DNA of 59,868 nt from a virus (Duplodnaviria > Caudoviricetes). The number at the start of each line of letters is the position of its first letter. Within the stretch, counting starts at the first letter, position 1. Positions 1 to 59,868 of the stretch are shown one piece after another. The notes beneath the pieces were generated by a model. That model saw only the letters and a list, made by a program, of their open reading frames with translations. It was not told the origin of the DNA and ran no database searches. Position numbers and translations under genes: made by a program. The DNA lies in IMG/VR virus record IMGVR_UViG_3300043811_000165, positions 1 through 59,868 of that record. One strand, 5' to 3'.

Positions 1-585
1 ATAGTATGGGCTCTCGGGCAGCAAATTCTTCATATACTTGTCTTGGCTTATTAGATCGAGAGCAACGCCATAGCCAAGCAGTTGCGAGTCTGCGAGTAGA
101 TGAACTAGATCTTTGTAAAGGGCCTTATTCTCCGGATGAGGGAAGCTAGAAAATTCTCCGTAATCAGATTCGCATTCGGCGGCATGGAAACAAACCTTTT
201 CACCAGTCGCTGGATTAGTAGGCAAGCGATTGCGCCATTTTATTTCCAGAGCATTCCCACTGATGCTGTTCACCAAATACCGCGCCTACCGCGAAGACTC
301 TTTGATGGGTTTCGTCGCTGCTTTCGTCACCAAATGCACTTACCACGTATATCACTCCTTTGCGGCGGCGGGCAGCCGCAATAGAAGCCAGAGTGACCGT
401 AGATTGTCTGATGGAGGCAGGCATGATACACTACTCCTAGCCCACCGGAAAGGGCCTCAACGCTGAATCGGTCGCCAAACTAAGCCAGCGTCGAACCGCT
501 CACCTAAAAAATCAAACTCTAACTTCTCAGTTGGAGTGTACCACGGTTTGGTAAGCCAGCGATATTATTACCCAAATCATGCGGC

Positions 586-957
586 TCAATCCACTCCGTA
601 CACTTTCTCCAATTCCGTTTCTACCGGCCAATGATCCGGACACATCAGCAGATCATCATCTACTTCTCTCTGGTGATCGTCACACACTGCATTTCCACAC
701 GGGTGAATTTCCATTCGTAAACATGGAAGCCTCACGTTCACCGACCGCACGATGACCGAGCGTTTCTCACCCGCCAATTTTAAGACTGCGTAGTCGTCGC
801 CATTCACATGCACTTTTTTCACTGGGCGATAAATCAGCGTCAGATCGTCTCGCACCAGGTCCAGTTCTTCGATCTCATCCGGGAACACGATGCGCGGGTC
901 TGGTGTTTTGAAGGTGCATACCGAGGTCGCTGGTTTCAGACAGAAGTGGCAACGCAT
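586..957 (-). CDS. Hypothetical Cys-rich (putative Zn-binding) protein
   Basis: ATG directly after the GAGG of a repeat; CxxC and C..CxxH..CxxH motifs. Confidence 0.6.
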   Translation of the reverse strand: MRCHFCLKPATSVCTFKTPDPRIVFPDEIEELDLVRDDLTLIYRPVKKVHVNGDDYAVLKLAGEKRSVIVRSVNVRLPCLRMEIHPCGNAVCDDHQREVDDDLLMCPDHWPVETELEKVYGVD

Positions 958-967
958 TTTTGTGGCC

Positions 968-1402
968 TCATCCGGCTTGTGGCTTCGCTTCCGATTGTTT
1001 CCGTTCGACCAGGAGAAGTTTTAGTTCGACCTGGGACAAGCGCGCATCGACATCGATCATTGCCCGTTTTACTTCGGACGCCACAAATCGCGGAAGCCGG
1101 TCCCGTAACTTCCCGAACCCAGCGCCGTTATGATGAAAGTCGTCTTTGCATTGCTTCGAATGAAACATCTGATTGACCTTGATCTGCTTAAAGATCACCG
1201 GGCAGTTTTTACAGCGTACGGTTTTCAATTCCGGGTTCTTGGGAACTCGTTTGCGCGCGCTGTGACGCTTCGCCGCCGCTTTTGGGGTGCCTGACATAGC
1301 CTCCAGCCTAACACAACCCGTAGCGCTCACGCAAACCAGCGCCACGGCAGTTTTAAAACCAGCACGGGCATTTAGTTTCGGTAAATATTTCCATTTAGCC
1401 AT
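968..1402 (-). CDS. Hypothetical protein with Zn-finger-like motif; C-terminus encoded by a repeat
   Basis: CKNC...HSKQC motif; ends LLLVER..EAKPQAG inside the repeat. Confidence 0.5.
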   Translation of the reverse strand: MAKWKYLPKLNARAGFKTAVALVCVSATGCVRLEAMSGTPKAAAKRHSARKRVPKNPELKTVRCKNCPVIFKQIKVNQMFHSKQCKDDFHHNGAGFGKLRDRLPRFVASEVKRAMIDVDARLSQVELKLLLVERKQSEAKPQAG

Positions 1403-1564
1403 CCGGTTTTGATTTTTTCTTCAAGATCCCGGACGATGGCGGCGTTCTCATCGGCCGTCCGCTTCGGTGTTCCGGCGATCCGCGTCGGCTTCGGGGACTT
1501 CATCCGCAACGTGCTCCACAGTCGGTCTTGTGCTTTTCGAAATTTCAAGTCCTGTTCGGTGCGA

Positions 1565-2581
1565 CTAGATTCTTTCGAGTAAGTCATGAGCGAGTTTCCT
1601 TTCTTCGGCTGTTGATTTGGGATCGGCCAGTGTGTCTTCGGCTAGTTTGCGGCTGCGCGCAATGTCGCGCTCCGCGTGTTGCAACTGGCCGTTAAGAGAT
1701 TTTCTTGCCGCGAGCAATGGGGCTCCACTGAGCATTTTCGGAATACTGGTGAGCAGCAACCCGGCCCAGTTCGTCACACTACCCCGCATTTGAGATTTTT
1801 TCATCCGGCCGAGTTCGATCAGTTCGAGAGTCGTGATCGCCGGTTCGATCTTTTTTGATTTCGCCAATAACTTCCCCGCCGCGTCGTCGTCCAGCCCGAG
1901 CGCTATTCCAAGTTCCCGAACAGACGACGACGGAGATTCCGGGTTGAAAACAGAATTTGAACCTGCCGTAGTGTTCGGTGTTATAGGCGGGGTCAAGGCG
2001 GGGTCTAGGTCAAGGCGGGGTCTAGGTCTCGCCACGGATTGCGTTTTTGTGCGCACGGTTTGGCGATCCGTGCGCACGGTTTGGCGATCCGTGCGCACGG
2101 CATGCGCACGTTTGGAGTTTTCATACTCCAAAATCGCCTTTTCCTTTGAAATCTTATAATCCTCATAAAACTCGCGAAGTGGTTCCCTCTCTCTGGCAAA
2201 AAACCGAGACAATTTTGGGACCTCTAGAATGGTTTCTCCAGGGGCTCCCTGGCGTACAAAAAACTCCCGTCTGCGGGCGATTCTCATGTGAACTCCATCG
2301 TCGGCATGATCCGGCCAGTCGTGAACGATCAGACGATGCTGTTTACTCACGTCTATCCAGCCGCAATCAATCAACGCCGTGATCATTTTTTGTTCGTCGC
2401 CGTGGTAGTCGATGGCGATAGCGATGTCTTCGTCCGACAGTTTGCCGATGTCGCCGCGCGGAGTCTCCCGAGCCGTGACGTGCCAGATAGATTCGAGCAG
2501 TCCTATTGCCTGCCATAGTTCCAGATTCAGCTTGCGGCAGAGCCGCTTCATTTTGGAATGGTGAACCGCTTCGCGCTTCAT
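1565..2581 (-). CDS. Putative phage replication initiator (N-terminal winged-helix type)
   Basis: N-terminus KMKRL..AIGLLESIWH..GDIGKLSDEDIA..LIDCGWID..LIVHDW resembles phage replication proteins; central low-complexity linker carries DNA direct repeats. Confidence 0.6.
   Translation of the reverse strand: MKREAVHHSKMKRLCRKLNLELWQAIGLLESIWHVTARETPRGDIGKLSDEDIAIAIDYHGDEQKMITALIDCGWIDVSKQHRLIVHDWPDHADDGVHMRIARRREFFVRQGAPGETILEVPKLSRFFAREREPLREFYEDYKISKEKAILEYENSKRAHAVRTDRQTVRTDRQTVRTKTQSVARPRPRLDLDPALTPPITPNTTAGSNSVFNPESPSSSVRELGIALGLDDDAAGKLLAKSKKIEPAITTLELIELGRMKKSQMRGSVTNWAGLLLTSIPKMLSGAPLLAARKSLNGQLQHAERDIARSRKLAEDTLADPKSTAEERKLAHDLLERI
1986..2110. repeat. Iteron-like direct repeats inside the replication gene (candidate origin)
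   Basis: GTGCGCACGGTTTGGCGATCC x2.5 (2049-2100), a further TGCGCACG at 2103, and GGTCAAGGCGGGGTCTA x2 plus a partial copy (1986-2028). Confidence 0.75.
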
Positions 2582-2909
2582 CCGTTCCAGCCCTCGTTTG
2601 AAGTCGGAAAGGCGCGCGGTATTTCAGAAGTCATCAACACTCTCCAGCAAGAGTTCGGGACCGATGTGCTGGCACCGGTCCCGTGGAACCTATCTCCACT
2701 TGTCGGGGATCAGCCGACGATTTGAGTATAACGTACTGCGGGAGAGACTGTATCACAGTTTTCGATTGGTTTGGCGCTTTCCTCGGCTCCGCTGAACTTC
2801 CGGGATTTTTGATCGTGCGCGCTCAGAGCAAGAAAGTACCACTCCTGGTCGAACGCGAATCTCGTAGACTTGCAAACCGGACCCCGATGAGGCTAAAATA
2901 TGCGAGCCA

Positions 2910-3512
2910 ATGTCCCTCAAGCCCGACTCGATCATCGATTTATCACACTGGAACATCGTCCAGAACTTCACCGAAGTGGCCAAATCCGGCGTCTCCGCAG
3001 TGATCCACAAAGCAAGCCAGGGAGTGACGATGGACCCGCGTTACATGAGCCGCGAATTTCAAGCGAAAAACAGAGGTCTGCTTTGGGGCGCCTACCACTT
3101 CGGAGTCCAGGGACACGATCCGGTTCAGCAGGCGGATTGGTTTCTCGGAGTCGCAGGCCGATCAAAAGTTCTGGCACTCGACTGGGAATGGAACAACGCG
3201 GACACAATGACGGGCAACCAGGCGGCGGCGTTCGTTGCGCGCGTGCAGCAAAAAACCGGACGCTGGCCCTTGATCTACACTTCGGCGGCGTTCCTTGCTT
3301 CGATTCCGCGGCTGGTCGACCCGGTGCTTTTAAATTGCGAGTTGTGGCTCACCGGTTTTACGCCGTCGCCGGTGATTCCTCAGCAGTGGGCGACGAAGGG
3401 CTATCGGATATGGCAGCACGGATTGGGAAGTGTATCGGGGATTCAGGGACAGGTGGATCTGGATACATTCAATGGGACGGGGGAGGAGTTGGTAGCGTAC
3501 TTTGGCTCGTAA
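2910..3512 (+). CDS. GH25 family lysozyme (endolysin)
   Basis: IDLSHWN, KASQG, GAYHF, LDWE, IYTS, IWQH, VDLDTFNG motifs. Confidence 0.93.
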   Translation: MSLKPDSIIDLSHWNIVQNFTEVAKSGVSAVIHKASQGVTMDPRYMSREFQAKNRGLLWGAYHFGVQGHDPVQQADWFLGVAGRSKVLALDWEWNNADTMTGNQAAAFVARVQQKTGRWPLIYTSAAFLASIPRLVDPVLLNCELWLTGFTPSPVIPQQWATKGYRIWQHGLGSVSGIQGQVDLDTFNGTGEELVAYFGS

Positions 3513-4071
3513 AAATACCCGGACCGTTTTCAGTCGATCCAGGTTAGAGTTTCACTTCGGAGGAATTTTCTTTGCGGGGATAGTGTAGACGATGTTTTGG
3601 CCTCCGTCAAGTCCGGTCTTGCGCTTCAGTACTGGATCGCCCGACCAGGAGGGGGTTTGGGAGCCGGGTACACGAAGCGGATCGGAAACCAGTCGCACGT
3701 CGTGTTGGTCGAGATCTCTTCGCCGATGAACTTCCGGCAGAATCCAAAATGCCCACAGGTCGAACAAGTTTGGCCCTCAGGTAGTTTCTTCGTCGAATAA
3801 AATAACTATCAGAGCCGTTGCGTTCTCTGCGGGTACCCGAAAGATGCCCACTTGTCGGATGGTCGTTGTTCAAGGGATGTAGTGTTGGTCGCTGTGACTC
3901 ACAGCGCCGCTCCAATTTCGATGTGCCGCCAGTATTGATCGATCCAAAACCGACCGCGCCACGACACGCCCCATGCGGATCTATTCCTGAACTCGATGTG
4001 TGCGAACCAATCGATGTGCGCCGCTTCGAATCTTTCCAAACGATTGATCGACTGATAGGCCGGTTCGTAAG

Positions 4072-4485
4072 TCACTGCACCCTCCCCGCCGTCCCGAACA
4101 GTTCATCATCCCCCAGATATTCCGCCGCCGTGTCCCGCAAAATCTGTTCCTCCTGTTTTTTCGACGGCTTCACGTAGCCCATCGGATTCGAGCGGTCGAT
4201 GACCGGACGTGCGGCGCGCGGGTTGTTCAAATAATTCGCGAGAGCCGGATCGACCACGGCGCGCGGAGACTTGGTGACCTTCGGCTGCACACCCTCGACG
4301 CCGTCCATGAATGCGTTCAGGAACCGCGCCACGCGACGAAGGCCTGCGAGATAGACCACGGCCGCGATCGACGCCACGGCGAGCGCAGCGCCCAGCCACA
4401 GCATATTGGCGGGCCGTCCACCGGCGAGGACGACGGCGAGCGCTGAGAAGATCGAGCCGGCGAGGAAGGCGAGGGAGAGTTTCAC
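4072..4485 (-). CDS. Hypothetical membrane protein
   Basis: Two N-terminal hydrophobic helices; coupled to 4482..4700. Confidence 0.65.
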   Translation of the reverse strand: MKLSLAFLAGSIFSALAVVLAGGRPANMLWLGAALAVASIAAVVYLAGLRRVARFLNAFMDGVEGVQPKVTKSPRAVVDPALANYLNNPRAARPVIDRSNPMGYVKPSKKQEEQILRDTAAEYLGDDELFGTAGRVQ

Positions 4486-4700
4486 AGCCGCACCCCCATC
4501 TTCGCGGCCAGTTCAGTCCCCGCACCATTCGGAGGATTGCGGCCGGGTTCACCGTGCGCCTGCCAGAGCAGCCGGGCGATAGCGCGGAATTTTGCGCCAT
4601 ATTCAGCGGGGACGTTAAAATCTTCGCCCGCGTGATGTGCCATCGCGAAGGCCTGCTGTAAAAGTTCTCTGTTAACCGATGTGAAAGTGACGTTCTTCAT
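4482..4700 (-). CDS. Hypothetical protein
   Basis: ORF with 4-nt overlap to the downstream gene. Confidence 0.55.
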   Translation of the reverse strand: MKNVTFTSVNRELLQQAFAMAHHAGEDFNVPAEYGAKFRAIARLLWQAHGEPGRNPPNGAGTELAAKMGVRL

Positions 4701-5001
4701 ACTTCTGATTATGCGGGCAGAGTCCCGCTGTTCAAATAGTCCGGAGGTACTGTTTTAAAGCAAAAAGGACCTTAGGACGGGTCTAGGGTATCCCTTTAAC
4801 ATCACAGCAATCGATATCACGGAAGACCGGTTCACGGCTGTCGATTTCGACTTGTATCAGTGCGTCAAACTTCTCATCGATAGGAATTTTTACGCGAGTC
4901 GGATCGAACATCACCTGAAGATCATGGCTCGAATACAGCGTGAAACATCGATGGGTCAGCCCAAGGCAACCAACCTAGCAACTCAAAACCTTCTTGCGCT
5001 G

Positions 5002-5211
5002 TCATCGCTGGCACCTCGGACACAATACCACCGGATCGTCGTCTTCGTCGAATGCGGTTTTGAACTGCCAGCCGGATCTGGTTGCCGCAGTGTCTGCTTC
5101 CCGGATGTTTTTGAAACTGGATATTTCTTTTGAATCAGCGTGACGCGGTTCGCCGTCTGAGCCCAAGAAGCGCCGGCATCTGTCGCAGCCTATGGAGATG
5201 GAGCCTTTCAT
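5002..5211 (-). CDS. Small Zn-ribbon-like phage protein
   Basis: CDRC...GW...LCPRC; ATG right after a repeat RBS. Confidence 0.65.
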   Translation of the reverse strand: MKGSISIGCDRCRRFLGSDGEPRHADSKEISSFKNIREADTAATRSGWQFKTAFDEDDDPVVLCPRCQR

Positions 5212-6633
5212 GATTTGGCCTCAGTCTGCTCCGCACTTCGCGTCGGATTCGGATCGTTCGACCAGGAGAGAGGCCCGAGACAATTCGGACCAGAAATGGT
5301 CACAGTTGGCCACGTAGACCGGGGAAAAGTTTCGCTCATGTTCTGCAATTTGTTTATCGAGCGCATGGACCGGATCTTCATCCGGCAGCCCGCAACGCAG
5401 GCACCTGTGATCCTCGCCCTCCCGGACGTCAGCAACATGCGGCATCGTCATCCAAAACCGCCATTGCCGGTTGTCCGCCAAAACCTCTCCTGGTCGAACA
5501 GTAGAGACTGCGGGCGACGACTGTGTTCGAAATGTTTCCTTGATCGTTTCCGCAATCTGATCGATCATTCTCGATCTGAATCCTCCCGGGCATGGACGGT
5601 CTGGATTGGGGAACCCGCCATATATTTTGTGCGCTGCTGCGTAGGCGGCGACTTCCAACTGATAGGGGGTCATGGTTTGGCCTCGCCCGGTTGTGCGGCT
5701 TGTTCGGGTGTGGACTTCTCGACAGCGCCCATGTGTCTGCTGGCCATGGTGACATCGAAACTTGCGCTTACACACTCTCCAGGTCTTAGGACGATGGAAG
5801 GTTTGAGCCCTCGCCGCGCTTCTTCTTCTCTGAGTACCTCCATCATATCGCGCGCTTCGTTCGCCACCGCATATTTGCGCAGGGCGCGTTCGATCTGAGT
5901 CTCACTGAAACCTGTTCCAGCCCATTCTTTTCTGCCCACCAACAAAAGCCACCTTTCGAACCCCAGTGGATTTTTCCCATACCCGCCGTAGATGCTTCCG
6001 TTGTGTGATCCGACCGCGCAAGCCAGCAACCAGGGGCTGAGTTTCGAAGTGATTTGTTCTGCGTTCTGGGGTACTCCTCCTGATCGAACGGAATCGTACC
6101 GACGCACAAGCCACATGCCGAATGAGGCTAAAATATTGCGCATTTAAAACCTCCTCTGTTCCGGCAACTCATCAAAATAAGTTCTGATGTCGTAATCGCA
6201 AAGCGGTGTTCCATCTTCCTGGACCACCCGCAAGCGATCCCCCACCACAAGCGCACGCCCGGCGAGAGAACGGCGCATCCACTGGTCGAAACTGGTCCAA
6301 TCCTCCGTGACGATCATCGCCAGAGTGAAAAAGAGCAGGCAGGTTGGGAAGATCTGCAAAAATACGTCAAACATGGGGTTCCTCGATTGCCGAAAGAATC
6401 CGGCGCCGGATGCGAAGGAACCGCGCGTGCCGGTCTTCGTAGCCGTAGATCATCTCGATAAATCCGATGCAGAAGGGAAACGCGATCAGAAAGTCGATTA
6501 ACATGCTGCCTCCAAAACCATCGTACGCCTGACCGGTGTTTTGGTGAAATGGAGCGGAGGTACTGTTTTCGGGCGGGATTCGCCTTAGGGCTGTTTCTAA
6601 GGTGTCTGGTACTCACAGATCTTCAGTACTGTA

Positions 6634-6662
6634 TTGACGCGGGGCAATTGTTTCACTACACT
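6634..6662 (+). promoter_or_regulatory. Sigma70-type promoter
   Basis: TTGACG-N17-TACACT at a strand switch, upstream of the long + strand gene array. Confidence 0.6.
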
Positions 6663-6736
6663 ACGGATTCGCTATATTGGCCTCATCGCAGTCGGGTTCT
6701 TCAACCGAAGCATTGAGCGTTCGACCAGGAGAAGTT

Positions 6737-7336
6737 TTGGAACAAAAACGAAGAGGCGACTGGATTCAAACCTTCACTGGGCTTTCGATGTTCCCCCTTG
6801 ATCCGCGACTCGAAGAGATCACGATTGAGGATATTGCCCATGCTCTTTCGAACATTTGCCGGTTCACCGGGCACGTTCGTACTTTCTATTCAGTCGCTGA
6901 ACATTCGGTGCGCGTGAGCTGGGCTTGTGAAATTGAAAACGCGATGTGGGGTCTTCTCCACGATGCGTCAGAGGCTTATCTGTCGGACATCAGTCGGCCG
7001 ATGAAACGAACTTCTGATTTCGGCAAACTCTACATGGAAGCCGAACAGGTGTTGATGTCGACGATCTGTGCGAAGTTCGGCCTGCCTCCAGAATGCCCCG
7101 CCGACGTGAAGCTGAGCGATAACCGGATGTTGGTTACTGAAAAACGAGATCTCTTAGGACCATGTAACCGGCAGTGGGAAAAACAGGATGTCGCGGTCAA
7201 GCCGTATGAAGGACGGATCATTCCGCAGAGCCCGGAGACGGCAGAGCGTCTTTTCTTAGAACGATTTCGTCAGATCGGTACAAAACCTCTCGTGGTCGAA
7301 CGCTCTAAACCCGAAGTGAAAACTGAATCCGAATGA
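6737..7336 (+). CDS. HD-domain phosphohydrolase (YfbR-like 5'-deoxynucleotidase type), carried between inverted repeats
   Basis: DIAHALSNICRFTGH..YSVAEHS..LLHDASEAY; TTG start after the repeat AGGAG; stop inside the closing repeat. Confidence 0.85.
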   Translation: MEQKRRGDWIQTFTGLSMFPLDPRLEEITIEDIAHALSNICRFTGHVRTFYSVAEHSVRVSWACEIENAMWGLLHDASEAYLSDISRPMKRTSDFGKLYMEAEQVLMSTICAKFGLPPECPADVKLSDNRMLVTEKRDLLGPCNRQWEKQDVAVKPYEGRIIPQSPETAERLFLERFRQIGTKPLVVERSKPEVKTESE

Positions 7337-7346
7337 GGCCAAATTA

Positions 7347-7601
7347 ATGAGTGCATCTTTACGCTACAACCCCGAACACACAGCATTTGAAGTAACCGTC
7401 GGAGACAATGTATGGGCGCAGGAGATCGACGCCAACGACGAATCGGTCATGCTCCACCACGACGGCGGCTGCTACGTGGTCACGATGGATGACGCGCAAC
7501 TCGAAGGACTGGACCCGAACGCGGTTTATGAACTGCGGAAAGTCACCACGGTCGTCAAGCCGGATGGAGAATTCGAATACGACAAGTTGGATGCGAACTG
7601 A
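7347..7601 (+). CDS. Hypothetical acidic protein
   Basis: Fills the space between two repeats. Confidence 0.7.
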   Translation: MSASLRYNPEHTAFEVTVGDNVWAQEIDANDESVMLHHDGGCYVVTMDDAQLEGLDPNAVYELRKVTTVVKPDGEFEYDKLDAN

Positions 7602-8004
7602 TATGTTGGCCTCATCGAGCAGCGAGGGACGCGCACCTGAAAGCGTTCGACCAGGAGAGGAAACTGTCGAATGGACGCGGCTTAAAAACGGGTCCTGGTT
7701 GGGATGCTCCGGCTCTCAAATACTTTGTATCGTCGACAAACTCGAGGATTTTCCGGTAGAGGGATGGACCCCTCAATGCTTCCGGGATGTGTTCACCACT
7801 CCCGAAGCCGCGATGGTTGCAGGAGAACTGCTGTTACGATCCATCCGGCATCAACAGGAGGAAACGACCACGCCTCCGATTTCGTGGGTGGATATTTATC
7901 TCCCAATTCTGAAAAGCGTTGTGGCCGCGCTTGAAGACAAGTCGCTCCTGGCCGGGCGCTCCACGTCCAACGAAACCCAAAAGCCGACGGAGGCCAAATC
8001 ATAA

Positions 8005-8154
8005 ATGCCTCTGGACATCGAAACCATCGTCGATCAATCGGTACTACGGTTCAAAACCTCCCTCGGCTGGAAAGCTTCCTTCATCGACCCGGAAGACGTG
8101 GAGAATTACAAGGCGGAAATCAGGCGGGTGATTAAGGAGGCACGCAAACCGTGA
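8005..8154 (+). CDS. Small hypothetical protein (49 aa, not in ORF track)
   Basis: MPLDIETIVDQ...EARKP; ATG after a repeat, TGA just before the next repeat. Confidence 0.55.
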   Translation: MPLDIETIVDQSVLRFKTSLGWKASFIDPEDVENYKAEIRRVIKEARKP

Positions 8155-8524
8155 TGCCGCTGGCCTCATCGCAGTCGAGTCTTCGCGTTGGGCATCCTGC
8201 CGTTCGACCAGGAGAGGCCGTAGATCGCCCGCTCACATTCAAACCGGGACATCTCGGGAGGGGCGGAGAATTGTTGCTGCTCGGGCGGCGAGACAAATTG
8301 TGTTCGGAGTGCCACAAACCATTCGTCTCGGCAACAGCGAACCAAAAAACGTGTACTCCGGAATGCTCCGAAGCCCGCGAGAAACGAATGAAAAAAGCGT
8401 CGAGAACCCGCGAACGAGTCAATCGGAATCTGCCCAAACCAAAACGCGGTCGTCCACCAAAGGCGCTCCTGGTCGAACGGAAACCGCCGATGCGCAGCAC
8501 GCTGCCGAATGAGGCCAAAACAAA

Positions 8525-8917
8525 ATGCCGGTAGCGCTCACCCGCCATCTACCGGGCAAAGCCACGATGCGCGACGAATTCGGACAGGTGCGTTTCGAAT
8601 ATGGCATCGTCGCCGAAGTTGGCAAAGATTCTATCTTGATCAAAACCGGCTCGAAGGAAATCGGGCAGGCGGTAGATCATGGATATCTCCGGCTCATCGG
8701 GGAAACGTACATTTACTGGTGTCCCAAATGTCAGACCAACGTATGGGAAGTAGAGCGGCTACGATCGCGGGGTGCTTGCCCGCATTGTAGTCAGGGGCTC
8801 TGGGCGCTACAGGCTGGAGATCGGGTAAGGCTTCATTACCGGATATCCGTAGGAAAGAATGCCGAAGGGCAGATTGTTTCAGGCGGGGGAGCGTGGTGGG
8901 GAGAGAAGGTAGTTTGA
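8525..8917 (+). CDS. Hypothetical protein with Zn ribbon
   Basis: CPKC...CPHC; fills the inter-repeat space. Confidence 0.7.
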   Translation: MPVALTRHLPGKATMRDEFGQVRFEYGIVAEVGKDSILIKTGSKEIGQAVDHGYLRLIGETYIYWCPKCQTNVWEVERLRSRGACPHCSQGLWALQAGDRVRLHYRISVGKNAEGQIVSGGGAWWGEKVV

Positions 8918-8983
8918 TGATTTGGCCTCATCGGGTTTGAGGCTTCGACCGGAGTTTTGATCGTTCGACCAGGAGGGGTTTTT

Positions 8984-9184
8984 GTGAAGCGCAAAACAAG
9001 ATTCAATATTATCCGAGCTTTGGAGTTTACGTGCGGCTGGATCGGAGGCCGTTACTTTCATGACGACTGGAGATTTATTCTAGTCCTGATTCCGTTCGCA
9101 ATAGTGTTTGCATATCTGCTCAGAGTCCCAGAACCACTCCTGGTCGAACGCTCCGAAACCGACGCGCAGACCGTTTCCGACTGA
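8984..9184 (+). CDS. Small membrane protein (cassette cargo)
   Basis: GTG after AGGAGG; one TM; ends in a repeat. Confidence 0.55.
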   Translation: MKRKTRFNIIRALEFTCGWIGGRYFHDDWRFILVLIPFAIVFAYLLRVPEPLLVERSETDAQTVSD

Positions 9185-9193
9185 GGCCAAAAC

Positions 9194-9691
9194 ATGGAAC
9201 CCATCACACCCCTAGAACCCCAAAACTTCAGCCTCCCGCCCGGCCAGCGCGGAACCGAAACAATGAACCCCGACTCAGTCGAATTCGTGGATCACAAAAC
9301 CATCGCCGCATTGAACGGAATGCCGCCGGGCGAGACTGCCGAGAAACTGACGTTCCTTGAAAAAGAGTGGGACGACTGGACCGTCGACAATGCGCACGAT
9401 GTTGAAGTATGGCCGATCGAAGCATTCCGCATCCTTCGACTTCAAGTCCGCGAACTGGCCTTGGCCTACTCAACCGAAGTCGCCGGCAAGCGGGCGCTCG
9501 CAATTCAGGCGGACATCGGCACAATGCACATTGAGAACCAGCGACTACAAGCGCAGTTCCGCAGGTTCATGCAGCAACATTTCGAGGAAGATGTTCTGAA
9601 CGGAGAAGGCCGGAATCTGACTATTTTTGAGATGGCGCAGGATATCATGCTTCGAGCAAAGCCGAAGTGGTTTGAGTTTTGGAGGCGATGA
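9194..9691 (+). CDS. Hypothetical protein
   Basis: Fills the inter-repeat space; C-terminal KPKWFEFWRR. Confidence 0.7.
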   Translation: MEPITPLEPQNFSLPPGQRGTETMNPDSVEFVDHKTIAALNGMPPGETAEKLTFLEKEWDDWTVDNAHDVEVWPIEAFRILRLQVRELALAYSTEVAGKRALAIQADIGTMHIENQRLQAQFRRFMQQHFEEDVLNGEGRNLTIFEMAQDIMLRAKPKWFEFWRR

Positions 9692-9755
9692 TGGTTTGGC
9701 CTTTTAGCGCACGGTGGCTTCGGGGTGCAGTCGTGCGTACGACCAGGAGGGGTTT

Positions 9756-9980
9756 ATGAGCACATCCTGGACCAACCTACACGGCTATTGGGCTTTTTCG
9801 GTTTACGGAGTAGAGCGTGGTAGCGTTTCTAGAATCTTTAGGAAGGTCGGCGGTGAGGGCTACATCGCAGAATATGAAGCATTCGTAAAAGGTCAGTTTG
9901 ATTCCCTCCGCGATGCAAAGGTCGCTGTCGAGAAGGCCCATGCGGAACAAGCCGAAACGACGAACGAGGCCAAAACATGA
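9756..9980 (+). CDS. Hypothetical cargo protein
   Basis: ATG after AGGAGG; ends EAKT with ATGA overlap. Confidence 0.65.
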   Translation: MSTSWTNLHGYWAFSVYGVERGSVSRIFRKVGGEGYIAEYEAFVKGQFDSLRDAKVAVEKAHAEQAETTNEAKT

Positions 9981-10153
9981 CCTGCCCCGCCTGCATCGTT
10001 CAGCGATTTCACTCCGCTGAAGACTGGAACAATCATCCATTGGCCGGTCACGGCTACACCCGCGAACAAGGCTGGTCGCACCCCGATCTGAAGGCCGCTG
10101 TCGAGAAGGCCAAAGCCGAACAAGTGGCAGTGTCGAACGAGGCCAAATCATGA
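9977..10153 (+). CDS. Small hypothetical protein (58 aa, not in ORF track)
   Basis: MTCPAC...EAKS; ATGA overlaps at both ends. Confidence 0.6.
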   Translation: MTCPACIVQRFHSAEDWNNHPLAGHGYTREQGWSHPDLKAAVEKAKAEQVAVSNEAKS

Positions 10154-10497
10154 ACCCCATGGGGCGAACAATCCCGGTAAACCCGGAGCAGATCAAAAAC
10201 GCAATCATGCTGATTGAAGCCAAGATCGGAATGCAGCAGGAAAAACTCGCGGCGCTGACGAAGCATTCGGACATGACCCGGCGCCTCGTAACCTATCTTT
10301 CGCGCTACATCACGCACTCGCCCGAGAACGTCACACCTGGCCCGGTAAGCCTGTGGATAGGCACGCATCAGCAGCAGGAGAAAGCCGAGCGCTCCGTGAT
10401 CGAGGTGCAGATCGCGGAACTTAAAAGCCAACTTGCGGTAAACCAGTTTATACTGGAAGAGGCTCAGAATCAGGGATCGGGATTGATCACCAATTAG
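10150..10497 (+). CDS. Hypothetical coiled-coil protein
   Basis: ORF between repeats. Confidence 0.65.
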   Translation: MNPMGRTIPVNPEQIKNAIMLIEAKIGMQQEKLAALTKHSDMTRRLVTYLSRYITHSPENVTPGPVSLWIGTHQQQEKAERSVIEVQIAELKSQLAVNQFILEEAQNQGSGLITN

Positions 10498-10701
10498 CCT
10501 CATCGGACAGGTGGCTTCGCGTCGGATGTGAATCGTTCGACCAGGAGTAGGTTTGGTGGAACACGAACATTGGGTTTGGATTCTTTTAGGGGCATTGGTG
10601 GCCGCGCCGATCTGGATCGTGTTCGGGATTGTGCTATGGGTCAAGTGGATAGGCAGGCGGCTGCATGATCTGTTTCGCGACATGATTTTGAACTGGCCAA
10701 A

Positions 10702-10974
10702 ATGGACATGAAAACCTTCAACTTCGCCGATGTTCCGCAATTCGCGTTTGACCGGCTGATTGAACAGGTGAAAGGTCACGGGGTCGAATTCTTCGCGTCC
10801 AGATCCGGTAATGAGATTCTGGGAACCTTCCGATCCGATGCGGGCGCCGGATCGTTCGCTTACGACGGCCAGCGATTGAGCGTGACGATTATTCACGATC
10901 GGGGAGATTTTCCTTCGCTGATGATCACAGGCGGGCTCCGTCAGCTCGTTCAGGAAGCGGTAGAGCGAGTGTGA
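10702..10974 (+). CDS. Hypothetical protein
   Basis: ORF track; co-oriented with neighbours. Confidence 0.55.
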   Translation: MDMKTFNFADVPQFAFDRLIEQVKGHGVEFFASRSGNEILGTFRSDAGAGSFAYDGQRLSVTIIHDRGDFPSLMITGGLRQLVQEAVERV

Positions 10975-11146
10975 AGCGGTTACTCAACATTCTGCGTCTC
11001 GTTCTGTTTTCTCCGTGGTTTATCGCAATCTGGATCATTTACGTGAGCCGGATCGTGTGGATTGTGGTGGAGATGAAAATCATGAATTGGCCTCATCGCA
11101 GTTCGATCTTCGCGCGGAGTTCGCCCCGTTCGACCAGGAGTGGCTT

Positions 11147-11371
11147 GTGAGCAATCCAGACGATGATCGCAGGCACGATCCAGTCAAGCCCGAGCACTAT
11201 CAGGGAGATTACGTCATGCGGATCATCGAAGATTTTAAATTGGATTTCCTCAGCGGAACCGTCATCAAATATATTCTGCGCGCTGGCAATAAACCGGGTG
11301 ATTCAACTGTTCAGGATTTAAAGAAGGCGAGATGGTACATCGATCGCAAGATCTCGAATCTGGAACAATGA
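11147..11371 (+). CDS. DUF3310-type phage protein
   Basis: DPVKPEHY...F..G.VIKYILRAG.K....QDLKKARWYIDR; GTG after the repeat RBS. Confidence 0.85.
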   Translation: MSNPDDDRRHDPVKPEHYQGDYVMRIIEDFKLDFLSGTVIKYILRAGNKPGDSTVQDLKKARWYIDRKISNLEQ

Positions 11372-11604
11372 CTCCCGGAAAAGATGGACGAGCCTTCGAC
11401 ATGGAACGATGGCTAAGATGGGCGTCTAATCCAACTTCGCGTCCCCGGTTGAAGTTCAATCGCGAACAGGAGCCCGTCGCCCGAGGAATCGCAAATAGGA
11501 AAACCATGAAACGGAGCGGCAATATCCGCAAACCCTGTCCTGATTGCGGAAGGATGAATCATATTTCGCAAAAAGTATGTAAATGCGGGCGTTCGATGAA
11601 ATAG
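11368..11604 (+). CDS. Small basic Zn-ribbon protein
   Basis: CPDC...CKC; ATGA overlap. Confidence 0.5.
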   Translation: MTPGKDGRAFDMERWLRWASNPTSRPRLKFNREQEPVARGIANRKTMKRSGNIRKPCPDCGRMNHISQKVCKCGRSMK

Positions 11605-11714
11605 TGTTCCTCCTGGTCGAACGCGATCAAGGCCGCGCGCGGCCTCAAGTACCATTGAGGCCAAAACAAAATCGGTACTACCCTTAAAATCAAACTTCTG
11701 ATACACTCGCTTCC

Positions 11715-12335
11715 ATGGCATTAGGACTCACCTTCTCAAACGGCAAACCGGCTTCGATGGCCCGCGGTAAATACCAGACGCGTAACAACCGGCTGGTGGA
11801 AATCACCGGGCATCGCACAGTCTCAGGAAGCACAGGAACTGTCTCCTGGACCAAAGTCGTTTGGGATGGAGTGCTGTACCAGGGCGATCAGAAAACGGTC
11901 GAATCACATGCCACCTGGTCGAATGAAGGCGGGTATCTGCATCAGGAAGGGGTAGGGAACCAACTCGACTTGATGACAGTGATTACGCAGGAGGTGGAGC
12001 CCGAGCCGGCGGCATTCCATAATGATCCCGCAATTCTCGAACATCAGATCGTGCTCGCGGCATTATGCAAGGACTTGATTCGGCAACAGGTCGATCAGGA
12101 AAATGTGGTCGAAACATTGAAGCGCATCATCGACGAACGGGACCGCGCGGAAAGCGAACCTACCGAAGTTGCGGAGAAAGCACATGCGTTCGATGAACTG
12201 CTGCTCATTCTCTCCGAGCAGGCAGGAACGGAACATGCAGGCGAACATCCAAGCATAACTCTCCAGCGCATCATTGGACAACGGGATACGGCACAGCGTC
12301 AGGTTGCGGCGCTTCTCAAAACTCCGGTAGTCTGA
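11715..12335 (+). CDS. Hypothetical protein
   Basis: 206 aa ORF between repeats. Confidence 0.7.
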   Translation: MALGLTFSNGKPASMARGKYQTRNNRLVEITGHRTVSGSTGTVSWTKVVWDGVLYQGDQKTVESHATWSNEGGYLHQEGVGNQLDLMTVITQEVEPEPAAFHNDPAILEHQIVLAALCKDLIRQQVDQENVVETLKRIIDERDRAESEPTEVAEKAHAFDELLLILSEQAGTEHAGEHPSITLQRIIGQRDTAQRQVAALLKTPVV

Positions 12336-12429
12336 TTTTATGTCGGCCTCATCGCAGTCGGGTGCTTCGTCTGAAGTTGGGAGCGCTCGACCAGGAGAGG
12401 GGCTTTCTGGACTCGACAAAGTAAAACGA

Positions 12430-12999
12430 ATGATGGTGAACGGGTGCGTTTTCTGTTCATCGGCCGCGATTGAAGGTTCAACGTTTTGTCGAGAGCATTT
12501 GTGGATTGAAGTAAAAGACGGCAATCTTCAAGCGCGGGAATTATTCGGACGACACTACACCTACCGGAAAAGTCGTGACCAGATATCGCTATTCTGGCAG
12601 CGGAACCGCAATTACAATCTGATCGCCGGTCCTGGTGAAAAACTCCTACTGTTAAACCCTCAGGCTCTGTTCGTTTGGCGGAAGTTTATCAGCATGGACC
12701 ATCAGGAAGGCGTCAATTGTGCAGTGTTCCGCAACGAAGGACCGGTGCTTTCGTCGGAACTGATTCGCGAAGCTGATCGGATTGCGTGGCAGCGTTGGCC
12801 CGGCGAACGACTGTACATCTACGTCGATGCGAACAAGACCCGACGCAAACGGGACCCCGGCCGCTGCTTTCTTCGAGCAGGTTGGAATTATTGTGGTACG
12901 ACTCTGAAGGGTCTTCTGATTCTGGAAATCAAACCAGAACCTCTCCTGGTCGGGCGCTCTACGCCCCACGAAGCCGCGAAGCCGACGGAGGCCAAATAA
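12430..12999 (+). CDS. Phage protein, possibly Mom-like/GNAT-fold DNA modification enzyme (start uncertain)
   Basis: RHY..GPGEKLLL..CAVFRNEG..LSSELI..YVD..PGRCFLRAGW pattern. Confidence 0.5.
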   Translation: MMVNGCVFCSSAAIEGSTFCREHLWIEVKDGNLQARELFGRHYTYRKSRDQISLFWQRNRNYNLIAGPGEKLLLLNPQALFVWRKFISMDHQEGVNCAVFRNEGPVLSSELIREADRIAWQRWPGERLYIYVDANKTRRKRDPGRCFLRAGWNYCGTTLKGLLILEIKPEPLLVGRSTPHEAAKPTEAK

Positions 13000-13661
13000 T
13001 GCTAATAGGCTTAGCCTCAACCCCCTCCATCCAGCAAATGATCATCACCGCCGCAAACCAGTACGGCGTACCTCCCTCGATCGCTCTTGGAATCGCAGCG
13101 CACGAATCCGGATTCAATCCCAACGCCACCAACGTCAATCCAGCGACATCTACAAGTCCGTCGACCACAGACTACGGTGTGATGCAGTTGAACACATCCG
13201 TTTTGCAGACTTACGGACTCACCCCGGCACAGGCCTACGATCCCCAAACAAACATCGACACGGCGATGCAGTTGCTAGGAGGCTACATTTCGAAGTACGG
13301 TAACATCGACACGGCATTGCAGGCCTATGCGTCAGGACCGGGCACGGTGGCCTCTGGCGCGGCGCCCAACGCGACGGCGGCAAGTTTTATATCCTGCGTA
13401 ACAGCATATCCGAATTGTCCAGGAGTCGCACAGCCGGATCCCAGTATCCTCGCGTCATTGTCCGATTCGTCGGATTCTTCTGCGGGAACAGTTACAACGG
13501 CATCGATGCCCGGCTCGGATATATTCACAACTGCATTCACTGATCTGGGAGCTGCGTTTTCCTCAGGCGACTTCTCGGGGATGTCTGGATCTGACTGGCT
13601 GGTAATTGGTGGGGGGGTGGCGTTGGTGGTGTTTCTGGGGTTTAAGGTTGCGAGGGGTTGA
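12999..13661 (+). CDS. Lytic transglycosylase (SLT) with C-terminal membrane anchor
   Basis: AANQYGV..IAAHESGFNPNA..DYGVMQL..DPQTNI..ALQAY; C-terminal TM plus basic tail. Confidence 0.9.
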   Translation: MLIGLASTPSIQQMIITAANQYGVPPSIALGIAAHESGFNPNATNVNPATSTSPSTTDYGVMQLNTSVLQTYGLTPAQAYDPQTNIDTAMQLLGGYISKYGNIDTALQAYASGPGTVASGAAPNATAASFISCVTAYPNCPGVAQPDPSILASLSDSSDSSAGTVTTASMPGSDIFTTAFTDLGAAFSSGDFSGMSGSDWLVIGGGVALVVFLGFKVARG

Positions 13662-13671
13662 TGGGTTAGCC

Positions 13672-13944
13672 TCAGTCGGATTGAGGATTCGCGTCAGTGG
13701 TTGAGCGTTCGACCAGGAGGGGTTTTAGCAGACCACCGGCCACCAACCGCCCGTACGCTTCCTTATACTTCGACTCCGCGCGCGGGTACGATTTATCGGA
13801 AACCATCAGAATAGGTTCCATCGCCGTGTCGCTAACATAGCCGAAGAGTTGCCAGCCGGTATCGAACAGGAGCACATGCGGTTCCAGCAGCGGGCAGGCG
13901 GCGCGGAGGAGCTGGCACTTCACGTTGTATTCTTCGATGGTCAC
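13672..13944 (-). CDS. Hypothetical protein
   Basis: Ends inside a repeat (LLVERS...). Confidence 0.55.
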   Translation of the reverse strand: MTIEEYNVKCQLLRAACPLLEPHVLLFDTGWQLFGYVSDTAMEPILMVSDKSYPRAESKYKEAYGRLVAGGLLKPLLVERSTTDANPQSD

Positions 13945-14285
13945 TCGGAATAGACCTTCACTCCCATTAATTGCACAATGAAGCGCGGCCGTTTCCTACC
14001 GATGTTTAGATCGTCAGGCAACGAGACGGCAAAGCGGATGACCTCGGATGGTCCGTATAATTTTGCGGGCACCAATGGCCACGGGAATTCGTCGAGATTT
14101 ATCCAGTGCAATTGAAGGTCGCAGAATTTGAAGCGAATCGGCCCGGTTGTCGTCGTATGGTGAATGGCCTGCAATTCGTAGGGCGCATCGGCGTCGATAG
14201 TGATGTCGAACTGAACCTGTCGGTTAATCCGGTTTGTGAAGTTACCCTCACAAGTGTAGAAATGATGATGTCGGAGGGTGCTCAT
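13941..14285 (-). CDS. Divergent paralog of the small capsid-like protein 43429..43878
   Basis: ITIDADAPYEL/SIQTDADFYL, PAKLYGPSEVI/PAHLFPAGSKI, LMGVKVY/FKGIKLY. Confidence 0.6.
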   Translation of the reverse strand: MSTLRHHHFYTCEGNFTNRINRQVQFDITIDADAPYELQAIHHTTTTGPIRFKFCDLQLHWINLDEFPWPLVPAKLYGPSEVIRFAVSLPDDLNIGRKRPRFIVQLMGVKVYSE

Positions 14286-14764
14286 GCGGCCCTCTGCTGG
14301 CCGATCAGCACCGTGATCGCGAGGCACTTGATAGATTCCTCGGAGAACCTCACGGTGTAGCCAATCGCCGTTCCATACTGCTCCGCTTCCTTCGCCGCCG
14401 CAATCGCGGTCTTCAGCGCGGCTTCAAGTTGCGTCGTGACGTGCGCTGGCTTGCGCTCTGGCGCGGCTGAAGCGTTCGCCGGGACTTCGGCGGGCTTGCG
14501 CTCTACCTTCCAGTCAAAACCACGCTGGCCGTTGCGCGTGGCCTTTGTGAGCAGGAACGGCTGGCCGGGCGCGAGGGTGAGGGACTGGATTTCCTTGCCC
14601 ACTTCGAGCGGCACGTACATGCGGGAGTGGTTTGCGAGCGAGAACAGCATTTGCGGGCCGTAGTTGCCGCGCACTTCGATGCCGTTGGGGGAGGCCAAGG
14701 TAATTTCGTGCGTTACGTTCGGCTCTGGTTTGAAGATGGACGAATTGGGAGTGGAGGCGGTCAT
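14282..14764 (-). CDS. Hypothetical protein
   Basis: ATG after a repeat RBS; 160 aa. Confidence 0.7.
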   Translation of the reverse strand: MTASTPNSSIFKPEPNVTHEITLASPNGIEVRGNYGPQMLFSLANHSRMYVPLEVGKEIQSLTLAPGQPFLLTKATRNGQRGFDWKVERKPAEVPANASAAPERKPAHVTTQLEAALKTAIAAAKEAEQYGTAIGYTVRFSEESIKCLAITVLIGQQRAA

Positions 14765-15297
14765 GCTTTGGCCTCCGTCGGCTCTTGCGGCTTCGTGGGG
14801 CTTTGTTCCGCCCGACCAGGAGAGGTTTGGAGTTGTCCCTGTGCTTTGAAGATCACGGCTGTGGCTTTGGCGACCAGCGCGAGGCCTTTTGGATCATCTC
14901 CGACGTAGGCATGTGCAAACGCGGTCATCGTCTGTAGGGATTCCAGCAGCTCCGGCGCGGCGGCGATCAGGTGGGCGTTTGCGATTTCATCCGGCTCCCA
15001 GTCTTCGAGCGCGGGACCGATTTCGCAAATAGTGAAGCCGAAGGAGTTGAGTATCTCTACTTCAACTTCGGCGTCGAATTGTCCCTCGATGCGCCAGGGT
15101 CCAAGTGTATGCGACGGCATTATGCGGCCTCCCGTTCTTCCATCCCCAGAATGGCTTCGTAGCGGTTGATCTGAACGCGCAGCGTGCGGAGTTGCATGTT
15201 TCGCGAAGTTCAGTTGTGAGCGCAGGCTTTTGATGTCCAAATGCAGATCGTCTATTTCCCGCGCTGTTTCCAGTTTGTCGATGGTGGCTTGTTCCAT
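14761..15297 (-). CDS. Phage protein of the HT.GPW...ANAHLIAAAPELLE type
   Basis: Motif common in phage accessory proteins; true start may be 15120. Confidence 0.65.
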   Translation of the reverse strand: MEQATIDKLETAREIDDLHLDIKSLRSQLNFAKHATPHAARSDQPLRSHSGDGRTGGRIMPSHTLGPWRIEGQFDAEVEVEILNSFGFTICEIGPALEDWEPDEIANAHLIAAAPELLESLQTMTAFAHAYVGDDPKGLALVAKATAVIFKAQGQLQTSPGRAEQSPTKPQEPTEAKA

Positions 15298-15500
15298 GAA
15301 TCAATTATCCACAGTGGATAAGTGTGTGGAAATAGATCGGGAGTACTGAAAGAGAAGGAGAAATGCCTTATGGCGTTCTAGGTACTTCCGGTTCATCAGT
15401 TCGCTTCTCATAGCAGGTTTGGCAGATTCCGGGACGCACCTTCGCTTCTTTTGAGACTGGTTTTCGTTTGTCGCAGTCGCGGCAGATGAAGTGGTAGGTT

Positions 15501-16067
15501 TTATTTTTCTTTGGCCTCATCGGAGTTCTCGACTTCGCCGGGTTGTGGTGCGTTCGACATGGGCGATTCGGCGGCTTCGTCCGATTCTTCCATCCGGGTT
15601 TGGATATAGGTCAGACGCCGTTTTGCCTCATCCAATTGAACTTCGGTCAACGGCCGCATCATTGCCATGGCCGCGCCGAACGCGTAGTTTTCTTTCTCGC
15701 TCAATTGGTCCATCGCCGCAACCGCCTCCTCAAGACGCTGCACCTGAAGTTGCGCGGCCATCAGGTCTTCAACGCTCGGCTTGGGCGGTTTCCACGAAGA
15801 GCCATGTTCGCGCTGTTTGAGCATCTGGGCAAGGTGATATTCCACGCCTTCACAAAGAAAATCCCGTAACGCGCCGTGAAATTGTTCGAGTACGGTCCCG
15901 ACGTTTTCAAGCCCCATCCGGTCAATCGCCGTCTGGTGGATAAAGCAGGGCATGACGCGCCATGTCGATTCCGCGAGCCGTTCCCGTAATTTGATCGCTT
16001 CCCGGCAGTGCTTCTCTTGGGCGTCGAAGTCCGGAGACTGCGGATAAAATTCTGCTCCTTCGATCAT
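15501..16067 (-). CDS. Hypothetical cargo protein
   Basis: ATG after the AGGAGG of a repeat; ends EAKEK at the closing repeat. Confidence 0.65.
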   Translation of the reverse strand: MIEGAEFYPQSPDFDAQEKHCREAIKLRERLAESTWRVMPCFIHQTAIDRMGLENVGTVLEQFHGALRDFLCEGVEYHLAQMLKQREHGSSWKPPKPSVEDLMAAQLQVQRLEEAVAAMDQLSEKENYAFGAAMAMMRPLTEVQLDEAKRRLTYIQTRMEESDEAAESPMSNAPQPGEVENSDEAKEK

Positions 16068-16157
16068 AAACCCCTCCTGGTCGAACGCTCGAAATCCGAC
16101 GTGAAACCACATGCCGGATGAGGCCAAAAAATAATTGTTTCGCTTTTCACACCATCC

Positions 16158-16439
16158 ATGGTATACAGGTATACAGATTTAAGCAAGACGATATTTTGGC
16201 CTCATCGGGCTCTCGAGTCTTCGAAAGAGTTTTGGAGCGTTCGACCAGGAGAGGGACTGAAGGAAAACCGATTGCCGGAACCGACCGTTCAAGCAACATT
16301 CAACATGCCTCCCGAGCTGTACGAACGCCTGAAGGCGCAAGCTGCAACCGAGGGCACGTCGATGCGCGAGATTATGGAAAACGCGTTGAAAAGTTATTTC
16401 GCTCAAGCTGAGAACGGGTCGCAGGAGCGCGGCGCATGA
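16158..16439 (+). CDS. Ribbon-helix-helix DNA-binding protein (start uncertain)
   Basis: ATFNMPPELYERLKAQAATEGTSMREIMENALKSY. Confidence 0.75.
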   Translation: MVYRYTDLSKTIFWPHRALESSKEFWSVRPGEGLKENRLPEPTVQATFNMPPELYERLKAQAATEGTSMREIMENALKSYFAQAENGSQERGA

Positions 16440-16663
16440 TCCTGAACGTAGCGCAATACGCGATTTCCAATTCGCAAAAACGAAAGCCTTCGATTCCCAA
16501 GAAACAATATCCGTATCAGGGGCAAATGTTCAACATCGTGGAACTCTCGAACATCACCAGAATTCTTCCTGCGACGATAAAAGATCGCATGTATCGTCAG
16601 CGAATGACGATGGATCAGGCTCTAGAACTTGGAGTCAGAGGTCGCGGAGGCCGAAATGGTTGA
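16436..16663 (+). CDS. Small HTH-like DNA-binding protein
   Basis: YQGQMFNIVELS..ATIKDRM..MTMDQAL. Confidence 0.55.
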   Translation: MILNVAQYAISNSQKRKPSIPKKQYPYQGQMFNIVELSNITRILPATIKDRMYRQRMTMDQALELGVRGRGGRNG

Positions 16664-17813
16664 GCACGTTTTGCAACATCCGGATGTGCATCGGCCTTGG
16701 GCTTCGTGGTCCGAAGACCAAACCCTCCACGTCGCCGTCTGCTACTCAAATCCCTTCCGCTGGAGAACGCGCCGCGAACTCGCAAACGACTGCATCCGGC
16801 ACCTGGCAGGATCGGCCAACGTAAAACTCTATATCGGAGAACTGGCCTACGGCGCGCGGCCGTTCGAAGTGACGGAGGGTCAACCCTACCAACCGGAACC
16901 TGAGTACGATCCAGCCGATGGTTACCGACAGTATGAAGCCAAACGCCGCCGCAATCCGCGAACGCGCGGGATAACCAACATCCAACTGCGCACGACCTGT
17001 GAACTCTTCCACAAGGAAAACATCCTCAACCGGGTGATTCAGCAATTCCCGGCCAACTGGAAGTACGGTGCCTACGTGGATGCGGACTTCCACCTGACGC
17101 GCCACGACTGGGCGCTCGAAACTATTCATCAGCTGCAGCACTACGATTTCGTGCAGCCTTTCAGCACGTACACTGATCTCTCAGGAGAAACCTATGGAAC
17201 CGGACATCTCCCGCTCCGGCACAATGCCAGCTTCGCCTTCACCTACGTGCAAAACGGCTACCGTCTGTCTGCGGGTTTCAGCAATGGTGGATGGAGAACT
17301 CCGGCAGGAGCGGATCATTATTACGGGGCCATTGCTGGACCACGAGGAGTGGGGGCAACTGGCGGAATGTGGGCCTTCCGAAGAACAGCTTTCGATACGG
17401 TTGGTGGCCTGCTCGATAAGTGTATCTTGGGTCACGGTGACTGGTTCATGACCTTCGGTCTGGTGGGCGAAGAGGCCCCGGACATGCATATCGACGGCTA
17501 CACGGACGATTACCGGAAAGCGATTGTCGCCTGGCAGAACAATGCGGCGAAGCTCAAAAAGAACATCGGGTACGTGGACTGCCACGCGATCCACCACTTT
17601 CACGGCTCGAAAACGAAACGGGCATACTCCAGCCGGGATCAGATCTTAGTGCGAAACAAGTTTGCACCGACCACGGACCTGCGGCCGGATTACCAGGGAA
17701 TTTATCAGTTGACGGCGGATAAGCCGGCGCTGAGGGATGACATCAGGCGGTACTTTATTTCAAGGTCAGAGGACGATCCGAATTTGTATGGAAGCGAGGG
17801 GTCGTTGGTCTGA
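16656..17813 (+). CDS. Putative GT-A fold glycosyltransferase
   Basis: FHKENILN..YVDAD DxD motif, GGMWAFRR, HHFHG. Confidence 0.65.
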   Translation: MVEHVLQHPDVHRPWASWSEDQTLHVAVCYSNPFRWRTRRELANDCIRHLAGSANVKLYIGELAYGARPFEVTEGQPYQPEPEYDPADGYRQYEAKRRRNPRTRGITNIQLRTTCELFHKENILNRVIQQFPANWKYGAYVDADFHLTRHDWALETIHQLQHYDFVQPFSTYTDLSGETYGTGHLPLRHNASFAFTYVQNGYRLSAGFSNGGWRTPAGADHYYGAIAGPRGVGATGGMWAFRRTAFDTVGGLLDKCILGHGDWFMTFGLVGEEAPDMHIDGYTDDYRKAIVAWQNNAAKLKKNIGYVDCHAIHHFHGSKTKRAYSSRDQILVRNKFAPTTDLRPDYQGIYQLTADKPALRDDIRRYFISRSEDDPNLYGSEGSLV

Positions 17814-17880
17814 TGATCTGGCCTCAGTCAGCATCGGTCTTGCGTGTGGACGCTCTACCGTTCGAACAGGAGATGTGTTT

Positions 17881-18237
17881 GTGAAATACCGAAAGAAGCC
17901 GGTTGTGATCGAGGCTATTCCATGTAAAGCGGCGATTCAGCACGCTGGGTCAAATTGGAAAGTATTGCCGAAGTGGTTTCGCGATGCCTACGAAAAAGGT
18001 GGTATGGTCATCGCACATAACGCCATCATCATTCCCACGCTTGAAGGAAAACTGAGAGCCGATCCTGACGACATGATCATCTGCGGCGTGAAGGGTGAAT
18101 TGTATCCTTGCAAACCCGACATTTTTGCAGCAACCTATGAAACCATCGCAATTGAAAGCGAAGGTTTATCTCAAATGGTCGCTGTCGAGAACTCTGAAGC
18201 CGAACAAGTCGAAAAACAGAACGAGGCCAAACCATAA
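17881..18237 (+). CDS. Conserved phage protein (YRKKPVVIEA / PGDYG-like family), cassette cargo
   Basis: KYRKKPVVIEA..IPTLEG..DDMIICGVKGELYPCKPDIFAATYE. Confidence 0.85.
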   Translation: MKYRKKPVVIEAIPCKAAIQHAGSNWKVLPKWFRDAYEKGGMVIAHNAIIIPTLEGKLRADPDDMIICGVKGELYPCKPDIFAATYETIAIESEGLSQMVAVENSEAEQVEKQNEAKP

Positions 18238-18488
18238 TGCGAAACATTTCCACAGTAATCAACCAAATCCTACTCATCCTGGCAGGAGCAACCATTCAGC
18301 CAGCAGATCAGGACAACATCACTACGTTGCAAGCCGAACTGCGGATCATTCTGCGGCGCGCAGCTTACAACCCGCCGGAGGCCGGGAACGTGCTTTGGCT
18401 GTCTCTGGCAACCACTCTCTATCGGTATCTGCCTCCAGCTTCAGGCGGCGGTTATCCCGCGCAGATCTCGGCCATCGTCACGCAATGA
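18237..18488 (+). CDS. Hypothetical protein
   Basis: TAATG coupling to the upstream gene. Confidence 0.55.
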   Translation: MRNISTVINQILLILAGATIQPADQDNITTLQAELRIILRRAAYNPPEAGNVLWLSLATTLYRYLPPASGGGYPAQISAIVTQ

Positions 18489-18751
18489 ACCGGGTCGTCA
18501 TTACTTTGTGGGTCGGAGCCGCAATCCTGATCGGTTGCGCAGTCGGGACATGTTTTCCCGCGGATCAGGAATACGCGCTGGCGCTCGCGAGCCCCGATAA
18601 ACCCACCGTGATGATTGGTATTGTTGCGGTGGGGCTGAACAAGGTGCAAGCCGAAGGCGCGGCAGTGCAGTTGAACAGAACGTTCGAGAAACAGTCAATA
18701 CCTGTGGTCGTGTGCGCACGGCCACGGATTGACATTGGAAATTACAAGTAG
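18485..18751 (+). CDS. Hypothetical exported/membrane protein
   Basis: ATGA overlap; N-terminal hydrophobic segment. Confidence 0.5.
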   Translation: MNRVVITLWVGAAILIGCAVGTCFPADQEYALALASPDKPTVMIGIVAVGLNKVQAEGAAVQLNRTFEKQSIPVVVCARPRIDIGNYK

Positions 18752-18821
18752 GACGATGGGTTGGCCTCATCGGGCTTGCGGCTTCGCGGGTACGGTGTAG
18801 CGTTCGACCAGGAGAGGGATT

Positions 18822-19136
18822 TTGCGATATCGAAGACGGCGGCGGATTGCCAAACTCACGGATGAACAGAAGATGCTCGAATACTATGCGGATCGCGCCG
18901 GTATCCGAGCCTCGGTAATAGTCATCGGCGTTGCAGAATCCTTCCGTAGACTTGATTCTTCGAAAGACCTGGAACTTCTGCAATCGATCGTTGATAACGA
19001 TCTCGAACCTGCAATAAAGTTGTCCGAACGCACTCAAGCCGATCTTGAAGCCTCGTTCAGCAAACGATCCAAACCTTCTCCTGGTCGAACGGTAAAGACC
19101 AAACGCGCAGCCAAAAAGCCGATTGAGGCCAAATAA
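18822..19136 (+). CDS. Hypothetical cargo protein
   Basis: TTG after the repeat RBS; ends EAK. Confidence 0.55.
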   Translation: MRYRRRRRIAKLTDEQKMLEYYADRAGIRASVIVIGVAESFRRLDSSKDLELLQSIVDNDLEPAIKLSERTQADLEASFSKRSKPSPGRTVKTKRAAKKPIEAK

Positions 19137-19673
19137 ATGAAACTACTCTACCAACTCACTCTGATTTCCACCATCATCACAACTCTTTTCACTTCCGGCT
19201 GTTCCACCGGAGGCCTACCGACTACTCTTGCCGTCATCTCCGACGCTTGTGAAGCGGCAACAATTGCAATTCCCCTTCTCGAAGCGTCGGGCGTTGTTCC
19301 TTCAGGGATAGGCAACATTGTGCTTGCCTACACTGGAGCCGTAAGCGATGCGGCCTCGAAGTCGTCCGCAGAGTTGCTCACGACGGACACGGCCGCAGAA
19401 AAGGCCACAAAGATCACGAGTTATTTCGCCTCGGTTGCGGTGCCGGCGCTCGGACCCACGGTTGGACCTGAAGTGCAGGCGCTGGTGAACGCGATCGCCT
19501 CCGCAGTGAATCTCTTCCTGACGCAATTCGACAGCCCGTCGGCTAAGAAGGTGCTCGCGAGTCCCGCAGCGGATCATCTGAAATTGTCGATGGGGGATCG
19601 TCACGCGTTGGGCGGTTTAGAAAAGAAGTTCGTGGCGACGTCGGCGAAGGCGAAGGGGTTGATTAAGCAGTAG
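19137..19673 (+). CDS. Putative lipoprotein
   Basis: Signal peptide ending FTSG-C (lipobox-like). Confidence 0.65.
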   Translation: MKLLYQLTLISTIITTLFTSGCSTGGLPTTLAVISDACEAATIAIPLLEASGVVPSGIGNIVLAYTGAVSDAASKSSAELLTTDTAAEKATKITSYFASVAVPALGPTVGPEVQALVNAIASAVNLFLTQFDSPSAKKVLASPAADHLKLSMGDRHALGGLEKKFVATSAKAKGLIKQ

Positions 19674-19787
19674 AATTTGTATGTCGGCCTCATCGAACAG
19701 AGGGTGGTGGTCTCGATTCGCTAAGAGCACTTTGTGCTCTAAAGCGTTGTTTTGGCAGTGCGCTCTGGTATGTGCTAGATTGTCGGC

Positions 19788-21020
19788 ATGGGGCGAACAA
19801 TCGCTAAATTCGTATTGGGGGGTCTCATTTTGCTGATCTCCCAACTCTCAAACATTTTTTCTTGGTTTCGGGCGCTGCAATATATCCAGCTGAACCTGCC
19901 CAAGACATTCCTGTTGATCTCAAGCCCGCTTCTTCAAGTCTCGCTGCTGTTAGTCGGCATTGCATTGTGTGGAACTGGGCTCTACGAAGTATGGGATTTA
20001 AAGCACAAATCCGGCGTAGAGGGCGAAGGAAAGACCAGCAGTGAACAACTTTCTATGCTGTTCGTAAAAATGTGGGAAGAACTTCCCATGCGAGAGGACT
20101 TAAAAGGACAGCATCTACTAGAAGTTAATTTTCGCAGCGACTACTCCAAGCCAATAGGGGTGGAGTTCATCAAATGGGAGGAGTCGGGAAGCAAGGTTAG
20201 CGTACTTCCGTTGACCTATTTTATGGAATTAAGGGGCATCAGGTACTCACAGGACAACTCACAAATCTCGGGATCGGGGCCTTCAAAGATGGTTGTTAAT
20301 CCGAGAGAGGCGGTCAAGGTAACCATGCGGGTATACCATACGGTGATTTCATGGCAGCATTTGGCTGACCGGGTTCCAGATCACCATCCTGTTGGAGTTC
20401 TCGTACTTCGCCTAGATGGTAAAGAGGTGGCGTTTGACATCACTTACAGAGACGTTAGAAAGCAGGAAGTAACGAGGCGTCAAAAACTCCCCATTCTTTC
20501 AACTAACAGTCGTTTAACACTGTCGCCAGCGTCTGGTATTCAATTGCTGCGATCCGACCGAGAATTGATCAGCGCCATCGGATTCACCGTTTCTAATTCG
20601 CATATTCAGAGACGAAATATCGTCGCCAACATCCGAGCAACTTTCACCTTTTCCCATTTTGAAGAGGAAACCTTCAAGGTAACCGGACTATTCGGGCCTG
20701 CCAGGATTGACGCATCAACACCATTTACGGCTGAACAAAGCGTCTCTTTATGCCAAGGCGATGTACGTCATCTCTTTCTCGCCGCGCACAGAGATGCGCT
20801 TCCTATGATGGCTGTTGACCGAACGAAATATTATACGCTCTCAGGATGGCCGTTCAATGAAGAGAATGAGAAGCACATCGATGAGGTTGAGTGGTCGGTT
20901 ACTATTCAGTTGAATACCGATTCTCCAGAAGATGATATTGAGCGTAAGTTGATACTACAAGTATCGCCGCCGCCGCGAACAGGACTATCGCTAAGTCCTA
21001 TGCAGCCATTGTCGAGCTAA
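19788..21020 (+). CDS. Passenger hypothetical membrane protein
   Basis: 410 aa, two N-terminal TMs, atypical composition. Confidence 0.7.
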   Translation: MGRTIAKFVLGGLILLISQLSNIFSWFRALQYIQLNLPKTFLLISSPLLQVSLLLVGIALCGTGLYEVWDLKHKSGVEGEGKTSSEQLSMLFVKMWEELPMREDLKGQHLLEVNFRSDYSKPIGVEFIKWEESGSKVSVLPLTYFMELRGIRYSQDNSQISGSGPSKMVVNPREAVKVTMRVYHTVISWQHLADRVPDHHPVGVLVLRLDGKEVAFDITYRDVRKQEVTRRQKLPILSTNSRLTLSPASGIQLLRSDRELISAIGFTVSNSHIQRRNIVANIRATFTFSHFEEETFKVTGLFGPARIDASTPFTAEQSVSLCQGDVRHLFLAAHRDALPMMAVDRTKYYTLSGWPFNEENEKHIDEVEWSVTIQLNTDSPEDDIERKLILQVSPPPRTGLSLSPMQPLSS

Positions 21021-21146
21021 CTCTTCCCAAGGAAACTATTTCTTGAATCGACCACACATGAGAACTCAGACCAGCAGCCATGGGAGCCCATTCATAGGCT
21101 CAGTAGTGTCTTTCAAATCTGCATTGCGATATTCGGGGGTGCGGCT

Positions 21147-22091
21147 GTGGATCGGGTAATTCAGGGCATTCTTGCCGTTTTCACATCTCCTAATCTGCCT
21201 TGGTGGGGGGACATGCTAATGGCGGGGGCTTGCTGTGGGGTGATCTTTTTGCTTGTGTCTTTTGGTAGTAAAAATGCGGTAAAGAGCCAAAGCGGGGATC
21301 ATCTGCAACTTCAGATTCATTCGGCGATCTGGGGGACCGACGCCAGCCATTCTCAGGTTGGCGGAACAATTGACGGGAAGCCACGAAACGCCCTTGCGTT
21401 TTTCGTTAATCAAGACGCCTTCCCGCTTCCCGATCCGGCGCACGGTGTTGACGAGAAGTACGTTGAAGTGAAGTATTCGTATACGGGAAGTGGTCCAAAA
21501 ACTATTCGGCGTAAGCAGGGTGAATGGATAGTGCTACCGGAAGATCCGGTGTTGCTGAAAAGGATCGAAGACAACTTCGCCCAGTACCTAGAGGACAACG
21601 AAGAACTGAGCAAGGGTAAAATCGCGAAGCGCGATGCAGTTACAGCATTAACCCGCACCGCTAAGTTGCTGATCGAATATAAGCCCTCGCAAATCGGAAA
21701 GACCGAGCATCTCATTTTCGTCAACGATGGTTCCGTGACGATTCAGGATATTGTCGTAGGGCCGCTTTTATGGGGGTGTGGCTTATTGAGGCGAGAGATC
21801 AGTCTGCACAACGTGGTTGGTCCATTGATGGCAGGCAAGCAAGTCGAATGTAAGACAGTGTTTTTGGAACGACAAGGGACCAATCAGATCATCTTGGAAC
21901 TACCAGACATGCTAAAGCAGATCAATCGACAGTTGGGCGTGGACGCTAAGGCGATCGTCCATGTTCAGTATAAAGACTCTAACCAGAATGAGTTCTCGAT
22001 AAACTTCTCGTTATCTATCGATCTGTATGATCGTGTGGTTTGGAATCCCGAACAGGTGCAGCTTGAGAGCGCCGCAAAGGGGATGCTTTGA
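21147..22091 (+). CDS. Passenger hypothetical membrane protein
   Basis: 314 aa, N-terminal TM. Confidence 0.7.
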   Translation: MDRVIQGILAVFTSPNLPWWGDMLMAGACCGVIFLLVSFGSKNAVKSQSGDHLQLQIHSAIWGTDASHSQVGGTIDGKPRNALAFFVNQDAFPLPDPAHGVDEKYVEVKYSYTGSGPKTIRRKQGEWIVLPEDPVLLKRIEDNFAQYLEDNEELSKGKIAKRDAVTALTRTAKLLIEYKPSQIGKTEHLIFVNDGSVTIQDIVVGPLLWGCGLLRREISLHNVVGPLMAGKQVECKTVFLERQGTNQIILELPDMLKQINRQLGVDAKAIVHVQYKDSNQNEFSINFSLSIDLYDRVVWNPEQVQLESAAKGML

Positions 22092-22324
22092 GCACCTGCT
22101 TTAACATCTTCTCGAATCGCCGATATTCAAGCGGCTTCTTTGCCTTCGTTGGCTTTTTGCTTTCCTCGGCCTTGTCGTTTTTGGGTTCCGGCATCCGAGT
22201 CACCCCTTCACCCGCGCGTAGGTCAGATAACCGCCGTTTTCTGTCCGATGCTGAGTACGTTTGCCATAAAACAAGCATACCATACCGTTCTGGCATGTCA
22301 ATAGGTAAGCGCAACCAAATAAAG

Positions 22325-22576
22325 CTATTTTTCTGGTTTCTTTTTCCCCCATCTTTTTTCAGCCGCAAGCTTCCCCATTTGGCTACGTTGTTCGGCGGTC
22401 AAAAGTTCCATGCGGCGTTTGCCGCCTGTTTTGCCGCCTTTTCTGCCCATAGCGGCCATAACTTGAGAGACCAGGGAGCGGCTCACGGTTACCTCTTCGT
22501 ACTCGCCCACCGATTCAAGAACTACGCGGCGGGCATTTTGAACTTGATCCAAATGTTTAACAGTGCGTTTTGGCAT
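22325..22576 (-). CDS. Small basic KGG-motif protein of the type found beside IS1595 transposases
   Basis: AMGRKGGKTGGKRRMELLTAEQRSQMGKLAAEKRW. Confidence 0.7.
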   Translation of the reverse strand: MPKRTVKHLDQVQNARRVVLESVGEYEEVTVSRSLVSQVMAAMGRKGGKTGGKRRMELLTAEQRSQMGKLAAEKRWGKKKPEK

Positions 22577-22835
22577 ACGCCTTTAGCGTTGCACGGTTCG
22601 CGCGGAGCGTCAAGGGGGCTTTTGTTGGCTTTATGATTCAAAGTGCTTGCAGTGAATTGAGACCACTACCGAACAGAGAGACACGCGAACCTGAAAGCGT
22701 TCGACCAAGGGAAGAAACTGCGCCCCAGAGAATTGCACAACGCCCCACCCGCACTAGCTGGATTGCGAAATTGTTTCTCCTGGTCGGGCGCTCCGACTCA
22801 GAACGAAGCCACACAGCCGAAGGAGGCTAAAGAAA

Positions 22836-23594
22836 ATGCAAATCCATAAACTCGGAAAACGCGCACCCCGCATCGATCACCGAACACTGCACATGGCCCG
22901 CTACCGAATCCCTGGAGCCATTTCAGTACCACCGGAAGTCTCCTGGGTGACAAAAGTATCAGCTTGGCCGATGATGTTGAACGATTCACTGGGCGACTGC
23001 ACCTGCGCCGCGGCTGGTCACATGATCGAACAGTGGACAACCTACGCAGGTTCACCCTTCACGCCGCCCGACTCCGCGATTCTGACGGCCTACGAAGATC
23101 CATCTGTGGGCGACTACAACCCGAACGATGCGTCGACCGACAACGGCGCCGTGATGCTCGATGTATTGAACTACTGGAGGCAAACCGGCATCGGCGGACA
23201 CAAGATATTCGCGTTCATGAAAGTGAACCTGGCGAACATGGACGAAGTGCGGGAAGCCGTATACCTGTTCGGAAACGTCTACTGGGGCGTCCAGTTGCCA
23301 GCAAGCGCGCAAGGGGCAGACTCCTGGACCGTGCCTGACGGTGGTGTCGCATCGCCCAACGGATCGCCGGGGAGCTGGGGCGGGCACTGTGTGCCGATTG
23401 TTGCGATGTCGCCTGAGACGCTCACCTGTGTTACGTGGGGAGAGACGTTGAAGATGTCGCACGGGTTCTTTTCGGATTACGGAGATGAAGGATACGCCGT
23501 CTTGTCGCTCGACTGGATTGAGAAGAACGGGCTATCTCCAGGTCAGTTCAATCTGAAGCAATTGGAAGCTGACTTGAAGATTGTGACGGCTTGA
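22836..23594 (+). CDS. Papain-like (C1-type) cysteine peptidase-like protein
   Basis: NDSLGDCTCA, GGHCV, VTWG motifs. Confidence 0.75.
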   Translation: MQIHKLGKRAPRIDHRTLHMARYRIPGAISVPPEVSWVTKVSAWPMMLNDSLGDCTCAAAGHMIEQWTTYAGSPFTPPDSAILTAYEDPSVGDYNPNDASTDNGAVMLDVLNYWRQTGIGGHKIFAFMKVNLANMDEVREAVYLFGNVYWGVQLPASAQGADSWTVPDGGVASPNGSPGSWGGHCVPIVAMSPETLTCVTWGETLKMSHGFFSDYGDEGYAVLSLDWIEKNGLSPGQFNLKQLEADLKIVTA

Positions 23595-23658
23595 TTTTGG
23601 CCTTTTAGGGCCGCGTGGCTTCGTGGCTGGTTTGGTGCGTACGACCAGGAGGGATGTT

Positions 23659-24387
23659 TTGAACAGACGTGATTTATTGAAAACTTTCGGCGTCATCTCG
23701 GCGGCGGTGGCCAACGTCAAGTCCGATGAAACGACCTTTGAGAAACTCACGGATTATACCAGCAAACCGCTGGTACCGCGTACATTTCAGCCTTTCACGA
23801 TGGATGTGGTCAAAGCTCGTTTGTACAGCGCTCTTGTCGTCGATGACACCTTTGTGGAGTACATGCGCACCGATGGAGAGACGGACACATTTGCCGATTA
23901 CAAGTTTGATTGCCGATTGAAAGACCGGCATCAGTTTTTCAAATACAGCCTGGGAACCCCGAATCCCTACGACACACCGTGGGTGAAGCCGGGCGGGACG
24001 ATCACATACGCAGATACGAACATGAATCAAGACTGCCGGCTCAATGCGCCGGAAGCATTCATGATTCAGCGCGTCGGGCTGGTATTCTCTCCGAAGTGTG
24101 ATCCTGTATCACGTTCGACGTTCATCGAAAATTACTCAGTCGCCGTCTGGATGGGCTGCAAACACTTCTTTCGGTGCCCGATAGCGGAATGTTTCTCTAT
24201 CGGAGAGCCGGTCAACAAACAGTTTCATGAACTCCCCGAGAAGGGAAGCGTCGAACTTCTTCCGCTTCCACTGATCGTCGAAAACCAGATCCCTTTCTTT
24301 GCGGAGATTCAGGGCAATCCATTCCGTTCCGGTTACCTCAAATGTTGGGTTGTCTACGAGGGACTTCATGCGCGCGGCATTCAATAA
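23659..24387 (+). CDS. Paralog of the putative major capsid protein with Tat-like N-terminus; cassette cargo
   Basis: TYADTNMNQDCRLNAPEAF vs TLAQTNMTQNGKLDAPKAF; GLHARGIQ vs GLFARGVQ; N-terminal NRRDLLK. Confidence 0.75.
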   Translation: MNRRDLLKTFGVISAAVANVKSDETTFEKLTDYTSKPLVPRTFQPFTMDVVKARLYSALVVDDTFVEYMRTDGETDTFADYKFDCRLKDRHQFFKYSLGTPNPYDTPWVKPGGTITYADTNMNQDCRLNAPEAFMIQRVGLVFSPKCDPVSRSTFIENYSVAVWMGCKHFFRCPIAECFSIGEPVNKQFHELPEKGSVELLPLPLIVENQIPFFAEIQGNPFRSGYLKCWVVYEGLHARGIQ

Positions 24388-24437
24388 CTTCTCCTGGTCG
24401 AACGCTCTAAAATGGATGCGCAGACTCATGCCGACTG

Positions 24438-25252
24438 AGGCCAAAACATGGTCCTTTTTGTTGTTTTCATCGTTGTGTTTCGGTCAGAGCCTCTCGCCCA
24501 CCCTCTCAGAGCCCTTTTCCTATCCCGGCTCGACCGTCATTCTGACACTTTCCTACGCGAACAACGTGACAAACGCAGGAATCGCAGGTTTTTCCTGGAC
24601 CATCACAATGCCTACCGGCTTCACAATGGGAACGCTGGTGCAAGGCGCTGCAACGATTGCCGCCGGCGAAACCGTTCAGTGCAATCCGGCAACCTTCACC
24701 TGCACCACAAGCGCGCAGACGACGAACAGCTACGCGCCCGGTGTGGTAGTGATTATTCCAATCACCCTCACTGCCGCGGCGCCCGTCGGTCCTCAGCAAG
24801 TCTCCCTCACGAACCTGGTTGCGAGCACATCCGCAGGTACTGCCGTGCCGATTTCGACCACGCCCACCACAATTCAGGTGGATGCTTCGACCGGCACAAC
24901 GCCCTGGTTCAGCGTGTCGATCGGGCAGGCAACGTGCCGGGCTTCGAAGGTTGCGCAGACGCCGATCCGCATATCCTGGGTGTGTTTCAATCTGTACGGA
25001 GCGAACTCGGGCTCCTACACGGCGGATTTGAACAACGGAGGAAACGGCACGGATTATTTCGATATCGGGATCAACTCATTCGCGCTTACGACGTCAACGG
25101 TTCCCGATGCGTTTTTGCGTTGCACGTTGCAGATCAATGCGACTTCGAGCACGGTGACGATGTTGAACGGGGCGACGGTACCGGCTAATTCAGCGGCGTA
25201 TAATTGTTCTGGTTATTCTCAGAGTGGGCCGATGGTGCTGAGTTGGCCATGA
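24438..25252 (+). CDS. Secreted or virion beta-sandwich (cohesin/Ig-like) protein
   Basis: Signal peptide; Thr/Ser-rich beta-strand pattern; likely start lies inside a repeat. Confidence 0.55.
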
Positions 25253-26049
25253 TGGTTTGGCCTCAATGTAGTTGCGGCTTCGCGGGTGCGCGGCTCCGTT
25301 CGACCAGCAGGGGCTTGTGACTTCGTGGTGTTGGAGTTTCATAATTGACGTCCCTAGCGAGTGGGATCGTTGTCGGACTAGCAACAGGAGAGGTCAAGTC
25401 GGGGAGCGCTGCATTCGTTCCGGGGAAGTTCGGAGCGGGCGTTTTAAAGCGGGATGGACCAGCGGTAGGTCATCGGGCTATAACCAAAGAACCATGGACC
25501 GTGCATCTCCATACGTTGTGGGAGCTTGAGCGAAGGTCGCGAAAGCCATAACCACTGCTATGCCCAAAGTGCGTTTGTGTTTCATCACTAGTTGTTTCGG
25601 CGGCAACCACGTCAAACTGTAGAGGGCGCTGGATTCCTCCGATAAGATTTCCAGCGCCCGTTTTGCGCTTACCTACGATTGATGTAAGCGGCTATGATGG
25701 TTGCGACTCCGGTAATGACTGCTCCAACGAGCACGGCATTATCGGAATCCGACATCGTGCTTTGCTCTTGCTTGGTAGGCGCGGCAAAGCACGGTGCATA
25801 AAACTGAGGCAGCAATACAAATTTTGAAATTCGCATTCTCCTCCCTTTCCCCGGACACACGTCCGGCCAGGGCCATGGATTGACGATTCGCCCGATACGG
25901 GCTAGGATAGGAACTGGTTAGGGTTTCCATCCGGCCATCCAACGGCCAAAAACACTTCGGGCCGATTCTGCTCTAACAGGATCGGCCCTCTGTATTTTCG
26001 AATTATAACGCTTTTCTCTTGCCGCGCTTCTGGCGCTGGCGTTCCTTTT

Positions 26050-26244
26050 CAGTCAGCACTCGGTCGATTCTCCGCGTCCTTACCAGTGACCTGATTCCAC
26101 GTCAGCCGCTTGCCAACGATCTGAGACAGCGCCGACTTGAAGCGGTCGAAATCGGTAAGAGGGTTTCCGTTTTCATCCTTGCGGTTTGTTGAAGCGGAAA
26201 GCCTGTTCGTCTAGGTAGCGGAACAGGTGGAAGGGCTCCACGCT
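26050..26244 (-). pseudogene. IS1595-family transposase C-terminal remnant (frameshifted)
   Basis: Minus strand reads SVEPFHLFRYLDEQAFRFN / RKDENGNPLTDFDRFKSALSQIVGKRLTWNQVTGK. Confidence 0.85.
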
Positions 26245-26693
26245 AGTTCGTCAGAACAAGATCGGATCGGCTATTCTGAAATACGTGGTCGGTTCCTAAG
26301 GCTCGGGGCGGGAGACCGCTCCAGACTCAGAGTGAGCATCGGATTGAGAATCCTGAACAGATTTTTACCCGAGAGATTCACTAGCACAAAATGCCGAAGT
26401 GACAGGCAAGGCAAACAAAGCGGAAATCTTTGGTTCGAATCCAAAGCGGGCCCCCAAAACTTTTTATGGCCCGCTGGCGAAGTGGTATCGCGCCGCGATT
26501 AGATTGAAAGTGCGACAAGGCATAGGTCTTGAAAACCTATTACTTTTGGTCCTTGCGACCATCGCGGGGCGGTTCTCAGGCACGAGGGGCGCTCCTTTAA
26601 AATCCAAGCCGCAAAACCCCTCCTGGTCGAACGTTCCATCGGTCGCGTGAAACCCCTATCTCTTTGAGGCCAAAATCATGTAAAATACACCCC

Positions 26694-28694
26694 ATGCGGA
26701 CTCTGAAATATCTGCTCGTCCTTCTGATCGCCCCCATCTGCTTTGCCCAAGGAATCCCTAACTGTACGTTGAATTTCACGCTGAACGCAGCCAGTCACAC
26801 CAGCGCAGTATTCCCGAACAACCCACCTGCTTGCGACAAATGGACACTGACGGTCTATCACACAGGAACACCGGGCACATTCTCGTTACTGTTTCAGAGC
26901 GCTCCTCCCGGACTGAGTTCGTCGACTCCCGGAACCTGGATCACCTACCCTGGTGCCACAGGATCAGGCAGCGCGAACCCGGTCACTTCCGATTCGGTAA
27001 ATACGTTTACGAACGGCAATTCAGCGACAGCATTTTTGCGAGTGTTGGCAAGCGGGCTTTCCGGTACAACGGTAGTTTATGGGCAATTGCAAGGGTCTCA
27101 GACGGTGATCAGCAAGGGAGGCGGGGGAAGTGGTGGAGGAGCACAGACAATAGCAGGTACAACGAACGAGATTGCAGTTACTGGCCCCGGATGTACGCCC
27201 ACCAACACCGGAACCTGCACGATCAGCATCCCAACAAATCCGGTATTGCCTGGGAACGCGAGTGCTACCGGAACGTTCACAGCGGCGGGGTTGATTTCGA
27301 GCGAATCTTTCAGCGGCAACCTTATATTGAACGGCCTGACTTCGGGTCAGGTGGTGCTGGCCGTGGACGACGTGGCGGGGACGGCAATCGTGTATGTTAT
27401 GCCTTCGACGAACGGAACCGCTGGGCAGTTTTTAGAGGATAGTGGTTCGGTGACATGTCCAACCTTACCGGCTGGATCGCCGTCAACATGTCATCAATTA
27501 GTTTGGACGGCGGGCATGATTACGGGCGGAACCTGCACGAATCAAGCCGTGACGGTTATCAGCACTACCGGCGTGCCGACATGCACTTCCCTCACCCCTG
27601 TCTTTTTCGCGGCCTTCAGCGCGGATAACATCCTGGGGAATTTCACCGGTTCATCCGCCGTCCCCAGCACGCAGGCGATTCCCGCCTGTGCGAACGATGG
27701 GAGTCACGCGCTGGTTTATCCCTCGCATACTTTGACGTGCGAAACAGTGACAGGCGCCGGCGCGTCAGGCGGCGGCACTTCGGGCTGGTCCGGGCTGCCC
27801 CTTACCTTCATCTCCACTACGACTCAATTCGCGGCTCCCGTGGGCGGGGCGTTAACCAGCGCTACGGAATCAGTTGTACAACTGAAAGCATCGGCTACCG
27901 CCACGATTACCAATTTGCAGGTAACCCTCAGCGCGGCTTTAGGCGTTGCCGCAACGTTGGCGGTCACCCTGCGGGATGGTGGCTCATCGATGGCGCTCAC
28001 CTGCACGACGACATCGGGGGGCTCCACTTGCACCGATACGACCCACAGCGTCAATGTCACACTCGGAGATTTACTCAGTTTTCAGCTTGTCTCGGCTGGC
28101 ACGGTTACAGCGGGTCTACCTCAGATCGAGATTTCTTACGCAGTAGGGACCAGTGGCGTGGGACTCACGGGAACTCCGACTAATCACGGTGTGGTGATCG
28201 GAACCGGGGCGAACAATGTTAACTCGACTACGGCAGGGAGCGTGGGCCAGGTGCTCACTTCGAATGGTGCGAGCGCGGACCCGACCTTTCAGGCGGCAAG
28301 CGGAGGCTTCGGACCAATTGTCACCCCCAGCTATGTCCAGACCGCGCAGACCACAACGACGAATTGCCCCACATTTGTAGATCTTGCGACGGCGGACACA
28401 GTCACATTCAGCCTCTCAGCTACGACCAATATCGTCCTGCAATATATGGCGCAGGTTTCCGACAGCGCTGGCAATGGAGAACTGCAAAACCAAGTGATGG
28501 TTGATGGCTCCCTGATTGCTGGAACGCTGCAAAAATGCGACCAACAAGGATCAAATTTTATTTGGACATGTCCCGCGAGTTATGCGGCCTCTCTCGGATC
28601 TGGCAGCCATACCATCAAGGTTCAGCATTGCGTGTTGACCTCGGGAACCGGAACCTGGTCCAACCGTCTTTTGACCGTGATGAGTACACCATAG
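26694..28694 (+). CDS. Large Thr/Gly/Ser-rich spike/fibre-like protein with signal peptide
   Basis: MRTLKYLLVLLIAPICFA signal; GQVLTSNG..PTFQ fibre-like motif. Confidence 0.65.
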   Translation: MRTLKYLLVLLIAPICFAQGIPNCTLNFTLNAASHTSAVFPNNPPACDKWTLTVYHTGTPGTFSLLFQSAPPGLSSSTPGTWITYPGATGSGSANPVTSDSVNTFTNGNSATAFLRVLASGLSGTTVVYGQLQGSQTVISKGGGGSGGGAQTIAGTTNEIAVTGPGCTPTNTGTCTISIPTNPVLPGNASATGTFTAAGLISSESFSGNLILNGLTSGQVVLAVDDVAGTAIVYVMPSTNGTAGQFLEDSGSVTCPTLPAGSPSTCHQLVWTAGMITGGTCTNQAVTVISTTGVPTCTSLTPVFFAAFSADNILGNFTGSSAVPSTQAIPACANDGSHALVYPSHTLTCETVTGAGASGGGTSGWSGLPLTFISTTTQFAAPVGGALTSATESVVQLKASATATITNLQVTLSAALGVAATLAVTLRDGGSSMALTCTTTSGGSTCTDTTHSVNVTLGDLLSFQLVSAGTVTAGLPQIEISYAVGTSGVGLTGTPTNHGVVIGTGANNVNSTTAGSVGQVLTSNGASADPTFQAASGGFGPIVTPSYVQTAQTTTTNCPTFVDLATADTVTFSLSATTNIVLQYMAQVSDSAGNGELQNQVMVDGSLIAGTLQKCDQQGSNFIWTCPASYAASLGSGSHTIKVQHCVLTSGTGTWSNRLLTVMSTP

Positions 28695-28756
28695 CCTTCT
28701 CCTGGTCGGGCGATCCCGACTCCCACGAAGCCACTCAAGCCCTAGGAGGCCAAACC

Positions 28757-30316
28757 ATGAAACGCCTTTTCCTGATAGTCCTTCTAACCACCCAACTCTT
28801 CTCCCAGCCCATCCCGATTACCTCGAACATCACAGCCTACTGGAAATTCGATGAATCATTCCCCACCAACTTCACGGTGCTTCCAATCTACGCCGATGCA
28901 ACGGGGCGGGGAAACACTCTCACCGTTTTCCCGGATCAGCGCGCCCAACCGTCCGCGTTACCCTTTCGGCTTGGGGCAAACGCGACGGGCGGGCAAACGC
29001 TCGATGGAAGCATGGCAGGTTGCGGGAAGTGGAACCGCGCATGGACGAGTGGCGAGCTAACGGCTCTGGCGGGCGGCGAAATGTGGCCCTTCTCGACCAC
29101 TACCAGCCTCCAGGATGCCAAAGCTTTCTATCTGCTCAATGAAGCGAGCAATTCCGCGACGTATGCGGATGCAACGGGCCGGGGAAACACTCTGACTAGG
29201 TCAGGGATTACTACGCAAGTAACAGGGCCAGGTGGATCAGGACATGGAACTAAATTCACATCCGGCGCCTACCTGGAAGCCAATCCTCCGACATCGGATC
29301 TCCAAAGCGGCAATTTCACTTTCAGCGTGGGATGCTGGGTCAACCTGAACACCAAGCCCAGCGGCGGGCAATCCGTCATGTGGGGGCAAGTAACACTTTC
29401 CGGAACTCCTCATACGGGCGAAGTGATCTACTACCAGGGAACGACGGATAATTTCAATATCGACCTCGGAAACGACGTAAACCTGTTCGCCAACGGCGTG
29501 CTGCCGATCAGCGGGACTACCCCGGCGACGGGGACTTGGTATTTCGTCGGATCGACCTTCAACGCTACCAGCTCGATTATGGCGGGAACGGTGAACAACG
29601 GAACGGCGGCGACATTCGCGCGGAACATCCAACCCGGCGCGGTGCCTGCAAAAATCAACAATGGTGCGCAGTTCTCGGCGATCTTTCAGTACAACAACAC
29701 TTTAGCTCCCGGTTGGGATGCGGCCGTTGTTTCGAGCGCGCAAGGGGCGACATCGAATGATGTGACGTTCGGAAACAATTCGCGCACGGTCTGGTTTTGG
29801 TTCAAGGCTACGAACACGACGCCGGTCCAAACACTTGCCGGGTTCTACGATCAGGCAACCACGAATATCGATTGGCTCGTGCAGCTCGCGGGCGGCCAGT
29901 TGTTTTTTTTGATCGGCAACGCTGCCGGGAGTTTTCAGGACTGCTCCGTCGCGTTTAGCGACACGTCAACATTTCACCTCATCGTCGCGTGGTTCGATGC
30001 GGGATTTCAGACTCTTTCACTGAATTTGGATAACGGAGCGTCTTCGTGTTCGCATGTGCTCAGCAGCTTGACGCCGGCGACGACTACGTATCCCTTGTAC
30101 ATTGGATCCAACAAAAACAGCGGAGTCGCGGCGGGCGCTGCCCAACAGTTTCCTGGCATCATCGACGAAATGGGAATTGCGGACGGAACGCCGTCAACTT
30201 CGGATCTGAATATATTATGGAATGGCGGGGAGGGATGGACTTTTCCGGTTTCCGGAACATCGGGAGCTGCCATGCGGGGATCTTCCGTGCTTCGTGGGAA
30301 TGCGGTGATTCGCTGA
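28757..30316 (+). CDS. LamG/concanavalin-A-like domain protein with signal peptide
   Basis: AYWKFDE, FSVGCWVN, TWYFVGST, LYIG..FPGIIDE; duplicated YADATGRGNTLT. Confidence 0.8.
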   Translation: MKRLFLIVLLTTQLFSQPIPITSNITAYWKFDESFPTNFTVLPIYADATGRGNTLTVFPDQRAQPSALPFRLGANATGGQTLDGSMAGCGKWNRAWTSGELTALAGGEMWPFSTTTSLQDAKAFYLLNEASNSATYADATGRGNTLTRSGITTQVTGPGGSGHGTKFTSGAYLEANPPTSDLQSGNFTFSVGCWVNLNTKPSGGQSVMWGQVTLSGTPHTGEVIYYQGTTDNFNIDLGNDVNLFANGVLPISGTTPATGTWYFVGSTFNATSSIMAGTVNNGTAATFARNIQPGAVPAKINNGAQFSAIFQYNNTLAPGWDAAVVSSAQGATSNDVTFGNNSRTVWFWFKATNTTPVQTLAGFYDQATTNIDWLVQLAGGQLFFLIGNAAGSFQDCSVAFSDTSTFHLIVAWFDAGFQTLSLNLDNGASSCSHVLSSLTPATTTYPLYIGSNKNSGVAAGAAQQFPGIIDEMGIADGTPSTSDLNILWNGGEGWTFPVSGTSGAAMRGSSVLRGNAVIR

Positions 30317-30318
30317 TT

Positions 30319-30458
30319 TTGGCCTCATTCGGCATGTGGGCTTCGATCAGCAGACAGCGCCCGGCCAGGAGATGGGTTTTCTCCCCTCGAAGACGGGCAC
30401 CGTCTCCTGGTCGAACGGTAGAGCGGGCGGGTGAAACGGAAAACTACGATGAGGCCAA
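30319..30458. mobile_element. Empty ~140 bp repeat-pair unit (MITE-like) 1
   Basis: Forward repeat + ~32 bp spacer + reverse repeat. Confidence 0.8.
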
Positions 30459-30920
30459 TGCATCCATCTTGTCAAAATCGAATAGCGTTGGACTCGTTAC
30501 CTTCTGTTCCATCGCTCTGAGGTATCCCACTCCATCCGCCCAATACTCGGAAGAGGTGCGGCCGAAGGGTCAAACTGGCACTTTCCGAACCCCGCTCGTC
30601 CGCGATTACCACCTTGGATGCCAAAAACTCGCTATAGGTCGGTTTTTTGCCCACTTCCCTCGCGTGGGACGAATCGCCGGAGGCTGTCTGGACTTCCGGG
30701 ATGGGGCGCGGCTCCGACTCGTTGTAGGGCGTTTTTGGGCTGTTCATAAAACCTCCCTGCATTTCAACACGGATCGGGATTGAAAACAATGGTACTTCTA
30801 GGCCATTGGTACGGTGTTTACAAATCAGATGTTTTCCGATAGACTCCGTTCCATGGTTTGGCCTCATCGGGCATGTGGCTTCGATGGCAAGCCGGATCGT
30901 TCGACCAGGAGGGGTTTTGG

Positions 30921-31631
30921 ATGGCTTTCGACTTGCAAGTTGTGGTGAACGGCGCGGTGGAAGCGGCGATGAAGGACGGCGGACCCGTTGAGAAGTTGGT
31001 TTCCGAACAGGTGAATAAGGCGATTGCGGAAGCGTTCATGTCGCAGTTCCGAACCTATTCCGATTTCGGAAAGGCGGTCCAGAAGGCAGTTGCCGACGCT
31101 CTCACCTTCGACCCGAATAAATTCGATATCCAGCGGTATCACCTTCTGATTCGGGATGTCGTCAAGAAGCGCGTTGAAGAAAAGATGACGCAGGAGTTCG
31201 CGGTAGAACTGGACAAGTTGCTCGCGGATCTTCATGAGCCCGTTCCCGCTGAACTGAAACTGTCGGAACTGGTCGCGGCGTTCATTGAGCATTTCGAAAA
31301 GGACAGTTACGCGCGCAAACAGGCCGACCGCGTTTCGGTGAAGGTGGGGACGACAGACTACGGATTCACGCACATCTACTTGTACCCAGACGGGAGCCAG
31401 AAGAAACCATACTCCTCTCACTACGACATGGGCCTCCACCTGGACAAAGAGGGCGTCGTCTACTCCGTGGTGATTAACGGCGAATCGATTGATAAGAAGT
31501 TCTTTCTCTCCAGAAAACGAGGCTTCGAGCGGCTGCTGGTCGGCCTCTACATGCAAAAAAGCAGGATCGTGCTGGATTCCTACGATAGTGCCTACAAGGA
31601 AGAGCCGGAGGATGAATGCAGTTGCGCATGA
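30921..31631 (+). CDS. Conserved hypothetical phage protein (cassette cargo)
   Basis: ATG after the AGGAGG of a repeat; 236 aa. Confidence 0.75.
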   Translation: MAFDLQVVVNGAVEAAMKDGGPVEKLVSEQVNKAIAEAFMSQFRTYSDFGKAVQKAVADALTFDPNKFDIQRYHLLIRDVVKKRVEEKMTQEFAVELDKLLADLHEPVPAELKLSELVAAFIEHFEKDSYARKQADRVSVKVGTTDYGFTHIYLYPDGSQKKPYSSHYDMGLHLDKEGVVYSVVINGESIDKKFFLSRKRGFERLLVGLYMQKSRIVLDSYDSAYKEEPEDECSCA

Positions 31632-31851
31632 TGAGGCGCGTCACCATAAAGAGTGAGCAATTCACTAGTTCCGTTGTTCTCGTTCGACCGCCATATCCGA
31701 AGGTCGGCGACGAAGTCACTGGGCATCTATGCGGCGTCCCTGTGAATGGGATAGTGACCGCCGTTAAAAAAGAGACGGGATTTATCATAACCCCTCCTGG
31801 TCGGGCGAACAAACGTCGCGCGAAGTCAGCGAAGCCGATGGAGGCCAAACC

Positions 31852-32502
31852 ATGAAAACCGCTGCGATCTATGCCCGCGTCTCCACATCAGACCAATCCG
31901 CAGAATCCCAACTGAGCTCCCTGCGTGACTACGCATCCCGAAGAGGCTTTTTCGTCTACCGGGAATACACCGACCACGTGACCGGCGTCATTTCCAAACG
32001 AAAAGAGGGGAAGGGAACCGAGTATCAGGCGCTGATGCACGACGCGAAGCAGAAGCGGTTCGATGTAGTGCTGGTCTGGAAGTTCGACCGCTTCGCACGT
32101 TCGCTCAAAGCCCTGATCGAAGGCCTTCAGCTTTTCCAGGAGTTGGGCATCGACTTCGTTTCGGTGACGCAGGACATCGACACGACGGTTTCGATGGGCC
32201 GGTTCTTCTTTCAGATCGTCGGTGCCTTCGCGGAGTTCGAACGGGAGATGATTGTAGAGCGGGTGCGGAGCGGTTTGGATAACGCGCGAAAGAAGGGTGT
32301 GAAGTTGGGAAGGCCGCGCGCACATCCGCCATACGTGGAGCAGGTTGTCCTCGAACGGTTCAAGGCAGGAGATTCTTATCGGGAGATTGGAAAGGCGGTG
32401 GGCATGTCCAGAAACTCAGCGTATGCGATAGTACAAAGGCTCAATGGGTTGGCCTCATCGGGCTTGCCGTCTGCGGCCGGGAGCGGGAGCGTTCGACCAT
32501 GA
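31852..32502 (+). CDS. Small serine recombinase (resolvase/invertase family) with C-terminal HTH
   Basis: YARVSTSDQ, VWKFDRFARS, AFAEFEREMIVERVRSGL..ARKKGVKLGRP, HTH. Confidence 0.95.
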   Translation: MKTAAIYARVSTSDQSAESQLSSLRDYASRRGFFVYREYTDHVTGVISKRKEGKGTEYQALMHDAKQKRFDVVLVWKFDRFARSLKALIEGLQLFQELGIDFVSVTQDIDTTVSMGRFFFQIVGAFAEFEREMIVERVRSGLDNARKKGVKLGRPRAHPPYVEQVVLERFKAGDSYREIGKAVGMSRNSAYAIVQRLNGLASSGLPSAAGSGSVRP

Positions 32503-32849
32503 GGGGTTTTGGTGAGAAGCGCGTCAAAGGTCGCCATAAGATGAAGAATCGCAAACTGAGAAAAAATCCTGCGTTTCTGACGCTCGGCAAACTCCCCGAT
32601 TTAATGCCGGTCGGGTCCGTGATCCCGATTGATATCAACAAGGTTCAGGACGACGGTTTTTCTCGGATGGCCGCTGACCTGATGGTTTCGGCGTCTCTAG
32701 TGAATGCAACCCCGGGCGAGAAAATGCTGATCGCCGCTGTCATTCCGAGCTTCCTCAAAATGATTCGTCCGAAGAAGAAGTCCAACAAGATCTCTAAAAC
32801 CCCTCCTGGTCGAACGGACGGACCAGAAGCGCAGCACACAGCCGAATGA
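32499..32849 (+). CDS. Hypothetical basic cargo protein
   Basis: Between inverted repeats; start uncertain. Confidence 0.5.
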   Translation: MRGFGEKRVKGRHKMKNRKLRKNPAFLTLGKLPDLMPVGSVIPIDINKVQDDGFSRMAADLMVSASLVNATPGEKMLIAAVIPSFLKMIRPKKKSNKISKTPPGRTDGPEAQHTAE

Positions 32850-32875
32850 GGCCAAAGAAAGAAAGGAATTGATTC

Positions 32876-33337
32876 ATGTCCCTAATCACAGTCCCATCCC
32901 CCCTCCCCGTGCCCATGCCCGGTGGAGGCCCACGCAATGGATACCAGTGGCGATTTAACCAGCGCTACTACGCGAAACGCATTCCCGCCCTCCAGCCGTT
33001 TTCCTACGGCCTGGCGGCGGCATTTTTCCCCAACCGAACCGCGCTGACGCAGGAGCAACTCACGGCGCTGGCCGATAAGTTGTATGACTGGGTCGCACCT
33101 GGTGGCCCCGGCGTGTACGGGCCGGAGCACGTCGATTTCGACCAGCAGACGGATTATTGGCAATGGGACCCGTACGGTACAGCGTACGAACGGCTGGTCG
33201 TGTACGGGTATGAGCGGGTTCCCATCGGAACGGGGAACACACTGCAGCCGATTGAAGTGGTGAATCCGGCAGACTTGCAGGGGCCTCCGGTTCCTGGGAA
33301 GTATTTGCTGGTAACGTGTGACATAAATTTGCTTTGA
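32876..33337 (+). CDS. Hypothetical protein
   Basis: RBS AAGGA; ends just before a repeat. Confidence 0.7.
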   Translation: MSLITVPSPLPVPMPGGGPRNGYQWRFNQRYYAKRIPALQPFSYGLAAAFFPNRTALTQEQLTALADKLYDWVAPGGPGVYGPEHVDFDQQTDYWQWDPYGTAYERLVVYGYERVPIGTGNTLQPIEVVNPADLQGPPVPGKYLLVTCDINLL

Positions 33338-33403
33338 TGATTTGGCCTCATCGTAGTTGAGGCTGCGATGGGGCCTTTCGAGCGTTCGACCAGGAGGAGT
33401 TTT

Positions 33404-33901
33404 GTGGAACTCGATAAAGTGGGGACATTGATAAAAGGCACCGAGCATCGGGACGCAATTCACGTTGCAATCGCCCCGGTATTCGCCGGAGAGGTTATAA
33501 ACCCAGGAGAGCATGTGGGCTTTCATGTCGGCGATGCGGCCACCGTATTTCGGGAATCATCTGAGATCGAAGCTATTGGTATTGTTGATCCGTATCTGAG
33601 AAGGGCCGTCGAAATAGGCCAACGATTCTTCATCTTTTTGTATCCTGGCACAGTGACATCTCTCAGGCACCAATGGACCCACCCCGCGTTCAGGGAACCT
33701 GACGAAATTCCTGAGTCGGAACAATACCTGCGGATGTTCGCCGCTAGGAATGATTCCACTTACGAAGATATTTTAGAAGGCCTGTTCCGCGGGGATGATG
33801 AGCGAGAGATTCCGGGAGAGTTCTGGTACCACTTTCGAAAGGTGACCGGAAAGGATGTTCCTGAAAATGAACGACCCTACTTCTTTCGTTGCTACTGCTA
33901 G
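33404..33901 (+). CDS. Conserved hypothetical phage protein (cassette cargo)
   Basis: RDAIHVAIAPV..GIVDPYL..LYPGTVTSLRHQWTHPAF. Confidence 0.75.
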   Translation: MELDKVGTLIKGTEHRDAIHVAIAPVFAGEVINPGEHVGFHVGDAATVFRESSEIEAIGIVDPYLRRAVEIGQRFFIFLYPGTVTSLRHQWTHPAFREPDEIPESEQYLRMFAARNDSTYEDILEGLFRGDDEREIPGEFWYHFRKVTGKDVPENERPYFFRCYC

Positions 33902-33979
33902 GCAGATAACCCCTCTTGGTCGAACGCTCCAACCCACCCGCGCAGACCGATGCCCGATGAGGCCAAGATAAAAAACACA

Positions 33980-35077
33980 ATGCCGTTGGACCCACTCGCC
34001 CTATTGCACAAACAAGGAAAGGAACTGCTCAACGTCCTTTCCTCCGGCCGCGAATCCTCGGATCTTATCCCAGCGAAGGTCCTGGAGCAACACATCGCGA
34101 TTCTAGGAAAAACCGGCAGCGGTAAAAGTTACACGGCCAAAGGCATAGTCGAAACCCTCCTGGCGCAAAAACAGCGAGTGTGCGTAATCGATCCCACGGG
34201 CGTCTGGTGGGGACTTAGATCCGATTCAACCGGGAAGAAACTGGGATTTCCTATTATCGTGCTAGGAGGGGAGGGGGATCTGCTCCTGAACCCGGACCAC
34301 GGCGCCGCGATTGCGGAGATCATCGGAACCACCGACACATCCGCTATTCTCAACACCCGCACAATGACGATCAAACAGCGCACGGGCTTCTTTGCCGATT
34401 TCGCGGAAACGCTGCTGCGAAAGAACACCGGGCCTTTGACGCTGGTGATCGACGAAGCCCACCTGTTCATGCCGCAGACCCGGCCGGGAGACGTCGCCGG
34501 TACACGGATGCTCGACGCGGCGAACAACCTGGTCAGCCTCGGCCGCGGAATCGGGCTCCGGATCATCCTCATCTCCCAGCGGCCGGCGAAAGTGCACAAG
34601 GACAGTTTGACGCAGGCGGAAACACTGATCGTTATGCGCCTGATAGCCCCTCAGGATCGCAGAGCCGTCGAAGATTGGATCGGCGAGTGGGCGCAGCCCC
34701 ATGAGGGCCGGGAATTGCTGCGATCGCTCCAGTCGCTTCCTACGGGCGAAGGATGGCTTTGGGCTCCGGAGCTGGGAATTCTCGATTATGTCGAGTTCCC
34801 GCGCATCAAAACCTACGATTCGAGCCGGGCGCCCGATGGAACGAAGCGGTTGACGGAGCTGCCAGCGTTGCGGAATGCTGTGGACCGGCTGAATGTCCAG
34901 GTGATTGCGGAGCGGTTGAAAAACGTTCCCCCTCCTGGTCGGACGGACAAACGGAGGCGCAAAGACGAAGAGTTGAGGGAGGCCAATGAATCGGCCTCTT
35001 CGGGCTCTGATCCTTCGACCGATCTTCCTACCGTTCGACATGGGCAGGCTTCGGAAGGGCCGAAAAGTGGCTCCTAA
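33980..35077 (+). CDS. HerA/FtsK-superfamily P-loop ATPase; candidate genome-packaging ATPase
   Basis: Walker A GKTGSGKS, VIDPTG, Walker B LVIDEAH, GR.G and SQRPA motifs. Confidence 0.85.
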   Translation: MPLDPLALLHKQGKELLNVLSSGRESSDLIPAKVLEQHIAILGKTGSGKSYTAKGIVETLLAQKQRVCVIDPTGVWWGLRSDSTGKKLGFPIIVLGGEGDLLLNPDHGAAIAEIIGTTDTSAILNTRTMTIKQRTGFFADFAETLLRKNTGPLTLVIDEAHLFMPQTRPGDVAGTRMLDAANNLVSLGRGIGLRIILISQRPAKVHKDSLTQAETLIVMRLIAPQDRRAVEDWIGEWAQPHEGRELLRSLQSLPTGEGWLWAPELGILDYVEFPRIKTYDSSRAPDGTKRLTELPALRNAVDRLNVQVIAERLKNVPPPGRTDKRRRKDEELREANESASSGSDPSTDLPTVRHGQASEGPKSGS

Positions 35078-36356
35078 AGCCTGGTACAACGAAATAGATC
35101 CGAAGAAAGCGGCATGGCTTCGAGAACTGATCAAGCGCGGACTGATCGCGCCAGGAGACGTGGATGAACGATCAATTGCCGATGTTCGGCCCGCCGACCT
35201 TGCCGGATACACCCAATGTCACTTCTTTACCGGAATCGGCATCTGGAGCTACGCGCTCCGTCTCGCCGGGTGGCCCGACGAAAGGGAAGTCTGGACGGGC
35301 TCCTGCCCCTGCCAGCCCTTCAGCGCGGCCGGCAAAGGTGAAGCGTTCGACGACGAAAGGCATCTTTGGCCAGAGTTCTTTCGACTCATCGAGGCACGAC
35401 GACCTGTCGTATGCTTTGGCGAACAGGTTGCGTCGATCGACGGACTCGCTTGGCTCGACCTTGTTCAATCTGACCTGGACCGTGCGGATTACACCTGCGG
35501 GGCGGTCGATCTGTGCGCTGCGGGCGTCGGAGCCCCTCACCGAAGGCAGCGTCTTTATTGGGTGGCCGACACCGCGATCGTCGGGAGGCGGTCCAGATTT
35601 CGCAATCGAGCAGCGGCAGGAGAGCGGGGGATTGAGTCTTCAAACGCCTGTGGCACTGTCGGGTTGGCCCACGAGTCGCGCGGAGGACGCGGAATCGTCG
35701 GGAATGAGGCACAGCCGGGGAGTGGCCGACACGTTGACGGCCGTGGCTGCGTTGACGGGATGGGGAACGCCGGCGGCGCGGGATTGGAAGTCGGGGGACG
35801 CAAGTCAGGAGACGCTGGACAAGAACGCGCGGCCGTTGACCGAACTGGCGAAGCTGGCAGGATGGCCAACCGCAACTGCGACGGACGGGCAGCGGGGCGG
35901 GGAGCAGACGGAGGAGATGAGCGGTTCGTCCCTGACACAGTGGGCGAAGAATGGCGGGATGGGGAACGCCGAAAGCATCGGACGGGGAAGGCGGGCGAGA
36001 TTGAGCGGATGGGTGACTCCGAAGAAAGCCGACGGGGAGCAGGGCAGCGAATCGATGATGCGGGGCAACCTGACGCTGTTGGGCGAGGCCCGGTTAACGG
36101 CTTTTGGCGAGACTCCGATTGGGTACTTACTCGGCCCCAACGGGTGGGAGATCGTCCCGGCTTGCGGCCAGTTGAGCCCGGCTCATTCCCGCTGGCTAAT
36201 GGGTCTTCCGAGCGCGTGGGACGATTGCGGGGTTACGGCGATGGCATCGTTGCGCAGTGCGCGCAAGCGTTCATCGAAGCATACCTGTCCCTCACCGCCA
36301 CAACGGACCATGCACCGGAGCCGGAATGTAGCCCACAAGGTACGACAACAGAATGA
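35067..36356 (+). CDS. C5 cytosine DNA methyltransferase
   Basis: FFTGIG (I), SCPCQPFS (IV), FGEQV (VI), HRRQRLY (VIII), LRGYGDGIV (X). Confidence 0.9.
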   Translation: MAPKAWYNEIDPKKAAWLRELIKRGLIAPGDVDERSIADVRPADLAGYTQCHFFTGIGIWSYALRLAGWPDEREVWTGSCPCQPFSAAGKGEAFDDERHLWPEFFRLIEARRPVVCFGEQVASIDGLAWLDLVQSDLDRADYTCGAVDLCAAGVGAPHRRQRLYWVADTAIVGRRSRFRNRAAAGERGIESSNACGTVGLAHESRGGRGIVGNEAQPGSGRHVDGRGCVDGMGNAGGAGLEVGGRKSGDAGQERAAVDRTGEAGRMANRNCDGRAAGRGADGGDERFVPDTVGEEWRDGERRKHRTGKAGEIERMGDSEESRRGAGQRIDDAGQPDAVGRGPVNGFWRDSDWVLTRPQRVGDRPGLRPVEPGSFPLANGSSERVGRLRGYGDGIVAQCAQAFIEAYLSLTATTDHAPEPECSPQGTTTE

Positions 36357-36501
36357 TCAGGAAAATCACGGCGACGATCACCCGAACGATCTGACCGATG
36401 GGAACGGGCATTGGGATCATGTCGATGATCCACCAGACCACTGTGAAAATCAGGCCGATGATCAGGAGCGTGACGAGCATTCCAATAAGACCTGTGAGCA
36501 T
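36292..36501 (-). CDS. Small two-TM membrane protein (holin-like)
   Basis: 69 aa, two hydrophobic helices. Confidence 0.7.
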   Translation of the reverse strand: MLTGLIGMLVTLLIIGLIFTVVWWIIDMIPMPVPIGQIVRVIVAVIFLIILLSYLVGYIPAPVHGPLWR

Positions 36502-36545
36502 GGAAGCACCTTCAGGTAGTGAGATCCTCGAAACGGCTTTTTGTT

Positions 36546-36686
36546 TCGGCCTCCGTCGGCTTCCTGGCTTCGATCAGCAGACAGCGCCCGACCAGGAGAT
36601 GGTTTTTCTACCCGCGAAGATCAACACCTTTCTCCTGGTCGAACGGGTATAGCGGGCGCAGAAACACCAAAGCCCGATGAGGCTAA
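36546..36686. mobile_element. Empty ~140 bp repeat-pair unit 2
   Basis: Same architecture and related spacer as unit 1. Confidence 0.8.
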
Positions 36687-37813
36687 AGGCAAGGATAAAG
36701 CTTCTTACCCACCATATACACTACAATCTGAACCGGAAGCAGAGCGGGATTTGTTACTTCCGAGTAGAAATCAATTTGCAGTTGCGAATCTTTCCGGTAG
36801 AACAGCGGCGGAACCACTGCCCCGTTTTCATAAGGCGAGCCCGGCCCTCCGTTGTAGAAAATATCCATGATCGGAATGTTGGAGAGGGTGACGAAGTTGT
36901 GATCGTAGACCGATAGCGCGCAGATCGGGGAAGTGATCACTTCGGCGCCGCCGCCAGTTAAAAACTGGGGAGTGAACGTCTGGAAAGCGCTGTTCACGGG
37001 CGCGGTAAAAAGCACAAGCGCGGCGACGGCCGGGATTGCGTTCAGAGCAACTACCAAGTCCCCGGTGAGCCCATCGGATAATCCGCCACTGTTCGTTTGT
37101 AACCCCACCGTGATCGCGTTTCCAACCACCGTAGCTGTGACGGGTTGACTTGGACCAAGCGTGACGAAGGCGACCGATATCAAATTGCCGGTAGGACCCG
37201 CAACTTTCGCAGTCACAACCACTGTGCCAGCTTCGGTCGCAAACGTCGTGCTGGCGGCCGACTGCTTCATGATGATCAACTGGTGCAGTTCAAAGTCGTA
37301 ATTGTTGATCGGCGTGTAGGTTGTGACTGGCGCGGAGGGAGCGGTCTGCGTCAGCGTTGCGGTCGTTTGGTAGGTGAAGGATCTGGGCTGATTCTTGTAA
37401 TTCGGGTTGTGAACATTGCCCGGCAGACGTCGGACACCCTGGAACGCGAGCTGCGCCGTCAGATTCTGGGAGGGAAGCGAAATCCCATACAGATCGAAAC
37501 CGATTTGCCCGGTCTCCGGATACCACTCCTCGGGTGCGATCGCCAGCTCGGGGCTGTTTGGTGCCTGGACCGGGTTTGAACTCTGGTAAACGCCCTGCGA
37601 GGCGCGCATGATCTGGAATTGGCCGGTTCCGTTCGTTGCGAGAAGGCGGTTCAATCCGACTACTCGCCGGACTGCGAAGTCTCCGTAGCCTCCCTGGATG
37701 TATACTTGCTGGTTTTGATAGTTGTTTCCATTGGTGAGAGAGGATGCGTTGAAGGCGTAGGTGTACGGAAGATCGTAGTAGCCTGGCGGGGGTGTGTAGG
37801 GCCGGGTTTTCAT
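36683..37813 (-). CDS. Putative virion protein (tandem beta-barrel) with inserted domain
   Basis: Paralog of 38015..39973; ends VGKKLYP. Confidence 0.7.
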   Translation of the reverse strand: MKTRPYTPPPGYYDLPYTYAFNASSLTNGNNYQNQQVYIQGGYGDFAVRRVVGLNRLLATNGTGQFQIMRASQGVYQSSNPVQAPNSPELAIAPEEWYPETGQIGFDLYGISLPSQNLTAQLAFQGVRRLPGNVHNPNYKNQPRSFTYQTTATLTQTAPSAPVTTYTPINNYDFELHQLIIMKQSAASTTFATEAGTVVVTAKVAGPTGNLISVAFVTLGPSQPVTATVVGNAITVGLQTNSGGLSDGLTGDLVVALNAIPAVAALVLFTAPVNSAFQTFTPQFLTGGGAEVITSPICALSVYDHNFVTLSNIPIMDIFYNGGPGSPYENGAVVPPLFYRKDSQLQIDFYSEVTNPALLPVQIVVYMVGKKLYPCL

Positions 37814-38014
37814 GGTTTGGCCTCGCCCCACTTCCCGGCTCGCTCAATTCGATACTTCTCGACAGCGACCGCTTTTCCGCGCACGCCATCTCTTCCACGC
37901 CAGCAGAGAGCCAGTAGCAGGCACCCAAATAACGGGCGGTTTGTGCTCACAGACCACTCCTGGTCGAACGGAGCCAAGTCCGCGCGAAGCCCGAACTGCG
38001 ATGAGGCCAAACCA

Positions 38015-39973
38015 TTATTCGCACGGATACAACTTCCTGCCTACCAGATACGCAACCACCTGAGCCGGTCCTGCTTCGAACACGTAAACCGGATTCAACC
38101 CGCTTCCATGAATCGGTTCATTGCCGACAAACACCCAACCTCCCGTTGGCGATCCAGACACCGCAATTCCCATCGCCTGTGTTGGGAACGCCGGATCGGG
38201 TATCAGCGTCTGAGACAAAGCCCACGTGTTGCCGGTGAGCGTGTAAACGTAAACCTGGCCGTTGCCTGCGGTCGATCCTGAAAACGGTGCCTGGTAGGCC
38301 CCGATGATCAACGTCGAATCATCGCCCGCGATCGAATTCGGAGCCGCGAAAAACTCAGCTCCCAGTCCGGCGAACGGATGAAGCAGCGTTTGCTGCAACG
38401 TCCAGACCCCGCCCGCGAGTTTATAAACGAGAGCCTCTTCCGGTCCAAACCCGCCCGTTGCGATCGCGCCAATCACGGCCGTCAAGCCGGTCGATGTCAT
38501 GTATCCACCGTAGCCTGAGAAGGTGAATCCGGCCGGTGGTGAAATTTCCTGCTCTTGAACCCACGCGCCAGCGACCAATTGGAAGAAATACGCGCGAGTT
38601 CCGCCCGCGGCGTTGCCAGTAACGATCATCCAGTTCCCGCCCGAATAAATGTTCAGTCCAAATCCGGCGGTCGTGTCCGCAGCGTTGAATTTCTGTTGCA
38701 GCGTCCAGGTACCTGCGACCAGCGTATAGTAGTACACGTTTCCGGGTTGCCCGACGGCTCCACTCGTGGAACGGGTCGCACCGATCAGCAGATTGCCGCT
38801 TGGCGAGATAGCGATAAACGCGCCGAAGAAATCCGTAACCGCGCCATCGGTTCCCTGTATCGTTTGGGCAAGTGAGAAACTTCCAGCCGCGAGATTGTAG
38901 ACGTAAACTGAGCCGCGGGTTGCGGCCGTCGACGGTTCGCCAACGAACAGTTTCGTGCCATCCGGAGAAAATGCAATCGCCGTGCCGTAGGAATCGACTC
39001 CGGACGCGGCAGGCTTGTTCAGGGCCTGTAGGAACGTCCAGACGCCGTTGATGTTCTGGTAAATGTCCACCTGCCCGATTTCTGAGCCCGTATTCGTGCG
39101 ATCATAGGCGGCGGCGTAATTACCCGCAGCGGCGACCGCGACGAACTGGCCGTAATCCGTGCTGGCCGGGCCGGTCGACAGCAGCTCCTGCGTCTGAGTC
39201 AACGCGCCGGTGCCGAAGCCATGGTAGTCGATCTGGATCTGGCTGTCCTTCTTGTAAAACAGCGGTGGAACGATCGCGCCATTCTCGTAAGGTGTTCCCG
39301 GCGCGCCGTTCAGATAAATATCGACGACCGGGATGTTGGAAATTCCCACCGTGAATTGGTCATAAATTGTGATTGCGCAGACGGGCGACTTGATCACGAC
39401 GAACAGACCGGAGGAGTTTTTGGAGAACAGCAGGACCTGGTACAGTTCGAAATCGTAATTGTCGACCTTCGTGTAGCTCGAAACGAAGCCGATGCTTTGG
39501 CTGGGGAGCGTCACGTCCGCGACGTACGTATAGGATTTCGGCTGAAATTTGTATGAGGGCCGGTGGGATGCTCCCGCGCCTTTGAGCCGACGGACCCCTT
39601 GAAACGCAATTTGCGCCGCGATCGGATTCGACGGGAGCAGGACGCCGTACAGATCGAAACCGATTTGCCCGGTCTCCGGATACCACTCCTCGGGTGCGAT
39701 CGCCAGCTCGGGGCTGTTTGCCGATTGCACCGGGTTCGAGGATTGGTAGACGCCTTGCGAGGCGCGCATGACTTGGAATTGGCCGGTGGGATTGGGGTTC
39801 AGGATGCGGTTCAGTCCGACGATGCGGCGCGCGGCGAAGTCTCCGTAACCACCTTGAATGTAGATCTGCTGATTCTGATAATTGTTCCCGTTTGTCAGGT
39901 TTCCTGCGTTGAAGGCGTAGGTGTAGGGTAAGTCGTAGTAGCCTGGCGGGGGTGTGTAGGGCCGGGTTTTCAT
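38015..39973 (-). CDS. Putative virion spike protein with FG-GAP-like beta-propeller insertion
   Basis: Repeats of (F/Y)G..(V/I)A..D..L.(I/V)G...G.VYVY....W...Q.L. Confidence 0.75.
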   Translation of the reverse strand: MKTRPYTPPPGYYDLPYTYAFNAGNLTNGNNYQNQQIYIQGGYGDFAARRIVGLNRILNPNPTGQFQVMRASQGVYQSSNPVQSANSPELAIAPEEWYPETGQIGFDLYGVLLPSNPIAAQIAFQGVRRLKGAGASHRPSYKFQPKSYTYVADVTLPSQSIGFVSSYTKVDNYDFELYQVLLFSKNSSGLFVVIKSPVCAITIYDQFTVGISNIPVVDIYLNGAPGTPYENGAIVPPLFYKKDSQIQIDYHGFGTGALTQTQELLSTGPASTDYGQFVAVAAAGNYAAAYDRTNTGSEIGQVDIYQNINGVWTFLQALNKPAASGVDSYGTAIAFSPDGTKLFVGEPSTAATRGSVYVYNLAAGSFSLAQTIQGTDGAVTDFFGAFIAISPSGNLLIGATRSTSGAVGQPGNVYYYTLVAGTWTLQQKFNAADTTAGFGLNIYSGGNWMIVTGNAAGGTRAYFFQLVAGAWVQEQEISPPAGFTFSGYGGYMTSTGLTAVIGAIATGGFGPEEALVYKLAGGVWTLQQTLLHPFAGLGAEFFAAPNSIAGDDSTLIIGAYQAPFSGSTAGNGQVYVYTLTGNTWALSQTLIPDPAFPTQAMGIAVSGSPTGGWVFVGNEPIHGSGLNPVYVFEAGPAQVVAYLVGRKLYPCE

Positions 39974-40209
39974 GGTTTGGCCTCGTTCTGCCTGAGTGAC
40001 CCCTCGGCTTGAGACTTCTCGACAGCGTCCGCCGATCGCGTTCGCTCAGCAATTCTACCACTGTCTTTCGATGCGAGAATCAATTGGTCCAATCGGCTGT
40101 TCAGGGATAAATGAATCTCCCGGATGCTGGATTTATTATGCAGACCGACAATCACGCCCAAAATTCCCGGGACTGCGGCGATGAGCGCAACCTGAACGGC
40201 ATCAGTCAT
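39970..40209 (-). CDS. Small TM protein (cargo)
   Basis: N-terminal TM; ends EAKP with ATGA overlap. Confidence 0.6.
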   Translation of the reverse strand: MTDAVQVALIAAVPGILGVIVGLHNKSSIREIHLSLNSRLDQLILASKDSGRIAERTRSADAVEKSQAEGSLRQNEAKP

Positions 40210-40451
40210 TTTTGGTGGCCCATCAGTTGAATAATATATCCGAAAAGGATGCCGGCGATTGAACCCATACCCCAAACGATCCATTTGAAGTTTTCAAGGG
40301 CCCTGACCCGGCTTTCGATGTCTTCCGCTTTTTCTTTAGCGTCGTCTTTCATTTCCTGAAGGGACCTGATGATCCCGGCCAACTGCCAGCCATGCCTTAG
40401 CAGTTCGTCGCGATCTTCTTTTTTGAAACAGTTCTCATCGTGTTCATTCAT
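40206..40451 (-). CDS. Coiled-coil + C-terminal TM protein (XhlA/holin-like)
   Basis: IESRVRALENFKWIVWG..TM. Confidence 0.6.
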   Translation of the reverse strand: MNEHDENCFKKEDRDELLRHGWQLAGIIRSLQEMKDDAKEKAEDIESRVRALENFKWIVWGMGSIAGILFGYIIQLMGHQK

Positions 40452-40531
40452 TCTGGGCTCACAAAACATCTCCTGGTCGAACGCTCCAGCATGGAAGCGG
40501 AGCCCCGATTCGACTGAGGCTAAAGAATTGT

Positions 40532-41572
40532 CTAACGTCTCGGATAAAACCATCCAAAAACACCAGCATTTATCGTTCCACCGGCGATCGGCGTGAGAGG
40601 CGGAACATTCGCGAACACTTCAATCGTCTGGCCGCTGATCACCCTGGCGATGTAGCGGCCCGGTACCTGAAATGCAGTTTGCAACGATCCATACGTGTTA
40701 TCCACATCACCGAAGTTTTTGGCATACCGGATGCCGTATTTCAGGCGCCAGACGATCTGGTTCGAGAAATCGGTGTATCCGGCGACTCCCGTCGTCGAAG
40801 CGACGAAGCGGTTAATCACGCCATCGTAGCCGGAAGGTACCTGAATCGACAAAATCAGCACGTCGAGACCGGTAAAAACTCCGCTGTCCTGGAAATCGGT
40901 GATCGGCAGCCCGTTCATGGGTCCGAATTCGTAGCCGTTCGAAGGCATCGCGAGGGGCGGATCGGGATCATAAACCGGCGCGCCAAGTTCTGGAATTCTG
41001 CAACACGATTTCAGTCCGCCGTGCTGCGCAACCCACTGCCACTTTTTCGCCCGACCGATCACTTCGAAGTCGTAGCGATTGGGAATCCACTGAGCCGGAG
41101 CAATCAGAGGATTGGACCGCTGAAGCGGCGGCGGCAATAGCGAGTCCGGCAGAATCGGCTGGGGTGACCAGTCGAGCGGAGGGCCAAGCGCGCCTCCTGG
41201 AACGCTGATGACGCTTCCAGGGGGTGGCAGGGCGAGGGGTTGGGTTCCGCCATTCGACCAGTAACGCCGGCCGTCAGAACCTTCGCGCCATCCGGCGGGA
41301 ACTTTGACCACGCTCCCTGGAGGCGTCATCGAACCCGGTAAAACTGTCGGCTGTGTGCCGGGGCCGGTCCATACCAATTGTCCGTTGGGTGAAATCACCC
41401 AACCTGCATTTGAGGATATTCCCGGCCCGGAAGTGATGGGGATGTTAATTGGGGGTGCTTGTGTTCCAGTCCAGTACCAGTTTCCATCCGGAGCCATGAG
41501 CCAGCCGGATGCTTGGGTGGTTACTGCTCCTGGGGGGATGTTCAGGGGTACTAAATCGCCAAAGCCTCTCAT
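40532..41572 (-). CDS. Putative virion protein with Pro-rich repeats and C-terminal beta-barrel
   Basis: Three GW...P.G...W.G repeats; QVPSGYDGVI..GWFYP. Confidence 0.7.
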   Translation of the reverse strand: MRGFGDLVPLNIPPGAVTTQASGWLMAPDGNWYWTGTQAPPINIPITSGPGISSNAGWVISPNGQLVWTGPGTQPTVLPGSMTPPGSVVKVPAGWREGSDGRRYWSNGGTQPLALPPPGSVISVPGGALGPPLDWSPQPILPDSLLPPPLQRSNPLIAPAQWIPNRYDFEVIGRAKKWQWVAQHGGLKSCCRIPELGAPVYDPDPPLAMPSNGYEFGPMNGLPITDFQDSGVFTGLDVLILSIQVPSGYDGVINRFVASTTGVAGYTDFSNQIVWRLKYGIRYAKNFGDVDNTYGSLQTAFQVPGRYIARVISGQTIEVFANVPPLTPIAGGTINAGVFGWFYPRR

Positions 41573-41892
41573 GATTTGGCCTCGTTCTGCATTCCGGCTT
41601 GTTCAAGTGTCGACTTCTCGACAGCGCCCTGTTTAGAAACACCGTCCAGGTAGGGACAACCCACCGAACCGTAGTGGATTCCGCCACAATTAGCACACCG
41701 TCCGGGCTCCTCTACCTTGGGAATGTACTTCATCGGCTGTTGAGCGCGGACAACAGCGATTCCCGTCATGTCGATTTCGCCCGACGAGTTGAAGCAGTGT
41801 CCGTAATCGGCGTCCCGCAACTTGCGGGCGATCTCATCGTACCCGGCGGCGCTGATTTCCAGGGTGACGTAGGTATGGGTGTGGCGGCTCAT
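41569..41892 (-). CDS. Cargo protein, paralog of 42646..43191
   Basis: Shared N-terminus HTHTYVTLEISA.GYDEIARKLRDADYGHCF. Confidence 0.65.
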   Translation of the reverse strand: MSRHTHTYVTLEISAAGYDEIARKLRDADYGHCFNSSGEIDMTGIAVVRAQQPMKYIPKVEEPGRCANCGGIHYGSVGCPYLDGVSKQGAVEKSTLEQAGMQNEAKS

Positions 41893-42157
41893 GTTTTTGG
41901 CTCCACGCGAATTAGACTACTGGCGACATGGTTCGTTGGGATTCCGCCGTTTCCCCAATCGACCACGACGCGAGTGGGTGTGAGATTCACGACTACGCCA
42001 TTTTGACGATTCCTGAAGTATGGATTTTTTCTGACTGGAAGTTTTACTCTGTCTCCTACTGCGAAGTCGCACTGTCGAGCAGTCACAGTTTCACGCGAAG
42101 AACCCGACTCCGACGAGGACAAAACATCGAGATCGATACCGTCCACAAGTCCGATCA

Positions 42158-42649
42158 TTAAGCCGGCTCCCCTCCCCACAGGATAAGCTGAATTTGCCTG
42201 TCACTGCTCGAAGTGGTCGCAATCTCGACATGCAAAAGACCAGGCGAGGGAACGACCAGCAAGCAGGAAAGCAACTGCTGCTGCGACCAGGTCGGCTCCG
42301 CGATCAGTTCCGCCGTCTCCGGCTGCTTCGTGACAAATTCGGAAATCAGCGGAACATCGGTACAGGTTTCGCGGACCTGAAATGAATCCGTGCCTGACGA
42401 ATCGCCGGTGAACGTGTAGCCCCAGATTGCGGAGCCGGGTTTCATATAGACCTGATATTCGTAGGAGTCGAAGGCAGGGATTTGCTGCGACTGCGTGTCG
42501 TTCGGGACACACCAGGATTTGGAGCGGTAGGCTTTCAATCGTCGGAGAGCGTTGTACTGCTCGATGGCCAGTGCGCTGAATTTCAAATTGCACCGCTGCA
42601 AGGTTTTGAGCACGAAGCCGTCGAGGATGGGGTAGGGTAGTGCGCTCAT
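42158..42649 (-). CDS. Putative small capsid-like protein
   Basis: Beta-rich; in the structural operon; ends IQLILWGGEP. Confidence 0.6.
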   Translation of the reverse strand: MSALPYPILDGFVLKTLQRCNLKFSALAIEQYNALRRLKAYRSKSWCVPNDTQSQQIPAFDSYEYQVYMKPGSAIWGYTFTGDSSGTDSFQVRETCTDVPLISEFVTKQPETAELIAEPTWSQQQLLSCLLVVPSPGLLHVEIATTSSSDRQIQLILWGGEPA

Positions 42650-43191
42650 GATTTGGCCTCGCTCTGCACTTCGGCTTGTTCAGGTGTTGACTTCTCGACA
42701 TTGACCGCTGGAGTGAATGAGTGACTCATATCCGAGCCGTCACCGCGATAATGGGCTCGCTCCGTGTATCCGCACGTCGTATTCCCAATCGGATAAACAC
42801 ACACGGGTTGAGGCGTTACCAGCCGCGCGCGCATTCCTTCAATTGCCAGATTGCAGCCGCGACTGTGGCGCGCGCCGATTGAGCACGGCACACAACAGAA
42901 TTCCGCATAGCCTTCTGCTGACGCGGTGCAGGCAAATCGATCACACTTTGGATTTTTGCACGCGTAAAACTCAATGATCTGCGAACCCGGCTTAACCGGT
43001 TCGGCGTATGCCGGGAAGGTTTGCACCGGCGGCGTGGACTCGCGAGCCCGCGTTACTGCAATTCCCGTCATGTCGATTTCGCCCGAAGAATTGAAGCAGT
43101 GTCCGTAATCGGCATCCCGAAGTTTGCGCGCGATCTCATCGTACCCAATGGCGCTGATTTCCAGAGTGACGTACGTGTGCGTGTGCCTCAA
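42646..43191 (-). CDS. Cys-rich cargo protein
   Basis: Paralog of 41569..41892; ends EAKS. Confidence 0.6.
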   Translation of the reverse strand: MRHTHTYVTLEISAIGYDEIARKLRDADYGHCFNSSGEIDMTGIAVTRARESTPPVQTFPAYAEPVKPGSQIIEFYACKNPKCDRFACTASAEGYAEFCCVPCSIGARHSRGCNLAIEGMRARLVTPQPVCVYPIGNTTCGYTERAHYRGDGSDMSHSFTPAVNVEKSTPEQAEVQSEAKS

Positions 43192-43428
43192 TTGCTACCT
43201 CCAACTGCGACTGTCATCATCGACCCATTCGGGCCGTTAACAGACCGCTCGCAGTTAGGCGGACCCGGCTCGCCTGGACGAAGAAGGTTCCCGTGTGGTC
43301 GTAGACCGAGAATCATCTCAACGCGCTTTAGGCGCTCTTCGATTGTCATCTCGTCCATGGTCACAATCCCCTCCTGGTCGAACGGAACCGCGTCCGCGCG
43401 AAGACCGGACTGCGATGAGGCCAAACCA

Positions 43429-43878
43429 TCATTGCGCCCGGCTCGCAATCTTATAAAGTTTGATCCCTTTGAACACAATTTGCAACGGGTTTGTTGCATC
43501 CGACAGATCCGCAATGTCGATCAGGATCTTGGAGCCTGCGGGAAACAGGTGAGCTGGCGAAATCACAGTGGGATCGTTCGAGGATTGCGACAGGGCGCCG
43601 GAGTTGATAAAGCCGCTTTCGAGCTGGTAACCGGTCGAATCGGCAAGCCGGAACTGGAACGAGCCGGTGAACAGCGAAATATACATGCCGAACAGGTAGA
43701 AATCGGCGTCCGTCTGGATCGACACTGTGTCGCCGTCGATTTCCTGAAGGGCCGTTAGTTGGCCGTTGGGCGGGTTGTAGACATAGTCGAAGGGTTTGGG
43801 CTCAGTTGATGCGTTCGGATCGAGCGCGAGGCCCTGGAAGTAGTCTGGTGCGAATTGGTTTATGGGGTATGTGCTCAT
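43429..43878 (-). CDS. Putative small single-jelly-roll-like capsid protein
   Basis: 149 aa beta-rich protein downstream of the candidate major capsid gene. Confidence 0.6.
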   Translation of the reverse strand: MSTYPINQFAPDYFQGLALDPNASTEPKPFDYVYNPPNGQLTALQEIDGDTVSIQTDADFYLFGMYISLFTGSFQFRLADSTGYQLESGFINSGALSQSSNDPTVISPAHLFPAGSKILIDIADLSDATNPLQIVFKGIKLYKIASRAQ

Positions 43879-43935
43879 GGTTTGGCCTCGTTCTGCTCTC
43901 CGTCTTCGTTCAAATCTTCGTTTCTCGACAGCGGC

Positions 43936-44127
43936 CTATTTCACCTTGCGCACCAGCGCCTTGATCTTTCTGAGCGTTGACGCTGCGCTCGCCTTTCGCC
44001 GCGGGTTCTTCCGTTTGGCAGTCTTGCGCCTGGCCGATGCCCGCCGCGTCGTCCGCCGTTTCGAATTCTTTCTCTTTTTCGGCGCGTATTTTTTCCGCCA
44101 CGCCGGTGAGCCGAATTTCAGAGCCAT
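43936..44127 (-). CDS. Highly basic protamine-like protein (possible DNA-condensing core protein)
   Basis: KKYAPKKRKNSKRRTTRRASARRKTAKRKNPRRK; RBS GGAG. Confidence 0.7.
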   Translation of the reverse strand: MALKFGSPAWRKKYAPKKRKNSKRRTTRRASARRKTAKRKNPRRKASAASTLRKIKALVRKVK

Positions 44128-44299
44128 GTTTTTCTCCCCTTCATTCCAAAACCCCTCCTGGTCGAACGCTGAAGTCCACCATCGAAGCGCGAACGCCCGA
44201 TGAGGCCAAATTATGAGCAAGTCCGGAGCAACCGTCGGAGGGGCAATCACCCCGGACTCGACTCAAATCCCCCTGCCCTATGACAAACAGAAGGAAACC

Positions 44300-44336
44300 G
44301 GTGAAGACGTTCCTCCCAGAACTACCGCCTTCACCA
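44300..44336 (-). terminator. Hairpin downstream of the candidate major capsid gene
   Basis: GGTGAAGGCG...CGTCTTCACC stem followed by a T-rich tract on the minus strand. Confidence 0.4.
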
Positions 44337-44342
44337 ATTCGT

Positions 44343-45041
44343 TTACTGCACGCCGCGAGCGAACAGACCGACCAGTTCTACCAGCAGAATCGCGCCGACA
44401 CCCGAAGAACTGAGCACCTGCGACGTGTTCGAACCGGTCAGATAGGCCATGAAGCTCATTTGATTGGCGATCACCAGTTTCACCGACAGCATGTTCATCG
44501 ACTGACGGCCGGGTAGACCGTTGGTGTAGAACGACTCCGCAGTTTTGGTGGTGTAGCCGGAAATCCCCATCCCCGAAGAGAAGTGGCGGATGTTCGCGCG
44601 CTGGTAGTTCTTGTCTCCCAGCCAGAAGTCGAATGCCCACGAATCGAGCAGCGTTTGCAGATCCGAGCGTAAAATACCCTCGGACCAGTTGAACCGGATC
44701 CCGAACACCGAAAAAGCCTTCGGCGCGTCGAGTTTCCCGTTCTGCGTCATGTTGGTCTGGGCAAGCGTCTTGCCCGAACCGTTTTCGACGTTGGTGAACC
44801 ACGAAGCGTTGCCGCCCTGGTTACCGGTGATCGATCCACTCGCAGTGTAGGTCACCGTGTCGTACAGCGGGGTGTCCTCGACGTCGAGCTGATTCGAAAT
44901 GTAAATCTGACCGCGAAAACTATTGATGATGAACTGCTGTTGGGCAGTGATCGCGGCTTGAGCGTTCGCCTGCATGTTCGCGGCGACGTTCTGAATTGCG
45001 GCTTGCGTGGCCTGTTGGGCCATTGCTGCGGATAACGACAT
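44343..45041 (-). CDS. Candidate major capsid protein (jelly-roll type)
   Basis: 232 aa beta-rich protein with PLYDT..F..TNM..G.L pattern; helical N-terminus; hairpin downstream; has a paralog. Confidence 0.6.
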   Translation of the reverse strand: MSLSAAMAQQATQAAIQNVAANMQANAQAAITAQQQFIINSFRGQIYISNQLDVEDTPLYDTVTYTASGSITGNQGGNASWFTNVENGSGKTLAQTNMTQNGKLDAPKAFSVFGIRFNWSEGILRSDLQTLLDSWAFDFWLGDKNYQRANIRHFSSGMGISGYTTKTAESFYTNGLPGRQSMNMLSVKLVIANQMSFMAYLTGSNTSQVLSSSGVGAILLVELVGLFARGVQ

Positions 45042-45093
45042 TTGGTTTCTTCTGATTTCCTTTCTTTTTATTCGGAGTCAGTTGACCCTAAAA

Positions 45094-45759
45094 CTAAGCT
45101 GCGATGGCGTACGGAGCCGGATATGCGCTCGTGACGCCGCCGCCCATCGGACCTCCGGCACTCAGAACAACGGGGGTCTGAGGAACCGGGAACCTGCCGG
45201 GAACGAAGTCCCGAAGACCAGTGAGACCGATGGTCGAACCGACCGAGGGAATCCACTGATTGATTGCGATCTGGCCCGCCGCCATCAGCCCGCCGAATGC
45301 GACGGCCGCGCCAAATTCTTTATCCACGAAACCGCCTGCGTAGCCAGTTGCGAGTGCGATTGCGACCGAAGACGCGACTGCACCGAAAGCGTTGCCGGTG
45401 AGCGTGGCCGGAAGCGCGGTCATCACGAGATTGTTTACCCCGAGTCCGACCAGTCCTCCTGCGACCAGTTCCACCATCTTCATCGGCTTGACGTTGCCGC
45501 CAAGAAATTGCGGGTTGCGGCGGCGCCGGTGACCGCGGATCGGATTGTGCCGGCGATGCGGATTGCGGGCGTGCATTCGACGGACACCGCTGTGTTTACG
45601 GTTCCGAGCAGACGCATGGCGCGGCCTGCTGGCGCGACGTTTGGTATGTGCCATTGACCTTGTTTCTCCTGTGGGATTTAGAAATCCCAGCGTCAGCATG
45701 TGCGCGTTGCGCTGGGTTCGACGAGGATTTGCCATTCTGGTCACTTTCGTGATCATCAT
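45094..45759 (-). CDS. Basic N-terminus (R..NP repeats) + multi-TM protein; putative internal membrane/core protein
   Basis: RMANP, HARNP, RRHNP, RRRNP followed by three hydrophobic segments. Confidence 0.7.
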   Translation of the reverse strand: MMITKVTRMANPRRTQRNAHMLTLGFLNPTGETRSMAHTKRRASRPRHASARNRKHSGVRRMHARNPHRRHNPIRGHRRRRNPQFLGGNVKPMKMVELVAGGLVGLGVNNLVMTALPATLTGNAFGAVASSVAIALATGYAGGFVDKEFGAAVAFGGLMAAGQIAINQWIPSVGSTIGLTGLRDFVPGRFPVPQTPVVLSAGGPMGGGVTSAYPAPYAIAA

Positions 45760-45917
45760 GGTTTGGTTCCTCGACTGTTGGCCAGAGAGCGGACGGGACT
45801 CGTTAGTCTTTGTACACTCTGCGGATTGCGAACTGGTTTTGACATGTTTTTGACCTCCGCGTCAGCTTCCCGGACGAAACGACTTGTGATCGCCCGACCA
45901 GGAGAGGCTCTCGATCA

Positions 45918-46262
45918 TCACCGGACCATCGAATGGGGACGCTCCAGCACGACGGTGAGCGTGCCGCCCGTTCCTGCACCTGCAACCTTGGTGGCTGTGA
46001 CCGACACCGAATTTGTCAGAGCCCAGGTCAGCACTGGTGCGCCGGCCGTTCCGACGGTGTTTAAATACACCTTGATCGTCGGAAACAGAAAAGTCGTATC
46101 GCTCAACGGAGATTGCCAGTTGTGTGTGACGACTGCGGTGGTGTCGGCGTCAACGAAACCGATCTGCGCTGTGACCATGTTGTCCCCGTTGGGACCGGTT
46201 TGCACCACTGTCGGCGGAACGGTTCCCGTTGCTGGATATGCGTAAGTTACGGTACCTGCCAT
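45918..46262 (-). CDS. Putative small structural protein
   Basis: Thr/Val-rich beta protein; RBS GGAG. Confidence 0.7.
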   Translation of the reverse strand: MAGTVTYAYPATGTVPPTVVQTGPNGDNMVTAQIGFVDADTTAVVTHNWQSPLSDTTFLFPTIKVYLNTVGTAGAPVLTWALTNSVSVTATKVAGAGTGGTLTVVLERPHSMVR

Positions 46263-46264
46263 TG

Positions 46265-47602
46265 TTATTCTCCCTTCAAAATGCCGGCCGTGGCCGGGAC
46301 TGCGTTGATATTGGCATCTCGCAATTTGAGATGCGGAACTTTCACGCGCGGATCGACGACCATGGTTTTACCGGCGTCCTTTGTGCGGCGTGAAAAAGCG
46401 ATGTCTTCCGATTCGAATCCATACGGATTCGCTGGATTAAGAATCGGTACAAATGGCTGTTCGATATCGGCCAGCGCGGACCGGCGCATCAGCACCAGCG
46501 GGAATCCGGTCCAGTCGATTTTCATCAGAACGTTCTGCTCAGCGAGCACTTCGAGAGGAATCGAGACATTGACAGGATCGCCGAAATAACCCACAGACGA
46601 TTTAGTTACGGGACTGATGTGTTCATCGGACTGGCAGTGGCACCAGCCGCAGGCGATGTCGATGTTCTGGTAGGTGTCTAGATCACCGATCAGGTTTTTC
46701 ACATGCTCGATTTCGATAAGATTGTCGTCATCGATCCAGAGCACGTAATCAACGTGATCTTCCTTGAGCACTTGTAGGGTCATCACGGCTCGCGTAACGT
46801 AGACGTTCGAGCAATACGCCATGAAGGGCACCACGTTATAGCGGGCTTCGAGCCAACTGATCAGACCGCAAATATGGGCTACCCAGCTCGAGCAGAAACG
46901 TTCGCCGGGCATACACACCGCAATCGTTTTGCGGGCTTTCGGTTCGGCGAAGTTGTTGCCCTTGCGGGAAGCGAAGATCTGTTCTCCTACTTGATAGGCT
47001 TCCGCGCGATTTTGCGCCTCGTAAACTTTGTCGCTCTCGATCGATCTGTCGCCGAACGGGTGCCGGTGTGGAAAAAGTAGATGTCGGCCATCCGCAATTT
47101 GTTTTTCAGTATCTGCGGCCTCGAAAAAATCGTTGTCGGCATACATTGATTCGTACGCCGGATAGAAAACGTGTCCCAATCGGTCGTATCGCGACCTGGT
47201 GAGCACTGGCATCACCATTATTCGCCGGTCATGCTCCGATGGCGTGCCAGTTGAAACTTCCACCACTTCTTTCCCTGAATCGGAAACAACTTCGGCAATT
47301 TGGAAATCCCAGTTCTCGCAAGGAAACTGATCATCCGCAGCAACGATCAGAACGTCACCCGTTGCATATTGTGCGCCGATATTCACTGCGTCCACGTAGC
47401 ACCGGCGTCCGGTGTTCCAGACGGCCCGGAAACCTCGTGTCGCTGGAAACTCTGGTAACTCATCGAAGCCCCACCGTCTATCGACGATCAGAATGTACTC
47501 GACGGATGCGAAATCGTTCGCGGCACCGCGCCACGCGTCGTAGATAGCCTGCCATTTATCCGGCCGGGCCGACGGGTGAATGATAGAGAACATTGGTTTC
47601 AT
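46265..47602 (-). CDS. Two-domain GT2-like glycosyltransferase
   Basis: AADD and WIDDD DxD motifs, YADND, SEDIAF..VDPRVKVPH. Confidence 0.8.
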   Translation of the reverse strand: MKPMFSIIHPSARPDKWQAIYDAWRGAANDFASVEYILIVDRRWGFDELPEFPATRGFRAVWNTGRRCYVDAVNIGAQYATGDVLIVAADDQFPCENWDFQIAEVVSDSGKEVVEVSTGTPSEHDRRIMVMPVLTRSRYDRLGHVFYPAYESMYADNDFFEAADTEKQIADGRHLLFPHRHPFGDRSIESDKVYEAQNRAEAYQVGEQIFASRKGNNFAEPKARKTIAVCMPGERFCSSWVAHICGLISWLEARYNVVPFMAYCSNVYVTRAVMTLQVLKEDHVDYVLWIDDDNLIEIEHVKNLIGDLDTYQNIDIACGWCHCQSDEHISPVTKSSVGYFGDPVNVSIPLEVLAEQNVLMKIDWTGFPLVLMRRSALADIEQPFVPILNPANPYGFESEDIAFSRRTKDAGKTMVVDPRVKVPHLKLRDANINAVPATAGILKGE

Positions 47603-47853
47603 TTGCTATTCAACCCTCCGACCACTTTCCCCGCCATAAATCCCGTTGCAAACTCGGCAACCGCTCCGATCTTTTCATTCGTGGGCTTTTCCCGCCAAAC
47701 TTCGTACATCACAAACGCAATCGCCGCCGCCGCCTGCACCCACGGATCGGTCATATAAACGGACACGCCGAAACCCAATGCCGCGTGGCCCCATGCGCAG
47801 GAATTCGGCGGGAAGTACGGCACGGATTTCGCGTATTCGAGAAGTTCGTTCAC
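47599..47853 (-). CDS. Small membrane protein
   Basis: Hydrophobic; ATGA overlap. Confidence 0.65.
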   Translation of the reverse strand: MNELLEYAKSVPYFPPNSCAWGHAALGFGVSVYMTDPWVQAAAAIAFVMYEVWREKPTNEKIGAVAEFATGFMAGKVVGGLNSK

Positions 47854-48603
47854 TCAACCACCAATCCCCGGACTTGCGCCCAAATCCGCCCTCTTGGGCA
47901 ACACCTTGTACCGTCCTCCATATAGCGCCATCGACGGATCACGCGGCTTGTAGACCAGCATCGGAACGACGCCTCCCGCGTGTTCATGGCCCAGCGGATG
48001 ATAGAAGTCGACCAGTTCTTTGCCGTCCTTCTCGAACTTCTTTTTCGTCCGGTATGTCAGCTCAAGCACGGCGCCGATAATCATGTGCTCCCTGAAATCG
48101 TCTGCCTTGAAACCGTAGTTCTCAAGCAGCCGCCGTGGGATTTCCTGATCGCCGCCGCGGAAGTACATTTGGTTTCCGGCTTCGTTGAACGCGACGTAGA
48201 CCACATCGGATTTCTTCGCGCGATCCGGATCCGGAGCTTCGAGGTTGAATCGCTTGCCGCGCTCCGTCTGAATCACCATCGACGTGAGTGTTCCAGCGGT
48301 CCAAAGATTCGTGTGTACGTGGACCCGTTCGACTATTTCGAGCACTTCGTTCGGCGGCATCCCGTGGAACATTTCGTACATTGCAGCCGCTTCGCCCGCA
48401 GGGTTCTTGCTAAACAATTTTTTGAGCGCGTTGGTTGCTTTGCGCCCGGCTGCGGAGTGCGCAAGAGCAGCAGTGACCATGCCGGTACCTGGATTGCGTG
48501 TTCCAGCCGCAGTGCAGATGGCGTAGGCGGAACGGGCTGATTTGCTCTTCTTCACTTGTTTTACGCAACGCTCGAATTTGGCGGGGTTCTTTTTTGGCCT
48601 CAT
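47854..48603 (-). CDS. Hypothetical protein with (K/R)NP repeats; start codon provided by a repeat
   Basis: ATGAGGCCAAAA = MRPK; KKNP, TRNP, SKNP. Confidence 0.65.
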   Translation of the reverse strand: MRPKKNPAKFERCVKQVKKSKSARSAYAICTAAGTRNPGTGMVTAALAHSAAGRKATNALKKLFSKNPAGEAAAMYEMFHGMPPNEVLEIVERVHVHTNLWTAGTLTSMVIQTERGKRFNLEAPDPDRAKKSDVVYVAFNEAGNQMYFRGGDQEIPRRLLENYGFKADDFREHMIIGAVLELTYRTKKKFEKDGKELVDFYHPLGHEHAGGVVPMLVYKPRDPSMALYGGRYKVLPKRADLGASPGIGG

Positions 48604-48965
48604 CGGGCAACCTCCTTCGTAGAGGTTTTGGACCGTTCGACATTCGGAGTGAAGAATAACCAGAACACGAAATTCATTACTGCGACTTTCAGCTTTAGGA
48701 ATCGTCCTCGATTGAGATAGGCCGACATTATTCCGCAGCCATACCTGCACACTTCGCGGAAACATGGTTTGCAGATGGTTTCTGAAGTCTGGGATTCGAC
48801 CACATCGGGATTCATCCGTCGCGAAAACTCGATATCGATTTCGTCCAGATATTCTGAGCCGCCACAATAGGCGCACTTCTTCCAGCCAGGCTGGAGCGGC
48901 GAATGTCGAGCGTCCACTGGTCGCGATTCCGGGATGTGCGGCGAGGCCGACATAAAAAAGAATCC

Positions 48966-49424
48966 CTACCTGCGGCCCTTCTTTCCAAATAGCAACCACA
49001 GAGCCGCAGCGCTGCCGCCGATCACCAGCCAATCCTCACCGGTGATCGAAGAAATGGAGCCCGTCGAAATCGCAGTCTGAACATCGGTGAAAGCCGTAGT
49101 GAACGGAGCCGTGATCGACGTGAGGGACAACTGCCCCATTCCGCCGCCGCACTTCCCGCCGCATCCGCACGAATCGCCGCATCCCAATCCCGACATCCCC
49201 GCGCCATTCCACGCGGCCATCACCGAATTGTTGGGGATCACCATGCCCGTGGGCGAACTGGGCACGAGGGAGTTCATCCCCGCCGTCGTCACCACCGGAA
49301 CCTGAGGCACAGGATATTTTCCGGCAACAAAATCCCGGAGTCCGTTTAAGGAAACCGGGGTTTGCGGAACCGGCCACGATCCCGGCACGAAGTCGCGCAA
49401 AGCGTTCATTCCGATTAGGCTCAT
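48966..49424 (-). CDS. Putative virion membrane protein
   Basis: LRDFV.G..PVPQ.PV x2; C-terminal TM + KKGRR. Confidence 0.7.
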   Translation of the reverse strand: MSLIGMNALRDFVPGSWPVPQTPVSLNGLRDFVAGKYPVPQVPVVTTAGMNSLVPSSPTGMVIPNNSVMAAWNGAGMSGLGCGDSCGCGGKCGGGMGQLSLTSITAPFTTAFTDVQTAISTGSISSITGEDWLVIGGSAAALWLLFGKKGRR

Positions 49425-49434
49425 AAAATTCCTT

Positions 49435-49770
49435 TCATTGCGTTGCACTCTGACCTTGCATGGCCTCGTACGCCACATAACCCACGGCCGCGAGCGCGCC
49501 GACTGCGACCACCGTCCCGAGTTTGCTCGTTCCGCCGACTGCCGCTTTAGAGATCTTGCGCCGCGCGCGTTTCGTTTTCTTACCGACGCGCGAGCCGGCT
49601 GTTTTCAAATCGAAAAACAGCGAAATCGCCACGTAGGAAATCCCAATCACCGCCGCCCACTCGCCCACACCCCAACTGGAGATGTCGCTTGACAGCGAAA
49701 CTTGGCCCAGATCGCCCATACCGATGAGCGGCGCGGATTGGAACGGCGTGATGAGTTGCGCGTCGATCAT
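49435..49770 (-). CDS. Putative virion membrane protein (2 TM)
   Basis: ATGA overlap; two TMs with a basic loop. Confidence 0.65.
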   Translation of the reverse strand: MIDAQLITPFQSAPLIGMGDLGQVSLSSDISSWGVGEWAAVIGISYVAISLFFDLKTAGSRVGKKTKRARRKISKAAVGGTSKLGTVVAVGALAAVGYVAYEAMQGQSATQ

Positions 49771-50120
49771 TTCTTGATCAAATCCTTTAGCAAAAAGAAA
49801 CCGCCTACCGCAGCCGCAATCCAAATCAACGCAGTCGGAATTCCGGTAGCACTCGATATCCCGGACGCCAAACCGCCCGTGACTCCGGCCGTCAATCCTC
49901 CAGCCGCGGCGCCAGCGGTCGACCCCACAACCTGCGCGCCGCCGACGATCAAACCTTTGGTCGCTGTCACGTACAGCGTGTTCGTCGGGTCCGCGCAACC
50001 GAGATAATCCTGGCAGGCCTGTGACAGATAAACGTAATCGAGCAACCCGCAGGGACTCGCGCCGCACGTCGGATCCGTGGCAGGACCGGGCCCGAGTTGC
50101 CCCATTCCGACCAGGCTCAT
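49767..50120 (-). CDS. Putative virion membrane protein
   Basis: GMGQ N-terminus; C-terminal TM. Confidence 0.7.
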   Translation of the reverse strand: MSLVGMGQLGPGPATDPTCGASPCGLLDYVYLSQACQDYLGCADPTNTLYVTATKGLIVGGAQVVGSTAGAAAGGLTAGVTGGLASGISSATGIPTALIWIAAAVGGFFLLKDLIKK

Positions 50121-50341
50121 GCGCTCCTCCGCACGTCATCGTAGGTTTTTATGTTATCGGCGATTTTTGCCCGTGCTTCATGCTCCGAAAGATGATGGCA
50201 ATTAGGACATTCGGCGGAAAGTATCTTGGTACCGTGATATGGAACGGCTAAAATCCATTTCTCGTTTATGGCTTTGCTGACGGCCGCTTTTTCCGTCAGG
50301 GCGGATAGAGTGCGCTCGCAGCGTTCACAGCGAATTGTCAT
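50117..50341 (-). CDS. Small Zn-ribbon protein
   Basis: CERC...CPNC. Confidence 0.6.
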   Translation of the reverse strand: MTIRCERCERTLSALTEKAAVSKAINEKWILAVPYHGTKILSAECPNCHHLSEHEARAKIADNIKTYDDVRRSA

Positions 50342-50739
50342 GGTTTCCTCCGCGCCTGATGGTGAAGAAACTGCATGAAATCTCCAACGATGGGAGGCGC
50401 ACCCGCAGCACGCGTCAGTTCTTCAATCGCTTCGTCGATCTTTTCAGGCGAGAAACCCTCATAGGCTTCCGGGTACGCGGATTCCGGCGTATGCGGATGG
50501 CGCGCCGCAGATCTCACCTTCGATTTTCCATTTGTGTGAGCCGTGGCCAACTGCTTGTCGAGTTCCGCGCGTTTCTTCGGGTCTTTTAAAATCGCGTACG
50601 CATCGTTCAACCGTTGGGTTTTGAGTTTGTCCGGCCGTGGCCCGTCCGGGTGACATTGGCGGACAAGCGCGGACCAAGCTGCGCGGATGACTTCGACGGG
50701 CGCTGTTCGGGAAACCTGAAGGATTTCGTAGGCGTTCAC
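50338..50739 (-). CDS. DnaJ (J-domain) protein
   Basis: NAYEILQV..IRAAW..CHPD..LNDAYAILKDPKKRAELD. Confidence 0.9.
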   Translation of the reverse strand: MNAYEILQVSRTAPVEVIRAAWSALVRQCHPDGPRPDKLKTQRLNDAYAILKDPKKRAELDKQLATAHTNGKSKVRSAARHPHTPESAYPEAYEGFSPEKIDEAIEELTRAAGAPPIVGDFMQFLHHQARRKP

Positions 50740-51107
50740 TTGTGGCCTCCGAAAACACTCGCAAGAATGAACAGCGAAACGACGGCACCGATTCCCAAGT
50801 AAAGATTGGTGTTCGGTACGCCGGGGATGATTGAGCACGTTGCACCAACCGGACACGCCGCGACGACGGCATAGCAGATCGGGTTTCCATCGGGATCTGT
50901 GCTCAGCGCATATCCCGAATCGCATCCCATATCGGAAGGAGTCGAGTAAGACGTCGGAGTCGAGCCCGTCACACAAGCGCCCGTTTGCGGATTCATCACT
51001 GTTCCAGAAGGACACGGTCCAACGAAGGAGGGCGAAGCGATCTGCACGCCGGACGTGTTGATTGTTACTCCTGTGTCCGTCGAATACTGCCCCATGCCCA
51101 TCAGCAT
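50736..51107 (-). CDS. Cys-rich putative virion membrane protein
   Basis: GMGQ N-terminus; C-terminal TM. Confidence 0.7.
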   Translation of the reverse strand: MLMGMGQYSTDTGVTINTSGVQIASPSFVGPCPSGTVMNPQTGACVTGSTPTSYSTPSDMGCDSGYALSTDPDGNPICYAVVAACPVGATCSIIPGVPNTNLYLGIGAVVSLFILASVFGGHK

Positions 51108-51493
51108 GAGGCCTCCGTGAATTGGAGCACGTCGCCGCGTTTCGTTCCTGTGGCTCTGGCGGTCCCTGCCGGAAGTTCAAGGGCCGATGCCGCCGTGAAC
51201 AAACTCCATTCGGAATTTGGTTGAAGTGTCAATGTTGCGAGCACAACGCGGTCAGCATCCAAGAACAAAACATCGATCGAAAACTTCATGTCAACCGTGT
51301 GAACCGAATTGCACGGGGTGATGTGCAGGCCTTCGCCGATTGGTAGCGATTCGCGATTCAGCAAGCCGGTTCTCCGGTCCAACATCGTTACGGCTGTTTT
51401 GACCTGGTTCGCAAGCGTGGTTCCGCGCGTCAGGTTGAACGCCGAGGTAATCCCCGTTGCGCCTGCGAGTCCGAGATGTTGTGTTGCGATCAT
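51101..51493 (-). CDS. DUF192 family protein
   Basis: RRTGLLNR..GEGL..PCNSVHT..MKFSIDVLFLD..ALELPAG. Confidence 0.85.
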   Translation of the reverse strand: MIATQHLGLAGATGITSAFNLTRGTTLANQVKTAVTMLDRRTGLLNRESLPIGEGLHITPCNSVHTVDMKFSIDVLFLDADRVVLATLTLQPNSEWSLFTAASALELPAGTARATGTKRGDVLQFTEASC

Positions 51494-51653
51494 CACTTCT
51501 TTTTTAAAATTGCAATTGCCGCGATTCCGCCGGCCAAAATCCAAAACCATGTTGCATCGGGACAAACTGTTTGACCTTTCGAGGTTCCACAAGCGACCTG
51601 AGGAGAAAACACTGCCTCCCAGGAGTAGCAGCCGGAGAGATCACCCATTTGTT

Positions 51654-51791
51654 TTGGCCTCCTTCGGCAGAGTGGCTTCGACCGATTTTAGAGCGCCCGA
51701 CCAGGAGAGATCTTTTCTACCCGCGAAGTGCGAAACCCACTCCTGGTCGAACGGTAGAGCGTACGCGGACATCGATGCACTTTGAGGCCAA
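51654..51791. mobile_element. Empty ~140 bp repeat-pair unit 3
   Basis: Same architecture and spacer. Confidence 0.8.
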
Positions 51792-51795
51792 CCCA

Positions 51796-52374
51796 TTACC
51801 AACCTCCATGAATCATGCTTGCCGGAATTCCGGGATAATGCCCGAGACCACTGAGCCCGGTTACTCCAGCCGCGGTGTTGAGTAGTTCCACAAACTGAGC
51901 CGGGGCCATCAGCACGTAGCTTCGATTCGCGCCGGTAGCTCCAGCGGCCGATAGCATGGCTTCAACCTGATCGCCGGTCAATGGCGTAACGTTCGGCAGT
52001 TTAGCGTAGTAATACGCCCACTGGTCAATATTCAGTTGCGGCGGATTATTTGGAGTCGCAGTCTGTTGTGCGAGTTGAATTGCCATCGCCAATCCACCAC
52101 TGCTGACATCGGCCTGTCCGCCGTATTCAGTAGTCGCAGGCGTGGCTGAGGTTTGCACCGGAGGATTCGAAGTAAGAGGGGCCGTGCAAATCCCTCCTAC
52201 CATCGTCGACGGCGCAACACAGGGCTGAATAGTGCCTGTCGAAACTGGAGCTGGTGTCGGAGCAGCAGCCGCGAACGAAAATAGATTCGCAAACCAGCCC
52301 TGCTCATACCCGTACCACGCAAGCGCACCGGCTCCGGCGAGTATGATCAGCGAGGTGTAGTCTTGCTGCGCCAT
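51796..52374 (-). CDS. N-terminal TM protein, paralog of 52725..53351
   Basis: IDQWAYYY vs LDNWAYYW; NR....A.QFV. Confidence 0.7.
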   Translation of the reverse strand: MAQQDYTSLIILAGAGALAWYGYEQGWFANLFSFAAAAPTPAPVSTGTIQPCVAPSTMVGGICTAPLTSNPPVQTSATPATTEYGGQADVSSGGLAMAIQLAQQTATPNNPPQLNIDQWAYYYAKLPNVTPLTGDQVEAMLSAAGATGANRSYVLMAPAQFVELLNTAAGVTGLSGLGHYPGIPASMIHGGW

Positions 52375-52737
52375 TTATTGCCCCCCCCCTACTGGGTTCA
52401 ACATCAGCGGGCTGCAATCGGCATTCTTTGGACAAGGAAACTTCGGGTCCAATATTACACCAGCGCCGCCAGTGGTAGGAAGCGGCGATAATACTCCGGG
52501 CGGTGGCACTCCGTTGATCGGAGGACCATAAAGCGGAGGTAACACTGCGGGGGGCTGAGCCGGGGTCAAGACGGAGATCGGAACCATATTACCGCTTCCG
52601 ATGGGCGCGACCGTTGGAACAACAGCAGGCGCGGTTGCGGCGGTTCCAAACCAGTTGTTCTGGTAGCCGTAGTACAGCACGGCGCCGATTCCCGCAATCC
52701 ACAAAATTGGTGTCCAGTCTTTCATCAGTTCACCCAA
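52375..52737 (-). CDS. N-terminal TM Pro-rich protein
   Basis: YGYQNNWF anchor similar to neighbours. Confidence 0.65.
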   Translation of the reverse strand: MGELMKDWTPILWIAGIGAVLYYGYQNNWFGTAATAPAVVPTVAPIGSGNMVPISVLTPAQPPAVLPPLYGPPINGVPPPGVLSPLPTTGGAGVILDPKFPCPKNADCSPLMLNPVGGGQ

Positions 52738-53351
52738 TCGCTATACTGCGAGCTGTAATCGTAAAAGGACTGAAGCCCGGCCGTTCCGGATGCGGGAGTT
52801 CCGCTCGGAGTTGTCTGGTTGATCCAGGCCACGAACTGCTCCGCGCTCACCGCCGCGTTGCGATTGCCTCCGTTCAGCGAAACAATCTGATCCATCTGCG
52901 AAGGTGCGATGGAATTCGGAACACCGAAACCAGCAGGCGCGCCTTCAAACGGCGTGCTGTTCTGCCAGTAGTAAGCCCAATTGTCGAGGTCCTGCGAATC
53001 GGATCCACCGGCCGCGGCTTGCATCAGTGAAATCGCTTGCTGATAGTTGGGAGCAAGACCTGCCCCTGGAGACGTAACTGGAGGAAGCGCGGCGTTTGAA
53101 TTCGAGGCGAGCCATTGCGCGCATGTCGCCGTCGAACTGGCACCCGTGGCCGGATCCACGTAGATTGCAGTGCCGGTTGGGTTCGCCTGGCAGTAAGCCA
53201 GAAGCCCGGTTGATGTGTTGAACGTGTTGGTCGAAGAGGAACCACCGAACCATTGCGCCCAGAGGCCGGAGTTCTGGAGCCACTGATAGACGAAATAGGC
53301 TGCGGCGGCCATGGCACCGTACTTGATTAATTGTTTGGTGTTTTCGTCCAT
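52725..53351 (-). CDS. N-terminal TM protein
   Basis: ATG right after a repeat RBS. Confidence 0.7.
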   Translation of the reverse strand: MDENTKQLIKYGAMAAAAYFVYQWLQNSGLWAQWFGGSSSTNTFNTSTGLLAYCQANPTGTAIYVDPATGASSTATCAQWLASNSNAALPPVTSPGAGLAPNYQQAISLMQAAAGGSDSQDLDNWAYYWQNSTPFEGAPAGFGVPNSIAPSQMDQIVSLNGGNRNAAVSAEQFVAWINQTTPSGTPASGTAGLQSFYDYSSQYSDWVN

Positions 53352-53354
53352 TAT

Positions 53355-53494
53355 TTGGCCTCCGTCGGCGGGGTAGCTTCGAGCGATTTGAGAGCGCCCG
53401 ACCAGGAGATGGGTTTTCTACCCTCGGAGAACCGCACCTTCTCCTGGTCGAACGGGAGAGCGAGCGCGTGAAAACGAATTTGCGATGAGGCCAA
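53355..53494. mobile_element. Empty ~140 bp repeat-pair unit 4
   Basis: Same architecture and spacer. Confidence 0.8.
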
Positions 53495-53499
53495 ATTAT

Positions 53500-54030
53500 T
53501 CATCGTTTCCTCGGAAGTACAACGAGTGCAAACCCCGCTAAAATTCCAGCAGCAATCAGAGGATTATCATTCAGCCACTGGTTGATCTGGCACCAGCATG
53601 AATCTCCCAAAACGGAAACCTGCACTGGCGCATTCGATTGTGTGATGTTCGGCAGCGGTTGCACGATGTTTACGGGCGTCAGAGTAACCGGCGGATTGGA
53701 TGTGGGAGGCGGCGCTGGAGTCGGAGTGATCGGCGTAGGAGCCAGAATATTGCAACCCGGAATACTCGCCTTGTAGGGTGCACACACCGGCGAAGTGCAA
53801 GGCTGCGCACCGCCGAATCCTTCCTGTCCCCAATATCCGCACCAGAAGATCGCCGCAGCATTACCCGTATCCACTCCGCACTGGAAAGGAGCGCACTGAG
53901 CCGCGGTCGCCGGAGTGTTCGCGGGATCGGGAATCGGCGTCCCGTCATACAAAAAGACCGGCCCGTAATTTGAAAACGCGCTCGCGTCGTTGCCCCAGTC
54001 GAAAGCCTGCCCGAGTCCCATCATGCTCAT
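53500..54030 (-). CDS. Putative virion membrane protein
   Basis: GLGQ N-terminus; C-terminal TM + RKR. Confidence 0.7.
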   Translation of the reverse strand: MSMMGLGQAFDWGNDASAFSNYGPVFLYDGTPIPDPANTPATAAQCAPFQCGVDTGNAAAIFWCGYWGQEGFGGAQPCTSPVCAPYKASIPGCNILAPTPITPTPAPPPTSNPPVTLTPVNIVQPLPNITQSNAPVQVSVLGDSCWCQINQWLNDNPLIAAGILAGFALVVLPRKR

Positions 54031-54752
54031 CTGCGGCCTCCGATCAAGCCGGGAAGAATCATCAGCGCGGCAATCGCGCCAACCGCAACGGCCCAGTTTG
54101 GCAGGCCGGAGATCAAATCCGAATTTGTGAGGAACGACAAATCGATTCCGCTGGTTGAACTGGTGGACGATGTCGAACCCGTGGAACTTCCCGCGTCAGA
54201 ACTACCGGCCGGGCCTGGAGGCGCAGTATTTCCGGCTGGAGGAGCGACGGTTTGAAGTTGTTTCTGCGTCGGTTGAACGGTAGGAACTGGAGGCGCAACG
54301 TAAGGCTTATCGCCGCTGGTTTCAGGAACTGCGCCGCCATATTTCGCGTTCAACATCTGGGCGAGTTGAGCGGTCGTGTATGTCGACATCGGCTGCCCGC
54401 CGGTCGTCACGTCGCTGATCGAGGGTGACGGACAATTGATCGTGACTCCCATTGCGTCGACGAACGTCAAACCGGGATTCGATTGGCAGTAGACTGCGTC
54501 CTGTCCGATGTTGATCGGAACTGCGACCAGCGCTGCCAGCGTTTGCCCTTCGAAGGAACTTGCGGGAATCGAGGCGATGTCTGCCGCGACTTCCGTATTC
54601 TGCTGTTGAATGAAGGCGGGATTGTTCAGAATTGAACAGGGGTCTTGAAGCGCTGGTGTTCCCGCTGGTGCGCAGCAGACTTGGAGTCCCGAGTCCCAGG
54701 AGCCTCCATTGGGACAGGTCTGGCCGAAACCTCGAAGCGACATTAAGCCCAT
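54027..54752 (-). CDS. Putative virion membrane protein
   Basis: GFGQ N-terminus; C-terminal TM + GGRR. Confidence 0.7.
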   Translation of the reverse strand: MGLMSLRGFGQTCPNGGSWDSGLQVCCAPAGTPALQDPCSILNNPAFIQQQNTEVAADIASIPASSFEGQTLAALVAVPINIGQDAVYCQSNPGLTFVDAMGVTINCPSPSISDVTTGGQPMSTYTTAQLAQMLNAKYGGAVPETSGDKPYVAPPVPTVQPTQKQLQTVAPPAGNTAPPGPAGSSDAGSSTGSTSSTSSTSGIDLSFLTNSDLISGLPNWAVAVGAIAALMILPGLIGGRR

Positions 54753-54755
54753 GAT

Positions 54756-54894
54756 TTGGCCTCCGTCGGCATATGGGCTTCGATCAGCAGACAGCGCCCG
54801 GCCAGGAGATGGGTTTGCTCCGCGCGAAGACGGGCACCTACTCCTGGTCGAACGGTAGAGCGGGCGCGCACATCCTCGACTACGATGAGGCTAA
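54756..54894. mobile_element. Empty ~140 bp repeat-pair unit 5
   Basis: Very similar to unit 1 at 30319. Confidence 0.8.
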
Positions 54895-55644
54895 TCAAAG
54901 GAGCACCACCAACGCGAGTAGCGCCGCGCCGATCAAAAGTTCCGTCAAATCCGGTGTGGACGTCGATAAAGTTGGGCTTGCCGTTGTCGCCGCCGATCCA
55001 CCCGGAGCCGTCGCAGACGTTGGGTCCGGTTGAACAAAAGGATCGTTCGCGATCGGATCACGCATTCCGACGAACCAGTTCCAACATACCGATCCCGATC
55101 CGGCCGCACCCCACGGAGTGTAGGTTCCATCGGCGTTCCATCCCCCCTGAGAAACCTTCCATGTGCATGCGCCTTGTTGCCGGTCCGAGATACAACGTTG
55201 ACCAGCCGCGCCGAGCTGCGCGTTGCCGCACGCCGCTTGAAGTGCTGCCCACGTGGTGTCAAACGTGTTGAGCGCCGCTGTTTGCATCGATACGTAGCGA
55301 ATCGACGAAGATGTGTAGGCCGTGACATTCTGCACGAGAATCGCATCCGCCTGGTTTGCGATCTGGGTTGCTTCGATGCACGTTTGGCCGCAACCTTTGA
55401 ACAAATTGGCGATAGCAATTCCGACTCCCACCAGTGCCGCGATCGCCGCGCCCACGACCGGCAGAGATAAACCCAAAATCGTCATTGTGGAACCGAGCGC
55501 TCCGAGAATCGAAGTGGTGGTCGTGATTCCCGTTGCAGCGATCGACGCCGCGGTGCTCACGCTCGTTGGAACAACCTGCCCCATTCCCCACGTCACGTAG
55601 GGATTGCGAGGAACGATGTGGTAGCTGTCGCGGATTGCGAGCAC
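54895..55644 (-). CDS. Putative virion membrane protein (hydrophobic N-terminal helices, Cys-rich ectodomain, C-terminal TM)
   Basis: Sequence pattern. Confidence 0.7.
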   Translation of the reverse strand: MLAIRDSYHIVPRNPYVTWGMGQVVPTSVSTAASIAATGITTTTSILGALGSTMTILGLSLPVVGAAIAALVGVGIAIANLFKGCGQTCIEATQIANQADAILVQNVTAYTSSSIRYVSMQTAALNTFDTTWAALQAACGNAQLGAAGQRCISDRQQGACTWKVSQGGWNADGTYTPWGAAGSGSVCWNWFVGMRDPIANDPFVQPDPTSATAPGGSAATTASPTLSTSTPDLTELLIGAALLALVVLL

Positions 55645-56334
55645 TTATCGTTTCCCTCCGATGAGGTTTGGCAAAATAATAATCGCCGCGATTGCCCCGA
55701 TAATCAAGGGCACATAGGGTCCGATGGAGGCAAGTCCAGCCGTCAGACTCGCGCTCGCGTTCACGGCCGTCGACGTGGTCAGTTGGCCCGTCGCCGGGTT
55801 GTAAATCAGATTCGTTCCCGCAACCTGGTATGGTCCGCCCGCCGCAGTGCGGATCAGGGAAACCGCAGAATTGCCCGTGGCCGCGATCAGTTGCGCCGTC
55901 TGTGCGGGTGTGAGCCCGGCCGCCTGCGGTGTGAGCGTCACGCTTCCACCGGTCGACACGGTGTATCCGCAGTTTGACATTTGTTGCGCGGTCATTGAAC
56001 TCAGGGGCACTGAATCACAGGAAACGTCCGGTACCGTGATGGGCGTCGTGCCGCCGCCGGTGGGCTCGGTGTAGGTGGTCGTTATTTCCGTGTCGTCTCC
56101 GCTGTCGTCCTGACCCAGTCCCATGAAGCCGTGGAAGCGCGGCATCAGCCGGGGTCGACCACAATCTGCGCCGGGCGGGCAGCCCAGACCTGGAGCGGAA
56201 TATCCCTCTCCCAGAATTCCCGCGTGATCCGGCCAGTTCAAGTCGAAGAATACGGAGATGTCGTTCGGAGTGTAGGGATCTCCTGTAAACCCCGGAGGGT
56301 AGGGCATGGAGGAGGGGACTGTTAAAATGCTCAT
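55645..56334 (-). CDS. Putative virion membrane protein
   Basis: GLGQ motif; C-terminal TM + GGKR. Confidence 0.7.
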   Translation of the reverse strand: MSILTVPSSMPYPPGFTGDPYTPNDISVFFDLNWPDHAGILGEGYSAPGLGCPPGADCGRPRLMPRFHGFMGLGQDDSGDDTEITTTYTEPTGGGTTPITVPDVSCDSVPLSSMTAQQMSNCGYTVSTGGSVTLTPQAAGLTPAQTAQLIAATGNSAVSLIRTAAGGPYQVAGTNLIYNPATGQLTTSTAVNASASLTAGLASIGPYVPLIIGAIAAIIILPNLIGGKR

Positions 56335-56337
56335 GAT

Positions 56338-56477
56338 TTGGCCTCCGTCGGCAGAGTGGCTCCGTGGAATTTGAGAGCGCCCGACCAGGAGAAGCCTTTT
56401 CTACGCGCGAAGAAAAAACTGTCTCCTGGTCGAACGTGGCAGCGGACGCGGGAACCTGGAAACTTCGATGAGGCCAA
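56338..56477. mobile_element. Empty ~140 bp repeat-pair unit 6
   Basis: Same architecture and spacer. Confidence 0.8.
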
Positions 56478-56479
56478 AA

Positions 56480-57160
56480 TCAAATGACCCTCCTATTCAA
56501 CCAGCGGATCAACCCATAAACCCCAGCGGCAATCGCCACCGGAGTCAAAGCAAGGGTCATCTTCTCAATCGGCGTCTCATACACCGGCCATTCCCGTATT
56601 CGGGTGTGCGGGCATTCCCATCCCGGATATTCGCCATGTGAAAAATCAAGCGGAATTCGCCGGCCGTCCGGACCTTCGGGATACGCGGCAACATAAATGT
56701 GCGAATACTCCCGCGGCCGGTCCTGATCCGCGGCCACCGTCACGAGCGCGCAAGGAATTCCCAAGGAGGTCAACAGGCACGCCCCATACATCGTGAACCC
56801 GTCGCAGTCCTCCACTCCCACCCCCCGGAGCGCAATCAGCATCGACTGATCGACCGGTCGGATGAAAACTTCAACGATGTCGTTTTTTCGCGGGTCCGTC
56901 GTGTCCAGGTCCTTCGCGATATCGACGTCCTGTTTAAACTTCATCGACGGCTTGATGAGTTTCCAGACCCCTGATATCGCATCGCCGTCGCGCATCGCCC
57001 GCGCCGCATCCGCCCGGATCGGTTCGGACATTGCGTCTTTACGAATGAAGCAGATTGCTTTGGCCACCGCCTGGCGAACCTGGGCGTCCGGATCGTCGGA
57101 CATGCGGTCAAAGTGGTAGGCCACTTTCACACCGAAATCGGGATGGTACGCCGTGTTCAT
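56480..57160 (-). CDS. Transglutaminase-like cysteine protease-fold protein with C-terminal TM
   Basis: EDCDG (Cys), SHIY (His), PLD (Asp) triad order; first gene of the structural operon. Confidence 0.75.
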   Translation of the reverse strand: MNTAYHPDFGVKVAYHFDRMSDDPDAQVRQAVAKAICFIRKDAMSEPIRADAARAMRDGDAISGVWKLIKPSMKFKQDVDIAKDLDTTDPRKNDIVEVFIRPVDQSMLIALRGVGVEDCDGFTMYGACLLTSLGIPCALVTVAADQDRPREYSHIYVAAYPEGPDGRRIPLDFSHGEYPGWECPHTRIREWPVYETPIEKMTLALTPVAIAAGVYGLIRWLNRRVI

Positions 57161-57262
57161 TAGTACTGGTACTTGCGTTGGGTACTATATTGCACTAGAA
57201 TTTTGGAACGTGTCAAGCGAACATAGATATAGATATATATATCAGCCGACGTCGGGGGAACC

Positions 57263-58810
57263 GTGGCAAAAACCTATCTGAGCATCCCGGCAAAGTCGAA
57301 ATGCTCCCTTCCGTTGCCCGATCAGACGTCATTTAAGGACAATGATCGACGCAAAGACGCGATCAAATTCTTCGAGTACTGGCAAAACATGCCCGAAGAT
57401 TTGAAAGCGATCACGAAAGTACGCGTTTACCGGGTGAAACCGCCTGTTGATCTCAAAAAGATCGGCCTGCGGGTGAAATCTCTGGAAATCTGGCAGGGTG
57501 CGATTCCTTTCGTGCCTGAAGATTACGAGAAGCAGTTTTATCATAAGTTCGGCGGCGGGGATTACCGGTGCAGCCTAGAGGAGATCGGCTTGGGCGGGGG
57601 AGAAGTCTGCGAAGCTCTCTTTTCCCTGCCTGACTGGGAAACGTATCCGCCCAAAGTGGCGGATGGATCGCTGCTGACCGAAACAAATGCTGGGCAGGAA
57701 TATATTCAGTGGCGGGCGCGCCGCGGCGATCCGGTAGGCGGAATAAAGCCAGAATCCGAAACCGCCGAAGGAGAGGATTTTATGGAAGTCGGAAAGTCTA
57801 CAAGTCCGGTTGCCGCAATGGTCGACGGGTTCACGAACCTGGCGACGACGCTGGTCAGTGACGCCAAAGCCGAGGCACGGGACGCAAGAATTGAACTTAA
57901 AGAAGCCGCCGCCGCACGAACGGCCGCAGTTCCCACCACCGACACCGTGACCCATGCCGCGGCCGAGGGAATCAAACTGATGGGCGACGTAACGCGCGAG
58001 GTGATGAAGAACTCGAATGCACCGGACCCCGTCGAGATGTTCAAGAGTTTTGCCGCGCTGATGCCGCCGCCGCCCGATCCTTCTCCCATGTTCAACACCA
58101 TCCTGACTGTAGTGCAGGAATCGAATAAGACCATGCTCCAAATGGTGATGAACCAGAATTCAGAGTTGAAAAGCGAAATCCTTACTCTGCGGAACTCGAA
58201 TACTGCGGTTGCCGTCCAGTCGAAATCAGCCGCTGATCAATTGCGCGAAATCCGCGACAACGCCGAAATGTTGGGCTACACGCGCAACGGAAACGGAGCA
58301 TCGGCAACACCTGCGAAGTCCACATTCGAGGAGTGGGGTCCGATCATCCAGATGGGCCTCCAGATTTTCTCGCCTCTCCTGAATGCCCTCACGATGAAAC
58401 TTGCCGGCAACGGAGGTATGCCGGGACAGGCGCCGCAACCAGGCGCAGCAGCTCCAGCGCCCAATCCTCAGCCCGCGCCGCCGCCCGACAATCCACTGTT
58501 GAGATTCTTAAAAGGATTCGAGCCGACGTTCATGTCGCACTTGCAGACGATCGATTGCAACGGGTTTACTCTCGCATCGCAGGTTCTGTCCGGAGGAACC
58601 GGGGGAATGGAAACGATTCCTGGTCGGGCCAATTACAACTGGATCAAAACGAATCTCGGCTTCCGGCCAGATCGGACGTGCGGGCTTGATGCGCTGATCC
58701 GAACGTATGAACCGATGTGGAACATCATTGAGAAGGATCTGCCAAAATATCAAATGTTTCTTTCTCAATTTTTGAATTATGATGATCAGGTGGGGACGCA
58801 GCCTTCTTGA
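57263..58810 (+). CDS. Large hypothetical protein, divergent from the structural operon
   Basis: 515 aa ORF with coiled-coil and Pro-rich segments; ends just before a repeat. Confidence 0.8.
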   Translation: MAKTYLSIPAKSKCSLPLPDQTSFKDNDRRKDAIKFFEYWQNMPEDLKAITKVRVYRVKPPVDLKKIGLRVKSLEIWQGAIPFVPEDYEKQFYHKFGGGDYRCSLEEIGLGGGEVCEALFSLPDWETYPPKVADGSLLTETNAGQEYIQWRARRGDPVGGIKPESETAEGEDFMEVGKSTSPVAAMVDGFTNLATTLVSDAKAEARDARIELKEAAAARTAAVPTTDTVTHAAAEGIKLMGDVTREVMKNSNAPDPVEMFKSFAALMPPPPDPSPMFNTILTVVQESNKTMLQMVMNQNSELKSEILTLRNSNTAVAVQSKSAADQLREIRDNAEMLGYTRNGNGASATPAKSTFEEWGPIIQMGLQIFSPLLNALTMKLAGNGGMPGQAPQPGAAAPAPNPQPAPPPDNPLLRFLKGFEPTFMSHLQTIDCNGFTLASQVLSGGTGGMETIPGRANYNWIKTNLGFRPDRTCGLDALIRTYEPMWNIIEKDLPKYQMFLSQFLNYDDQVGTQPS

Positions 58811-58874
58811 TTTTGGCCTCATCGCAGTTGAGTCTTCGACCGAAGTTTTGAGCGTTCGACCAGGAGGGGGTTTT

Positions 58875-59033
58875 GTGGAACACGGCGAATATCCGATTTT
58901 GAAAGAGTACTGTGATCGATGGGAGGTTGAAGTGCTAGACCAGACCGTCCGCCCCTGGTTGGTACGTGTGACGACGTTCACCGGGCCGGGTGCGGAGCAG
59001 ATGGCGCGGTCGATGTACGATTCGATTCGGTAG
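58875..59033 (+). CDS. Small cargo protein
   Basis: GTG after the AGGAGG of a repeat. Confidence 0.5.
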   Translation: MEHGEYPILKEYCDRWEVEVLDQTVRPWLVRVTTFTGPGAEQMARSMYDSIR

Positions 59034-59267
59034 ATTCGACCAGCCGCAAAAAGTACAGATCAATGGATCGAACTGCCGCCTCTCCGCAATGGGCATGAGC
59101 TAGTTTTATGATGGCCTGCATTTGGCCAACCCGTTCGATGGTCCCGAATTGGCTCAGTTTCCAGCGGTTCCAATCGCGGATTATTCTTCCTCGTCGATCC
59201 GTGAAATAGCCAGTGGGCATTACGATCTCAATTCTGTCTCCGACTTGGAACGGTCGTTCGCGGCGTG

Positions 59268-59867
59268 TCATTTTGGGAACTGCTTCCACTCGCGACCGTC
59301 GAGGAGTGCCCCCGCTCTCTTCTTGCCGATCTTCTCCATGTAGGGAACCGATGAATCCCATTTGTGTCCGTACTCGCCCCACTGCTTGAAGAAAAACGCA
59401 ACGCCCGCCGCTTCGCACTGATCGCGCACAGATCGAAACCAATCGGGATGTGGAGGGCGTGCGCCGGGTCCTGATTCCCCGCCCGCGATGATCCAGTCGA
59501 GACCGCGCTCAGCTTCGTAGCGCCGATGTGGATGTAGATCCGAACCCATCGATGGGATAGTGGATAGGAACGTAGAGAAATCCACCGGCCCCAGCGCCGG
59601 TTCATAACTGACGAAGCGGATGGCGGCGGGAGTCTGCAACAGAAGCGCGATGCGCGCATCGGCGGTTATTTTGTCTTCGACGGAGACTCCGAGCCAGACG
59701 TTGGGTAGCGGCCAACCCTTGTACAGTCGCACCGCATCTTCGTTGATGCCGCGACTGGGAACTGGATCTATCACATCCTGAACTCGCCGCCGCGCTTCAT
59801 GCCCGTGGTTCTCGGAAAGGTAAAAATATACTTGACTTACCACGCTAGTTCGGGCATACTTAGTCAT
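59268..59867 (-). CDS. Phage Gp37/Gp68 (DUF5131) family protein, 5' end outside window
   Basis: PNVWLGVSVE, RFVSYEPALGPVD, LDWIIAGGESGPGARP, FFFKQWG. Confidence 0.92.
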   Translation of the reverse strand: MTKYARTSVVSQVYFYLSENHGHEARRRVQDVIDPVPSRGINEDAVRLYKGWPLPNVWLGVSVEDKITADARIALLLQTPAAIRFVSYEPALGPVDFSTFLSTIPSMGSDLHPHRRYEAERGLDWIIAGGESGPGARPPHPDWFRSVRDQCEAAGVAFFFKQWGEYGHKWDSSVPYMEKIGKKRAGALLDGREWKQFPK

Positions 59868-59868
59868 G

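Follow-up and report, generated by a model that had tools for sequence, protein, structure and literature searches.

The element reported here is tentatively read as MITE-like; the readings as a CRISPR array, which an earlier preliminary description of this DNA had already discounted, and as a tandem array were both rejected. The element is real and lineage-specific. We analysed the whole contig of an uncultured virus, 59,868 bp long (the window), and, using a profile rebuilt from the copies of all genomes, found 62 matches each spanning at least 50 model positions, together with 9 degenerate copies (CTGTCGAGA..N28-36..GAGGCCAA, in every case just upstream of a start codon), giving 71 copies, in line with the approximately 70 described before. 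The box CGTTCGACCAGGAG, allowing for up to two mismatches, occurs 57 times in the window against 0.67 expected, a count reached by none of 100 shuffles, and TTGGCCTC has 53 exact matches against 1.95 expected. Alignments and the per-column information profile make visible the three boxes and variable filler of the earlier account. Among the 180 of 217 copies from six genomes that could be parsed, the length from TTGGCCTC to CCAGGAG is 54 nt in 95, 55 in 50, 53 in 17 and other in 18, which agrees with the 54-55 bp first given, and single copies give no signal of self-folding (mean z of +0.18 in forward and -0.41 in reverse orientation), as expected from the reported lack of an internal palindrome. 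The same element was found in six related virus contigs at ~0.4-1.2 per kb, with 73, 47, 17, 10 and 11 copies in five of them and 5 and 6 copies at two loci of the sixth. A search of 185,579 bacterial and archaeal genomes did not convincingly find it, yielding 5 single weak matches without protein similarity.

Placement at gene boundaries and a mostly alternating orientation, both claimed previously, held up. Although 69% of the genome is sequence situated more than 45 nt into a confidently called gene, only 8 of the 62 element midpoints fall there (P = 8e-20), and several of these eight are mis-called gene starts. Neighbours face opposite directions in 42 of 61 cases when profile matches only are used (shuffle mean 31.0, P = 0.003) and in 58 of 70 once the 9 degenerate copies are included. 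We distinguished type-1 arms (CGTTCG), type-2 arms (CGCCCG), the variants CGTACG, CGCTCG and CGTCCG, and degenerate type-3 arms (CTGTCGAGA..GAGGCCAA followed by ATG); in R use the TTGGCCTC end adjoins a gene start and in F use the arm follows a stop codon. Type-1 arms in F use lie at 7600-7660, 8161-8217, 10494-10555, 17812-17880 and 58810-58874 (+ strand) and at 6073-6137 (after a stop codon) and 40462-40528 (- strand), and those in R use at 963-1023 (with the TTGGCCTC end at the start of a - strand gene) and 5209-5271 (+) and at 8464-8524, 11607-11670, 24383-24450, 26613-26676, 32795-32859 and 33906-33971 (-); further type-1 elements are at 13661-13726 and 30852-30919 (+) and, between divergent calls, at 2835-2901 (-). 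Type-2 elements occupy 3592-3659 (+) and, in R use, 14762-14828 and 45848-45911 (+), 7940-8003, 22773-22834 and 28694-28759 (-) and 12935-13000 (-), the last followed by an SLT-domain gene (12999-13661). Type-3 arms in R use are located at 5677-5725, 37817-37865, 39977-40025, 41576-41624 and 42653-42701 (+) and at 9925-9973, 10098-10146 and 18182-18230 (-), a degenerate F arm (TTGTCCTC) at 42074-42128 (-), and F-use variants at 9690-9756 (CGTACG, +) and 12337-12404 (CGCTCG, +). Partial elements comprise a type-1 box 3 half at 5479-5528 (-) and box 1 halves in R use at 15507-15558 and 48591-48641 (+). Back-to-back elements are found at 16068-16133 (-) and 16191-16257 (+), both type 1 with a 57-nt gap, and at 34927-34991 (CGTCCG variant, -) and 34985-35039 (box 1 half, +, at the start of the methyltransferase gene 34986-36356), with box-1 ends 4 nt apart.

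Six tight pairs each join a type-2 arm (+) to a type-1 arm (-): 30316-30379 with 30400-30463 (pair 1), 36540-36606 with 36628-36687 (pair 2) and, with the type-2 arm in R and the type-1 arm in F use, 51649-51714 with 51733-51797 (pair 3), 53349-53416 with 53436-53499 (pair 4), 54750-54816 with 54836-54898 (pair 5) and 56332-56399 with 56416-56480 (pair 6). Over their full length, the non-orthologous pairs 30316 and 54750 share 78% identity, which makes them as close as the orthologous pair at 56332 and its counterpart at 11286 in the relative G4 (77%). Non-orthologous units come no closer than this; near-identical copies are absent, and hence nothing points to recent activity of the element.

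Wider pairs enclose cargo. Type-1 arms at 6674-6739 (+) and 7282-7347 (-, R use) surround the ORF 6737-7336, and those at 18756-18822 (+, F use) and 19070-19137 (-, R use) surround cargo 18822-19136. The type-1 left arm at 8916-8983 (+) follows TGATGA, with the cargo starting at GTG ~8985, and its type-1 right arm at 9129-9196 (-) is followed by the ATG of gene 9194-9691; another type-1 left arm (25251-25316, +, F use) opens a 1.3-kb interior. The type-1 element at 33336-33403 (+, F use) goes with cargo 33368-33901, which sits in a different slot in the relative G2. Of the cargo named in the preliminary description, DUF3310 was confirmed at 11147-11371, behind the type-1 F-use arm 11081-11146 (+), and so were the basic YRKKP protein and a paralogue of the conserved 232-aa protein (gene 44343-45041); the HD hydrolase and Mom found no Pfam match at E <= 0.001 among the 100 window proteins scanned. 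The paralogue (23659-24387, 28% identity) lies behind a CGTACG variant in F use (23594-23658, +). The basic protein, 63 aa long and very basic (43936-44127, -), lies between a type-1 F-use arm at 44147-44215 (-) and a type-3 R-use arm at 43882-43931 (+), both orthologous in four genomes, and is missing from the orthologous slot in G1 and G5. Three forward arms at unrelated junctions, 11081, 37952 (37952-38016, -, type 1, F use, ahead of DUF3310-like cargo 37810-37950) and 43365 (43365-43430, -, type 1, F use, orthologous in G1 and G5), have the common filler ATCGCAGTTCGG.CTTCGCGCGGA, and two of them precede DUF3310-family cargo; these comparisons show that arms of one subtype and filler turn up repeatedly at junctions with no relation to each other.

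Counts across genomes likewise show that the interiors of pairs are enriched in accessory ORFs, and that orthologous pairs hold 0, 1 or 2 genes. Inside pairs, 8 of 55 ORFs of at least 60 aa are common to both other genomes; for ORFs outside pairs the figure is 55 of 92 (Fisher P = 5e-8). The interior of slot 82->80 holds one gene in the window, two in G2, 27 nt in G1 and ~65 nt in G5, and that of slot 77->74 measures 32 nt in G5, ~165 nt in G1, ~500 nt in the window and ~800 nt in G2; slots 80->77 and 20->23 likewise differ in their interiors between genomes. At 26 syntenic core junctions elements are present in all three genomes at 16, in none at 3 and mixed at 7; at 23 of these junctions the length varies by over 150 nt. 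Only two filled-versus-empty comparisons are clean. In G1, an empty pair of 140 bp (22658-22797) separates the orthologues of window genes 54027-54752 and 53500-54030 and reads ..ATGA tgct[TTGGCCTC..GAGGCCAA]atc ATGA..; the same junction is a bare ATGA overlap in the window and in G4, and TAAaATG in G2. A 496-bp unit of arm, cargo and arm (G1:27209-27704), with ATGA on both sides and a single ORF that opens at the left ATG and closes at the right TGA, stands where window genes 47854-48603 and 47599-47853 directly adjoin. Both cases show a whole unit, present in one genome and absent from others between conserved neighbours, that is seated in a stop/start overlap, ATGA, and flanked by ATGA on either side; in G4 a third comparison reveals a footprint-like remnant, and no duplication is seen in a fourth (L038 versus G3). 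G3 and L074 align over 2,625 nt at 92.5% identity, and both of the two large differences between them adjoin an arm, one stopping exactly at TCCTGGTCGAACG and the other beginning just past the ATG after GAGGCCAA. Cargo change at repeat boundaries in relatives, the check proposed in the preliminary description, came out in its favour through unit presence and absence, changed interiors and both differences at arms. Such alignments support the view that whole pairs come and go at operon junctions and bound variable gene slots, and the comparison with relatives favours a mobile reading.

A small serine recombinase (31852-32502, +; Resolvase domain residues 4-150, HTH 166-199) is the sole DNA-rearranging enzyme that could be recognised; its gene is preceded by a type-2 R-use element (31787-31854, -) and takes its stop codon from the CCATGAG variant of a type-1 F-use element (32443-32511, +). 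No transposase with matching ends was found by Pfam among 100 window and 94 relatives' proteins or by NCBIfam among the same 100 window proteins; the scans returned this recombinase, one unrelated IS1595 element in G1 and nothing else of such kind. G3 is without the recombinase, yet has 17 elements. Comparison of relatives turned up no inverted segment. The contigs of the single sequencing run that includes this genome, which are blind to rare forms, contained no excision, inversion or circle joints and only repeat-induced artefacts. The inversion proposed earlier was not supported.

Selection for translation has left its signs on the arms too: a Shine-Dalgarno sequence at their ends in both directions and a subfamily polarised to transcription. 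A regulatory role is therefore present alongside mobility. One arm subfamily is confined almost wholly to positions upstream of gene starts: type-2 arms, which read GGAGG in reverse, divide into 36 in R use and 2 in F use, type-1 arms into 33 in R use and 65 in F use (Fisher P = 2e-11), and all nine type-3 arms lie upstream of starts. Of 79 forward-use arms, 42 have an ATG located 0-2 nt before TTGGCCTC, where the expected share is 4% (P = 2e-37). The duplicated start codons could also be survivors of selection and not the mark of a mechanism. The boxes are perfectly kept while the filler next to them runs free, and this holds whichever way an arm is oriented to transcription, which implies a putative sequence-specific DNA-binding partner. 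Box conservation across genomes that are ~70% identical argues for a function of the boxes for the virus and not for mobility alone. Cargo differs even at junctions without any arm, in G2 and G5 at 87->86 and in G2 at 20->23, so gene junctions are themselves hot spots. This armless variation and the signs of translational selection count against a pure cassette-end reading; of the mobile or invertible cassette system first proposed, the variable slots and the gain or loss of pairs at junctions are supported, and inversion is not.

On balance we lean slightly towards a lineage-specific, MITE-like inverted-repeat cassette family adapted to translational coupling. In its unit, a forward arm made up of TTGGCCTC, a 32-nt filler and CGTTCGACCAGGAG and a reverse arm would point towards each other, so that the TTGGCCTC boxes form the outside. 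Such a unit would insert at a translationally coupled junction, on or beside the start codon, thereby duplicating that codon; the interior between resident arms may then be swapped or lost, either through double recombination involving the two arms or through a deletion. Candidate catalysts are the serine recombinase of the virus, a viral protein that escaped recognition and a host transposase. The arms seem shaped so that insertion would cost the virus little: the outer end, GAGG-CCAAA-N2-3-ATG, would act as ribosome-binding site for the downstream core gene, the inner end, AGGAG-N6-9-GTG/ATG, would serve the cargo, and in type-1 reverse arms the TGA in CGATGAGGCC would close the cargo frame just before the next start. 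Units of this family would either carry one to a few accessory genes or be empty, and it is the empty units, of 138-143 bp, that are MITE-like.

The string TTGGCCTC at the outer end of the repeat has 53 exact matches in the window (1.95 expected) and the 14-nt box CGTTCGACCAGGAG 57 matches at up to two mismatches (0.67 expected), within an entire contig of 59,868 bp and 55% G+C. Using a profile made from the window copies and then rebuilt on all related genomes, we identified 62 copies of the element; nine more copies are degenerate, with outer box and spacing retained but CTGTCGAGA in place of the inner box, and each of the nine closely precedes a start codon. The resulting 71 copies agree with the about 70 of the preliminary description. 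Among 180 copies parsed in six genomes, the span from TTGGCCTC to CCAGGAG measures 54 nt in 95, 55 nt in 50 and 53 nt in 17, and the filler between the boxes is nearly unconserved except for the middle CTTCG box. Placement at gene boundaries was borne out: according to imperfect gene calls based on cross-genome conservation and a codon model, the midpoints of 8 of the 62 profile copies fall deeper than 45 nt within a confident gene, and such sequence makes up 69% of the genome. Orientation alternates as described, with 58 of 70 neighbouring copies opposite to each other when the degenerate copies are included, and 42 of 61 among profile matches alone (shuffle mean 31.0, P = 0.003). The alternation, together with distances between copies of about 20 nt up to several kb around genes, sets the element apart from a CRISPR array, and single arms gave no fold signal over shuffled sequences, in line with the described lack of an internal palindrome. 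No Rfam family matched the window at gathering thresholds and no tRNA was found in it.

An exact-pattern scan of viral contigs yielded five related contigs, taken whole or in part: G1 (63,145 bp, 73 copies), G2 (58,096 bp with direct terminal repeats, 47 copies), G3 (41,192 bp with direct terminal repeats, 17 copies), G4 (a 21,970-bp fragment, 10 copies) and G5 (12,183 bp, 11 copies). Where alignable, the relatives are 65-85% identical to the window and mostly syntenic with it. A looser pattern scan added a sixth related contig (loci L113 and L129, with 5 and 6 copies), its remaining loci being without profile matches. Of 60 loci from a metagenome scan, 54 carried profile matches, but G1, G2 or G3 are represented without any difference in 23 of the 60: the loci of two long metagenome contigs agree 100% with G1 and G2 and one locus with G3, so that these are not independent. 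Locus L050 agrees with G5 in length and match positions. Ten loci (L039, L043, L046, L049, L063, L071, L081, L085, L086 and L088) of a 116-kb metagenome contig match the 58-kb G2 at 100% identity, and part of G2 is covered by them twice; the contig looks like a head-to-tail dimer of the G2 genome, which a circularly permuted or terminally redundant virus would be expected to give. A 30-nt string from L074, a metagenome locus close to G3, was absent from the viral contigs searched.

Among 185,579 bacterial and archaeal species genomes, the pattern scan returned five single matches that are weak to the profile and lie in genomes sharing no proteins with the window; the element therefore belongs to the virus lineage and not to a known host chromosome. 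None of the deposited phage genomes resembles the window virus. A conserved 232-aa protein of the virus matched weakly in one of 401 Acidobacteriota genomes, a 176-nt unit had no match in one Acidobacteriota genome, and the AlphaFold model of the same protein (mean pLDDT 40.6) was too poor for use. Directly after the gene of this protein and upstream of a forward arm lies a non-coding region of about 130 nt (44216-44342, minus strand), conserved in the window, G1, G2 and G5 from GGGAGCGGTAGTTCTGGGAGGAACG to CCTCCGA and GTTGCTCCG; it could be a structured RNA or the terminator of a highly expressed gene. Most of the large window proteins are without a match in PHROG or Pfam, and scans of the window against both revealed no terminase, portal, tail or major-capsid family. 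Recognisable products include a HerA/FtsK-type ATPase (33950-35077), a GH25 lysozyme (2910-3512) and an SLT-domain protein (12999-13661); this overall picture agrees with a possibly tailless virus. A DNA methyltransferase gene (34986-36356; PHROG 363, E = 1.6e-76), present only in the window among the relatives, starts at a back-to-back repeat junction and is overlapped in another frame by a second long ORF of 451 aa (35164-36519).

The arms carry translation signals at both ends. In forward use, a copy comes after the stop codon that ends the upstream gene (typical reading TGATGnT-TTGGCCTC), and its inner end places AGGAG 6-9 nt ahead of a GTG, ATG or TTG. In reverse use, the outer end reads GAGGCCAAA 2-3 nt ahead of an ATG; each arm therefore terminates in a Shine-Dalgarno sequence in both directions. 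Both uses are equally common, with 79 forward and 77 reverse copies in four genomes. The base after GGCCTC (A or C) covaries with the inner box (CGTTCG or CGCCCG), which defines two subfamilies, A/TT (type 1) and C/CC (type 2) arms. Type-2 arms read GGAGG rather than TGAGG in reverse and are used 36 times in reverse and twice forward, in contrast to 33 and 65 times for type-1 arms (P = 2e-11). Reverse type-1 arms contain a TGA just ahead of the next start.

Six pairs in the window are tight, that is, a type-1 arm directly faces a type-2 arm, and these are homologous end to end with each other and with 13 pairs in the relatives (19 in total from six genomes). The 18 units measured, duplicate loci included, are 138-143 bp from box to box, and the linker CTTCG.GGGTAGAAAA is conserved in their alignment. 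In predicted folds the two arms pair into long hairpins, with z scores of -2.8, -5.1, -2.5 and -0.6 on the transcribed strand and -3.0, -2.7, -2.1 and -1.6 on the other. A structured RNA was nevertheless dismissed on account of the missing Rfam match and of single arms that fold no better than shuffles; mutual information returned only the subfamily signature (A..TT versus C..CC) instead of base pairing, and the idea that the CGCCCG arm enables G.U pairs on the transcribed strand alone failed on the similar energies of both strands. A simple consensus scan of 28000-47999 gave no enrichment that would speak for a promoter or terminator role: sigma-70-like promoters numbered 4 against 8.0 expected by a consensus that may not be the host's, intrinsic terminator-like sites 17 against 21.8, and neither kind was located at arm centres. 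The differences in length between filled and empty junctions first seen (146, 149, 152 and 155 nt), with a reading frame open between the left ATG and the right TGA, raised the idea of a relay micro-ORF through tight pairs, which as a general rule was not upheld by the tally. Out of 31 tight pairs, duplicate G1 and G2 loci included, 18 could be oriented; 5 of these end in ATGA, and the three frames are open across the unit in 12, 9 and 4 of the 18. The frame does occur in some units, namely at G1:22653 and in a 496-bp unit of G1.

The preliminary description had proposed that the repeats are the ends of a mobile or invertible cassette system, and relatives were compared to see whether gain, loss or exchange of cargo coincides with the repeats. 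The window genes 54027-54752 and 53500-54030 overlap by ATGA, as they do in G4, and are joined as TAAaATG in G2, whereas at the orthologous junction G1 carries a 140-bp tight pair (G1:22658-22797) that reads GGAGGCCGACG ATGA tgct, then the unit from TTGGCCTC to GAGGCCAA, then atc ATGA GCATC. Similarly, the genes 47854-48603 and 47599-47853 abut in the window and are separated in G1 by a 496-bp unit of arm, cargo and arm (G1:27209-27704), which is flanked by two ATGA and is crossed by one ORF that starts at the left ATG and stops at the right TGA. A systematic search for filled and empty sites with 152 joined-flank queries recovered both of these clean loci and two more. One is the G4 stretch 15-162 (locus L025), which has only aGGGCCTCgaagGAGGCttaa where G5 and G2 carry a tight pair; the string aGGGCCTCgaagGAGGCttaaagcATG there equals two outer boxes fused into a small palindrome and is either the footprint of a deletion or excision or a native ribosome-binding region ancestral to the arms. 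The other, between L038 and G3, shows no visible duplication. ATGA stands on both sides in the two clean cases, one case is without duplication and one has what looks like a remnant, and selection for start codons could mimic a duplication. In 42 of 79 forward arms, against an expected 4%, an orphan ATG precedes the outer box at a distance of 0-2 nt. At the junction of window genes 105 and 103, G2 is filled by a tight pair.

Resident pairs differ in their contents as well. Both arms of the slot flanked by the genes 44343-45041 and 43429-43878 have orthologues across four genomes; the interior holds one small basic gene in the window (43936-44127) and a pair of genes in G2, and in G1 and G5 it comes to 27 and about 65 nt, respectively. 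The slot before the gene 40532-41572 grows from 32 nt in G5 through about 165 nt in G1 and about 500 nt in the window to about 800 nt in G2, and two further slots likewise differ between genomes. ORFs of at least 60 aa with homologues in both other genomes are scarce inside pairs (3 of 16 in the window, 2 of 21 in G1, 3 of 18 in G2) compared with outside (16 of 24, 26 of 43 and 13 of 25, respectively), which gives 8 of 55 against 55 of 92 when pooled (P = 5e-8). At 26 junctions of consecutive strict core genes, elements are present in all three genomes in 16, in none in 3 and in some in 7, and the length varies by more than 150 nt at 23 of the 26 syntenic junctions. The only close pair found, G3 and L074 (92.5% identity over 2,625 aligned nt), has two large differences within 3.1 kb, both adjoining an arm: one starts directly after the ATG following GAGGCCAA, the other (about 945 versus about 469 nt) stops exactly at TCCTGGTCGAACG. 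Some window cargo genes have homologues in different slots of the relatives, and the forward arms at 43365, 37952 and 11081 have the same filler, two of them preceding DUF3310-family genes. Among non-orthologous units the best match is between the tight pairs at 30316 and 54750, whose 78% identity is on the level of an orthologous pair; no near-identical copies were found, and so nothing shows present-day activity. Eleven apparent joints in the contigs of one sequencing run, probably the source run, were discarded, as their sides of 21-73 nt came from repeats and paralogues.

Cargo also varies at junctions that carry no arms, for example in G2 and G5 at the junction of window genes 87 and 86, or in G2 at that of genes 20 and 23, where a gene is directly coupled, which makes the coupled junctions hot spots of insertion by themselves. 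The arm-less genes of G2 and G5 between the orthologues of 47854-48603 and 47599-47853 (window 47824-47883; G2 27050-27311; G5 1623-2028) differ from each other but begin with the same bases, ATGAGAATGA, and end in the same 21 bases, GGAG.GGCGCGGGACTGCTGATG; they may represent a second kind of junction cassette lacking the 55-bp arms. Paralogues occur within the window as the pairs 36683-37813 and 38015-39973, 52725-53351 and 55645-56334, and 41569-41892 and 42646-43191, and as the triplet 12999-13661, 45094-45654 and 48966-49448. Window paralogues are 64-78% and 52-72% identical in amino acids by blastp and some are located in arm-bounded slots, which suggests that they arose by duplication through the same junction system. 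The part of the cassette proposal that concerns gain and loss of units and exchange of slots at the repeats is thus supported; the part that concerns inversion is not, as synteny maps contain no inverted segment between relatives.

We consider it somewhat more probable than not that the repeats are a lineage-specific family of inverted-repeat insertion elements, composed of MITE-like empty units and gene-carrying units. The element would insert where a translationally coupled junction has its start codon, and would regenerate what it interrupts: the upstream stop codon would remain, the outer end of the right arm would supply a new ribosome-binding site and start for the downstream gene, and the inner end of the left arm would serve the cargo, whose frame a type-1 right arm would terminate at CGATGAGG just ahead of the next start. 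A resident pair would then act as a slot, its interior being swapped or lost through recombination in both arms or through deletion. What the genomes show are the comparative patterns; the insertion chemistry, the exchange mechanism and the catalyst we infer, and the duplicated start codon may in part be what selection lets survive. The boxes stay perfect while the filler and the neighbouring genes diverge to about 70% identity, which argues for a continuing sequence-specific function. Since the boxes are alike in both orientations and single arms have no fold, they would be recognised by a DNA-binding partner rather than act as an RNA signal.

For an enzyme, Pfam was run on 100 window proteins and 94 proteins of the relatives and NCBIfam on the same 100. 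The sole recognisable recombinase among the window proteins is a small serine recombinase (31852-32502) with a Resolvase catalytic domain at residues 4-150 and an HTH at 166-199; its gene is bracketed by arms, is present in the window, G1 and G2, and was not found in G3. No cognate autonomous element or transposase with matching ends was detected among the 100 and 94 proteins by Pfam or among the 100 by NCBIfam, no integrase family in either scan of the window proteins, and no Y1/HUH transposase of the RAYT type in the 100 and 94 proteins. The only DDE transposase seen belongs to an IS1595-family insertion sequence in G1, which was rejected as the autonomous partner because its ends are unrelated and its duplication is 8 bp. 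This AT-rich insertion sequence (L017:15550-17331, equal to G1 55550-57331; 1.78 kb) sits close to the 3' terminus of the gene orthologous to window 22836-23594. Its transposase is 303 aa long and contains DDE_Tnp_IS1595 and zinc ribbon domains, and the insertion sequence has inverted ends of about 16 bp and the duplication GATAATCC; it may be host-derived and hint at the host.

Other explanations have to be weighed against the insertion family. Less likely, though a serious possibility, is a regulatory intergenic module, working in translational coupling, as an RNA signal or as an operator, that is kept by selection and shuffled, as in PeSLs, as a by-product of homologous recombination. The Shine-Dalgarno sequences at both ends with start codons at fixed distances, the polarity of the subfamilies to transcription (36 reverse and 2 forward type-2 arms), the TGA of reverse type-1 arms and perfectly kept boxes amid drifting filler would all follow from such a role, and so would the lack of near-identical copies and of a transposase and the cargo variation at arm-less junctions; PeSLs, as described in the available text of the source articles, are a precedent for regulatory repeats that bound indels and replacements (PMC2839356, PMC4122927). 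Homologous exchange alone, however, cannot put a whole 140-bp pair into a bare ATGA overlap and leave ATGA on both sides. An RNA signal does not explain boxes kept in both orientations (79 forward, 77 reverse), single arms are without fold signal and tight pairs fold about equally on both strands, and neither a promoter or terminator excess in 28000-47999 nor an Rfam match was obtained. Neighbouring arms are moreover inverted, so that recombination between neighbours would invert rather than delete or circularise. REP/BIME-like host-type extragenic palindromic doublets, spread by RAYT and binding host factors or stabilising mRNA ends, are a very improbable alternative: the inverted doublets, made of two arm variants joined by a conserved linker, do recall BIME organisation and fold into long hairpins (z -0.6 to -5.1), but single arms are not palindromes, the 100 and 94 proteins include no Y1/HUH transposase, the element was not convincingly found in the 185,579 species genomes and hence is not a host repeat, and the arms, unlike REPs, enclose genes and supply ribosome-binding sites.

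That the serine recombinase recognises the arms and inserts, excises or swaps cassettes, with ATGA or a dinucleotide in it as crossover core and not as a duplication left by transposition, we regard as doubtful. Crossover sites of serine recombinases are dyad-symmetric, about 26-34 bp long and bound by a dimer. A dyad of crossover size would arise from abutting outer ends, GAGGCCAA-N-TTGGCCTC, and it is formed only where two of them meet, at 34927/34985; the three-box arm itself, as judged from the alignment, is not built of dyads like res subsites. The enzyme is the only recognisable recombinase, has the classical resolvase/invertase layout, lies between arms and accompanies the element-rich, strongly alternating window, G1 and G2 (62, 73 and 47 copies), while G3, in which the gene was not found, has 17 copies and no alternation (8 of 16). 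Yet this correlation is one of three genomes against one, G3 retains elements without the recombinase, and nothing connects the sites with the protein. One target has a flank (GGAGGCCgcagATGA) similar to the right end of the element, but a second clean target bears no such likeness. Resolvases and invertases normally act intramolecularly and give inversion or deletion, whereas no inversion was found between relatives. The wider idea of a cassette platform run by the virus, in which a viral enzyme, most simply the serine recombinase, recognises the arms, inserts units at the start codons of coupled junctions and swaps interiors among about 30 resident pairs, also appears unlikely; if true, it would amount to an integron-like system for accessory genes that extends over the whole genome and has translation signals built into its recombination sites.

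By estimate (71 copies of about 50-68 bp in 59,868 bp), about 7% of the window is made up of a single repeat, found at nearly every operon junction and at the borders of accessory genes, although transposable elements are rare in viral genomes. If the insertion family is the right reading, the virus tolerates, and perhaps uses, dense insertion elements that restore stop codon, ribosome-binding site and start codon, and would have a means of acquiring and exchanging moron genes that avoids polar effects. It would also offer a natural design for portable, translationally coupled gene cassettes. The serine recombinase and the three-box site are a candidate pair from an uncultured soil virus lineage without deposited phage relatives.

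The element works like a MITE family; its nearest known counterparts are bacterial MITEs, Correia among them, and the PeSL cassettes found in T4-type phages. Inverted ends and presence/absence polymorphism, as in MITEs, were found, while a cognate transposase and recent copies were not. The Correia or NEMIS MITEs of Neisseria are about 140 bp long, have long inverted repeats, many intergenic copies and a short duplicated target, and their ends affect the expression of neighbouring genes. The viral units likewise are short, non-autonomous and about 140 bp, with inverted-repeat ends, many intergenic copies, presence/absence polymorphism, a short target that may be duplicated and ends predicted to act on the expression of the neighbouring gene. 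They differ in that they occupy a virus genome at about 1.2 per kb, are aimed at the start codons of coupled junctions, have arms with ribosome-binding sites both ways and transcription-polarised subfamilies, often carry genes, and have neither a known cognate transposase nor an element in common with any searched host genome. In the available text of one survey, MITEs are found in 0.01% of viral sequences and 99 vMITEs are reported, without further description there, in phages of Acidobacteriae UBA7540 (PMC11602168). In the main texts of the literature searched, no description of the present element was found, and motif strings occurred only in unrelated papers.

Integrons, REP/RAYT, PeSLs, stoperators and CRISPR arrays are excluded on their defining features. 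PeSLs, so far as the available text of the source articles describes them, are promoter and terminator modules clustered in hyperplastic regions, which recombine homologously as direct copies and form mini-circles (PMC2839356, PMC4122927). Judged by that text, the likeness is in short conserved repeats that bound non-essential phage genes and in breakpoints of indels and replacements located at the repeats between relatives; here, in contrast, no promoter or terminator signal was found, orientation alternates genome-wide, the ends are translation signals and the units are inserted at ATGA. Like the dozens of short motif copies at phage gene junctions that are known as stoperators and start-associated sequences of mycobacteriophages, the element recurs at gene boundaries, but those motifs are 13-17 bp, in one orientation and without a tie to indels, as opposed to 55 bp, both orientations (79 forward, 77 reverse) and variable slots. 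In REP, BIME and REPIN systems each repeat is palindromic and a RAYT gene is present, neither of which applies here, although doublets with a conserved linker exist. As with res-, hix- and gix-type sites, a recombinase is encoded nearby, the Resolvase and HTH protein at 31852-32502. With integron cassettes the viral units share promoterless accessory genes in slots set off by a repeated site and the existence of empty and filled forms; a tyrosine integrase, a folded attC and a single array beside attI are lacking, and the sites are instead inverted pairs spread over about 30 junctions. Inverted-repeat ends that enclose cargo genes and no transposase are also seen in integron mobilization units and in plant Pack-MITEs and Pack-MULEs; whereas these are rare single events in cellular genomes, here such units are the organising principle of a viral genome.

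Follow-up and report, generated by a model that had tools for sequence, protein, structure and literature searches.

Paired repeat arms with translation start signals as candidate boundaries of gene cassettes in a small clade of soil viruses

Results

The window, that is, the whole stretch of DNA analysed here (59,868 nt), is the complete 59.9-kb record IMGVR_UViG_3300043811_000165 of a soil virus, and it was compared with relatives referred to below as G1, G2 and G3. The slot at positions 8525–9691 comprises two backbone genes and, between them, a pair of oppositely oriented repeats, the arms, which enclose a short cargo ORF.

8525–8917, plus strand: upstream backbone gene, starting at the outer end of arm 8453–8522; 68.8% amino-acid identity to G1
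8915–8917: TGA stop of the upstream gene, 3 nt before TTTGGCCTC
8917–8986, plus strand: forward (upstream-role) arm, type A, ending in CGACCAGGAGGGGTTTTTGTG; nhmmer E = 4e-18
8971–8986, plus strand: inner initiation region, with AGGAGG, a 7-nt spacer and GTG 8984; predicted SD duplex −10.8 kcal/mol
8984–9184, plus strand: 66-codon cargo ORF that includes a hydrophobic segment and reads through the reverse arm
9125–9195, minus strand: reverse (downstream-role) arm, type A; nhmmer E = 1.4e-16
9182–9196, plus strand: outer junction, where the cargo TGA (9182–9184) overlaps GAGG (9183–9186), followed by a 7-nt spacer and ATG 9194
9194–9691, plus strand: next backbone gene, 165 codons, conserved in two relatives; 66% amino-acid identity to G1

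The forward arm at 8917–8986 displays the type A arrangement, with an outer box (TTTGGCCTCA), a middle GGCTTCG and an inner box (CGTTCGACCAGGAGG). The last ~17 codons of the cargo ORF (PLLVERSETDAQTVSD) are encoded by the reverse arm, and the ORF stops at the TGA of TGAGGCCAAAACATG; it matches no Pfam or PHROG family and has no homolog in G1 or G3. The window, G3 and G1 hold three unrelated cargos in this slot (8917–9195), all of which begin at the arm GTG and end in the arm. The G1 ortholog of the 9194–9691 gene is likewise preceded by GAGGCCAAACC-ATG.

A search with nhmmer reveals 62 copies of the ~65–70-nt arm in the window, 32 on the plus strand and 30 on the minus strand, and the family makes up ~7% of the virus genome. 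The arms are located at gene junctions, mostly as inverted pairs that enclose one to four genes, and three genomes contain 59 adjacent plus/minus pairs, in which inverted repeats bound the unit at its ends. Six empty units, each of ~145 nt, are present in the window. Apart from the focal pair, the copies are as follows.

962–1028, plus: arm; outer ATG 957 (minus); last cargo ORF 968–1402 (minus) stops at the arm TGA
2834–2901, minus: arm; outer ATG 2900 (plus), not in the G3-conserved frame, which starts at 2910
3592–3662, plus: type B-like arm; inner TTG 3657 opens a putative 47-codon ORF
5210–5271, plus: arm; outer ATG 5211 (minus)
5474–5531, minus: partial arm
5669–5724, plus: type C arm; outer ATG 5673 (minus)
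6072–6136, minus: arm, no start used
6674–6744, plus: arm; inner TTG 6737 of a dNMP phosphatase cargo, 199 codons (phrog_318, 1e-61)
7277–7346, minus: arm; outer ATG 7347
7601–7665, plus: arm, no built-in start used
7937–8002, minus: type B arm; outer ATG 8005
8161–8224, plus: arm, no start used
8453–8522, minus: arm; outer ATG 8525
9691–9763, plus: arm; inner ATG 9756
9920–9982, minus: type C arm; outer ATG 9977
10093–10158, minus: type C arm; outer ATG 10150
10493–10561, plus: arm; inner TTG/GTG 10553/10556
11082–11154, plus: arm; inner GTG 11147 of a DUF3310 cargo (Pfam 3e-10), 76% identical to the same slot in G3
11603–11668, minus: arm, no start used
12339–12406, plus: arm, no built-in start used
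12932–13000, minus: type B arm; outer ATG 12999 of an SLT lysozyme-like gene, TAATG overlap
13662–13733, plus: arm at a convergent junction; minus-strand ORF 13672–13944 stops at the arm TGA
14763–14828, plus: type B arm; outer ATG 14764 (minus)
15508–15558, plus: partial arm, TTCGACAT variant
16061–16131, minus: arm; inner ATG 16067 (minus), 188 codons
16191–16261, plus: arm, no start used
17813–17885, plus: arm; inner GTG 17881, cargo in phrog_419
18160–18235, minus: type C arm; outer ATG 18237
18757–18824, plus: arm; inner TTG 18822, 70% identity to the same slot in G3
19066–19135, minus: arm; outer ATG 19137
22768–22834, minus: type B arm; outer ATG 22836
23594–23659, plus: arm; inner TTG 23659, 242 codons
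24380–24449, minus: arm; outer ATG 24448, not in the G3-conserved frame
25252–25320, plus: arm; inner GTG 25317
26610–26676, minus: arm; outer ATG 26678 followed immediately by TAA, real start ATG 26694 with a signal peptide; same arrangement in G1
28689–28758, minus: type B arm; outer ATG 28757, ORF beginning MKRLFLIVLL
30316–30463, unstranded: empty unit, with a type B arm, a 32-nt spacer and a type A arm
30853–30923, plus: arm; inner ATG 30921, cargo in phrog_2600
31784–31853, minus: type B arm; outer ATG 31852 of the serine recombinase (31852–32502), Resolvase domain from residue 4
32445–32515, plus: arm; inner start opens 11 codons only
32791–32858, minus: arm, no outer start
33337–33409, plus: arm; inner GTG 33404, cargo in phrog_11912 with a homolog in a different G1 slot
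33905–33970, minus: arm, no outer start within 14 nt
34926–35039, unstranded: back-to-back reverse and forward arms
36542–36687, unstranded: empty unit at the convergent junction of plus and minus operons
37809–37864, plus: type C arm; outer ATG 37813 (minus)
37943–38015, minus: arm; inner GTG 37950 (minus), 46 codons
39969–40024, plus: type C arm; outer ATG 39973 (minus)
40460–40528, minus: arm; inner start opens 4 codons only
41568–41623, plus: type C arm; outer ATG 41572 (minus), ATGA overlap
42074–42127, minus: partial arm, CTCGACAG variant
42645–42700, plus: type C arm; outer ATG 42649 (minus)
43358–43429, minus: arm; inner GTG 43364 (minus), 58 codons
43870–43906, plus: type C arm; outer ATG 43878 (minus)
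44144–44214, minus: arm; inner ATG of an 8-codon ORF that precedes the gene starting at 44101; degenerate orthologous copy in G1
45881–45917, plus: partial arm, type B
48591–48641, plus: partial arm, TTCGACAT variant
51650–51796, unstranded: empty unit; outer ATG 51648 (minus)
53350–53499, unstranded: empty unit; outer ATG 53351 (minus), upstream stop abutting the 5′ box
54751–54898, unstranded: empty unit; outer ATG 54752 (minus)
56333–56480, unstranded: empty unit; outer ATG 56334 (minus); the G3 arms hold ~570 nt of cargo
58810–58880, plus: arm; inner GTG 58875

Each arm has two sharply conserved boxes ~40 nt apart, with a weak box in the middle and filler of variable sequence. Copies are 60–90% identical to one reference copy. 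Within the window, CGACCAGGAG with at most one mismatch is seen 64 times against 4.45 expected, and TTTGGCCT is seen 46 times against 1.86 expected. Types B and C are downstream-role subtypes in which the inner SD is weakened or lost, type C consisting of the outer box only, and the subtypes are polarised relative to transcription. The outer and inner boxes are conserved equally in roles that allow no SD function, such as the outer box of upstream arms and the inner box of downstream arms, indicating that translation is not the sole constraint on the boxes and that a second one must exist.

The upstream arm terminates in AGGAG(G) and a built-in GTG, TTG or ATG, while the downstream arm terminates in (T)GAGG/GGAGG-CCAAAnn-ATG. 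Ten inward and 14 outward starts had been listed by the sequence-only reading, a model's annotation made from the letters alone, and every one of them is present: the inward starts lie 5–9 nt after GGAG and open ORFs of 52–242 codons, and the outward starts follow GAGG at 7 nt (12 cases) or 8 nt (two cases) and open ORFs of 84–652 codons. Both repeat ends are SD-like and canonically spaced from the starts of real genes, with 24 of 53 conserved ORFs (selected by conservation in relatives, a codon-usage gene finder being too weak) starting at an arm end, 20 at an outer end and four at an inner end. Arm-free genes of the same virus have GGAGG or GAGG at similar spacing.

Among 57 full arms, 21 inward and 23 outward starts open at least 40 codons, compared with 21.5% at a random position (p = 0.006 and 0.001, respectively; the spurious-ORF background is high, and this any-start test lies only modestly above 21.5%). 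An ATG located 7–11 nt after GAGG and opening at least 40 codons is found in 19 of the 57 arms against 2.8% expected (p ~1e-15), and at a threshold of at least 100 codons the inner ends hardly exceed background (8/57 versus 8.8%). Chance, or an artefact of a compact genome, is ruled out by the motif counts and the 7-nt ATG spacing. The TTG or GTG belongs to the repeat consensus, and many copies carry one that opens nothing; in about one third of upstream-role arms, by informal reading, the cargo starts further downstream on its own signal.

In a per-copy calculation of SD strength across 161 arms, used ends have stronger predicted pairing than unused ends, with means of −8.78 versus −7.85 kcal/mol at inner ends (p = 0.01) and −8.08 versus −6.01 kcal/mol at outer ends (p = 4e-8). 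Neither end is used in 46 of the 161 arms. The annotation had further described each repeat as a bidirectional initiation module and reasoned that insertion in either orientation would be non-polar, which would explain its tolerance within the structural operon. Its account of the anatomy and of SD-like ends at real starts stands, but two-way use of each copy and insertion in either orientation are not supported: ORFs of at least 40 codons lie at both ends in only 7 of 161 arms in three genomes, and the window's four arms with both ends open involve antisense or overlapping ORFs, no copy being convincingly used both ways. Moreover, all 14 callable cassettes have cargo that runs in the same direction as the gene after it, and the downstream arm has role-specific subtypes.

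The N-termini of several products can be compared with protein profiles. Specifically, the phrog_318 match begins at residue 2 of the protein starting at TTG 6737, residue 4 of the protein starting at ATG 30921 aligns with position 5 of the phrog_2600 profile, and residue 4 of the recombinase starting at ATG 31852 aligns with position 1 of the Resolvase profile. In addition, the ORF starting at ATG 28757 has a signal-peptide-like N-terminus. The profile N-termini of cargo and backbone proteins fit the arm-specified starts and support the view that these starts are probably used. Of the 161 arms, 74 have the stop of an ORF of at least 40 codons between −9 and +15 nt relative to TTGGCCTC, and in 27 arms such a stop ends 4 nt ahead of that motif. 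The reading frame through downstream arms is mixed (56, 39 and 37 for the three frames, counted noisily over all arms), so the tail is not one conserved peptide.

Three relatives (two complete, one fragment) carry arms at orthologous junctions, with 43 copies in G1, 11 in G2 and 71 in G3, and a fourth, a fragment, has a diverged form only. The cargo between orthologous arms is frequently unrelated, absent or moved, and the arms remain with the slot while the cargo changes; unrelated cargo ORFs of three genomes share the same arm-embedded GTG start. For example, the unit at 56333–56480 is empty in the window and G1 and filled in G3, and the three genomes share GAGGCCAAA-nn-ATG at the start of the gene at 41572, each having a different content upstream of it. 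The cargo at 33404–33901 is found in another G1 slot, and the adjoining G1 arm resembles the same-slot arm of the window (86% versus 76%). Orthologous genes alternate between an arm-borne start and an ordinary RBS, and orthologous arm copies have decayed in place. At junction 47853, the window has no element, G1 and G2 have armless genes, and G3 has an armed cassette, the outer end of which supplies the ATG of a conserved gene. Since armless insertions in relatives occupy the same junctions as arms, arms are not required for insertion.

Orthologous cargo is never inverted among the window, G1 and G3, a pattern that does not match an invertible segment of the Gin/Hin kind. The one sequencing run found to contain the stretch, probably that of the source sample, consists of DNA contigs, and no RNA run was listed for it. 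Contigs of this run over 6500–26400, which miss rare forms, gave same-genome arm cross-matches only and no joint at an arm. Positions 19000–30000 have no match among GenBank phages by megablast, and a protein pattern search with 38015–39973 in viral contigs gave no relative. In 40000–59868, six σ70 promoter-like sites are seen against 8.4 expected with a consensus that may not be of the host's type, and 25 terminator-like sites are seen against 22.9 expected, neither kind being enriched. One terminator-like stem in this region (54925–54902) ends at the edge of arm 54836–54898, and no other listed site there overlaps an arm.

Discussion

From the anatomy of the arms, their spacing to start codons, their conservation across relatives, the turnover of slot cargo and the stronger SDs at used ends, we propose, with a probability of roughly 0.6, that the arm is the boundary of a gene-cassette system that carries translation start signals in a small clade of soil viruses. 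The upstream arm, placed 0–5 nt after the preceding stop and ending in CGACCAGGAG(G)-GGTTTT-(G/T)TG, provides an SD and a built-in start, on which many cargo ORFs begin. The last cargo ORF reads through the downstream arm, where (T)GAGG/GGAGG, CCAAAnn and ATG follow, and the cargo stop falls on or just after the downstream-arm SD or overlaps the next ATG, so that the next backbone gene could be translated by initiation or re-initiation. The arm GTG/TTG/ATG and GAGGCCAAAnnATG are the expected initiation sites, and ribosomes probably start at them. Cargo could thereby be acquired, lost or exchanged while the arms stay fixed, with both the cargo and the downstream gene keeping a start signal; because an arm pair carries start signals for the enclosed gene and the next one, genes may swap without silencing their neighbours. 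As judged from the arrangement of signals, insertion would be non-polar, with cargo and downstream gene both expressed. Recombination within the arms, whether homologous or carried out by the conserved serine recombinase, might be how the cargo moves. A bolder extension, which we advance tentatively and consider possible rather than likely, is an integron-like virus platform in which the arms would serve as recombination sites (for the serine recombinase or as short stretches of homology through which co-infecting relatives exchange genes), as translation adaptors and as a relay that, through box pairing in the mRNA, couples translation of the gene ahead of a cassette to that of the gene behind it; an accessory gene placed between two arms would thus be expressed without disrupting the operon.

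The second constraint on the boxes could also lie in RNA, and we weighed a reading, in our judgement unlikely, in which the main function of the arms is that of a translational coupler or attenuator. Pairing of outer with outer and inner with inner boxes would mask SDs: the outer:outer helix would hold the SD of the next gene, the inner:inner helix would mask that of the cargo, and a ribosome that terminates on the preceding gene, 0–5 nt ahead of the 5′ box, would melt the outer:outer helix and expose the next SD, the SD content of the arms being a consequence of the coupling role. This would account for box conservation in non-SD roles and is consistent with the position of upstream stops near the 5′ box; furthermore, in each of the six empty units the fold is closed by an outer:outer helix holding the next SD and also has an inner:inner helix (z-scores −1.3 to −5.2, five of six at or below −2.5). 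However, identity between partner arms is 0.466 in their variable regions, versus 0.495 for non-partners, with no partner-specific complementarity, and partner box duplexes are no more stable than non-partner ones. By our reading of the sequences, type C downstream arms, which have no inner box, usually have a type A upstream arm as partner, and G/A variants of the outer box are uncompensated in the partner. The arm by itself shows no sign of being a structured RNA element: alifold over 160 copies finds no conserved fold (0.0 and −0.27 kcal/mol), and searches for Rfam families and tRNAs were negative. Helices spanning 0.2–1.8 kb of translated cargo are doubtful.

It is also improbable, we think, that the arms are terminal inverted repeats of non-autonomous, MITE-like elements moved in trans, which would insert at ATGA-type stop/start junctions, in some cases with captured cargo, and for which the RBS features would be secondary. 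Inverted pairs with ends facing outward, the empty units, a conserved serine recombinase gene among the arms and junction 47853, empty or filled and with an ATGAA on either side of the cassette in G3, all point to such mobility. Yet this is the only clear flank duplication seen, the other flanks being (C/G)ATG-n, which could equally be part of the repeat or a functional stop/start. Moreover, the copies are old and diverged, those at orthologous positions have decayed in place, and partner arms resemble each other no more than non-partners do; the strict polarity relative to transcription and the persistence of arms in slots with changing cargo likewise argue against it. A transposase family is absent from Pfam and PHROG scans of 40 query ORFs, and a search for 18 fixed bases in 185,579 species' genomes gave, among the matches listed, only single matches in unrelated taxa, which is about chance for 18 fixed bases, so no host-borne family is detected. 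Least probable, and only marginally credible to us, are sites for a DNA- or RNA-binding protein of the virus or host (resembling nucleoid or packaging sites, or the stoperators known from cluster A mycobacteriophages) that lie near starts owing to a compact genome. Two sharp boxes at a set distance with variable filler, conserved independently of coding role, would suit such sites, but the uniform 7-nt spacing to ATG with a built-in start codon, the role-dependent SD strength and the fusion of cargo ORFs exactly to the arm start codon would not.

Phage genomes are mosaics, and how genes enter tightly coupled phage operons without harm is poorly understood. The arm family marks junctions at which relatives differ in gene content and contains start signals for about half of the conserved genes. 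If the cassette-boundary proposal is true, the arms would represent a natural plug-in standard, in which a fixed expression interface accepts exchangeable cargo, and would explain moron-like gene turnover by a concrete mechanism that can be tested; they could also serve in engineering as a compact adaptor for translation in both directions. Long-range translational coupling is a further subject that could be studied with the arms.

The paired arms can be placed as a variant of RBS-bearing repeats; in the literature covered, namely main texts with few subscription journals, neither these motifs nor viral arms that carry an RBS and occur in pairs were found to be described. According to the report on cluster K mycobacteriophages, the start-associated sequences (SAS/ESAS) are AGGAG repeats located 3–7 bp before the starts of many, often unrelated, genes and are conserved across related phages, half of the copies having an upstream inverted-repeat extension; SAS is 13 bp long, lies in one orientation and at non-structural genes only, and its function is putative (PMC3203893). 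Like SAS as described there, arms hold an SD within a few nucleotides of many start codons. Unlike SAS, they are 65–70 nt long, occur in both orientations and carry a start signal at either edge, and they flank cargo as inverted pairs, the second start signal facing outward.

In a survey of bacterial repeats, Neisseria REP2 and the Borrelia IR are dispersed repeats that bring an RBS and ATG immediately upstream of genes, also carry a promoter, act one way and are chromosomal or plasmid-borne (PMC3184786). The arms similarly carry an RBS and ATG right before genes and, unlike those repeats as described, enclose cargo between inverted copies. The same survey describes MITEs such as Correia/NEMIS as transcribed intergenic elements of ~100–150 bp with terminal inverted repeats and with empty and filled sites, and in-frame repeats such as RPE as ORF fusions that lengthen the 3′ ends of genes (PMC3184786). 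In contrast to MITEs so described, arms are separated by whole genes, diverged, polarised and equipped with start signals at both edges; target duplication is not the rule at arms, and no transposase is known for them. Both Correia/NEMIS and ERIC are MITEs with effects on RNA or translation.

Integron cassettes (attC/attI) form arrays of promoterless accessory genes with imperfect palindromic sites, and the platform partly supplies translation signals. Arm slots resemble them in having variable cargo at fixed positions, but arm cargo lies between the halves of one palindrome rather than as an ORF with one attC, the slots are scattered genome-wide and the sequences are unrelated. No IntI-type tyrosine recombinase with attI was seen among 40 query ORFs, the sole recombinase being the serine recombinase (Resolvase 1.2e-38). 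Lambdoid morons are accessory genes located between two backbone genes, present or absent among relatives, and furnished with their own promoter and terminator. Arm cargo is likewise inserted between backbone genes and varies among relatives; unlike a moron, the arm unit supplies adaptors for translation and seems to depend on transcription of the operon.

Arm repeats in a soil virus genome

The window, rated 100% complete by IMG/VR as a record of 59,868 nt, contains 62 nhmmer copies (32 on the plus and 30 on the minus strand) of a ~65-70-nt repeat, the arm. Arms mostly alternate in orientation (+, -, +, -) and form inverted pairs, or slots, around cargo genes, in which 31 nt to 1.8 kb separate the facing inner ends and the outer ends face backbone genes. 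Their abundance is far above chance, with 64 inner 10-mer matches against 4.45 expected and 46 outer 8-mer matches against 1.86 expected. Relatives were sought in viral contigs by pattern scan and protein scan, and four were found (suffix r denotes reverse-complement coordinates).

G1, 58.1 kb, complete, 43 nhmmer arm copies
G2, 12.2 kb, fragment, 11 nhmmer arm copies
G3, 63.1 kb, complete, 71 nhmmer arm copies
G4, 16.5 kb, fragment, 2 nhmmer arm copies

The window is collinear with G1 and G3 at 65-85% nucleotide identity, and a single public run, a soil metagenome, contains its sequence. No tRNA gene and no match to an Rfam family was found in the window, and matches to known families are scarce among its proteins.

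1565-2581, replication initiator
12999-13661, SLT lysozyme-like gene
31852-32502, small serine recombinase
33950-35077, HerA/FtsK-type ATPase
C5 methylase-like ORF (family match)
Glycosyltransferase (family match)

Families common in tailed phages (phrog_318, a dNMP phosphatase, DUF3310, phrog_419, phrog_2600 and phrog_11912) are found in cargo genes at 6737-7336, 11147-11371, 17881-18237, 30921-31631 and 33404-33901, whereas PHROG matches are almost absent from the backbone. The cargo protein 23659-24387 is a distant paralog (~29% identity, seen via G1 and G2 orthologs) of the 44343-45041 protein, the best conserved of the minus-strand operon. Two adjacent minus-strand genes, 41740-41883 and 43042-43188, have a common N-terminal segment of ~48 residues, match one G1 ORF (86-90% identity) and each end in a type C arm tail.

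When 160 near-full copies, drawn from three genomes, are aligned, two sharply conserved boxes appear, outer TTTGGCCTCA and inner GCGTTCGACCAGGAG, separated by ~40 nt of variable filler with a weak GCTTCG box. Arms upstream with respect to transcription are almost always of canonical type A, while downstream arms are of type A, type B (inner box CGCCCGACCAGGAGA, outer box GGAGGCCAAA) or type C, which has the outer box alone in common with other arms. No single reading frame runs through the arm (counts by frame are 56, 39 and 37). An ORF of at least 40 codons has its stop codon ending exactly 4 nt ahead of TTGGCCTC in 27 of 161 arms and at -9 to +15 nt in 74, and the downstream arm is read through by the last cargo ORF, whose stop is the arm's TGA or overlaps the next ATG (ATGA/TAATG). 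Six arm pairs of the window are empty units of ~145 nt; one, at 36542-36687, lies exactly where plus- and minus-strand gene blocks converge, so that neither end is followed by a gene start. In G4, exact outer boxes number 12, the inner box is different and the canonical inner 9-mer is absent. The upstream arms of G4 bear GCTCGACAG-GGGAG (e.g. G4r 12184, 10596, 7360 and 1439), and in this they resemble the window's type C and partial arms (15508, 34986, 42074 and 48591).

Predicted start signals at the arm ends

The slot at 8922-9196, read from the window sequence, is as the sequence-only reading had described it.

8525-8917, +, upstream gene, stop TGA 8915-8917
8917-8986, +, forward arm, 3' end CGACCAGGAGGGGTTTTTGTG
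Start GTG 8984, +, cargo ORF of 66 codons, traversing the reverse arm and stopping at the TGA of TGAGGCCAAAACATG
9125-9195, -, reverse arm
Start ATG 9194, +, next gene of 165 codons

Arms of this slot are alike in the window, G3 and G1, yet their cargos are unrelated: an ORF of 66 codons in the window, one of 77 codons in G3, and a pair of 121 and ~78 codons in G1. All three cargos start at a GTG 7-8 nt past the arm's Shine-Dalgarno sequence (SD), and an arm-encoded tail ends the cargos of the window and G3. In G1, the first cargo ORF ends with a repeat of the ~25 nt that close the backbone gene orthologous to 8525-8917 (G1r 54020-54045 and 54430-54455), apparently a flank duplication produced by the insertion.

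All ten inward and fourteen outward starts proposed from the sequence are present, 5-9 nt after GGAG and 7 or 8 nt after GAGG, respectively. Starts opening at least 40 codons occur inward in 21 of 57 full arms (p = 0.006) and outward in 23 of 57 (p = 0.001), against 21.5% of random positions, and the stricter pattern of an ATG 7-11 nt after GAGG occurs in 19 of 57 against 2.8% expected; at a threshold of at least 100 codons, inner ends (8/57) are hardly over the 8.8% background. Among 53 ORFs conserved in a relative, 24 have an in-frame arm-derived start within the first third (20 outer, 4 inner); conserved ORFs without an arm start have GGAGG/GAGG at similar spacing. Family profiles start where the arms place the start codon: residue 4 aligns to profile position 1 for Resolvase (start 31852) and to position 5 for phrog_2600 (30921), while the match begins at residue 2 for phrog_318 (6737; 1e-61) and at residue 1 for phrog_419 (17881). 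The ORF from ATG 28757 has the N-terminus MKRLFLIVLL.

RBS strength, computed for each of the 161 arms of the window, G1 and G3 as predicted pairing with the canonical anti-SD, which may not be the host's, is greater at used than at unused ends (inner, -8.78 versus -7.85 kcal/mol, p = 0.01; outer, -8.08 versus -6.01 kcal/mol, p = 4e-8), and role-specific arm subtypes account for much of this difference. Orthologs switch between arm-borne and other starts: the outer-arm start of window genes is retained in 9 of 17 orthologs in G1 and 13 of 18 in G3, and an arm start is present in 4 of 21 (G1) and 7 of 24 (G3) orthologs of arm-free window genes.

Three observations count against this reading. 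Neither end is used in 46 of 161 arms, the ATGs at 2900 and 24448 lie outside the frame that is conserved in G3, and only 7 of 161 arms have ORFs at both ends, the four of the window being antisense or overlapping, so that the proposal of bidirectional action by each repeat is not supported. Both out-of-frame ATGs belong to pairs of long ORFs overlapping in different frames (2900-3547 and 2910-3512; 24299-25252 and 24448-25188), which could reflect a frameshift, an assembly error or a different start. At the outer end of arm 26610-26676 (region 26666-26696), the outward ATG is followed immediately by TAA, forming a start-stop mini-ORF; ATG 26694, 10 nt past the TAA, has no evident SD of its own, opens a signal peptide and is the likely start of a 676-codon gene, and G1 is arranged likewise.

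Cargo turnover between fixed arms

Arms occupy orthologous junctions in the relatives, and two that seemed missing from G1 are degenerate orthologous copies, which implies that arms are old and evolve together with the genome. Most genes outside arm pairs are kept, and those inside often are not. The unit at 56333-56480 is empty in the window and G1 and holds a ~570-nt gene in G3, while the gene at 41572 has the same GAGGCCAAA-nn-ATG start in the window, G1 and G3, with different upstream content in each. Cargo 33404-33901 sits in another slot in G1, where the adjoining arm has 86% identity to the window arm of that slot, against 76% to the one beside the cargo in the window. These slot comparisons across the window, G1, G2 and G3 indicate that the arms of a slot (their outer halves at the very least) remain in place when its cargo is exchanged. 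At junction 47853 (47851-47853), the window has no element (TGAGTG), G1 (G1r 30813-31017) and G2 (G2r ~10230-10560) have different small genes without arms, and G3 (G3r 35437-35944) has a full cassette, flanked by ATGAA on both sides, whose type B arm gives GGAGGCCAAAAC-ATGA to the conserved downstream gene. Four genomes thus present four states, and genes are taken up with or without arms.

Cargo and next gene agree in direction in all 14 callable cassettes (9 plus/plus, 5 minus/minus, none opposed), and comparison of the window with G1 and G3 showed no inverted orthologous cargo; insertion in either orientation, as had been suggested, is therefore not observed.

Proposed mechanism and alternative explanations

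Ribosomes translating the operon would terminate 0-5 nt ahead of the upstream arm, and cargo translation would initiate anew at the start codon built into that arm, using its AGGAG(G). The cargo ORF would stop on or beside the downstream arm's SD, and ribosomes would then re-initiate, or initiate afresh, on the next gene 7 nt after GAGG. Replacement of cargo may occur by recombination within arms, with the serine recombinase or short homology as candidate routes. Recombination-site function, concerted evolution and RNA pairing are candidate reasons for the conservation of both boxes in both roles.

The six empty units fold as RNA (z = -1.3 to -5.2), with an outer:outer closing helix containing the next gene's SD and an inner:inner helix, and the 5' strand of the closing helix lies directly against the preceding stop codon; it is therefore conceivable that the modelled fold acts in coupling and is opened by a ribosome as it terminates. 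However, single arms have no conserved fold in the 160-copy alignment, filler complementarity does not favour partner arms (0.466 versus 0.495 for non-partners), boxes of partners are no more complementary than those of non-partners, and type C downstream arms miss the inner box. It is unlikely that arms are the ends of transposable elements (MITEs): inverted ends, empty units and the one empty/filled site with flank duplication (junction 47853, G3) would fit, but the old, diverged copies, unrelated partner arms, strict polarity and slot-bound arms are at odds with it, no transposase was seen in family scans of the window ORFs scanned, and no host-borne family is among the matches listed from a scan of one genome per species. 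Binding of a protein would account for two conserved boxes, but leaves unaccounted for both the fixed ATG spacing and the way in which cargo is fused to the start codon of the arm, and we consider it very improbable that arms are such sites. Neither promoter-like nor terminator-like sites are enriched in 40000-59868.

Comparison with known systems

The observation of start signals at arm ends thus stands, and the interpretation built on it in the sequence-only reading is only partly supported. No description of such arms was found in the literature searched. MITEs, integron cassettes and morons have single features in common with arms, but arms failed defining tests of these systems. The nearest known system is the SAS/ESAS repeats of cluster K mycobacteriophages; the SAS repeat contains AGGAG, measures 13 bp, lies 3-7 bp ahead of starts in one orientation and is of unproven function (PMC3203893). 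Next come the REP2 repeats of Neisseria and the IR repeats of Borrelia, each with a promoter, an RBS and an ATG (PMC3184786). Compared with these, and with arm function judged from sequence and genome comparison, we rate arms as a novel form of RBS-bearing repeat, apparently part of a cassette system in a poorly known clade of soil viruses.

Follow-up and report, generated by a model that had tools for sequence, protein, structure and literature searches.

Inverted pairs of a gene-boundary repeat mark variable gene slots in a soil virus genome

A repeat at nearly every gene boundary and its paired form

The window analyzed here is a complete virus-like genome of 59,868 bp from a soil virus, in which nearly every gap between genes is occupied by a 66-base gene-boundary repeat. 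A profile search recovered 62 matches to this ~66-nt intergenic element (30 on the plus strand and 32 on the minus strand), which together span 4,172 nt, or 7.0% of the genome. The element is laid out as CTCCTGGTCG(AA/GG)CG, then ~40 nt, then GAGGCCAAA-NN-ATG, and its consensus in leader orientation is aaaaCCc-CTCCTGGTCGaaCG-ctc..a.......cgCGaAgc-c..aagccc.atGAGGCCAAa..At. Across 57 aligned copies, the 14-mer was invariant and the GAGGCCAA block was present. The element is a ~66-nt linker with a ribosome-binding site at both ends, one reading GA(T/C)G(A/G)AGGCCAAA-NN-ATG in the first orientation and the other reading CCAGGAGGGGTTTT-N-GTG in the opposite orientation. At its outer end the element carries gene-start signals, a Shine-Dalgarno sequence and a start codon: by an automated criterion whose counts include one wrong-frame call at 2834, a supported gene start lay directly past the outer end in 10 of 14 GGCG-type copies, while AACG-type copies had a start at the outer end in 11/34 cases and at the inner end in 9/34. 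Most copies are single rather than paired.

Six compact units had been described in the sequence-only reading at 30319, 36546, 51654, 53355, 54756 and 56338, all in the same orientation, and inspection confirmed both their places and their orientation. Each unit is an inverted pair of one 66-base gene-boundary repeat, set back to back; the "forward" and "reverse" repeats are a single element in two orientations. On the plus strand, the 14-mers CGCCCG(A/G)CCAGGAG begin at 30358, 36585, 51694, 53395, 54795 and 56378, and the reverse 14-mers CTCCTGGTCGAACG begin at 30404, 36632, 51740, 53441, 54841 and 56423. Searching the window for the 14-mer with at most one mismatch gave 16 matches, compared with 0.03 expected from shuffles. 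The spacer, previously put at ~31 bp, measures 32, 33, 32, 32, 32 and 31 nt in units 1 to 6 and contains TTTTCT(A/C)C(C/G)(C/G)(G/T)CG(A/G)AG in all of them. According to the profile search, the window holds exactly six close pairs of this type. The element family and the six units, with their flanking genes, are as follows:

958..58875, both strands: complete element family, 62 profile matches.
16063..16258, divergent gene junction: mirror arrangement, in which the outer ends of two A copies face each other across 54 nt.
30315..30464, minus strand: unit 1, B (GGCG) arm 30315-30381, spacer 32 nt 30372-30403, A' (AACG) arm 30399-30464; lies between convergent genes 28757-30316 (+) and 30472-30867 (-).
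36540..36688, minus strand: unit 2, B arm 36540-36607, spacer 33 nt 36599-36631, A' arm 36625-36688; gene 36683-37831 (-) closes with a TAG stop that runs into the A' arm at its outer end, and a small minus-strand ORF (36292-36501) comes after the B arm; orthologous unit in related genome G001 at 37099-37264.
51649..51797, minus strand: unit 3, B arm 51649-51716, spacer 32 nt 51708-51739, A' arm 51731-51797; stop of upstream gene 51796-52374 (-) 4 nt from the A' arm; an ATG at +5 past the B arm opens a 51-codon ORF kept in relatives, with a DUF192 gene next.
53348..53500, minus strand: unit 4, B arm 53348-53418, spacer 32 nt 53409-53440, A' arm 53432-53500; stop of gene 53500-54030 (-) 5 nt from the A' arm, ATG of gene 52725-53351 (-) 3 nt past the B arm.
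54750..54900, minus strand: unit 5, B arm 54750-54818, spacer 32 nt 54809-54840, A' arm 54836-54900; stop of gene 54895-55644 (-) abuts the A' arm, ATG of gene 54027-54752 (-) 3 nt past the B arm.
56331..56482, minus strand: unit 6, B arm 56331-56401, spacer 31 nt 56392-56422, A' arm 56415-56482; stop of gene 56480-57160 (-) 2 nt from the A' arm, ATG of gene 55645-56334 (-) 3 nt past the B arm.

The order of parts is constant: an antisense AACG-type copy just behind the upstream stop, a spacer of 31-33 nt, and a GGCG-type copy. The latter arm carries GGAGG together with the start of the downstream gene (GGAGG-N7-ATG), and the distance from the A' arm to the upstream stop codon is 13, -3 (an overlap), 4, 5, 0 and 2 nt in units 1 to 6. 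Since the genes flanking unit 1 are convergent, its B arm is an orphan that leads no gene. One AACG-type and one GGCG-type arm were found in 17 of the 18 compact units from five genomes, and inspection of their alignment (A1) revealed a start codon after the GGCG-type arm in 15 of these 17.

Variable slots, conserved backbone and proposed exchange at the 14-mers

Successive elements alternate in orientation (42 switches of 57; permutation p=0.0003). Intervals bounded by inner ends hold variable cargo, and those bounded by outer ends form the backbone: scoring an interval as conserved if at least half of it was conserved at the protein level, 8/15 inner-to-inner intervals were conserved in relatives, compared with 18/20 outer-to-outer intervals (Fisher p=0.02; Mann-Whitney p=0.011). 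The stretch between two 14-mers measures 31-33 nt in the six units; in filled copies and in relatives it reaches 140-1,800 nt and contains accessory ORFs. The six units mark variable slots, at which related viruses have additional genes. This agrees with the earlier suggestion that the units are empty acceptor sites, as does the junction at 56338: the window, G002 and G003 have it in compact form, and in G001 it bears cargo, an insert of ~555 nt with a 178-codon ORF that lies in mid-spacer.

Orthologous units were found for 51654 in G001 (24301-24464), for 53355 in G002 (21232-21397) and for 56338 in both G002 and G003, and these three have diverged about as much as their flanking genes (62-81%). 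For 54756 and 30319, no relative has a unit at the matching junction; at the former, G001 and G003 carry a gene for a ~120-aa membrane protein instead. Relatives also carry units where the window has none. At junction 47853/47854 the window has a 4-nt gap, in G001 ~370 nt separate a GGCG arm from an AACG arm, and G002 has a 206-nt insert without the element. The cargo gene 33404-33901 has a homologue at another junction in G002. A further junction carries a lone arm in the window:

45845..45915, minus strand: lone B arm, with a full compact unit here in L108, G001, G002 and G005.

At this arm, homology between the window and L108, the closest relative fragment (87% identical over 1.3 kb), stops directly past the 14-mer, and the window continues with a different 1.7-kb block. 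Blastn matches of at least 200 nt to G001 and G002 gave 132 end points. Of these, 21 were no more than 20 nt from an inner edge, against an expectation of 4.9 (p=0.0002), and 12 were close to an outer edge, against 5.3 (p=0.01). The clustering at the 14-mers arises partly because alignments run to the last conserved block.

The proposal that units 30319 and 54756 reflect recent copying or gene conversion was corroborated. The two are 93% identical over 112 nt, as against 64-71% for the other three copies of this repeat family (D5), and a tree of the 18 units joins them as sisters (support 93/92). The forward arm of unit 36546 has the same filler (CTTCGATCAGCAGACAGCG). Units 30319 and 54756, which lie 24 kb apart, look like recent copies made inside the genome.

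Less likely readings: mobile DNA, recombination sites, structured RNA and DNA signals

The sequence-only reading had also called the units MITE-like, and here the evidence went the other way. Selfish miniature mobile DNA, that is, MITE- or REPIN-like inverted doublets copied to fresh intergenic sites by an enzyme in trans and with secondary ribosome-binding features, would match the doublet anatomy of two inverted repeats and a short spacer, the presence and absence of units at orthologous junctions, the near-identity of two units 24 kb apart, of which one is the orphan flanked by convergent genes, and the 7% of the genome given over to elements. However, the flanks of the six units have no consistent target-site duplication, the genome lacks a Y1 (RAYT-type) transposase and a tyrosine recombinase, and Pfam and PHROG scans of it revealed no other transposase family. 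A search of 185,579 prokaryote genomes did not recover the element, as its 38 pattern matches all scored at most 21 bits against the profile; the window's 62 matches scored 17-60 bits (36-60 bits save six weaker ones, five of those partial). Moreover, the arms are built into gene signals, abutting stop and start codons with fixed geometry, and three units occupy orthologous sites in relatives, with a divergence about as great as that of the neighboring genes. We regard a selfish origin as unlikely. The genome does encode a small serine recombinase (31852-32502), and the elements might be its sites, serving shufflon- or cassette-type flipping or exchange between inverted copies. The gene belongs to the invertase family (Pfam Resolvase, 1.2e-38; PHROG "DNA invertase", 1.6e-51; best solved relative named "DNA-invertase", 4e-23) and is conserved in G001 and G002 (58-64% identity), and both the alternating orientation and the sharp breakpoints at the 14-mer edge would be in keeping with such a role. 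Yet no inverted segment was detected, as all blastn matches of at least 200 nt ran in one orientation (36/36 in G001, 30/30 in G002, 10/10 in G003 and 11/11 in G005). The 14-mer has no dyad symmetry, the invertase gene itself lies in an ordinary backbone interval, and sixty sites would, to our knowledge, far exceed the number in any described invertase system. These observations make the recombinase reading very improbable.

Each unit might instead be merely a conserved structured RNA, such as a processing site, terminator or regulatory RNA, with only an incidental link to variable genes. An outer and an inner stem form in the stable fold of every unit (z-scores -0.9 to -5.5), 97.9% of cells are paired in the 18-unit alignment, the loop motif is conserved between genomes (sense CTTCGCGGGTAGAAAA), and the AACG/GGCG difference yields G-U pairs in the sense RNA. 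Nevertheless, complementarity of the arms is automatic, because both are copies of one element, and so does not prove an RNA function. The stems showed no covariation in the 18-unit alignment (covariation term 0.01): 14 of the 21 pairs are invariant, and double changes occur in two pairs, a number that 61/500 shuffles also reached. Folding energy showed no strand preference (sense more stable in 9/15 units; Wilcoxon p=0.28), and the T-to-C change in 30319/54756 breaks a pair in the sense RNA and spares the antisense RNA. The ~30 nt separating the two stems are not complementary, no U-tract follows the stems, and the units have no Rfam match. In addition, most copies of the element are single, and these do not fold convincingly by themselves (alifold energies of -3.9 and 0 kcal/mol; mean z-scores of -0.45 and 0.04). 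Fixation at orthologous positions combined with covarying RNA structure had been named in advance as the pattern of a regulatory RNA; orthologous units do exist for 51654, 53355 and 56338, but covariation does not accompany them. We give the structured-RNA reading hardly any credence.

A signal acting at the DNA level is a minority possibility, though it deserves more weight than the readings above. The 14-mer could be a binding site for a virus regulator, comparable to stoperators, or it could form the upstream half of a non-sigma-70 promoter whose downstream half is CGAAGC; in either case a compact unit would be two such sites back to back. The 14-mer is nearly invariant, occurring 67, 26, 6, 10 and 8 times in five relatives (at most one mismatch; reversed control 0) although their genes are just 65-85% identical at the DNA level. 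Its distance to the ribosome-binding site is fixed, and the variants track gene classes, GGCG preceding larger and structural genes and TGTCGAGAAGT (family D14) preceding several late genes. Neither sigma-70-type promoters (6 found, 8.4 expected) nor intrinsic terminators (25 found, 22.9 expected) exceeded shuffles in the genome, which leaves only the elements as candidate signals. A DNA-binding protein would account for a 14-mer that is invariant in both orientations just as well as any of the explanations put forward here. On the other hand, orientation alternates relative to transcription, so that under a promoter reading many genes would have an antisense promoter at their 3' end. L5 stoperators are oriented with transcription. 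The genome contains no sigma factor region 2 and no identified DNA-binding regulator, and the divergent junction 57161-57262, where promoters must lie, is without an element.

Relation to known phage cassettes and the preferred interpretation

Comparison with known systems helped to place the units. Their arms are about three times longer than REPIN arms, carry translation signals, and occur without a RAYT, in a virus rather than a bacterial chromosome. Like REPINs and REP doublets as described, they are extragenic, hairpin-capable inverted doublets of a short repeat that also occurs as singlets (PMC3116915). With the stoperators of cluster A mycobacteriophages, the 14-mer shares an asymmetric, highly conserved short sequence at many genome sites (PMC9283540); it differs in obeying no orientation rule relative to transcription, in having no cognate repressor found, and in being embedded in a 66-nt unit with ribosome-binding sites.

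Two phage systems come closer. In cluster K mycobacteriophages, SAS are 13-bp sequences whose function is given as unknown, present in 11-19 copies in almost all cases in one orientation, with inverted repeats of 17 bp separated by 4-13 bp, and ESAS stay with the same gene families (PMC3203893). Both systems place a conserved block including the Shine-Dalgarno sequence directly before the starts of a subset of genes, and the imperfect inverted repeat upstream of about half of the SAS is analogous to the arms before the GGCG-type leader (PMC3203893). Here, however, arms of ~66 nt enclose a spacer that is 31-33 nt long or contains genes, 62 copies alternate in orientation, units are gained and lost, and the sequences are unrelated. 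PeSLs (promoter-early stem-loops) of T4-type phages are described as small repeated intergenic cassettes, ~50 per genome (PMC2839356, PMC4122927). Like the units, they span the interval from an upstream stop codon to the Shine-Dalgarno sequence and start of the next gene and can fold into a stem-loop; they also border variable or ORFan genes and are located where the insertions, deletions and replacements that distinguish relatives begin or end (PMC2839356, PMC4122927). The element here differs in being G+C-rich without a sigma-70 -35/-10 consensus, in occurring in both, alternating orientations with a ribosome-binding site at each end, and in forming a stem-loop only where two copies pair.

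The best reading, in our analysis, is that the units are not MITEs but cassettes with a regulatory or linker role, of the same kind as PeSLs or SAS/ESAS, which recombination has shuffled. With moderate confidence, we interpret the six units as the minimal, unfilled form of a gene junction that this virus uses almost everywhere, rather than as autonomous mobile elements. Given the junctions and breakpoints described above, there is about an even chance that recombination at the invariant 14-mers is what fills and empties the slots and makes copies of them, which would amount to linker-mediated modular exchange, as for T4-type PeSLs, and not to transposition.

At the molecular level, the element may mask a ribosome-binding site, serve as a protein site or act as a promoter. 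A tentative possibility is that pairing of the two arms in the transcript (8 bp outer, 13 bp inner) would mask the downstream Shine-Dalgarno sequence, with its GAGGCCAA covered by TTGGCCTC located 0-13 nt past the upstream stop codon. A ribosome terminating on the upstream gene would then free the Shine-Dalgarno sequence, resulting in translational coupling or attenuation within the operon. The two-stem fold of every unit, the 97.9% of paired cells and the stop-codon distances given above favor this reading; the missing covariation, the folding energies with their lack of strand preference, the T-to-C change and the poorly folding single copies weigh against it.

The unit at 30319 leads no gene, which also counts against the preferred interpretation. 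In the mirror arrangement at 16063..16258, both A copies lead genes, in each case by way of the inner end (CCAGGAG + start).

The six units and their parent element

Six compact units had been described at 30319, 36546, 51654, 53355, 54756 and 56338 by the sequence-only reading, and all six were recovered there, in one orientation and with CGCCCG(A/G)CCAGGAG on the + strand. The spacer, put at about 31 bp, measured 31-33 nt and is followed, as described, by the reverse repeat CTCCTGGTCGAACG. A single ~66-nt element accounts for both the "forward" and the "reverse" repeat, which differ in orientation, and the arms of each unit are inverted copies of it around a spacer that contains no gene. Based on an alignment of 57 copies, the element in leader orientation reads aaaaCCc-CTCCTGGTCG(AA/GG)CG, ~15 variable nt, CGCGAAGC, ~9 nt, and GA(T/C)G(A/G)AGGCCAAA-NN-ATG. 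A profile search identified 62 copies in the window (30 on the + strand, 32 on the - strand), amounting to 7.0% of the genome, and the 14-mer pattern at the inner end of the element occurs 16 times, compared with 0.03 expected.

The outer end of the element is a ribosome-binding site, with a Shine-Dalgarno (SD) block before start codons (GAGGCCAAA-NN-ATG). According to an automated criterion, whose calls include one in the wrong frame (at 2834), the start codon of a supported gene lies within a few bases of the outer end in 10 of 14 GGCG-type (B) copies and in 11 of 34 AACG-type (A) copies. On the opposite strand, the inner end reads CCAGGAG(G)GGTTTT-N-GTG, a second ribosome-binding site; by the same automated criterion, a supported gene is led from it in 9 of 34 A copies. 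A third leader type, TGTCGAGAAGT ... CGAGGCCAAA-NN-ATG (repeat family D14), stands ahead of several late genes. It has the ribosome-binding end CAT-NN-TTTGGCCTCG in common with the element, carries GACTTCTCGACA in place of the 14-mer, and is represented in the relative genome G002 by an additional TGTCGAACG variant.

Examples of genes led from an inner end, and leaders of the third type
11147, DUF3310 gene led from an inner end
30921, phrog_2600 gene led from an inner end
33404, gene led from an inner end
5669-5724, third-type leader; this and those below precede several minus-strand late genes
37809-37864, third-type leader
39969-40024, third-type leader
41568-41623, third-type leader
42645-42700, third-type leader
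43868-43906, also a third-type leader

All six units share one reading direction on the minus strand, where the neighbouring genes of five of them are also encoded. In this direction, an upstream stop codon is followed by an antisense A copy (TTTGGCCTCATCG ... CGTTCGACCAGGAG), the spacer (sense consensus ..CTTCGCGGGTAGAAAA..) and a sense B copy ending in GACGGAGGCCAAA-NN-ATG. The flanks are stop-codon and start-codon contexts: the distance between the stop codon and the A arm is 13, -3 (an overlap, at unit 36546), 4, 5, 0 and 2 nt, and an ATG 3 nt past the B arm opens genes of 208, 241 and 229 codons at units 53355, 54756 and 56338, respectively. A conserved 51-codon ORF follows unit 51654, and a small conserved ORF follows unit 36546 at a greater distance. 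The exception is unit 30319, which lies between convergent genes and whose B arm leads no gene.

Slots, backbone and the same junctions in relatives

Element orientation along the genome alternates far more than expected by chance (42 of 57 switches; permutation p=0.0003), so that an inverted pair flanks every interval. Those between two outer ends form a conserved backbone, at least half covered by the relatives' protein-level matches in 18 of 20 cases, versus 8 of 15 for the intervals between two inner ends (Fisher p=0.02; Mann-Whitney p=0.011), whose genes are often missing in relatives and six of which have a coverage of 0-7%. Since the units are inner-bounded intervals of minimal length, they correspond to empty slots. 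In one low-coverage slot, the ORF 6737-7336 shows a weak HD/YfbR-like Pfam match (E=0.012, below the cut-off) and runs through the next element to a TGA within GAATGAGG. The cargo ORF 12400-12999 likewise reads on through the next element; such ORFs stop at the TGA in GA(A/T)TGAGG or at a TAA that overlaps the following ATG, and ~20 of their C-terminal residues are repeat-encoded. The two 219-codon cargo ORFs 6677-7336 and 12340-12999 have no homology beyond their element-encoded ends. Another inner-bounded interval, 25320-26611 (1.3 kb), contains no ORF long enough to fill it; relatives offer no match to it, and neither a tRNA nor an Rfam match was found there.

The element was detected in six IMG/VR contigs (49 loci). 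Allowing at most one mismatch, the 14-mer has 67, 26, 6, 10 and 8 matches in the relative virus genomes and contigs G001 to G005, respectively, and none in a reversed control. The window aligns collinearly, at 65-85% DNA identity, with both G001 (63 kb) and G002 (58 kb). The element makes up 4.5-7.7% of each of the clade's three complete ~60-kb genomes and 2.0% of the distant G004. Searching 185,579 prokaryote genomes yielded 38 pattern matches but no true copy: all score at most 21 bits against the element profile, so weakly that we regard them as chance matches that offer no clue to the host. A metagenome pattern scan returned nine loci on six contigs, two of which are 100% identical to G001 and G005 and represent the same records. 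In the literature searched by sequence, neither form of the 14-mer was found; only 11-mers matched, and among those listed the subjects were unrelated. Altogether, 18 compact units were collected from five genomes, 17 pairing an AACG-type with a GGCG-type arm and one pairing two A arms.

Across this uncultivated soil virus clade, filled and empty states are visible at the same junctions. The window, G002 and G003 have unit 56338 in its compact form; in G001 its arms are separated by ~555 nt and have a 178-codon ORF between them, the insert being placed mid-spacer. Genes 47599-47853 and 47854-49035 are separated by a 4-nt gap in the window, by ~370 nt set between a B arm and an A arm in G001, and by a 206-nt insert without the element in G002. 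The junction of unit 54756 holds a ~120-aa membrane-protein gene in G001 and G003, and G001 carries units at junctions 53500/54027 and 40532/41569, at which genes overlap in the window. Orthologues of units 51654 and 53355 occur in G001 and G002, respectively, and in no other relative. At site 45845, a lone B arm in the window corresponds to a complete unit in G001, G002, G005 and L108, the closest relative fragment (from the metagenome scan, 87% identical over 1.3 kb); homology with L108 stops directly past the 14-mer, and a different 1.7-kb block follows in the window. Genome-wide, the end points of blastn matches of at least 200 nt to G001 and G002 fall within 20 nt of an inner edge in 21 of 132 cases (4.9 expected; p=0.0002) and near an outer edge in 12 of 132 (5.3 expected; p=0.01), a clustering that is partly due to alignments extending to the last conserved block.

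The proposed copying between distant sites gained support from the units themselves. As had been noticed, units 30319 and 54756 share their variable filler, with 93% identity over 112 nt compared with 64-71% for other members of the repeat family, and unit 36546 has its forward-arm filler in common with both. In a tree of the 18 units, 30319 and 54756 group together (support 93/92). The other standout group (83/79) comprises three orthologous units located upstream of homologues of gene 45094-45759 (G1_30677, G5_4949 and G2_31046, named by genome and position) and the long-branched A+A unit G1_26256. The tree leaves the other units unresolved, with pairwise identities of 52-82% among 16 units, the long-branched G1_26256 and G2_17818 being left out. 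Units 30319 and 54756 have no counterpart at their own junctions in any relative examined, and unit 36546 has one in G001. We infer that the simplest history is intragenomic copying, or gene conversion, with the 36546 lineage as the source. When contigs from the soil runs were compared with 36500-56499, the joints were cross-matches between repeat copies, and a contig break fell at unit 54756, an outcome that carries no information on polymorphism.

Gene content and known classes of element

The record is a single contig of 59,868 bp with 55% G+C, all of it within the window. Scans against Pfam and PHROG assigned the functions listed here.

Functions assigned by Pfam/PHROG scans
1565-2581, replication initiator
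2910-3512, endolysin
12999-13661, lytic transglycosylase
31852-32502, small serine recombinase of the invertase family
33950-35077, FtsK/HerA-type ATPase
Also in the genome: C5 methyltransferase, DnaJ protein, DUF192 protein and lectin-fold protein

The same scans gave no match in the window to tailed-phage capsid, portal or large-terminase families, only the FtsK/HerA-type ATPase turning up. The window is best called a virus-like replicon; it may be a non-tailed virus or plasmid-like. Two relatives are assigned by IMG/VR to the direct-terminal-repeat class, the sequencing runs containing the window are soil metagenomes only (two soil DNA runs), and no relatives were found in a phage collection.

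We compared the units with known classes of repeat. Of the suggestion that they are MITE-like cargo-less cassettes, the inverted repeats without coding sequence stand, whereas a target-site duplication and a cognate transposase do not: the flanks of the six units show no consistent direct repeat, and Pfam and PHROG scans of the virus genome itself detected no transposase family. A host-encoded transposase may act on the unit ends. A hairpin-capable inverted doublet, here with 8-bp and 13-bp stems, is also typical of REPINs, but the RAYT gene is missing: the Y1 transposase PF01797 has no match in the genome at E<=0.01, in a search whose control matched 6 of 14 genomes. Integron attC arrays have one orientation and one compact site per cassette, whereas here single copies alternate and most are unpaired; moreover, integrons require an IntI-type tyrosine recombinase, and PF00589 has no match in this genome. 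In Rfam, the window has no match at the gathering score, and 51000-57000 gave one weak unrelated match at E<=1. The element family thus fails the defining tests of MITEs, REPINs, integrons and Rfam families. No inverted segments were observed, since matches of at least 200 nt have a single orientation per relative (G001 36/36, G002 30/30, G003 10/10, G005 11/11), which weighs against an invertase-driven shufflon. A possible resemblance between the inner flank and invertase half-sites is given no weight.

The closest kinds of element are PeSLs and the SAS/ESAS of cluster K mycobacteriophages. PeSLs, as described in PMC2839356 and PMC4122927, consist of a stop codon, motif, stem-loop, SD and start codon, number ~50 per genome, and are located at the end points of indels. 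The units match this layout and, like PeSLs, sit where indels or replacements between relatives have their limits; however, the sigma-70-like -35/-10 within the PeSL motif was found in none of the units in the scanned part of the genome (40000-59868). SAS, as described in PMC3203893, are 13-bp SD-containing repeats ahead of start codons in one orientation, about half with upstream 17-bp inverted repeats, their function unknown. A conserved SD-containing block directly ahead of start codons is common to both, but SAS/ESAS keep a single orientation to genes whereas the present element alternates, and its sequence differs from the SAS given there. The element is set apart from PeSLs and SAS by its sequence and size, by its density (7% of the genome), by being used from both ends, and by its alternation and paired empty-slot form.

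RNA structure, expression and exchange

The units fold with an outer stem of 8-10 bp and an inner stem of 11-15 bp, the ~30 nt between the stems being unpaired. Because the arms are copies of one element, their complementarity is automatic. In the 18-unit alignment, 97.9% of cells are paired; the covariation term is 0.01, 14 of 21 pairs are invariant, and the number of pairs with double changes (two) was reached in 61 of 500 shuffles. A regulatory RNA at fixed orthologous positions had been named as the alternative to a mobile unit: orthologous placement was found for units 51654 and 53355 in one relative each and for unit 56338 in two (G002 and G003), covarying structure in none. The two strands fold equally well, the sense strand being more stable in 9 of 15 units (p=0.28), and single copies have weak internal structure with no convincing fold. 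Sense-specific pairing through G-U was rejected, as one substitution favours sense and another antisense and folding energies are unbiased. The data neither favour nor exclude an RNA role of the units. A tRNA scan found none.

For the observed anatomy, slot-and-backbone grammar, filled and empty states and breakpoints, we give an even chance to a role of the elements as linkers tied to expression, with recombination at the invariant cores as the means of their exchange; this agrees with the descriptions of PeSLs (PMC2839356, PMC4122927). For the units themselves we favour, with less confidence, the possibility that the downstream SD GAGGCCAA is masked by TTGGCCTC just past the upstream stop codon; ribosomes terminating upstream would then open the stem and free the SD. 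The tight stop-to-arm and arm-to-start spacing and the location within co-directional operons fit such masking. The main rival acts at the DNA level, with the 14-mer as an operator or unconventional promoter. Its extreme invariance favours this, whereas the alternating orientation weakens it. Stoperators, too, are asymmetric sites of 13-14 bp present in many copies, and each of the five relatives searched contains the 14-mer. No candidate cognate repressor emerged from Pfam or PHROGs. The sigma-70 -35/-10 consensus, which does not cover other promoter types, occurs at six sites in 40000-59868 (8.4 expected), none within a unit; a sigma-70 promoter plus intrinsic terminator scan gave background levels, and sigma-70 region 2 is absent from the genome. 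Overall, we consider the DNA-level explanation unlikely. A supposed resemblance of part of the motif to the -35 element of some ECF sigma factors was dropped, as the hexamer occurred in none of the papers listed.

Returning to masking, it also fits that an "anti-SD ... SD" design has itself as reverse complement; this would account for the element being used in either orientation. The fullest version, a strand-symmetric self-masking ribosome-binding cassette (5' anti-SD, 3' SD, usable either way) at nearly all intercistronic junctions, with pairs delimiting plug-in slots, seems improbable to us. If true, it would turn the whole genome into a gene-cassette platform, with accessory genes swapped in and out and expressed at once by no dedicated recombinase. 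That conserved boundary sequences drive both expression and gene exchange is a long-standing proposal for phage mosaicism; to our knowledge, clear cases are few, namely PeSLs and possibly SAS/ESAS. The grammar here is unusually regular: orientation alternates, each end of the element carries a ribosome-binding site, and the backbone is conserved where the slots are variable. Should the mechanism hold, it would provide a compact, testable model of how viruses acquire accessory genes and express them immediately, as well as a portable intercistronic part for synthetic operons.

Elsewhere in the replicon, a 3.6-kb block without the element (19139-22768) contains three ORFs of 410, 314 and 182 codons, shows reduced G+C at codon positions, and only 15% of it is covered by matches to relatives. 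It has no Pfam match at the curated cut-off, one weak HlyD_2 match (E=0.0054, 16 bits), and no PHROG or PADLOC match; PADLOC found nothing among eight proteins, including the three genes of the block (19788-22633). The block is probably a recent acquisition. The 3' end of the ATPase ORF contains an element (34926-34992) whose outer end abuts the ATG of the methylase. DNA methyltransferase families (Pfam/PHROG) are matched by each of two overlapping frames on the + strand, 34986-36356 and 35461-36519; the stretch 34986-36519 could be a frameshifted gene or two methylases. Finally, a 185-nt direct repeat (37641-37825 and 39801-39985, 82% identical) spans the 5' ends of the adjacent large minus-strand genes 36683-37831 and 38015-39973; both genes match one region of G002 and of G005, and they may be paralogues with a common N-terminus.
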